A stretch of DNA of 63,877 bases, the filler included, from Lenisia limosa (taxonomy: Eukaryota; Protista; Breviatea), in assembly GCA_001655205.1 (NCBI GenBank). It is 15 parts of 15 records of this genome, joined end to end, with 100 filler letters (N's around TTAATTAATTAA, not from the genome) between each part and the next. Parts side by side here need not be neighbours in the genome. Positions count along the whole stretch, not along the records: positions 2,088 to 9,409 come from LPNZ01002255.1; positions 9,510 to 12,067 come from LPNZ01008410.1; positions 12,168 to 26,520 come from LPNZ01011602.1; positions 26,621 to 28,927 come from LPNZ01010524.1; positions 29,028 to 30,315 come from LPNZ01003850.1; positions 30,416 to 37,349 come from LPNZ01010850.1; positions 37,450 to 41,931 come from LPNZ01007876.1; positions 42,032 to 43,415 come from LPNZ01007883.1; 7 more parts are not named here. One strand, 5' to 3'. Position 1 is the stretch's first letter. Every line of letters starts with the position of its first letter. A program made the translations under genes and the position numbers. The notes beneath the pieces were generated by a model that worked only from the letters and a program-made list of their open reading frames with translations, was not told where the DNA came from and made no database searches. Below, piece by piece: positions 1 to 63,877 of the stretch.

Positions 1-1
1 G

Positions 2-1259
2 GTCATTGCAGTCACCAAGCAAGTCGTTAGCAGCACGGAAGACGTTGCAATCTTTTCACTGGTTGACTTCGAAGTCATAGTACACCACTGCTCCAAGTTC
101 CTGGCAAATGTATGTTTTTTGTGTTTTTTTTTTGTAATTGTTGGAGAAAGAATACCCGTGCAAAAGAGAAAAGTTTCAATTTTACTCCCCCATAGATTTT
201 GGACCTTTTTTTTTTTTTTTACTGTTTGTTTCATAAATTTGCNNNNNNNNNNNNNNNNNNNNNNNNNNNNNNNNNNNNNNNNNNNNNNNNNNNNNNNNNN
301 NNNNNNNNNNNNNNNNNNNNNNNNNNNNNNNNNNNNNNNNNNNNNNNNNNNNNNNNNNNAACGAGGTCAAGTTCAGGAACATTGCGCTGGACGTCATTTC
401 CCGCTGGGTTTACGACTACAACGACTCGGACGATACGGTGAGGGATTCATGTGCTAATTTCTCAATATGTACGAATGAATATGAGACTATTAAATTGATA
501 GGCATGATGGTGTGGAATTCTTCAGCCAGATACTAGAGTTTTTTCTTTGCAGTCCAGTTTCCCGCCAATTCCTTTGACACTTAGATTGTAATTGAGCACG
601 GAGAAGAAGGCAAGCAGAAAAGAGACCTAGACCACCAATGTGTCAAAACAATCACCGCCATTCTGAAGGGCATGCCGCTCCTACCCCAGTCGTCGGTCAC
701 TGAGGATGGAGATACCGATCCTACCATACTGAAGGAGCAGCTGTTTCTCAAGTATTTTACCTTTTTCGCAAGGATCCTGAAGCGGTATGAACAGGTGTTT
801 TGGCTTCTATACGGTCCCAAAAATAACCTGTGTTTTGGCTTCTATACGGTCCCANNNNNNNNNNNNNNNNNNNNNNNNNNNNNNNNNNNNNNNNNNNNNN
901 NNNNNNNNNNNNNNNNNNNNNNNNNNNNNNNNNNNNNNNNNNNNNNNNNNNNNNNNNNNNNNNNNNNNNNNNNNNNNNNNNNNNNNNNNNNNNNNNNNNN
1001 NNNNNNNNNNNNNNNNNNNNNNNNNNNNNNNNNNNNNNNNNNNNNNNNNNNNNNNNNNNNNNNNNNNNNNNNNNNNNNNNNNNNNNNNNNNNNNNNNNNN
1101 NNNNNNNNNNNNNNNNNNNNNNNNNNNNNNNNNNNNNNNNNAGGTGCCGAGATCATCCCGAAACAGTATCGTCGCATCTTGGAGACGCGGCTATTGCGGC
1201 CCTGGCTAATATGCTGCATGCCAATGTGGACGCTGGCTTACAGCACATCGTAACCATGG
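2..1259 (+). CDS. NF1: Neurofibromin (NF1/Ira-type RasGAP), internal multi-exon fragment
   Basis: Exons at about 2-109, 360-437, 585-794 and 1144-1259 splice to ..NEVKFRNIALDVISRWV..RDLDHQCVKTITAILKGMPLLPQ..EQLFLKYFTFFARIL..AALANMLHANVDAGLQHIVTMAY. This matches the order of recalled NF1 motifs EMKFRNKMVEYLTDWV / RDLDQASMEAVVSLLAGLPLQP / SQLFLKYFTLFMNLL / AMSNLLNANVDSGLMHSIGLGY. Confidence 0.9.
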
Positions 1260-1511
1260 CGTATGGGGGGGGAGAAAATATGTATCTGACCCGTCCACAC
1301 CATCACGCCTATAAGAGATGGTGTGGACGGGTCAGATACAGCCTGTTGCGGTATATGGATTATAGTACAGTATTAATTCGCCCTATCATTTGCCTTACAA
1401 CTCATTGCACATCGTAACCATGGTGTATGGCGGAGTATGTACCTGAGATTAGTCATAATATCAATAATTATGTCTGATATGCATTATGACGTTTCGGTGT
1501 GTGTTATACTT

Positions 1512-1608
1512 AGGGCTTCCCTAAGGTCCAAAAAGACCGTTTAAATATCGATATTTATTGAGGATTTATCGAGAGATTCGGTCTCTTTTGGGACCGTAGG
1601 GTAGCCCT
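1512..1608. mobile_element. Family A foldback/MITE-like element (CCCTACGGTCC subfamily), about 97 bp
   Basis: Arms AGGGCTTCCCTAAGGTCCAAAAAGACC ... GGTCTCTTTTGGGACCGTAGGGTAGCCCT around the core AAATATCGATATTTATTGAGGATTTATCGAG. Related copies at about 14220-14280, 32197-32295, 36960-37047 and 42965-43015. Confidence 0.8.
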
Positions 1609-1987
1609 TGTTATACTGTATAATTACCTCTATCATATGCTGATTGATAGAAAATAATTAATTTTATACGTATGGGGTACAACTAAGACTAGATATAATA
1701 TCAATACTATGTTTTATATACCATCATCATGTGGCGTATGGGTGTGTTATTATCGGTCTGATGATGTGGACAGCTTCGTCCCGATACCCCAGATACCACC
1801 CTGCGTGAATTCTAAAATTTGTGAATCTTTTCAACTTTTTCTTTCTCAATGTGAACGTCATATTTCTTTTCAAACTTCCCATTGCCGACTGTTCAGATAC
1901 TCCGAAAGTGCGGAAACCAGGACAGCCTGCATGAAAGTTATGACCTCAATTCTGCAGCAAGGTTGGTTGATTTATGCTGGTTTATTG

Positions 1988-2087
1988 NNNNNNNNNNNNN
2001 NNNNNNNNNNNNNNNNNNNNNNNNNNNNNNNTTAATTAATTAANNNNNNNNNNNNNNNNNNNNNNNNNNNNNNNNNNNNNNNNNNNN
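1988..2087. other. Artificial scaffold-joining spacer (N-run + TTAATTAATTAA + N-run), first of 14
   Basis: The identical 12-mer embedded in N-runs occurs at 2032, 9454, 12112, 26565, 28972, 30360, 37394, 41976, 43460, 50059, 54636, 57388, 58885 and 61672. It encodes stops in all six frames, and gene content changes abruptly across each one. Confidence 0.97.
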
Positions 2088-2218
2088 TCCGCCTCCTCCC
2101 ATTTGTTGCGCATGTTTATGATATGAGTGGACGGCTTCGGCCAGATTAACCTTATTTTTTATTTCTCATTGCTATAATTATAAATATCGAAATTTCCTTC
2201 GTTAACCTTGTTTTTTAG

Positions 2219-4318
2219 CATTACTCTATAACGATCGTTCCCCTCTCGAGAACCACCACTGTCACACCGCCTTCAAAATCATGACCGAAGACGCAGGCAT
2301 ACTCAACTTCCTTGACGATGAAAGCGTAATATCCGTGGGGGGGGGGGTGCAATCAGGCACGCAGAAAGCTGTGTGCACAGAGTTGTAAGGCAAATGATTG
2401 GGTGAATTAATATTNNNNNNNNNNNNNNNNNNNNNNNNNNNNNNNNNNNNNNNNNNNNNNNNNNNNNNNNNNNNNNNNNNCCCCTCTCCTCAGTGTCGAG
2501 GGCTGTTCCTGGACCTTATCCTGGCAACTGATATGAAACTTCACTTCGACTATGTCGCTAAAATGAGGAACGCTTTAGCAGAAAGTTGGGGGGATTGGTG
2601 TTTTTTATTATTATAAATCGTTTTAGTGGTTTGCTTTTACCTATTTACTTTTTATTATTATTGTTGTTGTTTGGGGGGTTATGTTCCCATTATTTATCCC
2701 GATTCGGTGGTGCTTGGCTTTGTTTTTTGTACGTTGATGATGTTTGTTTTGTGTTATTAACCCTCTTGTATTGTCAGCCAACAAGTTGATTTTGGGCTCT
2801 TGTTTGTTTCCAGTTTTACTCCCCCCCCCCCTCAGACTTTGACCCAGCCAACAACGGGGTGCACAAAGATGCCTTAGTGGCGCTGGCGTTCAAACTCGCT
2901 GACGTCAGCCATGTTATGGATGCCTTGGAGTCGACAATTGACTGGACTACTGTGGGGGGGGGGCGACTATTTGCTTTAAACACCTGTTATCTAATGCTTA
3001 GCCAGCGAAGTTGATTTTCTTTCAAATAATACTATTCCTTTTTTTCTCCCCTTTAATTGGGTTTAGAGAATCAATGATGAGTTCTTTTCCCAAGGTGACA
3101 ATGAGGTTGGTACCCTTTTATATATTATATGATTCGGGCTTCACTACTTTCGGAAAAAACTCTATCATACAATGGCCATTCCAGTGCGGTGGCGCAGGTG
3201 TATGGTGAAATTATGTTGTTTTATGATATGCATATCTATATCCGATTTATTGTATTTTTTTCAATATTGGGTTCTGCTATGATATTTAATTTTTCGAATA
3301 TTGGTTTGTTGATGGCATTTTAGGCCGCTCGCGGACTCAGCATCTCAGCATTCATGGACAGGGCTAAGATGAACATTCCGCGATCACAGCTCGGCTTCTT
3401 AGACTTCGTTATCAAGGTGGGGGGAATGGCTTCACTTCGGTTCGAAAATGACCAGTAAAATATCGATAGTTTTTGAGTAGAAAGTCAGTCTTTTTTTGAA
3501 CCGTAAAGTCCTAGTAATACCATTGGGGGGGGGGGNNNNNNNNNNNNNNNNNNNNNNNNNNNNNNNNNNNNNNNNNNNNNNNNNNNNNNNNNNNNNNNNN
3601 NNNNNNNNNNNNTGATATGTACAGAGACTGGGATAAGTTTTGACCGATTTGTTTTCTGATTTCCGAAGGAACATTTATATTCCTCAAAAGGAAAATCGGA
3701 CATGATTTTTCCCGGTCAGTGTATATAACATAAGCATTACAAGGTGGGTTTTCTTCCCTCGTGTTTATATGGACTGCTTTCGTATTTTGTTAGCATCTCA
3801 TCCTCATCTAGCCAATGGTGGAGATTTGGGTCGAATTTAGTGAAGATCGCACACCGCTGACACTCCTCTCCAACAACAGGGCGTATTGGGAGAAGTAAGG
3901 AGGGGGTTGGATACTAAAGAATGATGAAAATTAAAAGTAAGGGTCAACTCGTAAATAAGAATCCTCCCCTCCCTCCCCCAGGAGGACTTGCTTTTCTTTT
4001 TATTAACTAAGGTGAATCTGTTCCCTTGATTTATTATGACCGCTTCCAGTATTTCTACAGACCTTTGATTTTATTTCTAGACTGTCGGAAGTGGGAGTGA
4101 TCGGCACTTCCGAAGACAAAAATCCCAAACCCGCCACGCCGCCACAGGCCTCTAGCCTTTCCGATCTGTCACAACTATCATCCGCCTCCATAGGCCACAT
4201 TGGCCACGACCTGCCGCCGGAAACGTCATCCGAACCGCATCTTCAGAGCAAGTTCGACGTGGCCGTGCCGGGGACAGGGTCTCAACCCAATACACCGCGG
4301 ACAACCTGCGGGGTTTGA
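2219..4318 (+). CDS. Class I 3',5'-cyclic nucleotide phosphodiesterase, C-terminal catalytic half and tail (5' part missing)
   Basis: Spliced exons give YNDRSPLENHHCHTAF, LFLDLILATDMKLHF, LAFKLADVSH, RINDEFFSQGDNE, ISAFMDRAKMNIPRSQLGFLDFVIK and LSNNRAYWEK. These are canonical PDEase_I motifs including the invariant Gln. A Ser/Pro-rich tail ends at TGA 4318. Confidence 0.92.
2350..2414 (+). repeat. Family B intronic element, 5' part (runs into gap)
   Basis: GGCACGCAGAAAGCTGTGTGCACAGAGTTGTAAGGCAAATGATTGGGTGAATTAATATT, directly after a 5' splice site and a G11 run. Confidence 0.8.
2735..2835 (+). repeat. Family C 3'-splice-site-associated element
   Basis: TGTTTGTTTTGTGTTATTAACCCTCTTGTATTGTCAGCCAACAAGTTGATTTTGGGCTC... 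followed by a C-run and the CAG acceptor of a PDE intron (2585-2835). Confidence 0.85.
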
Positions 4319-4657
4319 CGTGGTTTTGTGTTTAGTATTCTTCAAGGTTTCAAGTTTGAGTTTTGGTGAGTGGCCAATATAGTTGTACAGTAGTTCACTT
4401 CTACGTTGTGGGGTGGGTAACAAAGCGATTTTCCCAACTCTAAACAAAGCCCAGAGCTCACGTCATGCCTAGCATTAGTTCTCTGACACATTCTAGCTTT
4501 ACGCCCCTATGCGAAGTAATTCTACTTTTTCTATTGAAACTTTCTAGCTTTGCGTTCCTATACCCTGTCTCACCAATGCTCAGTCTTACTTTTACCCTCT
4601 TTCAACCCTTAACCACTCCTCAACATTTCCATATTCATGAATCTATTTCACAGATTG

Positions 4658-6933
4658 CTACCTTTTTGTACAATGGGCGGAAAGCCACTCGAGGCCTTGC
4701 ACAAGACCCTCACCACTTGTCGCACACGAGGGCTGCACATACCTAAAATGTCATAACCATCTTTCACTTGTTTTTTTCGAGTATGGACGATTCTGATTCT
4801 GACCGGCCCCGCCCCCTAAATTCTTGTCTTAGTTGCCAAAATTATTGTACAATTTTGTTCATAAAAATACTTTTTATTTTTTTTAACTACAGACACTGCC
4901 ACCCCCTTTTAGATGAGCCCTAAATTCCTTTTCTTTTTTTATCCCTCATCATAATATTGCGTGACATACTGATAATCAAAGAGGCACATTGCGTTTTGAC
5001 CACACAGGTTCATAATTGACAACAATGCGCATACCATTTATTCGACTTATACGCCGACAACTCAAGAACTTCAGCCAAAGCCGCGGGATTGAGGGCGGAG
5101 GGGTTGTCTTGCTTGTTGGCAAATACCAAAATACACGAGTCCTGTAGATAAAGATTACAGCAAAGTCCACTAAATCCTTTTTTGGAAAAGAAATGATTGA
5201 CTAAAATGATTCTATTATCCCTAAGTCTAATTTCTACTTTGTTTCTCTCCTTTTCACTGTGAATTTACCTATGATTGTGATCTAAAGATTGTCAACATCC
5301 CTGTCTGACTATGAGTGTAACTTTTATGATCATAGTCATATTTTTCCAAGAGCAAGTTTATTTGGACTTCAGAAGGGAATAATGACTTACAGCTTTGAAA
5401 TAACATTCTCATTACTTGTCTCACTTTACTTCCCCCACCCCTGCGCACTTTGAGAGCGTCTGAAGACATGATTGCTTCAAGCTCGCCACGTGCCTCCTGC
5501 ATTCGGGTCTAAAAGTTCGTATAAGAAATCAAAAGAGAAACTAAACATTGTACGTTTGAAAAACCAGATATACTATCAATATTCTAATTATTTTCCATAC
5601 AACCAAATCACATGTTTGAAATTGAGTTCTTCAATTCAAAATTGATTCCATTATGTTTCCAACCTTGTCACTCGCATCCACCACGTAAATCATAGAGTTG
5701 GTACCTGAGAGATGACTCACAAAGAGACAGAACTAAAAATCGATATTACTATGTTAAAACTGTTAACTGTGAACTTGTCATTGAAGGTCATGAAAGACCC
5801 ATTGGATTATACGAAAACGATCCGATTACATCAATCTATCCATTTGATTATTTGGGACTAGAACATACTATGTACATACTATATCAGCCGTGCTAATCAA
5901 TTATATTACATGAAGATATTGAGTGTTATCATAAAAACGGTACAAAATGGTAAATAGTCGAAGAGGTGTTGGTTGTGAAGTAATAGGTAGAAAATGAGAA
6001 TTATTATCCCATAGTGGAATCACAGTAATGGAGGTACATTGAAAGAAGAGGTGAATTAGCAATGAAATTCGACGCTTACCAGTAAAGTAATGGTACCAAA
6101 GCGGACGCATACGCTGCTGACCTCCAAGGTCCTGGGTAGTTAGCCATTTGACAGAATCCCGCTTCTATTCAATTTCTCATTAATAGAGGTAATACAAATC
6201 AATTAACATGTCAATGGAGTTTTGGTACAGCGTCCAACTTAAAAATCCATTAGACTAAGTCCGTAATTGCTAGATTTATGTTCACTACCGTCCCAAAAAA
6301 GACTAAATTTGCCGATCACTCTACGAAAAATATCTATTTTTTTGGTATATTTCCAACATGAAAATTTGAGTATGCCCTTCAAAGTGTTGGTTTGAAGGAT
6401 AAATATGTTCCAAAATGAAAGTAGAACATAATAATGCGCACAGTTTTTCAATTGGTTTGAATACACTTAACTTGGCATACCCAGACATGGAACTTAACCT
6501 TGCCGTGTGAAATTGTGCCGACATTGAAGCCGACTGTGGGAATCGTGGAGACGGCCTTGCCAAGTTGAAGGTGGTACAGGATTGCTGGATGTTGGAATTG
6601 AGAAATAATAATGGCAAGAATATGATTATTATTTGGAATGACATGAAATAGAAATCATGAATTGGAATGTAATTGAGACATAAAACATAATAAAACTGAT
6701 TTCAAAGAATGTAGTGATTAATATTGTCAATACTATCCTTTCAAATGGTCATTGTTTCGTGAAATTAGTCTTGTCACCACTCCCACTTGACTTGCCCGCT
6801 GAATCTAGTCCCACCTAAACAGTCAAACGCAGAGTTTGAATCAGATACTATAATAGCTTTACCATACCATAACAATCTTCGCTTCCTTCCCCCCGAAAAG
6901 TTTGTTTATCAATCTTGAAAATGACTGCCCCAT
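4658..6933 (-). CDS. ADP-ribosylation-factor family small GTPase (ARF/ARL), complete 8-exon model
   Basis: Spliced product MGQSFSRLINKLFGGKEAKIVMVGLDSAGKSTILYHLQLGKAVSTIPTVGFNVGTISHGKVKFHVWDLGGQQRMRPLWYHYFTGTNSMIYVVDASDKTRMQEARGELEAIMSSDALKDSCILVFANKQD...WYVQPSCATSGEGLVQGLEWLSAHCTKR*. It has G1 (GLDSAGKS), G3 (WDLGGQ), G4 (NKQD), G5 (CAT) and a myristoylatable Gly2. All junctions are GT-AG. Confidence 0.95.
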
Positions 6934-7213
6934 TTCAAGGGGAGCTTCCACTGTAAAAAGGGTGGAGCTTTTTCGATTAAGTTCACTAATATAAAATCAA
7001 ACTACGCTAGACTGTTGCTTGAAGAATGGTTACATAGTTAGCAAAGAGAAATCCTGCGGCTTTTGCTTATTATGAAAGCCAAAATCATTCTTTCCTAATA
7101 GGGAAACTGTGTCATTTCTTTCACTTCTGTTGACAAAGCCGACGTAGTATTGGAAATAAGCTCTGCTAACACTGTGATATATCGCTTTTAGTTGCCTAAA
7201 GGAGCAAAGTAGC

Positions 7214-8585
7214 ATGTATAAGCATTTCTATCAGCCTCATACTGTAATTTGGCAACCCTCATCCTGGCTTTCAGCTTCCCCTGGCTTCCTTAAAACAAGG
7301 TGTGATGATTGATTAACACGATTAACATGATTGACAAACCTAAATATTGCGCTTTGGTATATGGTTGCGTAATACCCATGTAAGTTGTAAGTTGTAGGGT
7401 TCCTCTCCGCGTCATCAATTATATCACCAAATTGCCCTATTTGTCTGTCTTCTTACTCTCATTTGACTCCCTTTTAGGCTCTTATTTCCACTAATGCACC
7501 TGTGTTTAAAAATAATTAACTATCACGATGCGAAATGTTTCTTATTGTAACATTTTAACATGACCTAAAAAAAAGCTATCCACTATCCACTTTACCTTCG
7601 GTTCCACCTGGAGGCTATATGATATGTATATATATTTTTATATACATGTATATATCGATATATATATACCAGAGCTTCACTTACGGTTCCGAAGTAAAAC
7701 ATCGATATTTATCGAGGAATTATCGAGAATTCAGTCTTTTTCGGAATCGAAAGTGAAGCTCTGATATATACCTCCTTTATTCCACATGTAAAGTACTGAT
7801 TAATGGGATTGCTATAAGTGGTGTCTGACTTTTCCTTAGCCCCATGAATGCCCCCGTACCTTGGCCCAAAGGAGGCCCAACTTCATCTTTCAAGTTGGTG
7901 GATCCAAATGGACAATTTCCCACAGTAAATGTCCACTAAATTTTTTAGTATTGATAATGTGAAATAAATAAAGAAGAATTTCCTTTGAAAATGTGGATGT
8001 AACTTGGAAGCCACATTATATTATATTATATGATAAGTTTTATCTCTTTTGGCCCCACTTCTAATAAATACTTTATTGTTATAAACGTGAAATTTCATCG
8101 CCACAGGGAGTTCTACTTATATTTTACCATAGCAAGTGTACGAATGAAAGGACAGTAGGGTATTCTCTGACTGTTCTGAAATGTGTTTTTATCATTTGAC
8201 TCATTTGTCACTTTGTCTTTAGTCTCAATGAGCCTATCGCTACCCCCGAAATGAAGATTCAGAACAGGAAACTGGCACTTCAGCGCTCATTATTCGACCT
8301 TCAGTATGCTTGCTGGGCTAAAATTCAAAACCAAAGTATATCATTATACCAAGATACACAGATGTGACAGTATTGGAGAAAAATGTTTAAATTTACAAAT
8401 ATCACACTGACTCCACTAATACAGCAGGGCTCTTGTGCCCAATGGGGTGATAATTTCGTCGAAAGTTGAACTCCTCTCCAGTGCACTCCAGCATCTTCAA
8501 AGGCTGGAGGCTGAAAAGCAGTTGTTAACTGAAGTTAGTCGAGGATTCTTTTTTGTTTTTTTTACAAGTGAAGAAACGTTTATAA
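7214..8585 (+). CDS. Putative helix-loop-helix protein with an atypical basic region
   Basis: Phase-compatible exons (about 7214-7299, 7479-7503, 7827-7923, 8108-8135, 8223-8304, 8428 onward) give ..EMKIQNRKLALQRSLFDLQALVPNGVIISSKVELLSSALQHLQRLEAEKQLL, which resembles helix1-loop-helix2 (F..L..LVP ... SK.E.L..A..Y...L). The gene is divergent from the ARF gene. Confidence 0.55.
7671..7762. mobile_element. Family A foldback element (AGAGCTTCAC variant arms)
   Basis: AGAGCTTCACTTACGGTTCCGAAG ... CTTTTTCGGAATCGAAAGTGAAGCTCT, inside an intron next to an AT microsatellite. Confidence 0.8.
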
Positions 8586-8770
8586 CTAAAGAAGAAGAGG
8601 AAACGAACTAAACAAAGAATAAATGATTAGAGGGAGAATTGGGGGGGGGGGCTAACAGAGAGATTCCGCGTTACATTTGATCATCAATCTTGCCGAATAT
8701 TTCAACACCCTGATTTCAAATACTTGTCAAAGACTCCCGATTGTATTATTGACCATGCCGTTCACACAAT

Positions 8771-8868
8771 AGTGCGAATAAATTATTGAAAAATCGGGTT
8801 TTTTCTTTTCTGAAATGTGGTTTCTTCGATTTTTGAAAAACCCGATTTTTCAAATATTTAAGCGCACT
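8771..8868. repeat. Isolated inverted repeat of about 98 bp
   Basis: AGTGCG..TTGAAAAATCGGGTTTTT (8771-8804) pairs with AAAAACCCGATTTTTCAAATATTTAAGCGCACT (8836-8868). Confidence 0.75.
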
Positions 8869-9648
8869 TATGTTTCAATTTCGAGTTTTGACGTTTTAGC
8901 GCCTCAGAGCTCGAGACCCACATTATTCCGACGCTATGGAGGCTGAAACCCCCTAAAACGTATTATGTATTCTGAAAATATACGCTGCTGAGATACAATT
9001 ATCATTCACCAAATGATAAAAAAAAAATGAGGACAACTTTTCCATTCAAGTGCTTCAGAATCAACCAAGATACATCAAATTCAAATATAAACAACTAATA
9101 CGTCGACGCTAAAAGACCAATTTCATGGAAATAGTTCAGGATCTCTATGTTACATGCTTCCTCCGCCATCTCCACTGGAGTTTTGCCCTATGCAGTCAAA
9201 AGGCCGAAACAAATCAATATATGTAGGTCCCGAAAGTTGTATCCACTTGTGATGGATAAGTGCCCCATATCCACAAGTCTTGACCGATTTGCTATGTAAT
9301 TTTCCATTAAAAATCGGTCAGAACTTATCCCAGTCACTGTATATGATATATGTTGGTCGACCATCCTTGCCACAGACACTGTATCTTATACCCACCCAAA
9401 ATAGCCCTTNNNNNNNNNNNNNNNNNNNNNNNNNNNNNNNNNNNNNNNNNNNNTTAATTAATTAANNNNNNNNNNNNNNNNNNNNNNNNNNNNNNNNNNN
9501 NNNNNNNNNTGCAGTGGGCGGGGAGGGGTGGGTAATACTACTAATACTAATAATGTAATATGAGTATGACCCGGGGGAAGCGGGAGTACAATTGGATAAT
9601 GTATGAAATAAAAGCTCGATGGGTGGGGAATTTGTATATTGAAAGGAA

Positions 9649-9704
9649 GTTCTTCGTGTACCGCCTCTAATAGTACGTTCTTCGTGTACCCCCTCTAATA
9701 GTAC
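9649..9704. repeat. 28-bp tandem duplication
   Basis: GTTCTTCGTGTACC(G/C)CCTCTAATAGTAC x2. Confidence 0.85.
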
Positions 9705-9958
9705 GTGTTTTGCAGTGAAGTCTCGATTGGAAAGAGGATCATAGATATCGGGCGGTTGACTGGAGGAGCGAGTTATTCATATTGGTGTAGACGGGTCCTT
9801 TTCCAATCCTTGTCTCTCCTCATTATCACCACTCCCCGATCATCATCACTAGGGCGTCCCTAGTGTCCTAAAAAGCGGTAAAATATCGATATTATCCGGG
9901 GATTTATCGAGACATTTAGTCTTTTTTTATTACCTTTCCATTTCTAATTCCTCTCTAG

Positions 9959-12066
9959 ATGCTGGAACGTATGCCAATGGTGGAGCCTGTACGCCCTGCC
10001 CTTCTGATACATACTCCACTGTCGGTCAAGACAAATGTACCCACGTAAGTTAATGGGAAATCTGAAGGACGCTGCATTAGGATGTGTAATGGGTAATTTG
10101 CCCCATTGCTGGATTGTTATTATGTAGTATAGTAGATAGGGACAATTATCGCTAGCTCAAATGTTTAGCGAGTTGGCTGGTTCCGTTTTTTTTTTTTTTN
10201 NNNNNNNNNNNNNNNNNNNNNNNNNNNNNNNNNNNNNNNNNNNNNNNNNNNNNNNNNNNNNNNNNNNNNNNNTCACTCTCTGCCCCATTTTGACCACCTT
10301 TAGTGTCCAGGTAACATGATTATCCCGGCTGGTTCTGTGCAAGAAACTATGGTGGGGGGTTGAAGGGTGTGTTTTTGAAGTAAAGGATCTATTGAAACAG
10401 GATCTTAAAAAGAATAAAAGGGGGATTGGGGTCAAATATCAATATTAAATTAACCCGAACAGCACGAGTGTGTTTGTCCCACTGCAGGAGGAATTGGGAT
10501 ATACTGCGAAGCCACTCCCCCTCCCGTGAGAATGGTGTTTTTAATTGAACAAGAGAAATAGTATCCATAAGCAAATGCAAATATAGGGTGGAAATGTATG
10601 AAATTGATCCAAAAAGTGATATGATTCATCACGGTCTCCTTCGTTCCCCCCTCCAGAAATTGGTGTTTATATATATACATATAGTACATATATATAGTTA
10701 AAACCGCGAACATGATTAAAACCGCGAACATGATTAAAACCGCGAACAAAAAGGAGGCTTTACTTTCAGTTTTTGAGCCAATACGCTCCTTAGTTACGCC
10801 TCTTTCGCATTTTTTTGCAAATTATCGCCCGAAACACTCCTTTATACAGGATTTTATTCATAAGAATAGGCAGGAGTATCAACATACATGCAAAATACCA
10901 CCTTATGGTACTTCAATTTTCCATGCGAGATACATTAAAAACACTGATTATGGGCCTAGAATTGTCCCTGCGATAAAGTGAAGATGTTCTTGCGCCATCA
11001 AATTTGATTTTTTTTTCCACTCTTGAGTAACCTAGAGGCATTTAAGTAGAGAATACGAGATAAATTGGGCAAAAAATGAGCGTAAATTACCCAAAAATGG
11101 GCGAAAATATGATAGAAGATGTTAATAAATCTATCGAAATTGACTCTTACCTTTTGTGCCATTCCATAACGGTAAATGGGTTGTTGACGCAGCATATACT
11201 TTAATCAGACGTCTATTTCGTCCATTGGCTCTAGAGACTGAACAAGGAAAATTCTTGAAAACCGTTACAAACGTTGACTGAAATACCTCAAACCACTACA
11301 TTTTCTCCAAAAATGGACTTCAGATTCGAATTCTCCTTAAAAATCTGCGTTTCTATGGTGGGGCACTTTAATGGGCTCAAAATGCTATTATTTTGAAAGA
11401 GGGGGGTTTCAAAAAATATTTTCGCGTAAAGGAAACTGAGTGACCCCGGCCGGATTCGATTCTGATCAAAAGATCTTTTTTTATTATTTTTTGTCTCCTT
11501 TTTTTTTCCTTCTTTTTGCTCAAAATTTCTTTTGTTTTTTTGATGTTATTGATAGTCTAGTACTCAAAACTGCCGACTTTCACACTCAAAAGGGTGTTAT
11601 TGAAGCGATTTATCTCGATTTTTGGCTTGTTCGCGGTTTTAATCATGTTCGCGGTTTTAAACACCAACCTATAGTAAGATAAATAATATACATTAGGAAT
11701 TTAGGCATAGGGATACCATAAACATATTACCATACTTCCACGCCCACGCTTCTCACTGTTTCATCTTTACTGTCTAATGATTTTTTTTTTTGCTTCTGTT
11801 TCGTCTTTTCTCTAATGATATTAATTGCTACAAACAGTCTTCTGTTTCATCTTTGCTGTATCAATTGCTACAGTCTTGTGATATTCCAGGGATGGCTGGT
11901 TGATCTCAGTGCCAAATGCGGAGTTGTTCTAGCCGAAGCCAAGACCAATTGCCCAGCTACTAGGCAGAATCTGAGGCTTCCTGCTCTTATGGACCCTGAT
12001 AACCCCACATCCTGCCACTGCGGCTGGGGTTATCGACTTTCCAGCCCTTCCTCCTGCGAAGCTGTT
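9959..12066 (+). CDS. Cys-rich extracellular protein fragments (TNFR/GCC2-GCC3-like and EGF-like modules)
   Basis: Exon 9959-10045 DAGTYANGGACTPCPSDTYSTVGQDKCTH; exon about 10459-10523 HECVCPTAGGIGIYCEATPPP; exon about 11890-12066 ending SCHCGWGYRLSSPSSCEAV. Connectivity is uncertain because of gaps. Confidence 0.5.
10660..11673. mobile_element. Non-autonomous TIR DNA transposon of about 1 kb with tandem 18-bp subterminal repeats
   Basis: Left end TTGGTGTTTA..(AT-rich insert)..TAAAACCGCGAACATGAT x2.7 (10699-10748). Right end TGTTCGCGGTTTTAATCATGTTCGCGGTTTTAAACACCAA (11629-11668) is its reverse complement. No transposase ORF inside. Confidence 0.75.
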
Positions 12067-12774
12067 ANNNNNNNNNNNNNNNNNNNNNNNNNNNNNNNNN
12101 NNNNNNNNNNNTTAATTAATTAANNNNNNNNNNNNNNNNNNNNNNNNNNNNNNNNNNNNNNNNNNNNTCCTGGGGTGAACAGTTTTTCAACATTTTCGAT
12201 GCCTCGGAAGGGCAACTGTACTTCAACTTTTTGCTTGTAATAATAACTTTGTATAAATAGTAGACATGTACACACACCCAACCCCAACCATTGCAGCAAT
12301 AGGACGAGAAATAGGGGCTGCTTCCAAACTGACGGATTAAACAGACAATAATGACGCGATATTAATCATCATAGGGTTGTTTCTGACCTTGGGAATGTAA
12401 CTTTAGAGTTTACCTAATATCTCAATTTGGTCATCCTTACATTTCATATGTCCATTCACAACCCCCCCCCCCCTANNNNNNNNNNNNNNNNNNNNNNNNN
12501 NNNNNNNNNNNNNNNNNNNNNNNNNNNNNNNNNNNNNNNNNNNNNNNNNNNNNNNNNNNNNNNNNNNNNNNNNTCTCAAAAGAGCGGGCGGCTTAGCAAA
12601 AATTGGAGCCACAGGGGCCGTCTAGAGGATAATTGGAGATCCAGTTTAATGCCAATTATGAAGAAAATATTTCACAAAAGTTAAGCTTGAAACAGCATGT
12701 CATTGATTACTAATCAAATATGAGGTGTTATAATGATAATGTATTACCTTTACTTTTGCAAACACAACCTTTCC

Positions 12775-13808
12775 ACCAACCTTCGTAGATTCAATAGGTT
12801 CCACGTCATCTTCCTCTTCTTCATCACCATCTGAATACGTCAAAGAAACATTCAAGATTAAAACATGCTGTTCATCTTTTAAAATCCTATTTTGTCTTGC
12901 ATACCGACGAGTGCGTTCAGCATTTTCTGCTGTTTTTTACTGAGTTTCACAGGAGCCACCTCATTGACTGCTTTCTACTCATGTAAGAGAAATGAGCGTG
13001 TTTGCTACAACAAACACCATGGTTGACCAAGCATATTTCAATATATTTATACAATATCGTAAGGGATCGAAATTCGCATTTAGATATCGCAAGTGGCTCC
13101 TTTAGAGTAGACATGGGATGGGTATCCCTCCTCCCACTTTGGCATCCATCTCCGACATCCAGGGCATGTTGGCTTCGTCACTATCGTATTCTTCATCCTC
13201 AGAGAGTACCTGGGGGGAGGGGTGAATTAATATATGTATAACAACAAAAACACACTGAAAGCAAAAGAACTCGATATCGGAATATCAGCTTCAAAAACAG
13301 CTTCCTTTTTTTCTTACCCCCCACTCCTTCATCATCTTCAATCATTGTCTCGTGCTGTTGCTTGCGAGCCTCAAACTCCTGACGCTCGGCCGCCTCCTTC
13401 GACTGTCGATTCAGAAGACTTGCAATACTGATGAGGGGTAAGTGGTGTGTTCCACACAATGGAAACTATGAAGATGGTGATATTGGTGGAAATGTTAGAG
13501 TGGACTTGGCTATCTCTCTGCACTACTCGTGGTGAACCCCTCTGCCTCTTCGCTCATAATCCCACCTTACTCTAAATGGATATGGCACGGGAATGAGTGC
13601 AACCAAAGCCTTACCCACAAATCGTAAAACAGACCACTCACGCTAGCTGTTTGCGGTTTCTCTTTCTGAGTTTGGAGGACGTTTGCGGGCTCTGAACTGG
13701 TACTGTGATTCTCAGCCGATTCGGTGACGTCACGGTTTCTGTGCTGGTTAGTCGAAACTGGGCTCGGTTGAAATAGAATAGACAATGATCGGCGTGATTG
13801 TGATGTGC
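12775..13808 (-). CDS. Hypothetical acidic/low-complexity protein, multi-exon fragment
   Basis: GT-AG-bounded exons give RQSKEAAERQEFEARKQQHETMIEDDEG / VLSEDEEYDSDEANMPWMSEMDAK / EVAPVKLSKKQQKMLNALV / YSDGDEEEEDDVEPIESTK. No family recognised. Confidence 0.4.
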
Positions 13809-13821
13809 TGTAATATATAAT

Positions 13822-13964
13822 ATAGCAATGAGAAATAAAGATGTATCTGGCCGAAGCCGTCCTCACCATCACGCTTATCAGAGATATTGGACTATAGTAT
13901 AGTATTAATACACCCAATCATTTGCCTTACAACTCTGTGCACACAGCTTTCTGCGTGCCTCCCC
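13822..13964 (-). repeat. Family B intronic element, near full-length copy of about 140 bp
   Basis: Reverse complement reads GGGGAGGCACGCAGAAAGCTGTGTGCACAGAGTTGTAAGGCAAATGATTGGGTGTATTAATACTATACTATAGTCCAATATCTCTGATAAGCGTGATGGTGAGGACGGCTTCGGCCAGATAC..TTTATTTCTCATTGCTAT. Other copies at about 495-540, 1282-1410, 2115-2175, 14765-14815, 25160-25230, 26420-26520, 27995-28070, 29855-29905, 50340-50372, 53208-53346, 54515-54590 and 62630-62672. Confidence 0.85.
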
Positions 13965-14307
13965 AGCATAGTGTAATAGTATATTTAGAAAAATTTTCTT
14001 ATAAAACAACTGAAACATAGTTATTGATAGTAGGAAACTGACCTCACAGAAATATATTGTTAGACATTAGATATTCTTTGATTCAATAATAAAAAACATC
14101 ACCATAATAGTCCTTTCACCCCCNNNNNNNNNNAAACGAATAATCTGAAACTCCAAACAAACACAAAGCAAACACAAAGCAAACACAAAACAAAACACAA
14201 AACAAAACAAAAAAAATATCGACATTTTAAACGGTCTTTTTTGGACCGTAGGAAGCCCTAGTTATCTTTAACATAAAACCCCACAAAATGCAACCCAAGG
14301 CCAGTCA

Positions 14308-17300
14308 TACTTGGGTCGGGTTTTTCATGGTATAAGACGGCACAATAGCGCACACGCTGTACTTGTCGCTGTAGGACACTTTACCCTCAAGGTCATAGGG
14401 GGTGACGGCCGCCAACTGGTGCAGCTGGATGGTGAGTATTTTGGGTACGTGACCAACTCGTTGCGTGCATTCTTGTGCCACGTATTTGACTGCCTTGCTT
14501 CGCAGATCCTCGCGGGCCTGGGGAAGGGGGGAGGTGAGGAATGGCAATAACGTAACAAAAAAAGAGTGGACAAAACGAATGGAAGGGGTCAACGTTGAAA
14601 GTGGGTCACAGCAAACCTCTCGCTCAAACATCGGCAACAAGTGGGTGTAGAGAGCGTATTTGATAGCGTTTTTGCGAACCGTGTCCCACTAAACATGTGA
14701 CATGCAATGAGAAATANNNNNNNNNNAAGCCCCTGCATAATAACCCAGATAGTAATAGGAAATAATAATTCCCAATCATTTGCCAAACAACTCTATGCAC
14801 ACAGCTTTCTGCAACATATAATATAGAAAGACCTACATCAGAGAAGCCAGGAGCACTGTTGTTCTCGAACCACTTTTCAACTGTTTGCACGTGGCCCTCC
14901 TCCAGCTAAACCGTGAGAAGCGAGGGGAAATGATACCAAGATGCGGAGGAAGGGGTACTGGAAAAGTAAAATTGAAAATTTATGAAACAAAATAAAAGTA
15001 AGCCCAAAATCAACTCTATTGGCTAGCACCAACACACAAGGGTTGAAACAACAAAACAAACAAAGTCCAGGCCAGTCGCTTCTGCAGCCCCGCATCCCAT
15101 CACTCCAGCATNNNNNNNNNNNNNNNNNNNNNNNNNNNNNNNNNNNNNNNNNNNNNNNNNNNNNNNNNNNNNNNNNNNNTATCATTTGCTGGCTCTCAGC
15201 CTTGGCCAAAAGGAGGTAGAGTTCTTTAGAGAACGTAGATAATGGCTTCTTGACCAACCACTTGACTGCGCCGAATGGATGTGTCGCTGTCATGGTGGGC
15301 TGAGGGGTGAGACCGAAACGATGTACCTACCGCGCCCTTGTTGGTCGGAATCGTAGTGATGGTTGCGTGCATTTTGTAAAGGTCTCGTGCCGCTGCTCGG
15401 AACTACAATGTTAGATTCGTTGGCATTGTGCCTCTCTCACCAGAGGTTGATAAGACAGAATTCGGCCGAAAACGGAAGTTGCCTTTTTGAGGCAAATGCT
15501 CTTGACTACAGACTCAACCTGCTCGTCCTCCTTCACCAACTCAATAACCTAAGGTGTCAGATCCGCTTGTCAAATGAAGCCTCACCAATTCGGGGTCATC
15601 TTCGCACTCTTTCGGGGTCTCCATTTGGAACCCGTTGCCGATGTTGACGGCAATGTCGGCGGCGGAAAGTCCGATGCGCTACATGTGTTAACCAGGGTGG
15701 TACTTCAGTGAAGAAGTCAGATGTAATTATGAATATATTTTGTGATACACTACTTATACTATATGCTGACCATTTATAATATGCAAATCAACATATCTCT
15801 TTATAAATACTCCCCTTTTTGCCCCTTTTCTCTTCAGCCGACCTTGCTATCATATCAGATCAGATACAAAACGATGACATAACCGCTTACGTGGATGAAG
15901 TCATGGTAGATCGAAATATCGCGTGCAAGGGCAAGCCGAGTGGGGTTGCTGTTTGGCTGCAACGGTCATCGATGCGAGCAAGTATTAATATTGTTTTAAA
16001 AAAATATTACGTACAAATAGTAAATATCAGAGCAAAAAGTTCCAGTAACGTCATCTTTTTATTAAGTTTTACTGTCGGTTGTTTATCAACATGTTAATCA
16101 CGCAAGTCAAGCTTCTATTTGTATACCAACCGAGCCCAATTTTGAATATACCCTGCATTCAAAGCCTACCTCATCCTTGATTTCACTGAAACAATCCGAG
16201 GCCATTGCGAGCGCCTTAGGGTTGTCCTTGGACCCGAGAAGAACCTACAGCGTCAGAACATTATAGAATTGACTTGCTCAGCAATTTTAGAAAAGTCAAT
16301 TTCACAAGCACATGTGATTAAAAGCAACAAAACACGAAACATATATTGCTGGATTCCTCTGCCCCGGTCTTTTAACCACAGTCCCACCTTGACGAAATCG
16401 TTAATGTCATTGAGGGCATCGGCACTTCGCACGTCTCGAATGTGCGAGGCAAAGGACAGCATCTCTGCATCACTGCAACGTCAGATCCCTCATGCGGCAC
16501 TTACGTGTTGTCAAAAGCTGGGTTGTCGTCATTAAACTTCTCGAGGTATGACTCCCTCTTGGCGAAGATCGAAGCCCATTGTTCGTCAAGCTCAACAATT
16601 TCAAAGATCTGGGGCTCTGACAGGATATTGACATATTCGTCCTTGCGGTACACCATAATGCGACCAGCGTCCTCCTATGGGGGTAATGAAAAATGAGGGA
16701 AACAAACGTGGTCCTTCAGATGCCTGTTGAGCACTCCCGAAATGCAGTCAACGGTTTTGGTCTCCGATGCTTGGTCATTTCCCTATTAAGTCACCAACGA
16801 AGGAAATTTCGATGAAACAAAGAAACCCAAAATCAAATCTGTTGGCTGACAAAACACGAGCGGGGGGGGGGNNNNNNNNNNNNNNNNNNNNNNNNNNNNN
16901 NNNNNNNNNACACAAGGGTTAATAACAACAAAACAAACAAAGCCGAGGCCAGTCATTTCTACAGCACCGCATTCCATCACTCCAACAAACAAAGCCCAGG
17001 CCAGTCGCTTCAACAGCACCGCATCCCATCACTCCAGCGTACGAGGGGGGGGGGTAGACTTTATTCACACAATACATTAATTTGCAAATATTCTGAGTTT
17101 CAGGCAATACTACAAGAGAGCAGAGGACCTACATTTGGGAAGATCTGGCCATAGATCCACTCAGCCTCCTCATCAACGAACTCGGGCTCAAAGCTCTTAG
17201 GATGACGTGGCACCTTGAGACGGCTGATCTGTTGCCACTCAGGCAGGTCCGTAAGCCTGATCTGGTCGTCTTTGGCGGTCATGAAGTTCTCCTTCAACGA

Positions 17301-18636
17301 CCTATAGTGTTAGCACTGTATTTTGGCCACTAACTGTTCATCGAAGAAAGAGGCTTTGCTGACGGCTGGCTCGGCCTCTGACTCCTCTTCGCTCTCAATC
17401 TGAAACGTCAGAAATAGATTATAACTTCAGCTTTCTACTCTGCCAACAAAGAGGGGATAAATCCTCGATTAAATGAACCTTATGGAATCCCCATTCATAC
17501 CACACACAAGGGCTTGGAAAAAAAAAACAAGAAAAAGATAGGGTAGGAGTGGGATCATAGTGCAAACAAAGAATCCCAAGCCTACATCACTGAGCTCAGC
17601 AAAAAGAGCACCAGAGTCGGCAAAAAGAGACCGGTAGCGATGCCTGTCGTCTCCACCAGCAGACTGGCGAATGGCGTTCTGGGGAGTGAGGGTTTTTTGC
17701 AGTAAAGTCTCTATTGAATCTTGGATCATAGAGATCCGGCGGTGAGCGGCACCCACGTTGTCCTTGTCGACGATGAAACCATCCATGTCATCTTCGTCCT
17801 CGTCCTTATCAATGTAGTCCATGATGTCACGCGGGCCGTCGGCTGCCGGAAGAGCCACAACCGGTGATGGTGTCCGTTCGTGTGTCGACAGGGGGGTCAT
17901 GGACCTGAGGGGTAATGGAAACTTATCCAAAAAAAAACATGAATTCCAAAAAAATGAAAAACCTCTACCAGGATGTGATCTTCAGCTATCCTTTCTCAAA
18001 AGACATGCTTATTACGAACTCTGAAGCTCCTTAAAAAAAAAGCAACGAATGATGCAAATAATAAGAGAACAAAAACAACAAACTCATATAAAACCTCAAA
18101 AATAGCTTACATCAGTATTGCAAGCGTCTTTCCCAATTCTCACATAATTGGGTGATATGATGATGGTCAATAATTATTTATTTTTTTTATTTGGGGGNNN
18201 NNNNNNNNNNNNNNNNNNNNNNNNNNNNNNNNNNNNNNNNNNNNNNNNNNNNNNNNNNNNNNNNNNNNNNNNNNNNNNNNNNNNNNNNNNNNNNNTTCTT
18301 TGAGACTGTTACACAGGACCCTTTGAGAGCGGAAAGAAACACCCAGCAAACCCGTCATCAGAGTCAGGCTCATCGTCAACGAAAGCGGATCTGACGGGAG
18401 AGGGGCTGCGTGAGTCTTTACGCTCTCTTTTTGGCTCTGGGGATGGAGACCTGTTTTTGTTAATGAGAAGAGTGAACTGTAAGAAAATTGAATAATAATG
18501 AAAGGGGGTGCATTGCGCAAGGTAACGGTGGTTGCGACACAAATATTAACTGAAAGCCAGGTAGTCTAGAACACACCTTGAAACTTTTTTACTTGGCCGC
18601 TTGCGAATAATGGTATCATCGCTGTCACTGTCGGAC
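14308..18636 (-). CDS. SPT6: Transcription elongation factor / histone chaperone SPT6, N-terminal half
   Basis: Acidic N-terminus, then KENFMTAKDDQIRLTDLPE..EEAEWIY, IMVYRKDEY..LDEQWASIFAKR, IRDVRSADALNDINDF, RIGLSAADIAVNIGNGF, HPFGAVKWLVKKPL..YLLLAKAESQQMI and AVKYVAQECTQR..LAAVTPY. These follow the order of recalled SPT6 motifs. Confidence 0.88.
14966..15111 (-). repeat. Family C element, near full-length, sense to the SPT6 intron
   Basis: Reverse complement ATGCTGGAGTGATGGGATGCGGGGCTGCAGAAGCGACTGGCCTGGACTTTGTTTGTTTTGTTG..GCCAATAGAGTTGATTTTGGGCTT..TTTGTTTCATAAATTTTCAATTTTAC, about 60 nt upstream of the acceptor. Confidence 0.85.
16797..17042 (-). repeat. Family C element with a duplicated 5' module, SPT6 intron
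   Basis: Two tandem GGAGTGATGG(G/A)ATGCGGTGCTG modules followed by the GCCAACAGATTTGATTTTGGG module, ending just before the acceptor at about 16785. Confidence 0.85.
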
Positions 18637-19340
18637 TGCGGTGTAAGGGGGGGGGGGGGGNNNNNNNNNNNNNNNNNNNNNNNNNNNNNNNNNNNNNNNN
18701 NNNNNNNNNNNNNNNNNNNNNNNNNNNNNNNNNNNNNNNNNNNNNATTATGATATTCTTTCAAGAAGATGCCTCCTTCGTTATTAAGATCAGCTGCAGGG
18801 CTGACTGTTCAAAAGGGTGGCTGGGCAACTTCTAATATTGAACAAAGCAGATGTTCATAAGTTGGTTGTGACCAGATGGCCTCTTGTTGTCTATGCTGGA
18901 ATTTCTTCTTCTAATATCCCTTAAACACCTTCCTCTCAATCTTCAGCAATCTCTCAGCGGAGGGGGGTGGCTTCTTTGGGTATAAAGCTATTGAACCTCT
19001 TTTTTCTGTGGTTTTAAGGCAACCCCTCTTTCTCTCTTTCTATTTAACAACTCAAAAACTCAAGAAGTATCTAATCAAGCAAAAAAGGCAGCTGGTTTTG
19101 GGTTTTTGGTTTCCCCAATATAAGACCAGTCACCTAGGGTTGGGATCCTCCTTGGTTGCGAACCCGCCAAAATTATAGTTCGTATCTTCTTATATTCTCA
19201 ATATGTTCTTTATCTTTATGCCAATTATGCATGCATGCCTCCTGGATCGGTGGAAGACTTACTTATGCAAAACCGGAATTGAGATACTGAGATACATGAG
19301 GTTCTATCAACCTTTAAAAAAGAAGAGAAACAAACGGAAC

Positions 19341-21249
19341 CTAGCTACTTTGGCTTCTCACTGAGAGCACCATTATCGCCGATATCACAAGAATCACAAG
19401 CAAAATAATACATAACTTCTGACGGTAGGCCTTCTGGTACTTGCTAGCCTAGTATGTCAGATGGCTTAATATATAGAGATGAGAAAAAAAAAAAAAAAAG
19501 GTTAAATGGCCGAAATCAACACCATCATGCTTATAAGAAGAAAATAGTATCATTGGGTGCAGCTGTCACTCACTTTCTGTTGTTCGGAGACTGCTTTGCT
19601 GATGTGAGTGGAAACCTGCTCAACATTGTAGTCAATACGATCCAGTATCGTACCCTAAGTAATAAGCAGAACGTCTTATTGTTATTATTCTTTTGAATGC
19701 AGTCCGTTCAATCTGCTGAAAAACAAGGAGAAACCAATGTGAAATAAGAATCAATCTAGTCGTTGATACCTTTGCTTGCGAATAATATTAATAAAAATGA
19801 TACAATCTGTGTTTCATGACTTCCAAAAAACCCTACCTGCTCTACCACAAGCGTTGACAGATCCTTGAAGATCTCAGCAAGGTCGGCAACTGATTGGGCA
19901 ATTTTGGTGACTGCCGAGTCTCGGTCTGCTGTCACAGCCTCCAAACTCTCCATCTCCTGTCGCTGACTCTCACTGAATCCTCTCTACACTGTCAGATTCA
20001 TCCAGTTACACAGGATATAAACTAAGACAGGTAAGATTGACAAACATCAAAATAAGCCTGGTCGGGCTGTGTTGCAAGCGCATCATCGAAGTCTGTCCGT
20101 AAAGACTGCTCTCTCTTCTCAAGACCTAATCAATAACAGGCTTGAAGGAAATGACTAAAGAGTTTTGGGCAATGATTACATATTTGGTTTTAGTTCGGTT
20201 CGTAAAATTCATTGTTTTTAGAACTAAAGTGAAGCCTAACGTGCCTATAACAGCATAACAGAGTAGTATTTCCTTTACAACTATCCGTTACAAACACTCG
20301 TGTATTAAACGATGCAAAATATGTCAAGTTATACATGATTGCCGGTGCCTAGTGAAAAAAAATCCAACAAATGATTTGCATCTTGTACTTTTTTTATATT
20401 TTGATGATCCTTTTTGATTTGGTTCGTTTCCTCTGGTTAACCAATAACACAAGAATATCATAGCCCAAAAACCACATTTCGCTCTCTAATTTTCCGTCTA
20501 AGTATTTCCCCAAAAAGTGGCAGAAGTATGCACAACCATACAGAATAATTCCCCCTCCCCCTTCTAACTTTGCAAGTATTTTTCCTGTGACCTCTTGAAC
20601 TGGAGCGAGATATTCCTCAAGTCTCCAGCAACTCTAAAGAATCGTAATCAAAAGAGTGCAATCAGTTTGCAACATTGGTGATGTCAAATCTTTAAAAAAT
20701 GAAAAAGGTGTTATTATTTACAGCATCAAAACGATGGAAGGCAATATATAGGAGAATATGTCCTACTCAGTATTCTGGATAAACGAGAAAGTTAAACATC
20801 TCAAGTGCTACTTATTATGCAAGAAGAACAGTGTGGTCCAGGAAGCATACGAAGACTGGGCATTTTTCCTCATCTGCATATCCTTTGACATCGTTTCATT
20901 TGGGTCAACATCTATCGTCGTTATTTGTCGCACCTTTGTCTCAAGTTTTCTAATGTCCTGTTGTAAGTTAGACAGGGACATAGGTTACCATTGATAAATT
21001 TCCAGAACATACCCTTGTTATGGACTGTGTAAGAGCCTCAATCTTGTGGTCTTCATCCATATCATCGTCAAATGATGTCGTTCTAGTTGCGGAATACAAT
21101 CGAGAGAGATCAGTAACTAAAGAATAATAAACCACAGGCACTTCCAAACTCTTTTCTTCAATTCTCTTGATATCGTAATGACACTCATCCACAAGTTGAA
21201 CCCATTGTGGTGAACTAGCGGTGTCCATATCGTATTCAGCATTGTTCAT
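19341..21249 (-). CDS. STX16: Syntaxin-16 (Tlg2-type Qa-SNARE); true start may lie up to about 21420
   Basis: PQWVQLVDECHYDIKRIEEK..TSFDDDMDEDHKIEALTQSITR; DLRNISLQFKRSQEKYL; SNARE motif [42 protein letters not shown]; C-terminal TM KLCIILLVILVISAIMVLSV, with the stop at 19341-19343. Confidence 0.92.
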
Positions 21250-21755
21250 TAGCTAGATTATCAGAAATCATGGAAACACGGTGTTCGCAGTACCAACCGC
21301 ATATTTATCGGACCCATGCGCCTTAACACCCATTTCGACGTCATATCCTGGAGAGTGGAGGTGAGAAGAGGTCAAAAGAGGAATAAGGAACATTACCTCC
21401 GGTTGGTTTAGTGACATGGGTCTCTCTATACTGCATAAACAGTGGAGTTCTATTTCGAGTAGCCATTCTGATGAGGTATTATAGCAGTTTTGTTCTTGTT
21501 GTTATTTTTTGATTCACCAATTTTTCACAAAAATAAATTTTTGAGATGAAGTGAACTGAACTGACAAAATTTCATCACCCCCCCCCCTCCAACTACCAAC
21601 CAGCTTGAGGCTAGAATGATGTGAGGATGATAGATAACATATCAGTAGTAATATGAACATGTTGTTTTGATTGTGTTTGTTTGATAGAAGAAACGATGAA
21701 TGGTACAGTAGAAACATCAAATAGAAACAGACCATAAAAACAAAAAAAATAAAGA

Positions 21756-24385
21756 CTACTGCCAGAGCTTGATGGTACCATCCCAAGAACAAGAAACCAT
21801 CGTGGTTGGGAGAAGGGGATGCCAATCGACGCCAATAGTAACCTAAGATGTCAAATAACACAACGCGTGGGGCTACAAACCTTTTCATGGACGGCTGACA
21901 TTTTCTTAATGATTCTGTTAGTCTTCCAATCCCAGAACCAAAGATTACCTCCAGCATCTCCAGACACCACCATTCTACAAAGTCACAGAAGCAAAGAAGC
22001 AGCAACATTCAATGCATAAAGTACCTTCTCGTTAACTGACTAAAAAAAAAGCCTCTTCTAAACGCCTTGACGTGGCATACCCCCCAACCGTCCATCACAT
22101 GAGAAGCAAGGTCGGCACGCGAAACCACCAAGTTGATGTCCACGGAACTTCTTCTTAGCCACGGGGTAGACTAGAGTGTCACAGAGTGGTTCTTTATTTT
22201 GGTATACCCTTTTCAGTTTTGAGATCCCAAAATCTTCAATCTAACTTTCTGCCCTCTCCAACAATGAAACTATTTTGCAACAAATATTTGAACGCATGAA
22301 AGAAAAAAACAGTAGCCCGCTCACATCTCTCTCCGACTTTGTAGATCGAAATCTGGTTATCAAGTCCCTGGTACATGGTGTATTGTCCTGCAGGGGTGAG
22401 CACAAAAATGGAGCATACCTGAAGGGGAAAGGACACCAGCAGGTTGACTGTGCATTGTTGGCTCGTTCAAGATCTTCGACTCCACAGCAAATCCGTACTC
22501 CCACATTCTCATGGATTTATCATCAGAAGTTGAAATGAAGCGACGGTTTTGGTCCTACGTCGTGAGGCGAATCCGTGTCGACGAAGCTGCTCCCCCCCCC
22601 CCCNNNNNNNNNNNNNNNNNNNNNNNNNNNNNNNNNNNNNNNNNNNNNNNNNNNNNNNNNNNNNNNNNNNNNNNNNNNNNNNNNNNAGTCTTGGATAAGC
22701 TAGGCGGTCAAACAAGCACTCTATTCCACTAATGTTCATTGAATTCGAATGGGTAATTTATCTACACCCCAAGGTTCCAAGCCATACCTTCTTTGACTCT
22801 GTTTCGAAGCCCAGAACCTTCTTATTAGCACATCCAACCAAAAACTCAGTTCCGTGTTCGGCTGCCGGGGTCAAAACAAGACAGCAAACCCAAATTCATG
22901 GAAAGAAAAAAGTGCTACAAAATTGCTTACGATCAGGGTTGAACTGGACGCAATAAGGGATGGTGCCCTCGTTCCATGTGTTGAGGCACTGACCGGTCTC
23001 AGTATCCCAAAGTTTGATGTTCTCATCGTAGCCTGCTGACAGGAATCGACGTCCGTCATGGGAGAACGAAATGTCACGCACAGCTAAAAGCCGTTATCAA
23101 ATGGACGATCTACACTCATATGGCTTCATTTTGGAACAAAGCCAACCTCTGAGATGTCCGTAGTAAGTTCTGATGACATTGCGGTTGTTGTTGATGTCCC
23201 AAAGCTGGGCAATTGTCAGGTGAAGCGAAAAAGAAGAATAAGTTTAAATTCTAATGTTAAAAAAAACACATATTTGCCACCAAGCCTACTTTGACCTTGG
23301 CGTCTGCGGAGGCGGAGAGAAGAAGATGGCCAGTACCAGGGAACCACTGGGTCTTGTTGACCGGTTCGTTGTGACCAAGGTAAGTGTGGGTCTGGGAAAT
23401 AAGGGATAATGAGTCCCGATCCTACGCATTTCCTGGGGATTTGGCAGAAGATATCCGGGTCCTCCTTGACATCGGGAGGAGCATTCATGAAGCTGCCATG
23501 CTGAAAGGTGAGCGGAAATCGCAAAGAAGGTTAATATAATCCCACTGATAAATACAACTGATCTCCCGTCATACTCTGAATATTGCCAAATCCTTGACAT
23601 GAAGAGTAGAGCAATCGCCACGTTCGCGTCTCTTTTTGATTTCATCACCCTCCTGGTCTTTCTTGTGCTTCTTCTTGGGGGCATCGGGGTCAGATGCTTC
23701 TTTGGGGAAGAGAGGCTGAGGGGTCAGAAGTGATTCTCAGAGTTACATTAGAGTTGAAGCTTCACACCACATACTTCTTCACGAACAAACGCAGACTCCA
23801 ACTTGACATTACCACCCTGGTGCTTATGGTACTCTCTGTAGAACGCAACCATGTCAACATGCTCCACTTCCACGTTACTGATGATGAGGAACACAGCAAA
23901 TCCATAAATACAAATCCAAAACTAATATGCAATAAAAAAGAAGATGGAATAAGCTCATGAGTCCTGAAAACATTAACAACAACTCAATACCAACCCAATG
24001 AAAGCATTGTTTCTTCTCATGTTTTGGGCAGCTATACTGGTTAGAATCTCTTTTTAGGCAAATAGGTAAGTAAAAAGGCCACAAAGGCTCACGGGTGACG
24101 CCTGCAGCAGTGGCAGGACCAACATATGGAGCATCCATGTCCTCAACTCTCAAATTGTAGTTCATTTCCGACGCAGTGTGTGATAAAAGGTATGATTGAC
24201 GGGCACCATCATGTTCCTAAGGGTAGTTAACAGAAATGAGTCTTGAGTTAACATACATTGGCGACAGCAACAGATGGAGCGGCATTAATGGACAATGAGC
24301 TTCTTTTTAACATTGCCGGGTCGAACATCGGTCTTTCAGGAGATGAAGGAGGAGAATCATCTCCAAGTAATCCAGCCAGAGACAT
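21756..24385 (-). CDS. CDC40: Pre-mRNA splicing factor CDC40/PRP17 (WD40), essentially complete
   Basis: [10 protein letters not shown]..; [17 protein letters not shown]; STLHVKD; [36 protein letters not shown]; [33 protein letters not shown]; [15 protein letters not shown]; [24 protein letters not shown]. Confidence 0.95.
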
Positions 24386-24977
24386 AGTTGCTTTGAATGT
24401 GGTATTTGCCTGGTCTAAATAGTTCTACAATATACCAAATCACCAATCAACGTAATATGTCAAAAAAGGCTTTCATTTTCAAAAATTGGGCGCCAAAGAG
24501 ACGCCGGCTACCGAAGTTTGAATCTCTTTTTGCTTTTTCGCTTTCTTCTCCTCCTCTCAACGTGAATACAACCATATAGTAATAAAACTGTTAATAATTG
24601 CATAAAGCCATAAAGCTTCCAATGAAGAAAGAATCCCTCGATGGTCTCAATATACAATTGTAAGAGGAATATATTGACTGACAGATAAGTATGGCTGTTT
24701 CTATTAGATCTTCCAAAATAATGTTGTTAGAAGTCTACAGGACTGGAGATGAGAGTAGTGATTTTTCACAGTTAAAAGATGTCTTTACTCCCTCATCAAA
24801 ATTCGAATTTCACTTTCATGACACCTTTTTTAATCTTCTGATTAGGACGAGAGCACCTCATGGCTCAGTCACCAATGCGTTTGAGGGGTTTGAAGATTTT
24901 ATTTACTAAATATATATATTATTTGTTTAATGTTGACAATATACTCTTGTGTTTAGCACTGTGTTTGATCCTCTTAG

Positions 24978-26199
24978 CATTAGCCACATCTGTCCTATTA
25001 AGAAATGTAACAAACGCTACCGCACGAGGGAGGGCTTGATACAGCACTTCAAAATGCATACAGGAAAGGTTGGGAGTGCTATTACATCATTTCATCACCG
25101 TTTTTAATACTCATATTGCTCTCATTGTTTATCAAACTATTCACCTCTTGTAAGTATGTTGGGGAGGTACGCAAAAAGCTGTGTGCTTGGGTGAATTAAT
25201 ATTTTACTGTAATTCAATATCTCTTATATGNNNNNNNNNNNNNNNNNNNNNNNNNNNNNNNNNNTGTTTTGGTGTTTATACCCCAAATGCAATGAGGGTT
25301 TTGTATGTCAGGCTCATCTGGATGTTCACACTCGATCTCATACAAAAGAAAAGCCGTTTAAGTAAGCTTTTTTGAGGCAAGAAAATATTTATGAATATTT
25401 TGGGGATACTTGAGAGAAAAAATGCATAAGGTAAACATGCGTCCTTTTTCAGTTCTGACTATTCAGGTGTCGATTCCCTGGGTGCAACAAAATGTTCTCA
25501 CAAAAGGGCAACTTGAGGGTAGGACAGACTTTTTTGCTTTCTTTGAAATGATGAATACAACAACTGCTTCACTGTGTTTGAAAAAAGATGTCGATGTTAT
25601 ACTTTCTTGAATTATTGGGGGTTTTTTATTGGTACATGCAGAACTCAGCCACCTCTTCTGACTATTAACTGATAAATGACACATTAGGTTCATTTCCAAG
25701 TCCACCTCAAGAACCTTCCTGAAGGGATGGAATACTACAGTAGCCCTAAGTAAGCCAAGATCAGTATCAATTGTTACTTCGTTCATCTTCTGTTGGTCTT
25801 TACCCCCCCCCCTGCAGGGTATTAAAGCTTACTTACCCTTGTTTGTTTCCTAAATGTGGCGCCATTTTCAATAACGATTACGACCTCTACGTTCATTGCA
25901 GGTGTGTTTGTGAAATGTTTTGACAAATAAACTCAAAATAAGGAACTCATCTTTTCACCAAATATCCAATTTAACAAGACATTTTGTTCTTCATGTTTGG
26001 GTCAGAGGTAGGGCTTCACTTCTGTTCGAAAATTTCATGGAAATTATCGATAGTTTTCGAGGATTTTTCGAGAAATTTAGTGTTTTTTCGAACGGAAGAG
26101 AAGCCCTAGTGGTGACTCCAGGCTTATTTGAAGTTCACACCTTGCAGGTTGCACCAAGGCCACTTTCCATTCAAATGCCGCTTCCCTCATTGTACTAAT
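24978..26199 (+). CDS. C2H2 zinc-finger protein with at least 5 fingers; both ends uncertain
   Basis: HICPIKKCNKRYRTREGLIQHFKMHTGK; YPKCNEGFVCQAHLDVHTRSHTKEKPFK; CRFPGCNKMFSQKGNLRVHFQVH; YPCLFPKCGAIFNNDYDLYVHCRLH; FPFKCRFPHCTN. Fingers are split by GT-AG introns. Confidence 0.85.
26009..26108. mobile_element. Family A foldback/MITE-like element, consensus type, flanked by TA
   Basis: TA-GGGCTTCACTTCTGTTCGAAAA..core..TTTTTTCGAACGGAAGAGAAGCCC-TA. Further copies at about 3428-3511, 27440-27534, 28325-28419, 35414-35511, 35755-35826, 38669-38697, 50665-50706, 59190-59288, 61025-61106, 61133-61210 and 61737-61822. Confidence 0.85.
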
Positions 26200-26747
26200 G
26201 TGAGTTTACCAAGGTTTTAACTCACCGAGTGGGCTCGTATTGGGATGGGATTTGTTTTACCTCACAGTGGGAAATACTTCCAAAACAGGTGATGGTGATA
26301 TGACCTACCGACTCATAGTATTACAATGGCAATTGTCATAATACGATATGATATTTGATTATGACTGTTTTGGCGTTGACGGCTCGGCTGGATACCTTTA
26401 GGCTAGTTGATATATCAGTGGGGAGCAACGCAGAAAACTGTGTGCACAGAGTTGTAAGGCAAATTATTGTGTCAATTAGCATTATACTATAATTCAATAT
26501 CTCTTATAAGCGTGATGGTGNNNNNNNNNNNNNNNNNNNNNNNNNNNNNNNNNNNNNNNNNNNNTTAATTAATTAANNNNNNNNNNNNNNNNNNNNNNNN
26601 NNNNNNNNNNNNNNNNNNNNAAATACACCACCCCCCGTTCGCTGGAATGATGGGATGCTGCTACAGAATTCTTGTGTGTTGTCAGCCAACAGTTTTTTGT
26701 TTCATATATTTTCCAATTCTAATTCCCTCATCATCATACTTCCCTAG

Positions 26748-28577
26748 GCTGCACAACTACAAGAACCCTTACCTTGCCCCCATTGGACACTCCTATCAAC
26801 TCGAACAGGTGGAGAGGGGGGGGGGGGGTCTNNNNNNNNNNNNNNNNNNNNNNNNNNNNNNNNNNNNNNNNNNNNNNNNNNNNNNNNNNNATAAGCGTAC
26901 GGCTTTGGCCAGATACAACCTTGTGATTTCTCATTTCTACAAACATGCATACATACCTACATTTAATAGATTAGGAAAGTATAATGTACTATATGACAAT
27001 AACTCTCGTCTTCACTAAAAAAACTCTAAGGTGATATTGACGTATTGATTTGTTTCCTGAATGATATTATTTCCAAAAACATTCTAAATCTAACCCGTTT
27101 TAGGATGGCTCACATCGCCAGTGCATTCATGCCGAATTGGATATCAGCGGAACAAGAATGAGGTTAGTGGCCTCGGCGGTGACAGCCCTTGTGTATTGTC
27201 AGCCAACAGAGTTGATTTTAGTCCTTTTTTGTTTCATCAATTTTCAGACCTTACCTTTGCTCATCGATTTCCTTCGTTTTACACCCCCCCCCCTCCAGAT
27301 ACAGACCTGGCGACCACTTAGCGGTTCTTCCTAGCAACCCCAAGGAAATGGTTGATTCTTTCCTCGATCATTATGGAGTGGACGGCAACCGAGTCATCAA
27401 AATGTTCCATCATGGTGGGGGGGGGGGGATAACACTCGTGCTTCACTTCGGTTCGAAAAAAAGACTGAATTTCTCGAAAAATCCTCAAAACTGTTGATAT
27501 TTTCCCGGTCTTTTTTGAACCGAAGTTTAACCCTAAATTTAACGTAACGTGGCATTCCTCCAAGAAGCTGGAGTAGAGCTTTTCACATCATGCAGTTTTA
27601 TCAAACTTAATGTTCCTCCTAGAAACGGGAGAAGAACTCTTCAAGGGCCCCTTGTCCATCCGAGTCATCTTTGAGAAACTGACTGACCTGGCCTCGCCTC
27701 CCCGCAAGGACTTCTTGAAGGTTTGGCTTGCAGTATAGTCTTGTACCCTTGTACCGACAGTATACCTGTCCGGCGTTTAAATTTTTCACCCTATTAGCCG
27801 ACAAGTTGATTTTGCTTCTTTTTTTTTGTTTAATGTAAAGGATCTAAATTTTCCTTTTCACCCCCTCCCCCAGCTGATGAAGTTCTACGCTACAGACCCC
27901 AAGGAAATTAAGGAGCTTGAACTACTTTCTTCTCTCTCGGATGAAGGAAAGGTATAGAGAGGAGTCATATTTGATCCTTACTATTTTGAATTAATATTAA
28001 ACTATGATCCAATATCTCTTATAAGCGCCGGATATAACCATTTATTATTTTGTTTTTCTCATTGCTATACAAGAAGGGTTGCTGTTTTTGAATTATTTTT
28101 TGTATGCTACTCCATTACACCGTCCTGTCTAAATCCCCCTAGTTGGCCTATGAAGAAAAGATTCATGTGTGTCGAATGACCCTCTACGAGGCCTTCTTCA
28201 CGTTTCCTTCAGTCAAAATGCCCCTCGATCATTTCATTGAAGCGGTTCCCCCCCTCTCACCTCGCTACTACTCCATCTCGTCCTCTCCTCTCGTGAGGGT
28301 GGTGGAGGTTAAGATTTTTATTAAAACTTCCTTGCGGTTCCGAAACACCTGTAAAATATCGACATTTTTTGAGGATTTATCAAGAATTCAGTCTTTTCTG
28401 GAACCGAAAGTGAAGCCCTCGTATTTGTTCTCTTTTGAGCTTTTTTTTTTGTTTCATAAATTTTCCAATTTTACCTCCACCCCCATAGGCCCATCCCAAG
28501 TCCATTCACATCACCTTCCGCGTGGTAGATTGGCGTACCCCCCAGGGCAAGGGAATCAAGGGCATTGCAACGTCATG
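26748..28577 (+). CDS. NADPH-cytochrome P450 reductase-like diflavin reductase, FAD-binding region (internal fragment)
   Basis: KNPYLAPI; RQCIHAELDISGTRMRYRPGDHLAVLPSNPKEMV; LTDLASPPRKDFL; PLDHFIEAVPPLSPRYYSISSSP; SIHITFRVV..GIATSW. The RYYSISSS and Y..GDHLAV.P.N motifs are those of the POR/NOS/MTRR family. Confidence 0.9.
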
Positions 28578-28763
28578 GTTGGTTTCGTAGGGATGAACAG
28601 GGGATTTTAAGGACGCGATTGTCAGAAGCTTCAATTTCTAATTTTACTCCCCCTCCCTATATGAAAGAGTTTTTTTATTATTTCAAGTAGTATAGTATAT
28701 ATATGATATGTATATTATATATTTGATATAGCTTTATGATAATATACATATATATATCCAAGG

Positions 28764-28894
28764 CCTCCGTGCAATTAATTGAAAAAAAAAATAGCCAAAT
28801 TTGAAACGAGACCTATTGTCATGGGATCTCCATTTCAGACACTTTAATTTCAAATTTTGTCAATCAATATCTTCAAAAAGATAATTGCACGGAT
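28764..28894. mobile_element. Family D MITE-like element (CTCCGTGCAATTAATT termini)
   Basis: CTCCGTGCAATTAATT ... ATAATTGCACGGA. Related copies at 30049-30150, 34438-34541, about 41385-41482, 50130-50235, 56640-56701, 59425-59539 and 60250-60360. Confidence 0.75.
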
Positions 28895-29104
28895 CTACAT
28901 ATTTATTTACATCATATATTTCTGATANNNNNNNNNNNNNNNNNNNNNNNNNNNNNNNNNNNNNNNNNNNNTTAATTAATTAANNNNNNNNNNNNNNNNN
29001 NNNNNNNNNNNNNNNNNNNNNNNNNNNCCTGGTGCTAATATTGTTCATCGAAATTTCCGTTTGTTTGTTTCATAGATTTCCAATTTCACCCCCTCAGAAG
29101 CGAC

Positions 29105-29199
29105 TGTCCTGGTTTGTTTTGTTGTTGTCAACCCTCGTGTGTTGTCGGAGTTGATTTGGGCTTTTTGTTTCATAAATTTTCCAATTTTACTTGGCTCAG
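29105..29199 (+). repeat. Family C element abutting an acceptor (second of two tandem 3' modules)
   Basis: GTCCTGGTTTGTTTTGTTGTTGTCAACCCTCGTGTGTTGTCGGAGTTGATTTGGGCTTTTTGTTTCATAAATTTTCCAATTTTACTTGGCTCAG|exon. Confidence 0.85.
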
Positions 29200-30315
29200 G
29201 TGCCAGGCCTGTCCCTCCGGCTTCGAGAACACGCCGGGTTATGCTACGGGTGTGGCGTGTCAGGATGTCAATGAGTGCGTGACCCTGTCCAACCCATGCG
29301 CACACAAGCCAAACTCAGAATGTGGGGGAAGGTCATTGTTGTCACATGAATGTGATTGTTCGTTATTTCCAAGGAAAATTGGTCAAGACTTATCACTGTC
29401 ACTGTGTACCTCGTCAGAATGTCCTTTTACACCCTTCCCCACAGGTAGCAACACATATGGCGGATACGTCTGCAACTGTCTGTCCACATACACGACTGGC
29501 GAGGACGGCAAATGTTACGGTGCTCAGGGTTTCGACGGCTTTTCTATGGTAAAAGCTGCTCCACATTGTTAAGATTGTTATATATTGTCACGATTTGCAT
29601 AGGTGCGAGTCATAGTATTTCCTTGTGAGAGTGTAAACAGCTTCAGCCAACTACTGTTAATAGAAGTCCTTAACTTCACATTAACACCACAGATCGCAAT
29701 GAATGTTTGCTTGATGGCGAGTGTTCCAAGCCCCATATGACTTGGTGAGGGGGGGGGGGTATTAAACATCCTTAGAAGAACGGGAGGGTTTTTTCTTCAT
29801 ATTTGAAATAAAGTCTAAGATTTCGCTTGACACAAATTACCTATAACACAGAATATTGTATGATCCAATATCTCATATGGGCGTGAGGATGTGAGCGGCT
29901 TCCATCCCAACTTCTCACATCCACAGCACCAATCTTGAGGGCTCTTTCGAATGCGGCTGTGAAGATCACTTCAGACTCAGCGGAGACAAGTCCAAATGTG
30001 TCGATGTTAATGAGGTGAGATGTCGATGATTTGTGTTATTACACTAGTGCTCCGTGCAAAATAATTATTTGAAAATTTAATTGCAAAATTTGGAGACTTT
30101 AATTTTAAATTTTATAAATTATTTTCTTCAAAAAATTAACTACATGGAGCCCTGCCACATAGTGATAATGACTTTGTAGTGCACGGAAGGTCTCGATGAC
30201 TGCCAAATGGTCTGTGTCAACAACGTGGGCGGCTACTCCTGCGACTGTCATGCTGGCTACCAGCTGACTGACAGCTCCAACTGCGGCGATATCAATGAAT
30301 GCGTCAATGCTGGTG
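29200..30315 (+). CDS. Calcium-binding EGF-repeat protein (fibrillin/fibulin-like array), internal fragment
   Basis: [114 protein letters not shown]. These match the D-x-N-E-C and C-x-N-x-x-G-x-Y/F-x-C cbEGF consensus. Confidence 0.92.
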
Positions 30316-30826
30316 NNNNNNNNNNNNNNNNNNNNNNNNNNNNNNNNNNNNNNNNNNNNTTAATTAATTAANNNNNNNNNNNNNNNNNNNNNNNNNNNNN
30401 NNNNNNNNNNNNNNNAGTTCACAGAACAGCGAAGTTAACGAGCGGGAGATCCAGCGATCTGTCAAACCTGCCTTCTTTATGCACGGCCTTCTTGCACTTG
30501 CTTTGGTAGGAATGGGGCTGTAAATTTTTGGAACGTCACATGTGCATCATTTCTTAGAATCTTTCAAAGAAAAACGTTTTTTCACGGAGTGATGGGATGC
30601 AGCGCTGCAGAAGCGAATGGCCTGGGCTTTGTTTNNNNNNNNNNNNNNNNNNNNNNNNNNNNNNNNNNNNNNNNNNNNNNNNNNNNNNNNNNNNNNNNNN
30701 NNNNNNNNNNNNNNNNNNNNNNNNNNNNNNNNNNNNNNNNNNNNNNNNNNNNNNNNNNNNNNNNNNNNNNNNNNNNNNNNNNNNACATTATATTTCTCCT
30801 AATCCTAAATGACATTACACATGCAG

Positions 30827-33800
30827 ATTGTCGGACCGAATTCGCCCGTAGTTATCGACAACGAAGAGAAGACCGACGAACAGTTCAGCCTCTTATCGAG
30901 AATTGCTGCTCTCGCTGTTATTATTGCTGGGTGAGGAGAACTGCTGCTCTCGTTGTTATTATTGCTGGGTACAGAGAATAATCATTGAATATCTTGGTGG
31001 GGGTGGGGTACTGAGGAGTTCCAATTTGCATGTGAGTTTAGTCTTTGTTTTTTTCATTAATAGCATTCTAATTAATTAATTATGAGGACAAAAAAGAAAT
31101 ATTATAATGTAATTGTTCTAAAACGTTTGCATTGATTCAGATACAGCAATATCATTACATATTAACAATCATATTGGCCGGATAGGAGTATCCGTTTTAG
31201 ATTTGAGGGATGGTGCATAAATATACAGTGTAATAATTAAATTTGCCCTTTCACCCCCAGATACGCCCTGTCCGGGCCGGCCTCACGAAGTCGGAGAATG
31301 GTCATTCTCAGTCTTAGTACCACCCTAGCCCACTCGCTGCTGTGTGCCGTTGCAATCAGTCGCGGAAATTGGCAGGCAGATGACTCGGCGGAAGTGGCGG
31401 CCGNNNNNNNNNNNNNNNNNNNNNNNNNNNNNNNNNNNNNNNNNNNNNNNNNNNNNNNNNNNNNNNNNNNNNNNNNNNNNNNNNNNNNNNNNNNNNNNNN
31501 NNNNNNNNNNNNNNNNNNNNNNNNNNNNNNNNNNNNNNNNNNNNNNNNNNNNNNNNNNNNNNNNNNNNNNNNNNNNNNNNNNNNNNNNNNNNNNNNNNNN
31601 NNNNNNNNNNNNNNNNNNNNNNNNNNNNNNNNNNNNNNNNNNNNNNNNNNNNNNNNNNNNNTGGGACTCCTTGGTGCCTCTGCACTGCCCATCATCCACA
31701 TTCTCCAGCTTGTGTCGGATACCACCTCGGAAGGGTCATTTACGGCCTCTTTGGTGGTCTTACTGCTGGTGCTGTTTATCGGGTGGGAATATGTTTGTTG
31801 ATTCTGGGGCTTTTTCAGAAATTTTCCATTCTTATCCCCCCCCCCCCCNNNNNNNNNNNNNNNNNNNNNNNNNNNNNNNNNNNNNNNNNNNNNNNNNNNN
31901 NNNNNNNNNNNNNNNNNNNNNNNNNNNNNNNNNNNNNNNNNNNNNNNNNNNNNNNNNNNNNNNNNNNNNNNNNNNNNNNNNNNNNNNNNNNAGTTGATTT
32001 TGGACTTCTTTTTTGTTTTGTTTTATAAATATTCCTAGTTTTCACCCTCCCTCCAGGTACCTTCACATGGCAAGTAAAACAAGTTACGTCAATTTAATAG
32101 CGGGTGTGACAGTCGATTACCAAAGTGAACGTCAGAAGGTGTGTGTGGCCTCTTTTTAGTGTCCGAATTGAAACACACCACCCCATTGGGGTTCAGTTAG
32201 GGATTCCCTACGATCCCAAGAAAGACTGAATTTCTCGATAAATCCTCGATAAATATCGATATTTGAACGGTCTTTTTCGGACCGTAGGGAAGCTCTCACA
32301 GTGCTACTAAAGGGACTGGTCTGGACTTTGTGTGTTTTGTTTTTGTTTGATTCAACCGTTGTGTGCTGCTAGCCAAAAGAGTTGATTTTATGCCTTTTGT
32401 TTCATAATGCTCCAATTTACCCCCTAGCTGGCCACAATCCAGCTTTCTCTCGTATCCGCCTCCCAAATTGAGACGGCTCTCCGGGGCCTCTCGGACCGGT
32501 CTAATCCGTCTTCGGCCGAATACTTTTCGTNNNNNNNNNNNNNNNNNNNNNNNNNNNNNNNNNNNNNNNNNNNNNNNNNNNNNNNNNNNNNNNNNNNNNN
32601 TTATTCATTTTATTGATCAGATCATTTGTGCCATTTTAGAACTGTTTTATTGAGCATTTTGACCATTTTAGCTACGGTTGTGGTGACGAAGATTGTGAGC
32701 CTCAGCAGCCTCATTGCCGGCCTCTCCCCACTCGAGGTTTGATGGAACTGGCCTGGGCTTTATTTGTTTTATTGTTATCAACCCTCGTTTGTTGTCAGCC
32801 AATAGAGTTGATTTTGACTTTTTCTGTTTCATAAAATTTCCAATTTTACCCCTCCCAGGTGGCTGAGACAATCCAGCATCTCTATAATTCTTTTGACAAC
32901 ATTCTACTGAGCCACTCGCAGATCATGAGGATCAAAACCCTTGGTAGGTGTATTATTTCTCCGATAATGACTTTATTAATCGATTAAGCGAATTGAGTTA
33001 ATTAATCGATCCAAATAATTGACTGAATTAATCGGTGTGCTTCTCAAATATTAAGCCAATTGGGTTATTTTTATTTTTTGTTTTATTATTTCTTCATAAA
33101 CACAATACGAGTAAATTACATTTACCCCCCCCCCCAGGTCCGGTCTACGCCTTCCTAAGTGGAGGCCCTGTTTCTTGCAACACTCACGGCCACATCTGCC
33201 TCAAAGTCGCCCAGGTTGGGGGGTGGGGGGGATTATGCATATCCCTGTACTTATGAAATTATCAAATTTCAAATAATTTTACGAAATTAGGAGTTCCTCC
33301 GAGCCGCCTCGACTATCAAGCTCTCTGATGGCGCGTTCGTCCAAATCCAACTCGGGATGCATTCGTAAGGGGGATATAATTGTTTAATTTATACGATATC
33401 ATATATGATATTGAGGCACTATTTTGATGATTGGTGGGGTAAGGTTTGGGGAGGAGTAGGGGAAGATAATATTGATTATTAGGGGAGTTAGTATTATTTT
33501 TATTATTTTATTTTTATATTGTAATGTGATCCAAAAACGGCTTCTTTCAAAATGCAATTAGCACAAGAGTTTTACCTGGAATAACTCATGACTTTACAGC
33601 GGCCCTGTCATGGGAGGACTGGTCGGCAAGGACGTTTTGAGCTACACTGTGCTTGGAGCTGTGTACCCCGGAGCGGTTCGACTCATGCTGACTGGTGGGG
33701 GGGGGGACACTTTGGTTCGAATAATGAACACTTTGTTCGAATAATGACTGAATTTGTCATATACACCTGAAGTTCGAATAATGACTGAATTTGTCATATA

Positions 33801-36800
33801 CACCTGAATAAATCTTGACCCATTTTTCTTGGGAAATCATATAGCAAATCGTCCCGGTCACTGTAACTTTCACTGGCTCGATCCGACCGCAGGTTGTTAT
33901 TCATAAACATTATTAACTTTGGCGTTCGACGAGAAGCGAACAGCTGGAGGGAAGGCGGAAACAAAATTCATAAACATGTTTGATACTATAACCCTTTTTA
34001 AAAAGGTTGCCAATAGTTTATAAACGTGTTTGATACTCTGAAATACCCTTTGTCATTTTTCAATTTTCCTGCATGTTTTTGAGCTTTCATTCGTCGTTTT
34101 CTGTTTCTCAAAACAAAAACAAAACAACAACAGCAATAACACCACCACCAATAATTGCAACGCGCTAACGTGGCGTAGGTGCCCAGGATCGCGTGCATAT
34201 CAGTCCCGTAGCCCGTGCCGCGATTGGCCATCATGGCAACGGCTTGCAGAACCGGGGTGCTGTCGTGGTGCCTGACATGGGCGTACAGCACACGTTTTGG
34301 TGCAGCAGTGAGGGGTGTATACATTGTATATTACACAGAACATAAACATCACTGTTATAGCTATATGTATGATATACGCTTTATACTGTATGTATAGTGC
34401 AGTATCTTGTTGAGATACATTTTATTTATTTCTAGGTCTCCGTGCAATTAATTTTTAAGGAAATAAGTGTCGGAAATGGGGTTCTGGTTACAATATGTCC
34501 CGTCACATTTTAAAAATAATTTCTCAATTAAGTGCAGGGAGCTACAAGTTATATCCCACAGTTGACACACTTATATCCCTTGCAGCTGATACGCCCATTG
34601 CTGAGTTGGCGAATACGAAACTTCCGCCTTCTCTCTCATCCGTTCGCTTCTCGTCGAACGCCAAAGTGTGGGGGGTCCATTTGCACATTTACACACAATA
34701 TATATTCTCCATCACCACTACAGTTGGGCCGATCAACAAACCGCCTCATGTCGCCCCGGGCGCCCATCCAGGTCTGTCTTTTCAACCCTCTCCAGTCTTT
34801 TTTTTTTTTTTTTTTTTTNNNNNNNNNNNNNNNNNNNNNNNNNNNNNNNNNNNNNNNNNNNNNNNNNNNNNNNNNNNNNNNNNNNNNNNNNNNNNNNNNN
34901 NNNNNNNNNGGATGCTCCGAACTCTTCAAGAAAGATGCTTTTGTCATCTTCCCGCCCGTAAGCCTTCTTTTTGATTTCTCTGCTTTCTTCTTTGATTACA
35001 GGCATTTATAACTGTTCTATTCTTCAATTCATTACATTATTCATAGGTCTTCACTTTGGTTCGAAAAAGACCGGTAATATATCGGTAGTTTTCGAGGTAA
35101 TAATTGTAGTTTTGTCGAGATATTTCTTAGAATTGATAGACCCATCATGAAATTATCCCATTGGAGTAACATTTTCACTAGAAAAATATTTTGGAACGTC
35201 ACGTCCCTTAATGGAGTCGGATAAAATGCAGCAGCAATACACAATGTCAAAAATAAACTTGCCTAAATGCCAACAGTATTTCTCGAGAAATTCAGTCTTT
35301 CGAAATGAAGCCCTCATTATGATCACTGATTTTCAAGATAAATCCTCGCTATACAGGCCTCGTATTGAATTCAACTGCCACTACACTCATCCTGCCCATA
35401 ACCCCCATCACATTAGGGCTTCACCTCGGTTCGAAAAAGGACTGAAATACTCGATAAATCCTTGAAAACTATCGATATTTTACCGATCTGTTTCAAACCG
35501 AAGTGAAGCCCAAACCACAATTCCCTTTTCTTTGTGTAATACCCATATAGCACTCGAAATAACCCTCATCATTTAGCCTTGAGACAAAGGAGGAACGCGA
35601 AATGGCCGAAATCTACAAGCTGGCAGAACAGGTACGTTCTTATTTGGTCGGATTACCTGTTCTAAACGTTTTATTATTATTATTATTTATTATTATTTGA
35701 TTACTTTAAAACAATTCTTATTTGATTTTTTTCTACAATTTGTATGTTATAAGACTCAATTTCTTGATAAACCCTCGAAAACTGTCGGTTTTTTACCGAG
35801 CTTTTTCGGACCGAAATGAAGCCCTAATGTTTTGATTATTATGATGCTTCGATCAATTACCCTTTTCTTAATTTTCGTTTCTAAATAACCACCAATGATT
35901 CAATCCTCCTCCACTCTCAAGTGAGCTACATTCGTGTTCACCTTTCCCCTCTCAGTACGCTACGGATCTTGCAGACCATTCAGTAGCCCAGCACACAGCA
36001 GCGCACTTACCCCTTGCTTTCCCCATTTTGAGCAAGTCCAAACCCGTGTTCAAAGCAGTGTGGCTCCAGGAGGTGGGGGGTAAGAGAAGGCAATATCATA
36101 GATAAATATAATTCTATAAACTGGATCCGCCCTTTTGCCCCTGACATTTCTGACATTTTTCATCTTGATGCTCTCTTTTTCTGTGGGTTTTTTTTGTGGC
36201 AGTTCAACAGCCAGGTCTTTATGCTCCTTGTTTCAATAGACTTTACTGCAAAACAATGACATTTGCAGGCTGATTACAGTCGAAGATTTATTCACCCCCG
36301 CATATGTAATGTAATTATATCATAATATTATATTATCTTATTTCTCCTCCTGACATTTTCGGGCTGATTTCAGTCTAATAGTAATTTGATGTCTCCTGAC
36401 ATTACAGGCGGAGGCGCTGCGCGTAAGGCATTCGGTCACAAAGGCGCGCCTCATGTTCCTGGGCGTTTCGGTGGTCTATCTTATCCTGGCCTATATCAAT
36501 GACATGTAGGGGGGGGGGNNNNNNNNNNNNNNNNNNNNNNNNNNNNNNNNNNNNNNNNNNNNNNNNNNNNNNNNNNNNNNNNNNNNNNNNNNNNNNNNNN
36601 NNNNNNNNNNNNNNNNNNNNNNNNNNNNNNNNNNNNNNNNNNNNNNNNNNNNNNNNNNNNNNNNNNNNNNNNNNNNNNNNNNNNNNNNNNNNNNNNNNNN
36701 NNNNNNNNAATACAAACATTTTATGATGATATTTCCTTACTTTCACCTTTCATTGACACTCTCTCAAGTATTACATTGACACTATACGATGATGATTGAC

Positions 36801-37210
36801 CATCCAGCGGCAGCCTCGCCCTGACTGCGAGTCTGACCATAGTGCCCATTTTGGCGTGCTTCACGATTTTCCTCAGTATGAAGCAGCTGATTCCCGTCAT
36901 CCAATCTGAGGACCTTTCCCATGGGTCAAGGTGGGGGGGGGTAGTATGGATATTGTTTTCGGCTTCCCTACGGTCCGAAAAAAACCGTTAAAATATCGTC
37001 AAGGATTTATCGAGATATTCAGTTTTTTTCGGGCCCGTAGGAAATCACTAATCATATACAGTTAGAATCACTATAAAATAAACAGGGGTACCACTCCCCA
37101 ATTAATTCCCCGCAGAATCTCCCCCCACCTCAAACGGATGTACATTTGGGGCACGCTCACGCTTATGATGGCGTACGCATCACTTTGCGCGCTTGCGTTC
37201 ATGGAAGACG
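30827..37210 (+). CDS. Multi-pass membrane class III nucleotide cyclase (TM block - cyclase domain - TM block), partial
   Basis: Hydrophobic exons at 30827-32130. Cyclase-homology exons at 32672-34305 read TVVVTKIVSLSSLIAGLSPLEVAETIQHLYNSFDNIL..RIKTLGPVYAFLSG..IQLGMHSGPVMGGLVGKDVLSYTVLGAVYPGAVRLMLTGAQDRVHIS..RGAVVVPDMGVQHTFW. A second set of TM exons lies at 36408-37210. Confidence 0.8.
32745..32858 (+). repeat. Family C element forming nearly the whole 122-nt intron 32737-32858
   Basis: GTTTGATGGA-ACTGGCCTGGGCTTTATTTGTTTT..GCCAATAGAGTTGATTTTGACTTTTTCTGTTTCATAAAATTTCCAATTTTACCCCTCCCAG. The flanking exons join in frame (..SPLE|VAET..). Confidence 0.88.
33735..33808. repeat. 37-bp tandem duplication derived from a family A arm
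   Basis: GTTCGAATAATGACTGAATTTGTCATATACACCTGAA x2, preceded by a partial ACACTTTGGTTCGAATAATG. Confidence 0.75.
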
Positions 37211-37449
37211 AGTGGGGGGGGGTGTCTTTTTTGGGATTAAGAAGTGCCTTTTTTGGGATAAGAATTGAGGCTTTTCTCAAAACACTACATGTATCCCCCC
37301 ACTCCCTCTAAGTTATATGAAACAAATCCCCGATGGGATGCGGTGCTGCNNNNNNNNNNNNNNNNNNNNNNNNNNNNNNNNNNNNNNNNNNNNTTAATTA
37401 ATTAANNNNNNNNNNNNNNNNNNNNNNNNNNNNNNNNNNNNNNNNNNNN

Positions 37450-37587
37450 TATTTCAAGCTATATCCCCATCATATTTCAAGCTATATCCCCATCATATTT
37501 CAAGCTATACCCCCATCATATTTCAAGCTATATCCCCATCATATTTCAAGCTATATCCCCATCATATTTCAAGCTATATCCCCTATA
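37450..37587. repeat. 23-bp minisatellite, 6 copies
   Basis: TATTTCAAGCTATATCCCCATCA x6 with no spacers, at a scaffold edge. Confidence 0.92.
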
Positions 37588-40500
37588 CCATCTTTTAAGG
37601 TGTATATCCTGGGGTTGAAACGGACTGCGGAAGTTGGGCTGTCAGCGCCGGGCAGGTTGAGGAGCGGTACCGCATTCGACCTGGGTGTGAAGATGGTAAG
37701 TTTTGTTTTATATGTAAACAAAACATAGGAGGGCTGCAAATTTTTTTTCAAAAAAAAATTGCCCAGGCCTATCACTTCTGAAGCAGCGCATCCCAAAATA
37801 TAACGTTGGTACTATTTTGACCCAATAGCTCACCCCCCACCCACCCTAGGGCATCCGCACTTGAAAACACGAAGGTCTGGTTCTCGTCTTTGCCCTCGGT
37901 GGCCTTGATTCGCCCTAAATCTGTGATCTTGGACTGTGTATATAAATTAAATTATATAATACTAAATTCGGAATCCTGGGTTGTGAATAAGATTATATAA
38001 TTCCGCAATCTTGGGTTTACACATAAATCTAAATCTGTATTTATAACTCTAAACAAAATCTATTTATATCAGTTCTCGATGGCGTTTATTCTTGGGTCAT
38101 GCAAACACTCTTTGGACTATTTGATTCGAAACTCTTAGAAAATAAGCTATTTGGATAATCCAAAATCGTATAAAATCCCTAAAACCGTAATAATGGGACA
38201 TGTAAAAAAATCTTGCCAGAAACCAAATTCCCCCCCACCACTTGGACAGACCAAAAGCGCTCCATCAGGACTGTAAGCCAATCTACGGTAGAACCTGGCA
38301 ACATTAGTTACATTAACGTTACATTAGCGTTACATTAGCGTGACATTAGGGTTACATTATTGTTACATTATTGTTACATCAGTGTAATATTATTGTTATA
38401 TTAGTTTTAATAAACTATCTACTTTTGTGAAGTCAACCGCTGGATCTCTATGATTCTAGTTTCAATAGAGACTTTACTGAAAACAATTTTTAACATTACA
38501 ACAATATTGGATACATTAGCTCCCCCCCCCCCCNNNNNNNNNNNNNNNNNNNNNNNNNNNNNNNNNNNNNNNNNNNNNNNNNNNNNNNNNNNNNNNNNNN
38601 NNNNNNNNNNNNNNNNNNNNNNNNNNNNNNNNNNNNNNNNNNNNNNNNNNNNNNNNNNNNNNNNNNNNGGTCTTTTCGAACCTAAGTGAAGCCCTAATCA
38701 CATGCCCTCCATCCTCCCCCCACGTTGGAATATGCTCGTCATGGAACAATCTAGCCCGGACCTCCACCGGTTTCTTCGGTCTAAGACCGCCCTCATCGTC
38801 ACTTGAATCTAGGGGAATATGAGGTGGGGGAGTAAAACGAAGGAAATTTAGATGAGTACGTTGGCGTAAACGTAATAATCACGAACCGGATAATCTGAAA
38901 CATAAAGAAAGTTCATGAAGCAAAAAAGCCGAAAATCAACTCTGTTGGCTAGCAACACAAAAGAGTTAAGAACAGCAGAACAAACTAAGCCAACCCAAAG
39001 TGCTCTCTTAACTATACTATTACTAATGTTTTTTTACATGTAATATATTAATTATATCTATGATTTTTGATAGTAATATATAATATGTGCAAAATTAATT
39101 AAAATGATGTTTTAAGGATTAGGATTAGGTACAATATCCCCCTCAAACCATTTTTTGATTTCTGGGGCTTCTTTCTCCCTCTGACCACATCTTCCTCATC
39201 ACTATCAGATTCTGCTTCAATCGCACTGAAATGTCAAATATCCTCAATTGCCCTGAAAATGTCAAATCTCTCCTAATGTACTGCAATGCTAAATATCCCT
39301 CCATCACAGCATATTTTTCATTTTTCGGTCATTTTCACAACGGTAGACTATCGTTTTCCATTCAATGATAAGCCAACAAGCCCCGCTGAAAATATGATAC
39401 TCTCGGGGTGAACCCTCGCGTTATCTCCGTTCATCATTTCGACAAGTCGGATATATCATCATATCACTCGTGGATATGTCATAATTTTGACTCGAAAGTC
39501 GGACATATCCTCAACTCACGAGTGAATATCTCATGAAATGATATGGGACACAACGGCATCCATGAAAAAGAATACCTGTTCTCTTTGGGAGGTTCGTCTC
39601 CGGATTCGGAGGGCTGGGGAGCGGGTTCAGATTTAGGCTCAGATTTAGACTCGGATGAAAGGTCCTCCCTAGGTTGTAAGATTTGAAAGACAAATAATAA
39701 CCAATCATATCCTATATTGTTAGTCCAAGCCCTTATTAGCTAATCCCCCACCCTCGCGCACTTTTGTTCGGGTCCCCCTGGGGCAACAGGATTCTGTTCG
39801 GCCTTGATTTTGGTCACGGCGGCGGCCCGGGAGGATATGTCGGTTTTGGACAGATGCGAGATATTGCCACTCGAAGTGAAAGGCTGCGGGGAGGGGTATA
39901 CATTATACTTTATATTAAATAGAACAGAATTTAGCAACACATATACATATTACATAATAACAAAAAAAAAAAGAGAGGGAGGAAGTAATCATTCTAGGTG
40001 TCCTTTTTGTGCTTTGTAAGACGCNNNNNNNNNNNNNNNNNNNNNNNNNNNNNNNNNNNNNNNNNNNNNNNNNNNNNNNNNNNNNNNNNNNNNNNNNNNN
40101 NNNNNNNNNNNNNNNNNNNNNNNNNNNNNNAATCGCATTGCGACCAAGAGATCCCGTCAAGATATCAGTGTCGATGTGGTACTCAGATGTCTTCACCGAG
40201 ACCTCTATGATTTGGTTAAGTATTATTGATGGATACAGATTGTGGTACCAACTGTGGCGTTAGTGTCAGGTGGCCATTTTCGTAAAAAGAAAGGCAACGA
40301 ATGGGAACGGGTAAGATAATCTATTATACCTTCATGTCTGTTGTGAGTCATACGCAACAGTAATTCCTAAAAAAAAGGTGGCCATTATTTGACGTTGTCA
40401 GATCCCCCAACCGAATGGAGCCATCTTGCTGAAGCACTGTCCGACTTGTCAGTCTGATATTGTAAATTACTGTTCCATATTTGCCAATTACCAATCAGCT

Positions 40501-41880
40501 TGAATCTACATACGAAACCGAAGGAAAGGTGTTCACGACAGGTAGAACCATCGCGGTTTATAGTGAGGGAATAATATGTAATATAAATGTGTATTTAACT
40601 GCCAATTTCTGTGGACTTGTATAATTTCCTAATTCACGACTTACAATGCCAAGAGTGTAAGGGTGATGTCCCCTTCGTGGGTGACTCTGTTGGGCTGGTG
40701 AGGTTTTCCCAGAGAAGGTTGCAACCTATTCACTGGCCGTTTTTATTCACGATGAAAGACCTCTCTTCAAGAAGGCAAAAGACCGAGCCCGTTCTTGGGA
40801 TGGACAGCCCCCGTCAATTGCCGATATACAAGCTTCATTTTTTGTTTTAAAAATTTCTTCCCTTAGGAAAAAAGTACAGGTCTCTTATCAAAATGCCGCA
40901 AGTCTTCAAACATCTGTCTTTATGGGGAAGCCTGATCAGCTTAAGAACATTGGGCGGTCAGCTAGGCAATGTCAACTGTAATTTGACACTGTGGTTGTTT
41001 AGGAGCCATCGCCTTTTGTGGCACAGAGTTAATTCTTGTACATGATGAAAAGTAGGCTGTATGTTTGTCACTTACCTTTAAGCTTACATTACGGAACCGT
41101 AGCGTGCGTTCCACGAGAGGATATTAGTAGGGGTGGGAAGGACATTCAACTAATTTCCTGGACTTCCTGAGTAACTGATAAACTTGTAAGAACCATGCAT
41201 GTCATTTACCTCGACTCCCTTGGTAATACTCTAAAGCTCCAGACTCAAAATCCTGCCAAGAGATCCCATGCCAAGGCTTTCAGTCTTCACATCCAAGTTC
41301 CTTGGAGCCTAAAAATCTCTTTGCGATCTGGGCCCTATTACAGGGCATTATTACGTAATGGTTCAGTGATAACATTTGAAGAAATTAATTGACAAAAGTT
41401 AAAGTGGCGTTCTCATTCCAATATGTCTCATTCCAAAATTTTCAATTTTTTTTTTTTTTTTTTAAATTAACTGCACGGAGTCTAAGTAATAACACAACAG
41501 AACCCGCAATTGCATCGAGGGCTTTCTCTCAATTACGNNNNNNNNNNNNNNNNNNNNNNNNNNNNNNNNNNNNNNNNNNNNNNNNNNNNNNNNNNNNNNN
41601 NNNNNNNNNNNNNNNNNNNNNNNNNNNNNNNNNNNNNNNNNNNNTATCAGGGGGGGAAAAAAGTTAATTAAATAATAATAAAATGAAATTGAAAAAAAGA
41701 AACAAAAAGAAAATACTCACAAAACAATAACAATGTGTTTTTTCGTTTTTAAAAATACCCTCCCCCCATTCTCTCTCCCACGCCCACCTGTTTCCCCTTT
41801 CGAGAGAAGGTGCGAACGGAGCAGTCGGCACTTTGCGATGCGAAACATTGTCCCGAAGGGTGGAACGCCACTCCTGTGGG
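37587..41880 (-). CDS. CHAF1B: Chromatin assembly factor 1 subunit B (CHAF1B/Cac2, WD40) fragment with a long low-complexity insert
   Basis: PTGVAFHPSGQCFASQSADCSVRTFS; ..RARLFHDEHIPT; FYRRLAYSPDGALLVCP; GRIK..ENQTFVFS; AVPLLNLPGADSPTSAVRFNPRIYTL. These correspond to recalled p60 motifs [48 protein letters not shown]. Confidence 0.82.
38305..38405. repeat. Degenerate 11-bp tandem repeat
   Basis: GTTACATTAGC / GTTACATTATT units, about 9 copies, intronic. Confidence 0.75.
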
Positions 41881-42031
41881 CTGTGAGAGGGATGGAAATG
41901 TTGCTAAAGAAGGAGAGGGGGGGGGGGGGGGNNNNNNNNNNNNNNNNNNNNNNNNNNNNNNNNNNNNNNNNNNNNTTAATTAATTAANNNNNNNNNNNNN
42001 NNNNNNNNNNNNNNNNNNNNNNNNNNNNNNN

Positions 42032-43319
42032 CTGTCTACCAGCGCGGTGGACGAATACGCCTGGTCAATGGACAGAGAAGGCAAATGGTACATTAACGAA
42101 CTCATGATTTCCTTCATTCCGTCCATCAAGGCTGGACTCGAGCTTGGTGAGTGGTATTTTGGCAACAATAATGTAATGTTAAAAACAAATATATCAATTA
42201 ATTGAAGGAACAAATAGAACACATTCGGGTTGTTGTGACGCTTGTCGTTGTGAAACCATCAGCTTGATTTTTTTTTTTTTTTTTTTTTTTTTNNNNNNNN
42301 NNNNNNNNNNNNNNNNNNNNNNNNNNNNNNNNNNNNNNNNNNNNNNNNNNNNNNNNNNNNNNNNNNNNNNNNNNNNNNNNNNNNNNNNNNNNNNNNNNNN
42401 NNNNNNNNNNNNNNNNNNNNNNNNNNNNNNNNNNNNNNTTCAGTTCCCAAAAACCCGGAAAGCGATAGTTTTCGCGAGAAATTCAGTCTTTTTTTGAATA
42501 TTGTTGGTGATTTTAAACCTAATTCTTCAGATTTCGGTCCCGTCGGCTCAATTTCCCTCTATGTTCAAGTTTCCGTTGGCTTCCACTTCAGGTTAGTGCG
42601 GGTTCCCTACACTACGACGCATGGACTTAGGATCCCCTGTTATTATTTGGGAATCCCATAAACTTCTTCAAATTTCCATAAAAAAATTACATAGGATTCC
42701 CATATACAGTACGGGAATTCCAACGTTTTCACAAGAATCCTAAGTCGATGCGCCGTAGTATAAAGAGAGAAACGAGTACAACACCGATAATGCATGTGAT
42801 CAGTGCTTCGCAACGGTCCGAAAAAAGGCTCATCCAAAAAATGGGGTGGCAGCGTCTGTAGTAAAAAAGGTGATAAAAGTGGTATTTTTATGAACAAAAT
42901 TAAAAAATACACGGTTCATTGTTGCAACTACAGAGACGTTTTAAAAGAGCCACCCCATTTTTAGACAGGCCCGAAAAAGACCAGAATAATATCGATATGG
43001 ACCGTAGGGAAGCCATACATGTGATAAAGCTCAATATCTGTGCCATTTCTTAAGCTCTCCTTCTTCATTTCACACAATTTCCCAGTGTTGTTGGATCAAT
43101 TAAAAAAAACTTGTATTTGAACGAAGCCGTCCAACGATTCGTTTATGAGAAGTTGATATGTACATATGATATGTAGTTAGTCTCATTCTTCAATCCGCTC
43201 AATTCCCCAGTGTTGTTCGAGGCAAACCTGTCTATGTAACGATTGATGCGTCCATTACGGTCAGCATAGAAATGCTGAGCTTCATCACCATCGAGAAGAC
43301 CATTTGGAAGATGCCACAA
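42032..43319 (+). CDS. Hypothetical protein fragment, beta-strand-rich
   Basis: Three phase-compatible exons: LSTSAVDEYAWSMDREGKWYINELMISFIPSIKAGLEL / DFGPVGSISLYVQVSVGFHF / SVVRGKPVYVTIDASITVSIEMLSFITIEKTIWKMPQ. No family recognised. Confidence 0.5.
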
Positions 43320-44284
43320 GTAGGGTAATATAAACACATATTAGCATATAGTGTATGTAAATGTACCTACATATAGCTATATACACTCCTATTATCACCT
43401 TATCCCCCCCCCCCCNNNNNNNNNNNNNNNNNNNNNNNNNNNNNNNNNNNNNNNNNNNNTTAATTAATTAANNNNNNNNNNNNNNNNNNNNNNNNNNNNN
43501 NNNNNNNNNNNNNNNCAACATACACGAACATACCAAAGGAATTACTGAGCACCATGACGACAGGAGACGGAGTACCAGCCGGAGGGAGGTGGCGCGGATG
43601 AGGGACTGTTGTTTGATTTTCTCAAGTAATATAATGTAAATATAATAAAATATTAAACGAATGAAAGGGGAGGGATGGGAAGGGAAGATGCTGGGTGGGA
43701 AGATGGATTGGGATGCCGGATGACAAATGCCCAGCATTTGCACATTCACCAAGTCAGATAATCCGCTTCCTGTATGTCAAAACAAGTCCGAGTACTCAAA
43801 CATGTTCCCCTTCGTCAATAATGGCACTGTTATTATAGAGAGTTTCAAAATACCTAATGTGGAGTGAGAGTCATCGGAATGGGGAAACAAAGTTGTGCAC
43901 ATACTTTCCGTCAGAAACCATATGTGAAGACATTTTGAGGACCCAAAATTTTTGGTTGCTCCCAAAAAACAATCTGTATTCTGTATTATATCTTACAAAC
44001 CTTCATTAAGTGCGGCGGCAGAGTTGGCCCCTCTGCCATCGTCCCTTAGTTTTTCGACTCTAAATAATAAACATCAAAGCAAGTGAAACACAATACCATC
44101 ATCGGAGGCTTCTTCTTCAACAGCTCATCGGCGCTTGAGGTTGTTCAATGAAGGAGAAGCAAGATGACATAAACTAGCTAAAAACAGCAAATAATTACAT
44201 CAAAAATAGATCACTACGTAATAGTTGAAAACGAAGTTTAAATACTATATTACGTAACTTACAGCATTCATCAAGGACGGGGCA

Positions 44285-45135
44285 ATGTACTTGGTGAAGT
44301 TCTTAATGACAGTGGCATCTGTGTAATTGGACAACAAACTTGCCCTACAGGACAGACTGAATGTGGTGATGACTGTTGCACCTCTTCAGAGCAATGTATC
44401 AACGTATTATGCACTATTGTTAATCCTACGTGTTCTACTGGTCAAACCATTTGCGGCAGCCAATGTTGCACCTCATCTGAGACTTGCGTGGATAATATGT
44501 GCATTCCTCAGGAAACTTGCTCAACTCGCTTCACCTCCTGGCAGCATGCATTCTATACCTGTTCTGGTGCAAAGTGCGTAGCTCGTCTTCGTATTTGTCT
44601 CACTGACCACTTCCAATGCGACAGACACTGCTGCGACTCTGTTACTAAAATGTGTGTTAACAATGAGTGTGGGGCGAAGGGTAATGGATGTACTTCAGGC
44701 TCAACTGAGTGTGGAACAGACTGCTGCGAATCCAACGAAGTTTGCATTGATGGTGAGTGCATTGTGCCTACCCAGTGTCCTGGTCCCCAGGTCTGTGGTG
44801 ATGACTGCTGCACTACCGCCCAGGAATGTATCAATGGACATTGTGTTAATCCTACAACATGCCCAGTTGGTGAAACAAAATGGGCAGAAGATTGCTGTGA
44901 CTCCACTGAGCTCTATCTCAACAACGTTTGTGTTCCCAAACAAGACACTTGCCCAACTAATTGGGTTGCCTGTGGTGAAGGTAACTGTTGCAGACACTCC
45001 ACCCACTTTTGCCGTAATGATGAGTGTATTGCACGCCCTCGTGTTTGTGACACTGGTTTCTTCCAATGTGATGCTTCATGCTGCAACTTTACAACCTATG
45101 AATGTGTTAATAAGCAGTGTATTGTCAAAGTTTAA
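44285..45135 (+). CDS. Cys-rich repeat protein, probably secreted; 5' end either frameshifted or spliced
   Basis: An open frame from about 44266 to TAA 45135 carries about 10 repeats of C-x5-C-x3-CC-x5-C-x4-C (e.g. CPTGQTECGDDCCTSSEQCINVLC). The provided ORF 44488-45135 is its 3' part. Confidence 0.8.
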
Positions 45136-45725
45136 CCTTACAGCACCTTTCTTTTCAATGTAATAACTCTATTTCTGAATTTCATGCATCGTGTAATGTA
45201 AGTTGGGTTAGGGAGGGAAGTTGATGTGAACATACATATTTTGACATATATTATCATTTTACTTGTTCCTGGTCAGAGCAATTCTACATAGTCATTAACC
45301 TTTCAGTTGAGGAAGGACTCTCTTTTCAAGTCTTAACTTTGGCATCATGTATGAAATCTCTTACTTTCATTTTTGAGAATAATGCCGAAAATGGGTTTAG
45401 AGGTTTTATGTAATAAGGTTTCACATAATACAAGTGAATTGAACTTTGAAATAGTCTCTCTATTTCTTCAAAAAAATCCAGAATCTGGTAGAATCTGGTC
45501 AGCTGACCATTTCATGCATAACCATATAGTTTTTTGGATATGACATTTTATCACACTCTTGCACCTAAATCGTGTTTTTAGACTCAAAAAAATGAATAAT
45601 AGAAAATAACTTGGAATAGAGCGGGAAACAACCATAGATAAACAAAACACAATCACAAACTATAACTCCTTATAGTAACATACAGGGCAAGGAATTTCAG
45701 GCATATTTTTCTCACTTGCTTCTCC

Positions 45726-45874
45726 TTCAAGCGAAATGGTTTAGATAGGCTCGAAAAAAGCTATCATCAAATTTGCGATTTTTTACCAAAAACCCCCAAA
45801 AAAGGGTATTTCTGTCAAAATCATCAAAATGTAGCAGCTACTTTCTCGGGCCTATCTAAACCATTTCGCTTGAA
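45726..45874. repeat. Inverted repeat with arms of about 35 bp in transposon-like non-coding DNA
   Basis: TTCAAGCGAAATGGTTTAGATAGGCTCGAAAAAAGCT ... AGCTACTTTCTCGGGCCTATCTAAACCATTTCGCTTGAA. Confidence 0.8.
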
Positions 45875-48800
45875 AAGCATACCAAAAGATAGCTACAAGT
45901 CATACAAAGTTGTTTCCGCTATATAAACTCTCGAAAGTCGAAACCTGTCAAATATGTTAGTAAATTACAGATTTTTGGAACTTTCCGTTGTTTTCCCATA
46001 TAAGGCAAGTCCTTTGGATAGTGACAGAAATTTTTGCAGGAAAATGTTGATTTTTATCTGCAACTTGCTTGTTTAGCGTTGGATTCCACTAAATTGACTT
46101 GAGTCGTTTAGAATGGCCCCTAACTTTTTTAGTCGGAAAAATATAATTCATCCGAAAGGTTGTGCGTGAAAAAATAAAATTTTTAAAAACTCAAAACTAC
46201 CCAGAATTTGAATGTGGTATGAAAACTGTAACCCATATGCAGTTCAAAACAATAATTGCGTTTTGTATATGAACAAAATAGTTTGGAGGAAAATATAGAC
46301 TATTTTACCAATATTACTACATGTTTTTTTTTCTACACTTTAAGACAACTCTGGGTTCTCAAAATTGAAAACAAAAAAGTGGTGGAACATAGAATGTCCA
46401 TTTCACAAGTATTTGTCGAAGAATGGATTGGAAGTAAGCTGAGTTGGGATTTCATGACATAATAGTCTTTTGTAATTGGGTTTCTCCACCGGGAATAACT
46501 GATCACCGGTACTTTTTATGTTAAAATAAAAAACAAATAAAAGTTGAAAAAATAACAAAATACAGGGGATTAGTCAAAATACTGAGGATTACTTTTTCCC
46601 ATTTTTACCTGATTCATTGAAAATTATTTTGCTCTTCATGGTACCATATTTTGTGGCGTGTCACATTAGGAGTTGCAACTAATTGAATGTCCATTTTATC
46701 GCTATTATTGCCAAAATAGAATCCAGAATTATAATGTTGTCATTTTAACTCTCGGTGCCGAGATGTTGCAATCCCTGACATACGTCCAGACTGAAGACAA
46801 ACACATTGAGGACAGCTTTGATTTGTACCATTGGCGTTTCGCCGGACTGTGTCCTATATTTTGACGTTTAATAGTGTTACTGCGATTGCAAAGACATGCA
46901 GTTACTCCGACAAGGAAGTCAAAGCACTTTACGGTCGGGTTCCGGCCAACTTATCTTCATATTTCACGGATACACCGGGTGACAAGAAAGCCTGTCAAAA
47001 CGACAAATCGTTCATGTCTGCTCTCGCCAGCATCTCTAAATATCGCGATGGAAATCTCTCCGAAAATAGGGAGTTTTGAATTTGATAGCACCAGTACCAA
47101 TTTAGAAATGTTTGTCATGTCATGTCTTTGTTTATTTCAATAGGGACCAAAAATTCATGGCAGAGTACTACAAAAAGAGAATCTTAACAAAGAATATCGC
47201 AAAAGTGAGCGTGGCTATGTAAATGACGTTTGGTGGTGGTGGGGTGTATTATTTGTTATTATTTTAGTGGTGTGCGGCGTTTCATATTCTTCCTCATTTC
47301 TTGGATGACACCCTATAGGTTCGCAATGGAGGGTTCTCGTCTTCAATTGAAGGTTTTTACAAAACCGGTCATATGATTAACGGATGAAAGTATATGATAT
47401 ACTATACTACAAGGACGAGGCATATGAAGTTCTTCTTCTTATCAAACTATTGAAGTGGAGTAAAAGCTGAGTCACAGAGGAAGCAGTGGATTCTGGATTG
47501 TATGTTTCAACTTGTTTTGTGTATTTTCCTATTGTTTTAATTTTAAAATAGAACATATCACTGAAGAAGAAATTTACTGAAGCAGATTTCCTGAGTTTGA
47601 ACCACCAATGCAGCTAATGGACTTCGAAGAATGTTTGAAGCAGATGGTGTTTGGTATATGAGGTCGAAGGTTTTCTATTTTGTATTGTTTGGTTGGTTTT
47701 GTTCAGTTCTTTTGTATGATAACATTTTCTTTTTACATATTCTGTGATTCATGAAACATGAGAGACTTATTGAATAACAGGTTGCGCTTTTGTCTTATTT
47801 AATATGTGAATATGTTGACACGGTGATATAGTATTATAAAGGGAGGGCTGGCCATGATAACGGAGATGAATCAAGCTATACCTATACGGAAAAAACCAAC
47901 ATAAGTGCATCCAAGGAAACTGCACTTGATTGCCTGAAGAGTAAGGAATGAAGCAACCCATACAACACGCATAAAATACACTGTAACCCAAGACTTGGAA
48001 TATGACATCAATCAAACCACAACCCTCATTTGCACCCTAATGATTTAGGAAAGATCTCTACCCCCTCTTACGAACTCGATACAGGTCTTTTTCTGCCAAC
48101 TTCCTTGAAGCTACGCTGGAGTGAGCTGGCCTTGTTGCGAGCAGACTGGGTCTTGATCTTCTCTGAAAAATCGGGCTCGAGGGAGGCCTTGGCTTGGTCG
48201 ATGCCTTCAGAAGTCAGAATGCAGGGGGTACGGCCACATCGCTTGCAGGTCTTCTTGCTGCACACAAATAAAAGATACTAAAGAGCAAAAAAAGACGATG
48301 ACAACAAACAAAACCAAAAAACAATAACAAAAATGAAGCAATAAGAATTACAAATACCAATGAATAAAATCAGAAAGATATAACACCCACAAGTTCCAAC
48401 AATCTGTCAGAAACTTGAAATAATTATAGTAAATATGATATATTACTAGCACAGTCCCAATCTTTATTGGCTTTGTTCCTCTGTCCATTGAATGTGAAGA
48501 CATCATTGAACATTGCATGCATTGGGAGGGAATGCTTAAAGAGGAGCATCAGGTAAAGATATGTCAGTTTGTCCGAAAGGCAAGGGAACATGGGGGTACC
48601 ATCGTGATAAAGGTGCATAGTCTAGACTATTAAGACCCCCAGGAAAGAGTTTCATGACCAAGCATCAAAATATAACATTTTCGACATAATGTCGACATAC
48701 GTTTGGGCGGAAGTGTGATTTCTCACCCCCGTTCCGATGAAGTACTGATGCAGTTCATCGCAATGGCTGTCTCTAACACGGTGTCTGGGAGATCATTAAA

Positions 48801-49377
48801 CTCAGAGACGGGAAAATAACATACAATGGCAACAGAAGAGTCACGAAACCCAGTGTATCGCACAAGGGGGATCTTTGGGAGTCCAAACTATGATTCAAGC
48901 GATACTAGTTCGTATATTACAACTAAATTTAGTGAATAAATGGGTTAAACCGGTTTGAAACCCCGTACATGATAATCGCGCCCGCGCAGAGTCCAGTGAC
49001 TGCAGCTGTCTACTCCATATTTTCCTTCAAGTACCGCCCAAATAGTGTATTATCATCGTGCAATATAAACTGGCTACATAACACTCCTATATCGCGGTTT
49101 TATTTTTCTTAACAATTTTTTCCCTAGACGCCGGCGGGTATATTCTCGGAAAATTAGTTCCTTCCTTATACCCTGGAAGCTTTCAACTTTTTCGCTCTAC
49201 TCATTTCGTAGTTTTTTACACTTTAAATTTCTAATTCCCTTCTCATCTAGTTCTCTGGGCTTGTCATATGAAGACATGGTTGGTTAGGGAATCCCTCTTC
49301 ATGACTTCCCTATCGTATTCTGTTGTTAGTTGTCAACACTTAGGTCAAATGCTCCAGGAAACTGTAAACACAAGGTC

Positions 49378-49724
49378 ATGTCCCTAGAAGAAGCTTTTCG
49401 CGCAAACCCTGGTGCTTTCCCTATTTCATCTCCAGATCAGCTGGGGCTTCATCAGATCGAGGTTGCCAATCTTCTTCTGCGACGGGAGTCTGTTGCTGCT
49501 GTTCTGCCAACAGAAAGTGGTAAATCGCTGATTTCTGTCATCGTTGCGCTTCAGTTTCAGGTTTATTGTCATTATTGTATGGGCATTGTTGCGGTGATCG
49601 GGATGGAAGGGGGGGTAATTTTTCAGTCATTTTATTGTCATCTCTGTTTCATATCCAGCGCGCCAGCAAAGCAGGTCTTGCAGCAGGTCTTGTACTGGAT
49701 GAAGCATGCAGCTTTAGACAGGCC
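49378..49724 (+). pseudogene. Degenerate RecQ-like SF2 helicase N-terminal fragment
   Basis: HQIEVANLLLRRESVAAVLPTESGKSLISVIVAL resembles the RecQ Q-motif/motif I pattern Q..AI..LL..RDV..VLPTG.GKSL, and LVLDEACSF resembles motif II DEAH. Both motifs are altered and motifs Ia-Ib are not evident. Confidence 0.5.
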
Positions 49725-50236
49725 GTAAGTGGGGGGGGGGTTGCTTTTTTTGNNNNNNNNNNNNNNNNNNNNNNNNNNNNNNNNNNNNNNNNNNNNNNNN
49801 TTTTTTTTTTATTATTTTATAATATGATGTCTCAATGTGTTTCGCTCTACAATGAATGAGCAGCTGAAGTTCTCGACGGAACCTTGGGGACCGAAATAAC
49901 GTTATAGAATATTATAAACGAGTTGCGATAGCAACGAAGTCTCACTTAGCAACTTCTCTTTTGGTTGCTTCGGCGTAACTAATCGCCTTATATCGCCATT
50001 TTGCCCACAAATGTNNNNNNNNNNNNNNNNNNNNNNNNNNNNNNNNNNNNNNNNNNNNTTAATTAATTAANNNNNNNNNNNNNNNNNNNNNNNNNNNNNN
50101 NNNNNNNNNNNNNNCCAATTTTAAGTGGGACCTACTGTAAAAGCTCCTTTTTTGATGCTGTATTTCTAATTTTATCCATTGAGACACTTTAATTTTTAAT
50201 TTTATCAATTTCTTTCACCAAATTAATTGGCACCAG

Positions 50237-53200
50237 GAGAACTCCTCACATCTCTGATGGAGCTTGACTTGGCAATTGACGACTTTGACACTGCTCTGAC
50301 CATCAACCCCTCTCAGGCGACATCCTATTATAAGTATATTGGGGAGTGGACAGCTTCGGCCAGATACTAGTTTATTTTTTTATTTTATTATTATGTTTTC
50401 AAGTTTTTTCGTTCGCGGAAGTTATGGGATTGTTGTGTTCAACCCCCATGTGCTGTGATCTAACAGAGTTGATTTTGGCTTTTTTGTTTCATACATTTCC
50501 CAATTTACCCCCCCCCCCTTACAGACGCGGAAAAGCCCACCAGCTTGCAGGGAAAACCGACCGAGCNNNNNNNNNNNNNNNNNNNNNNNNNNNNNNNNNN
50601 NNNNNNNNNNNNTTTGCGGACTACTCTACCGCCTTGACATGTAACTCCAAGTGGGCGGTTTACTAGGGTTTCACTTCGAGTCTTTTTTCGAACCGAGGTG
50701 AAGCAGAAGGTATAACGTGCCTGAATCTTAACATGAGGGGAGGTATAACGTGCCTGAATCTTAACGTGCCTGAATCTTAACATGAGGGGAGGGGTCCAAT
50801 CTATTAATATTTCAAGAGGAGTCTTGTTTTTGTTTTGAAGCTGGTGGATGTAACTCAAGTCTCACCCTTTGTTTGTTCTGTTGACACTTGTATGTTTCCC
50901 AAATGCTTAGCCAACATAGTTGATTCTAGTCTTTTTGCTTCTTGTTGTTTCATAACTTATCCTTTTTACGTGTTGATGTTGATCTAATCTTTGTTTCGTA
51001 CACATTCTTATTTCACCTCCAGATATACTCCAGCGTTGATTGCGAGAGCAAGTCTTTACCTCAGTCAGAGAAGGTATCAAAAGGTCGGCTCTTATAGACC
51101 GAAACAACGAAATAGGGGGGGTGTGCAAACTTTATATTAAACTCATAAATCTCTGAGTTACTCGTTTTTACAACTCATAAATCTCTGAGTTGCTCGTTTT
51201 TACAACTCATAAATCTCTGAGTTACTCGTTTTTACAACTCATAAATCTCTGAGTTACTCGTTTTTAGAACTCATAATTTCAAGCAAAATTGTAGTTGAGG
51301 TGCCAGTTCTAACTTGTGATAGTATTGAAAGCTAACATACTCAGGCCCAACTTGACGCTACATCAATCATTGGAAGCCCGAATCGAACTGGTCTTGCCTT
51401 CCTTATTAGGGCAAAAGCCAAATTGGGTCTAAACGCACGTCCAAGTGATGTTATTGTGAGCTTGGATTTAGTAATTGTATGGTATCAGTTATTTTTGCAT
51501 TTTTTTTTCGTTTTTGCTTCAATGATTATTTATGTGGACGGTCACATAATACTTCTTCTTATTTATCTTTCTCAACATGTTACTCTTTTCTGGACTTAGT
51601 TTTGATATTTTTACCTTTTGTATTTTCCAAGGTTTTTTGGTTTCATCAATTTTCCACTTCACCCCCCACGCAGCCAGATCTCTCCGCCGCCATCACACTG
51701 GACCCTTCGTGTTGGGAGGCTTACCTTCTCAGGTTGGGTTTCTTTATCCTATTCTAGTGCATACGTTGTTTTTAATTATTATTATATTGATATTATTTTT
51801 ATTATATTGATATTATTTTGATGAAATTGATATTATTATTATTGATATTGCTGAATTTATATTTCTTCATTATTCGTTATCAAGCAAAATCCCCACTTTG
51901 GTGAACCATTATGGACTAAAAAATCAAACAAAGAAGGTTTTACTACCCATTCGGGTATTGGTATACCAGAGTGCTTCCTGGAGTAAATGCGGAAACCAAT
52001 CCTTTAGCCAGGACCTGAAAAGGATAAGTCAACTTTAATGTTGCAAGCATATAATATATCAAGTGAACAGAAAACAACAGAAAGCAAAAAAGCAAACCTC
52101 AAAAGAGGGAGATATATACCTGCGATATGGACCACTGTCCATCCGATGGTAGCATTTTAGGACTGGAAGAAATGATAGAATACTATTTCAGAATCAAAAC
52201 TCTCAAAACATTCGCAGGTAAAAATAATAAAAAAAAAATTACCGCAAATACATTGCCTGACTCTTGGTAGCAACTATATAGTAGACCAAACAAACATTTT
52301 TTTGTTCTTAACAAGGATTTTTCTAACATCTCAGGGGCAAGTACTGTCTTGAATCAAGCGTGACTCAATCCATCCGGTAGGTTACAATAATATGGGCAGT
52401 GGACTAGGGGAANNNNNNNNNNNNNNNNNNNNNNNNNNNNNNNNNNNNNNNNNNNNNNNNNNNNNNNNNNNNNNNNNNNNNNNNNNNNNNNNNNNNNNNN
52501 NNNNNNNNNNNNNNNNNNGTACACAAAGTTTTAAAATCTCACTTACACAGCATATCGATATTGGGACTTCTCAATCTTTGTTGTTTCATTATCATGCACT
52601 ACTATTTAGAGAACTACCCATACTACCCGTCACCTTTCAACCAACATATGCCCATCACTTTTCACGTATCATTCTCTATTTTGTCACCATCCATTTAGGG
52701 ACCTGTCCATATGCATTGTGCTGAATCCGAAGCTCGCCACCCCCTTACTACTCCGAGCCAGAATATACTCAGCAGAGGGATCTACCAGCTTGGCCGCCCG
52801 CGACTATCAGTAGGATTTGGATAATAATGAAGGCTTCGTACATTTAATTAATTAAATAATTTTGAAATTTGTAGTGGGGTAATGAGCAACTTATTTCAGT
52901 CTCTGTTTTAATCTAAGCTCCTTACTACGACTTCACTTTGGTTCGAAAATAGACTGAATTTCTCAATAAATTCTTGAAAACTATCGATATTTTTCGGAAC
53001 GGAGGTGAAGTCGTAGTGCTACTTTTTTTTTTATTAATCAAAGATCGCCATTAATGCCTCAGGTCAGCACTACGTCTAGACTACAACCTAGTCACTGCAC
53101 ACTACAATCTTGGCCTTCTTTATTTGGATGGCGAGGTGAGTGGGTCCTTGTTAGAGCTGGGTTTCCTTTTTTTGGAATGGAGGATAAGGGGCTAGGTTTG

Positions 53201-54180
53201 TTATGTTTGCACGCAGTATGATTAATTGGGTGGAAATATTTACTATAATCCAATATCTCTTAAAAGCGTGATGGCGTGGACAACTTCGGCCAGATACTAG
53301 AATCCAATATCGTTTATAAGCGTGATGGGTGTGGACGGCTTCGGCCATTTTTCATTCGACTGTAATACACGCAGGACATCACGTCGGCGGAGTATTGCTT
53401 CAAGGAGGCACTGAGTCTTGATTCGACTCTTTTAACGGCGCGTGAGGCTTTGGTTGAGTGTGCAAGACATGCAGGTGGGGAGGGGACTCTTTTATATAAT
53501 GCATTATTACTATTTTATTGTATTATTACTTTATTATTAGTTTTTTTTTATTATATTATTCTTATTTTATTTTTATTATTTTTATTTTGTTTTTGGTTGG
53601 GGGTATCCGTCTTCTATAAGGGGGAGGGCTGTTATGGGTTATTGGTAGAGGGGTTTTGTTTTTCTTACCATATTAGACAACTTGCTTACCATTTAGGCAA
53701 CTTCCTTCTTGGTGCTCGAATTGCCTCGCATTTAGTCCACCAACAGCCGTGGAACCCCTCTGCCTACCTCAGAAGAGGACAGTGTCTACTCGCTGCTGGA
53801 AGAACGGAGGTGGGGGGCGTGGGTGAAATCAGAAATTTATGAAACAATAGAAGCCCGAAATCACCGCTAAGAAATAGAAGAAAACCCCTCTTGAATTTTA
53901 TATTTTTATTTTTCTTAAAAATAATTGAAACTACTTACCTCATTTAGAATGTTTTTTTTTTTAATAAAAAAAAGGTATCAATGATGAATTATATACTTAA
54001 TTTGAACACACCGCCATGTCATATATTCCGTATTAATTATTTCGGATCTAATTAACCTTATTAAAAATCCCATCTCTCCCATTTCTGATAAAATTAACCC
54101 TCCAGTTGGCCTCAGAAGATTTGAACAGAGCAGTTATGCTTTCGGTTCCCCTTCAAATCGCACTTAGAGCCCAGGGAGGG
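50237..54180 (+). CDS. Tetratricopeptide-repeat protein (TTC6/TTC16-like superhelix), internal fragment
   Basis: About 10 exons with TPR consensus: LAIDDFDTALTINPSQATSYYKRGKAH; ADYSTAL; ALIARASLYL; DLSAAITLDPSCWEAYLLR; SALRLDYNLVTAHYNLGLLYL; SAEYCFKEALSLD; PWNPSAYLRRGQCLL; ASEDLNRA. Confidence 0.85.
50400..50524 (+). repeat. Family C element abutting an acceptor
   Basis: ..TTGTTGTGTTCAACCCCATGTGCTGTGATCTAACAGAGTTGATTTTGGCTTTTTGTTTCATACATTTCCCAATTTACCCCCCCCCCTTACAG|exon. Confidence 0.8.
50708..50792. repeat. 33-bp tandem repeat with an internal partial duplication
   Basis: AGGTATAACGTGCCTGAATCTTAACATGAGGGG x2.5, directly after an internally deleted family A copy. Confidence 0.8.
51140..51277. 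repeat. 32-bp minisatellite with a palindromic core, 4.3 copies
   Basis: AACTCATAAATCTCTGAGTTACTCGTTTTTAC x4. Each unit contains an AACTCA...TGAGTT inverted pair. Confidence 0.9.
52924..53017. mobile_element. Family A foldback element with private arm ends
   Basis: ACTACGACTTCACTTTGGTTCGAAAATAGACTGAATTT ... TTCGGAACGGAGGTGAAGTCGTAGT. Confidence 0.8.
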
Positions 54181-54691
54181 GTAGGCCAGGAATTTTGAAG
54201 GAATAGCTAATAGAGTTGATTTTGTGTATTAGTACTAGTTCTCGTACCCACTTACCCCACAGTCCTCCGTTATAGACACCGAACGATTAAACCTCTCCCA
54301 AGGTCCTCTGTCACCAATGAGCCCCCTTGCTGTAATGGGGAATTTTCAAGGACGCTGGCAAGGATTAACGCACTATGACTATAAATAATTAAGATCTTAC
54401 CCTCCCTTATAATACTATTTATTCCCATTATAATCATCCCAAACATGCTATGCTTTCTAAGGTGCACCCCCATAAAGTATATAGTAGTGAGAAATGAAAA
54501 TAAGGTTGTATCTGAAGTTGTCCACACCATCACGCTAATATATAAATTCACTCAATATTTGCCTTATAAATTTGTGCACACAGCGTGCCAANNNNNNNNN
54601 NNNNNNNNNNNNNNNNNNNNNNNNNNNNNNNNNNNTTAATTAATTAANNNNNNNNNNNNNNNNNNNNNNNNNNNNNNNNNNNNNNNNNNNN

Positions 54692-55117
54692 CGGGCTCAT
54701 ATCTCGGCATTCTTCGGGAGCGCACCATGATTTGCTCTGAAAAGATTAAATAATGCCAATATGGAAAATAAGGACTACTATTGTTTATTAAACTATCTTA
54801 TACAATTAGCTCTTCATATAAATATGATATCAAGTTCCCAGAGAAAGGAAAACCAGTCTGAAAACCTTTCACAAACATACCAGGCATGAGTCTGTCCTGC
54901 GCTAATTGGTCATCATTTCTGTCTGTACTGGGGTAGCTTCTCACGTGGCTTCTGTCATTATCTCGTTGATAGGGGCTGAGAAGAGTATAAAATGAGCTTT
55001 GGAAGTGATTTTAAGCATGAACAAAAATAATAATCCCAACTTACCCTGACCTTGAAGAAAATCTTTGTTGAACATCTTTTTGTTGTTCATGGTGTCTGTT
55101 TCGGAGCTGATTCATGA
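54692..55117 (-). CDS. Hypothetical protein, 5' exons only
   Basis: Minus-strand GT-AG exons give about MNNKKDVQQRFSSRSG / PYQRDNDRSHVRSYPSTDRNDDQLAQDRLMP / EQIMVRSRRMPRYEP. No family recognised. Confidence 0.35.
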
Positions 55118-55349
55118 TGAATTAATAAAGAGAAACAAAGTAAGCTGAGTAAAACTCAGCACTCCATCGTGAACAGGGGAGAATATCTGTCTACTAATTA
55201 GTTAGAGTATTTCTTAAAATTATGTGAAATTGTGAAATACTTTATCGTGTGGAAGAGGGGGAAGCAGGGGGGGAAGAGAAGGAGCATTTTGATCAGAGTG
55301 ATCTAATGGCTAAGACTCAGAATGTATTTTTAAATTCGGCCTTTTAGCC

Positions 55350-57167
55350 ATTACAATGGAAGTTTCTGATACTGAAAAGGCCCACAAGTGGTGGGTAACC
55401 CAAAAAGATGCCATCCTTGAGAGAGATGTTTGTAGATTCCCATTTTGAACGTGTTATTCACATTATAGTTCCCTGATAAGACTGGTCCTAATGCCAGAGA
55501 ACCACTTACCTTCATGAAATACTTCGAAAAGGCTGTGGAACTTTTTGGGGACAAGGTAGTTTTTCAAAGGGGGATTTAACCCTTTCCAGCCCGCTCTTGG
55601 ATCTAAAATTGATGGCAAATGGACTATGACCACTTTCCAAGAGTACTACAATGAGTATGGGGATTATCTTCCCAACCTGCATTCTCATTAATGAATTGCG
55701 TTTTTCCAATTCAAGTTTAATGGTGCATTTATTCGGCTCGATGAATAGTTTATTTTTGCATTCTTTTGATCTTGATCAGCTGAGCGGAGCTAAAATTATT
55801 TTTTGTTTGATACCATTTTGTCAAAGTTGCTTTTCCAAAATTGGCAAATCTCCGTTCTGCATTGCCCGCCTTACAGCTTAGGACAGTTGCCCTTGCCAGA
55901 TCCTTTGTCAAAGCTGGCCTCTCTGTCGGCGGTGGTGTCGGCATCCTTGGCTTCAACTCGAAAGGTGGGTTGGATTCAGATTTGATAAATTGGCTCGGAG
56001 CAAAGTGGGGAGAGGAGGATAGTGCATCAGAATAGCACACGAGAAATTACACCGCCTGCCCTTCACTCCTCAGAATGGTACCTGGCCAACAACGCTGCAA
56101 TCTTTGCTGGTGGCATTGCGACCGGAATCTACGCTACAAACTGTGGGGGGGGGGGATTCATGATATAAACTGTGGTGTATGTGCGCGCGCGCGCGTGTGT
56201 GTGTATGTGGGGGGTATAAAGGCCTATTGTTAAGTACACAAATGGTCTTTTACGCCACAGCACCTGATGCCATTTCCTACATCGTGGACCACTCCAAAAC
56301 CGAAATCATGTTCTGCGATTCTGCGCCTCAAGTTGCCAAGGTTTGCTTGGTTACTGGACCTACTTTGCGCTTTATATGACACTTTGGCTCTGGTGATTGA
56401 GGGGGTCGAAGTCATCCTTTCTTAATACTGACACTTTAGATGATGGAAATCATTGACAGTCACCCCACCCTCAAGTACGTAGTATACTGGGGAGGAGAGC
56501 GTCAGAGCTCTTGGACTGACCAAGTTGTTTCATGGGATGAGGTTTGGGGTGAAAAGATACAATATGGTATTGACACATACATATATATACCACTATTCTC
56601 AATATGTCTTTCTCTTAATTGTTGAAGTGGGATCCTATTCCAGACACTTTATTTTTTAATTTTGTCAATAAATTTCCTCACAAAATTATTTGCATGGAGC
56701 CCTAATGAAAACTTGCTTGCTTATGCACCATGTTCAATTCAAGAAGCTGTAGTCAACTTGGCCGTAAAAATCACCGCTCAGTTTTCCTCTTGGGGACGCA
56801 CAGACGCTGCTGACTTTGAGGCTCTCAACACTGATCTTACCGAACGGATTAAGAACCAGCACCCTCTCAAGGTCTGGGGGCAAGTCATATGATGATATTC
56901 AGTGACCGTGGTCTTAATCGATTTTCCTTGGATGTTATTTTCAATGTATTCGGACAAGACTTCCCATATCCGTGTGTATGTTGTCACAAAATCAACTTGT
57001 TATTTGGAGAAAGTGTAATGGGTAAATACTTCTGTATTATGTAGTTAAAATGACATGTCTTTTATTCGGCATATTTTCTAACAATTACAGTGTGCTTCCC
57101 TTATCTACACGTCAGGAACTACTGGCAATCCCAAAGCTGTCATGTTGAGTCATGATAACTTGACCTG
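55350..57167 (+). CDS. Long-chain fatty acyl-CoA synthetase, bubblegum (ACSBG) type, N-terminal half
   Basis: TFMKYFEKAVELFGDK; KWTMTTFQEYY; ARSFVKAGLSVGGGVGILGFNS; EWYLANNAAIFAGGIATGIYATNSPDAISYIVDHSKTEIMFCD; AMP-binding CASLIYTSGTTGNPKAVMLSHDNLTW. Confidence 0.92.
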
Positions 57168-57249
57168 GTAAGCGAATAGTATATTGTACGTTAATAGACA
57201 GCCTTTTTTTCATTTATACATACCAAATACTATTATTAGTCTTCATAGG

Positions 57250-57343
57250 GTCTTTTACGCTGGAGTGATGGGATGCGGTGCTGCAGAAGCGATCAGCCTG
57301 GGCTTTGTTTGTTTTGTTATTATCAACCCTTGTGTGTTGTCAG
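57250..57343 (+). repeat. Family C element, 5' two-thirds (runs to the scaffold end)
   Basis: TTACGCTGGAGTGATGGGATGCGGTGCTGCAGAAGCGATCAGCCTGGGCTTTGTTTGTTTTGTTATTATCAACCCTTGTGTGTTGTCAG. Confidence 0.85.
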
Positions 57344-57479
57344 NNNNNNNNNNNNNNNNNNNNNNNNNNNNNNNNNNNNNNNNNNNNTTAATTAATTAAN
57401 NNNNNNNNNNNNNNNNNNNNNNNNNNNNNNNNNNNNNNNNNNNAGCACATGAGGGTGATACAGAGTACCCTCCCCCCAC

Positions 57480-58690
57480 TTTGACAAGGAAATCCACCAT
57501 GGTCAGTTTTTCGACGAGTCCTGAAGCGGCAGGATCCATCCGCTGCCACATCTGCGGTGTTAATACGGTGATGGTGGTGGTTTGATGATGATGATGATGA
57601 TGGTGTTGTTGTTGCTGATGATGACGATGAAGAAATTAATGATAATAATGCTGATAATGATCCATGATTTAAAAACATTGCACCACCCACCCCCCACCTT
57701 ATCCAGCAGTTTTGTTTCATTTTCAAGACAGAGAAGTTGGTTGGAGCCCCGACATTCTTCATGAGGAACCTGGGGGGGGGGGGGNNNNNNNNNNNNNNNN
57801 NNNNNNNNNNNNNNNNNNNNNNNNNNNNNNNNNNNNNNNNNNNNNNNNNNNNNNNNNNNNNNNNNNNNNNNNNNNNNNNNNNNNNNNNNNNNNNNNNNNN
57901 NNNNNNNNNNNNNNNNNNNNNNNNNNNNNNNNNNNNNNNNNNNNNNNNNNNNNNNNNNNNNNNNNNNNNNNNNNNNNNNNNNNNNNNNNNNNNNNNNNNN
58001 NNNNNNNNNNNNNNNNNNNNNNNNNNNNNNNNNNNNNNNNNNNNNNNNNNNNNNNNNNNNNNNNNNNNNNNNNNNNTCCAACTTAGCAATTATACGATAT
58101 ACGTATACGTATACTCCCCCCCCCCACGGATCTAAAAACGGACATGGCTCGGAGGATGGAGAAGAGGTCGGCCTTTTCAACAGGTCCGGCGTGGGGCTTC
58201 AGATTCGCATAGGCTGAGAGGGATGAGATTTAATCCACCCAATCATTTGATAAATTATACATATCGATATTGGTATATGTATGAATATGAATAAGGGTAA
58301 AAGCCCCTGCACAATAACCTAAATAGGCCATAATTTTAATCCCCTCCCACCACCATCACCATCCCCTCCCACTACCATCACCATCCCCTCCCACCATCAT
58401 TGATATCATCGCGGTACTTCTTCTTGACGATTTCGCTACTGGCCTTAGCAATGTGCTTTGTTCGTGTTGCGATTTGATCATCAAGCTCCTCTAAAAAGTG
58501 TCATATAGTATGTCTATTAGTATTATATTTTTACTATTATTAATGATAATGATATAATATAATAATTACAATTAAATAATACTAAAATACACTAATAATC
58601 CTGGGGCACCACCCACGCTGTTGTCTTTTGATTTTGCGTTCGGCAATGAGTCGGTCACCCCGAGCTACCAAATTGCTGACTACCTAGAAA
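57480..58690 (-). CDS. Hypothetical protein fragment, possibly EF-hand-like
   Basis: Minus-strand exons VVSNLVARGDRLIAERKIKRQQ / ELDDQIATRTKHIAKASSEIVKKKY / AYANLKPHAGPVEKADLFSILRAM / FLMKNVGAPTNF / MWQRMDPAASGLVEKLTMVDFLVK. Confidence 0.4.
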
Positions 58691-59101
58691 AAGTTAGTAT
58701 TAATATGGAGGTGCACAGTATTAATGATGCCAAAGAAAAATATTATATAAACATGGGGGTTTTTGTTGTTTATGTGTATTTTTCTGAATAGCTTTGAGGT
58801 TTTTTTTGCTTACTTTTATCTGCTTATAGAATACTCCCATNNNNNNNNNNNNNNNNNNNNNNNNNNNNNNNNNNNNNNNNNNNNTTAATTAATTAANNNN
58901 NNNNNNNNNNNNNNNNNNNNNNNNNNNNNNNNNNNNNNNNTCGTATGTAGTGCGTCACTGGACATCGGTCCAGTCCGGTTCGGTTCCAGGTGGAAGCACT
59001 AATCATATCGTATGATATGATTTTCTCTTAATTATATCATATTGTTCTTGGGGGAACCAAATACTGAGTGATAATATTTGAATAGGGTTCTAACGTATCA
59101 G

Positions 59102-60930
59102 CTGTGGACGTTGTGGTGTTTTTCGACTCAGATATCGACCCTCTCAATGACGTGGAAATGCTGAACAGGTGTGTGTGTGGGGGTGTTTCTAGGCCTTCAC
59201 TTCGGTTCGAAAAAGACAAGCTAAGTATCAATAGTTTTCGAGGATTTATCGAGAAATTCAGTCTTTTTTCGACCGAAGTAGAGCCCAAGGTGTTTCCCAA
59301 GATTATTGAATGTTGATTATTCTAACTCAGGAATAAGGTATTTGAATAAAGTGGAGGGGTTTTGCAGTTTAAATATGTAGGGGGCGGTGTTTCCGTAGAT
59401 ATTTTGAATGTTGATTATTCTCTGAAATCAATTGACACAATTTGATATTAAAGTGCCTCTAAATTTAATTTATATGACACTATCATTTGCGCCTCCCTTC
59501 AAAGTTTGCAACTATTGTTTCAATTAGTTGCACGGAGTCGTTATTTGTCATACAACTAGGTGACTATTTTCTTACTGATTCAAGGATAAAGTGCCCGGGT
59601 ATCCCTCGGGTGTACAGACTGGTGAACAGACACAGTCATGAGGAACTGGCTCTGCAGAAGGCCTTGAATAGCGTGAGGGGTATGGGGTAGGTAGTGTGTA
59701 AAACCTGTGAGAGGGGGAGTAACATTGTGTAATGTGTATGTAATTATATGCATATGATATATATGTGTATATTCCCTCCCTTTTATTTATTTATCATTTT
59801 CAACAACTATTTGCCTAATTGCCTTTTTAGCTGAAGGCGAACAGTGATACCATTGGTGTTGAAGATCAAATTAACAACCTGTCCAGGTGAGAGAGCACAC
59901 TGTTCAATCTTGGGGTAATATATAGAGCTTCACTTTCGGTTCCTTAAGACGTGTAGATATTTATCGAGGATTTATCGAGGGTTAATCGATGTGGACATCT
60001 TTTTGTCGGGTACAACCTTATTTTTTTATTTCCCATTGCTCTATGATATCTGATACTCTAATGGGCATCTTTGTCTCAATACAACCTTTCTCATCTTATA
60101 TTTATCACATGATTTAACCTTGAACAGATTAGTGAAACAAACTGCTGCAGTTCTTCATCTTCCTCCTGATAACTATGAACAGTTTTATGCTGAGGTTTGG
60201 GGTTATCGTCAATCTTATCAGATGTACTGCAAAATATAAAATATTATTATGACAAATTAATTTTTTGAAAATTAATTGACAAAATTTGAAATGAAAGTGT
60301 CTAAAATGGAGATCCCTTTAGAATATGTTCTGCAACAAAATTTTGCAATTTAATTTATGAATAAAATTTCTCATTTTCCTCCCTCCGCAGAAATTAGAAG
60401 CCCTTGTCATCCCCCCTGATGCCCTGCGTACCAATCTTGCCGTGTCCACCCCTAAAGGTCCTGTTGACTTGGACTGTCCATTGTTCTGGGAAAAGGTGTG
60501 TGTGNNNNNNNNNNNNNNNNNNNNNNNNNNNNNNNNNNNNNNNNNNNNNNNAATTGCGTGTTTGTGAGTGAGAGAAGTAAACATCTAACTTATGCCACAT
60601 ATCTTCACCTTGCTACATTTTACATACTTTAATAAGGATTCTGTGGGATTTTAGTAACATTTAACTCTAATGTTTACCCGTTTTGTTGTGTATTTCTCAA
60701 CTGTTTACATCAGACTTTTTTTTTGCTGTTTCATAAATTGTTTATTTTTTACTCCTACCCCCAGGTACTCCCGCCTCTAGCCCCTGTCAAAACAGAGATG
60801 ACAGCAAAAGAGAGGGCTCTCTCGCGCACTCGTCAAAACATCGCGCAAAACACGCAAAGAATTGCGCAAAGCACGTCAAGAATAGCACAGGCCACTCGAC
60901 CATCCGACCAAGATTATATCATGGTTCCTG
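59102..60930 (+). CDS. SNF2/CHD-family helicase C-terminal lobe with degenerate motifs, plus tail (fragment)
   Basis: AVDVVVFFDSDIDPLNDVEMLNR|IKCPGIPRVYRLVNRHSHEELALQKA aligns to the SNF2 consensus [38 protein letters not shown].IL..A. Confidence 0.7.
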
Positions 60931-61230
60931 GGGTGTCATTGGGGAATTAATATTGTACTGGAAGCGACTAAAAGGGTGATGGTGACAAATTCGACCTTGT
61001 GTCATTTTTATCTTTTTTTTTTTGGATTCACTTCGGCCACCGAAATAGTCTATAATCGAAAATTTTCGCTATTTTAACGGATTTTTGGAAGCGTAGTGAA
61101 ACCTTAGTCCCTAGCTAAAGCCCTTGATTAGAGGTTCACTTCGATTCAGGCTTAATTATATGATAAATCCTCAGTAAACATCGATATTTTACCGATCTTT
61201 TTCGCATCTGAGAGAATCCATCTTTATTTA

Positions 61231-61320
61231 AGGCTTCACTCCGGTCACAAAAAGACTGCTATAATATACGGTAGTTTTCGAGGATAGAATTCCGTCCTTT
61301 TTGTGACTGAAATGAAGCCC
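61231..61320. mobile_element. Family A foldback element, third of three clustered copies in one intron
   Basis: AGGCTTCACTCCGGTCACAAAAAGAC ... GTCCTTTTTGTGACTGAAATGAAGCCC. Confidence 0.8.
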
Positions 61321-61949
61321 GGATTATAATCCCTAAATCTACAGTCCTTTGCACCACCAGGCTAACATTTCAGGCACTTTCGTCCTACTGCGACCTACGT
61401 TTTGACCAAAGCGACCCGCATAACACCGTGCAACCAGCATGCACTTTCCCAAGTGAATCCGGGGGCATAACGCGTGCGCCGTGCATGACAACCTCATTAA
61501 ACAACATGATAGCTGAAGCGCAGAACCGTGGATTTGTAGTGTCACGTGACTCGCTGATTCACCCTTTTGCCACCATGGTGAAGGTCCGGGCAAAGTTGGA
61601 GGGGGGGGGATATACATATACTATATGNNNNNNNNNNNNNNNNNNNNNNNNNNNNNNNNNNNNNNNNNNNNTTAATTAATTAANNNNNNNNNNNNNNNNN
61701 NNNNNNNNNNNNNNNNNNNNNNNNNNNCACCCCCCAGGGCTTCACTTCGGTTCGAAAAAGGCAGGTAAAATATCAAGAGTTTTTGAGGATTCAGTCTTTT
61801 TCCGAACCTAAGTGAAGTCCTGCTCACCCCTACCATCATTAACCCAAATTTGTACACCCCCTTTCCGAGGTTAGCCTTTCAATGGTACTCCCAACTATTT
61901 GTTTTCGTTTTGTTGTTAAAGTCGAATAACATTTCAATTAATCGTGGAT

Positions 61950-63865
61950 TGTTTATCTTTTGACTTCCCCGCACCATTGGACCGAAGTGAGAGGTTCATT
62001 ACGAGGGCGGTCAGATACTCAACGCTAAACTCGGACAAGTTCTCAATATCACTGAGGAGGGTAAAATTGGAAAACGTTTGAAACAAAATAACAAAACCAA
62101 CGATAACAACAAAACANNNNNNNNNNNNNNNNNNNNNNNNNNNNNNNNNNNNNNNNNNNNNNNNNNNNNNNNNNNNNNNNNNNNNNNNNNNNNNNNNNNN
62201 NNNNNNNNNNNNNNNNNNNNNNNNNCCCAGGTCAGTCGCTTCTGCAGCACCACATCCCATTACTCCAGCGACGCTATCATGGGAGTATACTATCAATATA
62301 TCATCTTTATACAAACAAAATCACAGAAACAAAAATAAGCCCGAGTTAGTCTTTGAAGAGTCCAGCTCCGTTCCATCAGGAATATTGTGAAAACAAAAAG
62401 AGGGGTGGGTGGGGGGTATACGAGGATAGGAGTCTGCCTGTATATGAGGAAATAAGTGCGTGTGGCGTTTCCAAAAACACACTCAAAATTACTCCCCCCC
62501 CCCCCAANNNNNNNNNNNNNNNNNNNNNNNNNNNNNNNNNNNNNNNNNNNNNNNNNNNNNNNNNNNNNNNNNNNNNNNNNNNNNNNNNNNNNNNNNNNNN
62601 NNNNNNNNNNNNTTGGCAATTTCATGATAGTATCAAATTAATTCACCCAATCATTCATCGTGCCTCCCCAGCATACTCATACTCACTAATTATCATTAGA
62701 TAATAAAAAAAATGAGAGTAGAAAAAAATGTGAAATAAACACAACAAGGAGGAACACACCAATTCAGACACACACGCACACAAAAAACAAACAAAAACAA
62801 AAGAGAGAAAAACAGTCAATAGACTAGACTCTATGTCACAATAAAATTACTAGTATCTCTTTTTTTTTTGATTGACTGTAAATCAATTCAAATAATTATG
62901 GATCCTTAACGAACATTGACACAATGTTTTGGTCGACACCTAACAATTTGACTTGATGACCTAAAAAAAAAATATCACAATTCCACCTACCTCAGTGATA
63001 GTTTCTGTATGGCACCTAATGCGTTTTGTCTCAGAATTGAATCCCGGGGGGTGGACTGAAATNNNNNNNNNNNNNNNNNNNNNNNNNNNNNNNNNNNNNN
63101 NNNNNNNNNNNNNNNNNNGTTAAAATATCATAAAAACGAGCCGCTAAACGTAAGGATTATTTCATGGCGTTAGGGTCTGATTTTGGCTACATGTGACCAA
63201 AAATAATGAAATTGTGGCGTTAGATTACTTCGTAATGAATCTGGTTTGGAGACGAGCTAAACATATCATATGTTTTCCACTCACTTGCATTACATTGAAG
63301 AGTTTTTCACAGATTGAGCCTGACGACAGCAGGTAGAGGCGGCCCCTATGATACGACGAAATCACATTCAGCTGAAGTGTGACGGTNNNNNNNNNNNNNN
63401 NNNNNNNNNNNNNNNNNNNNNNNNNNNNNNNNNNNNNNNNNNNNNNNNNNNNNNNNNNNNNNNNNNNNNNNNNNNNNNNNNNNNNNNNNNNNNNNNNNNN
63501 NNNNNNNNNNNNNNNNNNNNNNNNNNNNNNNNNNNNNNNNNNNNNNNNNNNNNNNNNTTAAAAGTTCACATGAAAACTCGTACAAAACCCGCAAAGTACC
63601 CTCAGAAAACCTGCACTAAAACCCGCACTAAAACCGCACTATAGATTCATCATATAGTTTAGCATCAAGCAGAAGCCAACAAGAAATATTGGAAGACACA
63701 GTGGCAGCCTATTAATCAGTCTTATGAATACCCCCCACTCATACAATAAGATCCCCCCCTCACCAGTCGTAGTCCATACTCTCGGACAAGCTCCGAAGGG
63801 TGTTGGAGAAGACTGTCCAATACAGCAGGCTTGTCGCCAACTAGGCCGAAAATATCCCGTGCTGG
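61950..63865 (-). CDS. ARMC9: LisH/armadillo protein ARMC9 (ciliary), internal fragment
   Basis: VLDSLLQHPSELVREYGLRL / LNVISSYHRGRLYL / TLQRL / DIENLSEFSVEYLTALVMNLSLRSNG. These parallel recalled ARMC9 segments [65 protein letters not shown]. Confidence 0.78.
62060..62272 (-). repeat. Family C element (gapped), sense to the ARMC9 intron and abutting its acceptor
   Basis: Reverse complement CGCTGGAGTAATGGGATGTGGTGCTGCAGAAGCGACTGACCTGGG..N..TTTGTTTCAAACGTTTTCCAATTTTACCCTCCTCAG|exon. Confidence 0.8.
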
Positions 63866-63877
63866 GGGGGGGGGGGG

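Follow-up and report, generated by a model that had tools for sequence, protein, structure and literature searches.

The stretch between the branch point and the acceptor of an intron is one from which mobile elements are normally purged. Introners, in the survey by Gozashti et al. (2022; PMC9860276), enter exons and share their similarity out to each end of the intron, and that survey was designed to leave out secondary insertions in existing introns. For Alu/L1 and microsatellite-targeted non-LTR elements, PMC3812793 describes pairing of tail to target in target-primed reverse transcription. Here we analyse family C, a repeat of about 150 bases without terminal inverted repeats (TIRs) found at intron 3′ ends in the intron-rich Lenisia limosa, in a 63,877-nt stretch of DNA (the window). 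We conclude that family C has very probably invaded acceptor tracts secondarily, and we lean, from its sequence anatomy, towards a non-autonomous, SINE-like, 3′-anchored element that enters the C-tract at the acceptor of introns already present and supplants their branch point.

Detection, copy number and copy structure

A profile seeded from 12 window copies gave 28 matches in the window at E<0.03; at E<0.01 there were 25, 12 of them outside the seed. Eleven controls (the reversed window and ten local shuffles) gave no match at E<0.01, the best in the reversed window being E 0.92. Family C is confirmed as a real repeat. A preliminary description had listed about 20 copies, and 18 of its 19 named sites were refound at E<0.01, the SNF2-like site at 60723–60761 being weak (E 4). 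Extra pieces were found at 2970, 29056, 31797, 50867, 54205 and 62226, with weak ones at 225 and 37332. Of 103 scored acceptors, 20 carry the repeat, or roughly a fifth of introns (Table 1). Contig depths added together in the DNA run X1 point to a copy number in the thousands; exact 21- and 23-base family C patterns had no match in JGI metagenome contigs.

The copies are old and diverse, with a median pairwise identity of 74% and a maximum of 91% (151 pairs). In the window copies, 3′ columns are covered by 19–20 copies and 5′ columns by about eight (26 pieces; assembly gaps partly shape this coverage); truncation and flanks were judged from these copies and a partial view from X1 contigs. Copies had been described as 5′-truncated with the 3′ end kept; the better-covered 3′ columns agree with this, but the description holds only in part: internal deletions are common, and the 5′ end is a defined one, since about eight copies extend to it. 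Anchoring at the 3′ end with varying 5′ truncation, as seen here, is a trait of SINEs.

Table 1. Family C copies in the window, and the gene used for the intron-age test
Feature	Position	Strand	Remarks
SPT6 intron, near full-length copy	14958..15111	-	branch-like motif, pyrimidines and AG at end; working acceptor is that AG or another 52 nt on
SPT6 intron, compound of three partial copies	16783..17043	-	two directly behind C-runs; variant 3′ tail stops 20 nt before exon
Phosphodiesterase gene (PDEase_I match), 5′-truncated copy	2701..2835	+	branch-like motif, C11 run, acceptor
Reductase copy, 5′ end intact, internal deletion	26636..26747	+	C-run precedes; acceptor 26747 backed by RNA contig; intron at human POR c.830 position
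Reductase intron, 85% element	27163..27298	+	5 nt upstream of element; at human POR c.947 position
Reductase, truncated copy behind older branch-like motif	27794..27873	+	intron position absent from human POR
Reductase, element 3′ end, C-tract and acceptor	28439..28488	+	intron 28293-28488 at human POR c.1398 position
Two tandem copies	29056..29199	+	second begins directly after branch motif, C-run and AG of first; downstream exon cEGF
Cyclase gene, 5′ half of copy	30579..30634	+	remainder in assembly gap
Decayed 3′ end	31797..31848	+	followed by long C-run, then gap
3′ part of copy at acceptor	31992..32056	+	profile match
Copy behind family A MITE	32298..32427	+	end 7 nt short of exon
122-nt intron, 89% element	32737..32858	+	profile match
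CHAF1B-like WD40 gene, decayed copy at acceptor	37681..37795	-	profile match
Copy with longer variant tail	38809..39004	-	branch-like motif, C-tract, acceptor
TPR gene, 5′ end intact, internal deletion	50411..50524	+	C11 run, acceptor
Decayed copy behind older branch-like motif	50867..51022	+	second decayed 3′ end at acceptor
Decayed copy at acceptor	51591..51673	+	profile match
Clear antisense copy	53814..53868	-	3′ end abuts donor G-run (C-run on element strand); without the part readable as a cryptic acceptor
Acyl-CoA synthetase gene, 5′ part of copy	57255..57343	+	cut by scaffold end
SNF2-like gene, weak 3′ remnant at acceptor	60723..60764	+	E 4
ARMC9, full-length copy split by gap	62052..62273	-	end 9 nt before exon
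NADPH-cytochrome P450 reductase-like gene, seven exons	26748..28581	+	used for intron-age test

Orientation and position relative to exons

With host strands taken from exon prediction in this analysis, 26 of 28 matches are sense to the host gene (binomial p = 3e-6). The preliminary description had counted all copies but one as sense; the strong bias stands, with two antisense matches, one clear (53814–53868) and one weak (9580–9615, E 0.018). The element ends a median of 15 nt from the next exon, and 13 of 20 copies end within 20 nt; most copies had been said to end at the acceptor AG or within tens of nt of it. For MITE families A and D the median is 76 nt and none of 21 lies within 20 nt (p = 4e-6 against family C); for family B the count is 1 of 11. 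Host introns are short, with a median of 165 nt (75 predicted). Families A and D match on both strands, but among the 19 family B matches of known host strand, 17 are sense. Of the strand and position bias once thought foreign to ordinary repeats, only the position bias is thus peculiar to family C. Of 37 donors with a G-run, one has an antisense copy, whereas 12 of the 28 acceptors with a C-run have family C (p = 7e-5). A pairing of families B and C as the ends of a single introner was rejected, as they share a single intron (50334–50524) and are mostly apart.

The branch motif and the C-tract

The terminus of family C, TTTAC or TTCAC, corresponds to the weak version of the branch motif in this genome. 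YTNAC lies within 25 nt of the exon at 17 of 20 repeat-bearing acceptors, always as the weak YTYAC and never as CTRAC. At repeat-free acceptors it does so in 51 of 83 cases, with the A mostly 8 nt from the exon; as controls, a more distant upstream interval gave 13 of 83 and the antisense strand 6 of 83. The element had been said to lack the clean CTRAY motif; this is right as regards CTRAC, but a branch-like motif is present at most repeat-bearing acceptors. The notion that weak-branch acceptors in general are decayed family C ends met with a slight shift only (21 versus 30 acceptors, p = 0.02).

C-runs of at least four occur at 12 of 20 repeat-bearing and 16 of 83 repeat-free acceptors (p = 6e-4). 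By a rule chosen after the flanks had been seen, 5 of 24 copies have a C-run immediately on their 5′ side, compared with 0.75% of intron positions (p = 9e-7) and with none of 25 MITE copies; the remaining 19 of 24 family C copies have no upstream C-run, which counts against insertion in C-tracts. Branch motifs upstream of copies (3 of 24) are not enriched by themselves (p = 0.29). Behind the terminal motif at 28474, 127 X1 DNA contigs depart from the reference with a poly-C consensus (agreement 0.45). The C-run that follows the element's 3′ end, in the window and in these contigs, may belong to the host. Both earlier suggestions, that the element supplies a (predicted) branch point and that it integrates into poly-C acceptor tracts, find support in this anatomy. 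Donor G-runs and acceptor C-runs do not co-occur as pairs (C-run in 5 of 25 G-run introns versus 16 of 41 others, p = 0.17).

Age of the host introns

In the reductase gene, exon ends and phases were read against the 678-residue POR chain 9ef0_A, with an offset of +3 set by A287 and R457; the human chain 3qe2_A agrees. Direct PDB searches with two short exons failed to reach mammalian POR, and a longer relative served as bridge. Intron positions coincide exactly with human POR c.830, c.947, c.1248 and c.1398, and with c.1066 within one residue. Three of these introns (c.830, c.947 and c.1398) carry family C, matching in codon and phase. In this one gene, 3 of 4 repeat-bearing and 2 of 4 repeat-free introns sit at human positions. 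The comparison with orthologous intron positions called for in the preliminary description thus gave, for human POR, three ancient positions and one that is not in human, and the suggestion that the element created its introns is contradicted where testable. Because its host introns include positions common with human, family C is likely not their creator.

In 7 of 9 fully readable host introns, 47–159 unrelated nt lie upstream of the element. In the other two it begins 4–5 nt from the donor, so an extra deletion would be needed under C-tract insertion. The intron at 32737–32858, described as almost wholly element, measures 89%, and that at 27163–27298 is similar at 85%. RNA run X2 covers 0.09 of the window, and its contigs give neither strand nor level. 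As to the host, a PRP17 exon has 60–76% identity with fungal and other eukaryotic proteins, and a protein search brought up none from the host itself, its best match standing at 72%.

Element class

As first described, family C has no obvious TIRs (end-to-end local score 3, shuffle mean 3.5), and in this it departs from MITEs and other TIR DNA transposons. It is also no textbook introner, as had been suspected: in the reductase gene, the one gene compared, three of its four introns do not mark new exon positions, and similarity to both splice boundaries is limited to 2 of 9 introns. A-box-like (two mismatches) and B-box-like (0–1 mismatch) sequences stand in SINE arrangement on the sense strand only; 20–40 of 2000 shuffles (1–2%) do as well, with thresholds set after inspection. 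Runs of T4–T6 within the element could stop RNA polymerase III. No likeness to tRNA, 5S or 7SL was found: Rfam gave no gathering-level match in the window and none at E<=10 over 14727–15111, and ARAGORN gave no gene, though a decayed head could escape. Among 15 flanks there was no exact target-site duplication (TSD), with one suggestive decayed case at 62272, and no partner reverse transcriptase was recognised among window ORFs read by eye.

RNA folding was no better than in shuffles for family C (z +1.55 and +1.00) or for family B (z 0.00). A structured RNA or intronic snoRNA is disfavoured by this lack of a stable fold and of any Rfam match. Non-autonomous Helitrons end in CTRR behind a GC-rich hairpin. 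Family C ends in TTTTAC without a stable fold, and a Helitron was rejected.

A model for insertion and its alternatives

Several features of the sequence support the proposed model: the bias is towards sense, the terminus is a branch-like motif 7–20 nt before exons, older C-runs lie directly upstream, copies are stacked in the C-tails of others, and host positions are ancient. The target would be the C-rich stretch that separates the branch point from the AG, and the element's terminal TTTAC would be left behind as a new branch point. Copying may proceed via RNA by a LINE-type reverse transcriptase primed on the G strand of the C:G tract, the element's C-rich 3′ end pairing with the tract as Alu does with A-tracts. 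Priming there would fix orientation by the strand of the C-run and yield 3′-anchored, 5′-truncated copies. We hold this retroposition route to be somewhat probable. Insertions in the normally forbidden zone would be tolerated because the element brings a suitably spaced branch motif with it, and mirror-image insertions at donor G-runs would mostly be purged. A C:G target at the DNA level, however, predicts many antisense copies at donor G-runs, and the single case among 37 counts against it; of eight sense copies inspected, no more than four have a cryptic CTGAC...AG on the antisense strand.

Sense bias and antisense rarity at donors would be explained without selection if family C were itself a small spliceosomal intron (GT, branch motif, C-tract, AG). 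Its RNA, once excised, would be mobile and would re-enter 3′ splice sites or exon junctions during a step coupled to splicing; reverse transcription would follow, and the old intron would at times be overwritten. Four of six intact 5′ ends with visible flanks start with GT, and three of these also have G at +5, a base shared by 79 of 89 host donors, although a GT in constant position carries little weight; an AG lies 0–1 nt ahead of the start in two copies (29098 and 62272), and one of the two introns that are 85–89% element is at an ancient position. Yet none of the nine readable window introns begins at the element's 5′ end, the antisense copy at 53814–53868 abuts a G-run as a DNA-level target predicts, and there is no stable fold. 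We consider this origin doubtful. It is also with low expectation that we raise its wider form, in which a spliceosomal mini-intron turned retroposon seeks out the 3′ ends of introns elsewhere and overwrites them from the acceptor inwards, so that thousands of ancient introns have had their branch points, and sometimes nearly their whole length, replaced with position unchanged; this would be intron replacement rather than gain, and possibly the source of weak-branch-plus-C-tract acceptors. Spread at the DNA level without reverse transcription, by repair of breaks in C:G tracts that copies another intron's 3′ end through branch-motif or C-run microhomology, or as an unrecognised TIR-less DNA transposon, would fit the lack of an exact TSD and of a tRNA-like head (Rfam, ARAGORN), the frequent internal deletions, the junction microhomology (CAG at 29095–29097) and the C-runs on both sides. 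A sharp 5′ boundary common to about eight copies and a copy number in the thousands fit a master-copy unit better than ad hoc repair, and we judge such spread improbable.

Random insertion, with selection alone leaving sense copies beside acceptors, draws on the short introns, on the sense bias of family B and on the shaping of TE orientation by selection near mammalian exons, as reported in PMC3088655. It should also leave harmless sense copies in mid-intron, but family C clusters beside exons as the MITEs and family B do not; upstream C-runs are enriched, and no match at E<0.03 falls in the gene-poor stretches 4400–9409 and 42032–50014, though MITE copies occur there. We disfavour it as quite unlikely. 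Least credible is a classical introner that created introns in exons and whose 5′ parts have since decayed. The sense bias, the two near-whole-intron copies and the one repeat-bearing reductase intron that is not in human speak for it, and some introner families have neither TIRs nor TSDs according to PMC9860276. Nonetheless, it is refuted at the tested sites by the human positions of 3 of 4 repeat-bearing against 2 of 4 repeat-free reductase introns, and by donors and 5′ parts that show no relationship in 7 of 9 introns. Elsewhere, family C may have made a minority of new introns.

Comparison with known systems

Family C occupies a stretch that is normally purged of mobile elements and seems to bring its own repair for the damage done. 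If this held genome-wide, a selfish element would have rewritten a core splicing signal in thousands of ancient introns, from strong CTRAC-type to weak TTTAC-plus-C-tract acceptors. Searches of the literature on this theme and on intronic TE bias found no such case; subscription papers were mostly outside their coverage, and absence is not proven. Common intron 3′ ends can also mimic introner-made intron gain where positions are old, which calls for caution.

Like Alu/L1 and Waldo, Mino and Kibi, as described in PMC3812793, family C is 3′-anchored and 5′-truncated and probably has a simple-sequence target that includes the tails of earlier copies; the proposed route would also share their tail-to-target pairing. 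Their tract is A or a di- to tetranucleotide, whereas that of family C is C, a splicing signal, and no exact TSD, partner or tRNA/7SL head was found for family C in the window. Mammalian intronic TEs, in the account of Zhang, Romanish and Mager (2011; PMC3088655), resemble family C in orientation bias, which in TEs is strongest near exons; these TEs are scarce close to exons, and the ones lying within 20 bp are found preferentially at donors, while family C gathers in the last 20 nt before acceptors. The fungal introner-like elements and sister stwintrons of PMC12403724 have no TSD, just as no exact one was found for family C, and an RNA route has likewise been put forward for them, but they show new species-specific positions and terminal symmetry, and family C shows neither. 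Introners, again from PMC9860276, are intron-confined, sense to the host and carry a 3′ splice signal, as family C does, and some are without TIRs or TSDs, as family C is without TIRs and without an exact TSD in the flanks compared; unlike these exon-inserting elements, however, family C has a single anchored end and sits at ancient positions.

Gene models and splice junctions

The window (15 scaffolds with N spacers; total N = 4,811) has a host GC content of ~37% and is intron-rich. Exons were predicted in 17 regions with a small self-trained gene finder, with the strand picked by eye and repeat-derived and weak exons removed; we scored 103 of 107 curated acceptors, leaving out four (N or wrong coordinate). 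Pfam matched 11 of the 18 predicted exons tested (E ≤ 0.01); in four of these 11 a repeat-bearing acceptor immediately precedes the exon (cEGF, ARMC9_ARM and two FAD_binding_1). In the NADPH-cytochrome P450 reductase-like (POR) gene, contigs from the RNA run X2 enter at the repeat-bearing acceptor 26747, span introns 26809-27103 and 27415-27622, and end at donors 27163 and 28582; junctions outside those covered by X2 are mostly predicted. Host donors have G at +5 in 79/89, with a G-run of four or more downstream in 37/89 across the window. G or C homopolymers border several assembly gaps.

A repeat at intron 3′ ends

The family C repeat is real. A profile seeded with 12 copies gave 28 matches at E<0.03 in the window, 25 of them at E<0.01 (12 non-seed), while the reversed window and 10 shuffles gave none at E<0.01. 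The profile recovered 18 of the 19 sites in the preliminary description, and the reported sense bias on either window strand holds (26/28 matches sense to the host, p 3e-6), as does the closeness to acceptors: the element ends ≤20 nt from the next exon in 13/20 measurable copies (median 15 nt), against 0/21 ends (median 76 nt, p 4e-6) for the terminal-inverted-repeat (TIR) families A and D and 1/11 for family B. The unit is ~150 nt long, GC-rich at its head and T-rich through its body, and median identity between copies is 74%. The head, which the gene finder falsely called as exon, could be an exonization source or a captured exon-intron fragment.

In the DNA run X1, bins with element pieces sum to depths of 112,838 and 110,109 against 22-32 in single-copy stretches, which points to thousands of copies, though summed depth is not copy number, the second bin includes part of a MITE, and X1 is possibly the window's own source. 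Directly after the terminal motif at 28474, 127 X1 contigs diverge from the reference with a poly-C consensus (agreement 0.45); a further 177 diverge at 28484.

Branch-like motif and probable insertion site

At repeat-free acceptors, YTNAC lies ≤25 nt from the exon in 51/83, usually with its A 8 nt upstream of the exon, compared with 13/83 upstream and 6/83 antisense control windows. Thirty of these 51 motifs are of the strong YTRAC type, with a C-run in only 2/30, and 21 are YTYAC, with a C-run in 9. Repeat-bearing acceptors have YTNAC in 17/20 and a C-run in 12/20; all 17 motifs are YTYAC. Copy-to-copy homology ends at this branch-like motif and the tract beyond it is variable; from its position only, the terminal A is a putative branch point. 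A variant 3′ tail likewise terminates at a branch-like motif, a hint of subfamilies or of another small unit anchored at acceptors.

By a rule defined only after the flanks had been inspected, the 5′ edge lies no more than 4 nt from the end of a C-run (≥4) in 5/24 family C copies; the figures for comparison are 0.75% for intron positions (p 9e-7) and 0/25 for MITE copies. At 29056-29199 a second copy begins directly behind the first copy's branch motif, C-run and AG, and at 16783-17043 three pieces are stacked, two with a C-run in front. The end of the clear antisense copy abuts a donor G-run, and this run reads as a C-run on the element's own strand. Branch motifs by themselves lie upstream of 3/24 copies, no enrichment, and we detected no exact duplication of target sequence at family C copies. 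These sequence patterns suggest that family C lands in the acceptor tract of introns.

Intron age in the reductase gene

Reductase exons were placed by eye on POR chain 9ef0_A (678 residues), which we take to be the rat enzyme; the human chain 3qe2_A gave the same register. Residues A284 and R454 of 9ef0_A are human A287 and R457, so the numbering is offset by 3. Human intron boundaries were taken from PMC4986620 (c.830, 1066, 1248 and 1398) and PMC13158119 (c.947; another reference transcript, but its c.1249 fits the PMC4986620 numbering).

Four of 7 reductase introns in the window, over ~570 nt, match human positions exactly, with a chance near 1e-7 by hand estimate. Positions are shared with human in 3/4 repeat-bearing and 2/4 repeat-free introns of this one gene; mostly shared rather than absent from the orthologue, which contradicts the proposal that the element created these introns. 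Unrelated bases (47-159 nt) lie upstream of the element in 7/9 fully readable repeat-bearing introns. Judged as Gozashti et al. (PMC9860276) separate the two, family C is, on sequence comparison in the one gene tested, a secondary insertion and not an introner.

Features of the window and of the reductase gene
Feature	Position (strand)	Description
Reductase acceptor	26747	Splits codon 277, phase 2; repeat-bearing; human-position match
Reductase intron	27163-27298	Splits codon 316 (Arg before GDH motif), phase 2; human-position match
Reductase intron	27415-27622	Phase 1, one residue or less from codon 356; near match
Reductase intron	27952-28142	After codon 416, phase 0; human-position match
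Reductase intron	28293-28488	After codon 466, phase 0; human-position match
Family C head	57249-57306, 16991-17031, 62226-62273	Open frame, then GTTTG donor-like site
Variant 3′ tail	2185-2218 (+), 16783-16815 (-), 27262-27282 (+), 38832-38852 (-)	Carried by part of the family C copies and by one copy of family B
SPT6 intron	16675-16707 (-)	33 nt; whole sequence resembles final 35 nt of family C; unscored by profile
Weak family C 3′ piece	225-243	Within region 1-1987
Family A	1509-1611, 26008-26110, 35412-35513, 59189-59289, ~20 more	105-nt, MITE-like, TIRs, both orientations
Family B	13806-13971 (-), 2109-2191, 2355-2414, 26414-26520, 27987-28075, 53208-53347, others	~155 nt
Family D	28760-28893, 30044-30153, 56623-56705, 59424-59542	Second TIR repeat, 110-135 nt
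Cysteine-rich ORF	44242-45135 (+)	~297 residues, repeated CC motifs; uninterrupted in an otherwise intron-dense genome
Tandem repeats	37450-37583, 51140-51267	23 nt and 32 nt, respectively

Other repeats

Family B is sense in 17/19 matches with known host strand, contrary to the expectation that ordinary repeats lack such a bias; its predicted folding is no more stable than that of shuffled sequence (z 0.00). At the 5′ end lies a short G-run that in reverse complement resembles a C-run acceptor, which may account for purging of antisense copies. Family A reaches a depth of ~231,000 in X1, and family D ends start much like those of family A. Exons in 1-1987 presumably resemble neurofibromin; Pfam returned no neurofibromin match there.

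Mode of spread

Target-primed reverse transcription relies on pairing between the tail of the RNA and the nicked strand of the target, and non-LTR elements targeting microsatellites are known (PMC3812793). Family C resembles products of this process in its 3′ anchoring, stacking in tails and homopolymer target. We detected no TIRs (as first described), stable RNA fold or known RNA family for it. On balance we favour, as somewhat more likely than not, a C-tract-targeted SINE-like element that survives by restoring the branch motif: a copy would insert into the acceptor C-tract by a similar route, and the restored motif would let it persist. A-box-like and B-box-like motifs occur in SINE order, a weak signal equalled in 1-2% of shuffles, and T-runs within the element are evidence against polymerase III transcription.

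The main gap in the C-tract-targeting reading is an asymmetry between mirror sites: the element occupies 12/28 C-run acceptors versus 1/37 G-run donors (p 7e-5). Part of it is explained by a cryptic CTGAC...AG that 4/8 copies examined have on the antisense strand and that both antisense pieces lack. A splicing-coupled route, with an excised mini-intron as the source of copies, would account for the asymmetry, for the GT start of intact 5′ ends (4/6) and for the pair of introns made up 85-89% of element sequence; it leaves the antisense copy unexplained, and we consider it unlikely.

Comparison with known systems

Exact-pattern search of metagenome contigs found no related DNA, and the titles and abstract openings covered by the literature searches describe no element taking over branch points of existing introns. 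Family C shares with introners a carried splice signal and tests as neither introner nor MITE; the earlier judgement that it is not a textbook introner is confirmed by its secondary insertion at old positions in the reductase gene. Mammalian transposable elements are depleted beside exons, and those lying nearest are biased towards donors (PMC3088655); family C has the opposite pattern, its ends clustering at acceptors. Its identity as a SINE is unproven; in its manner of working it is like a target-specific retroposon.
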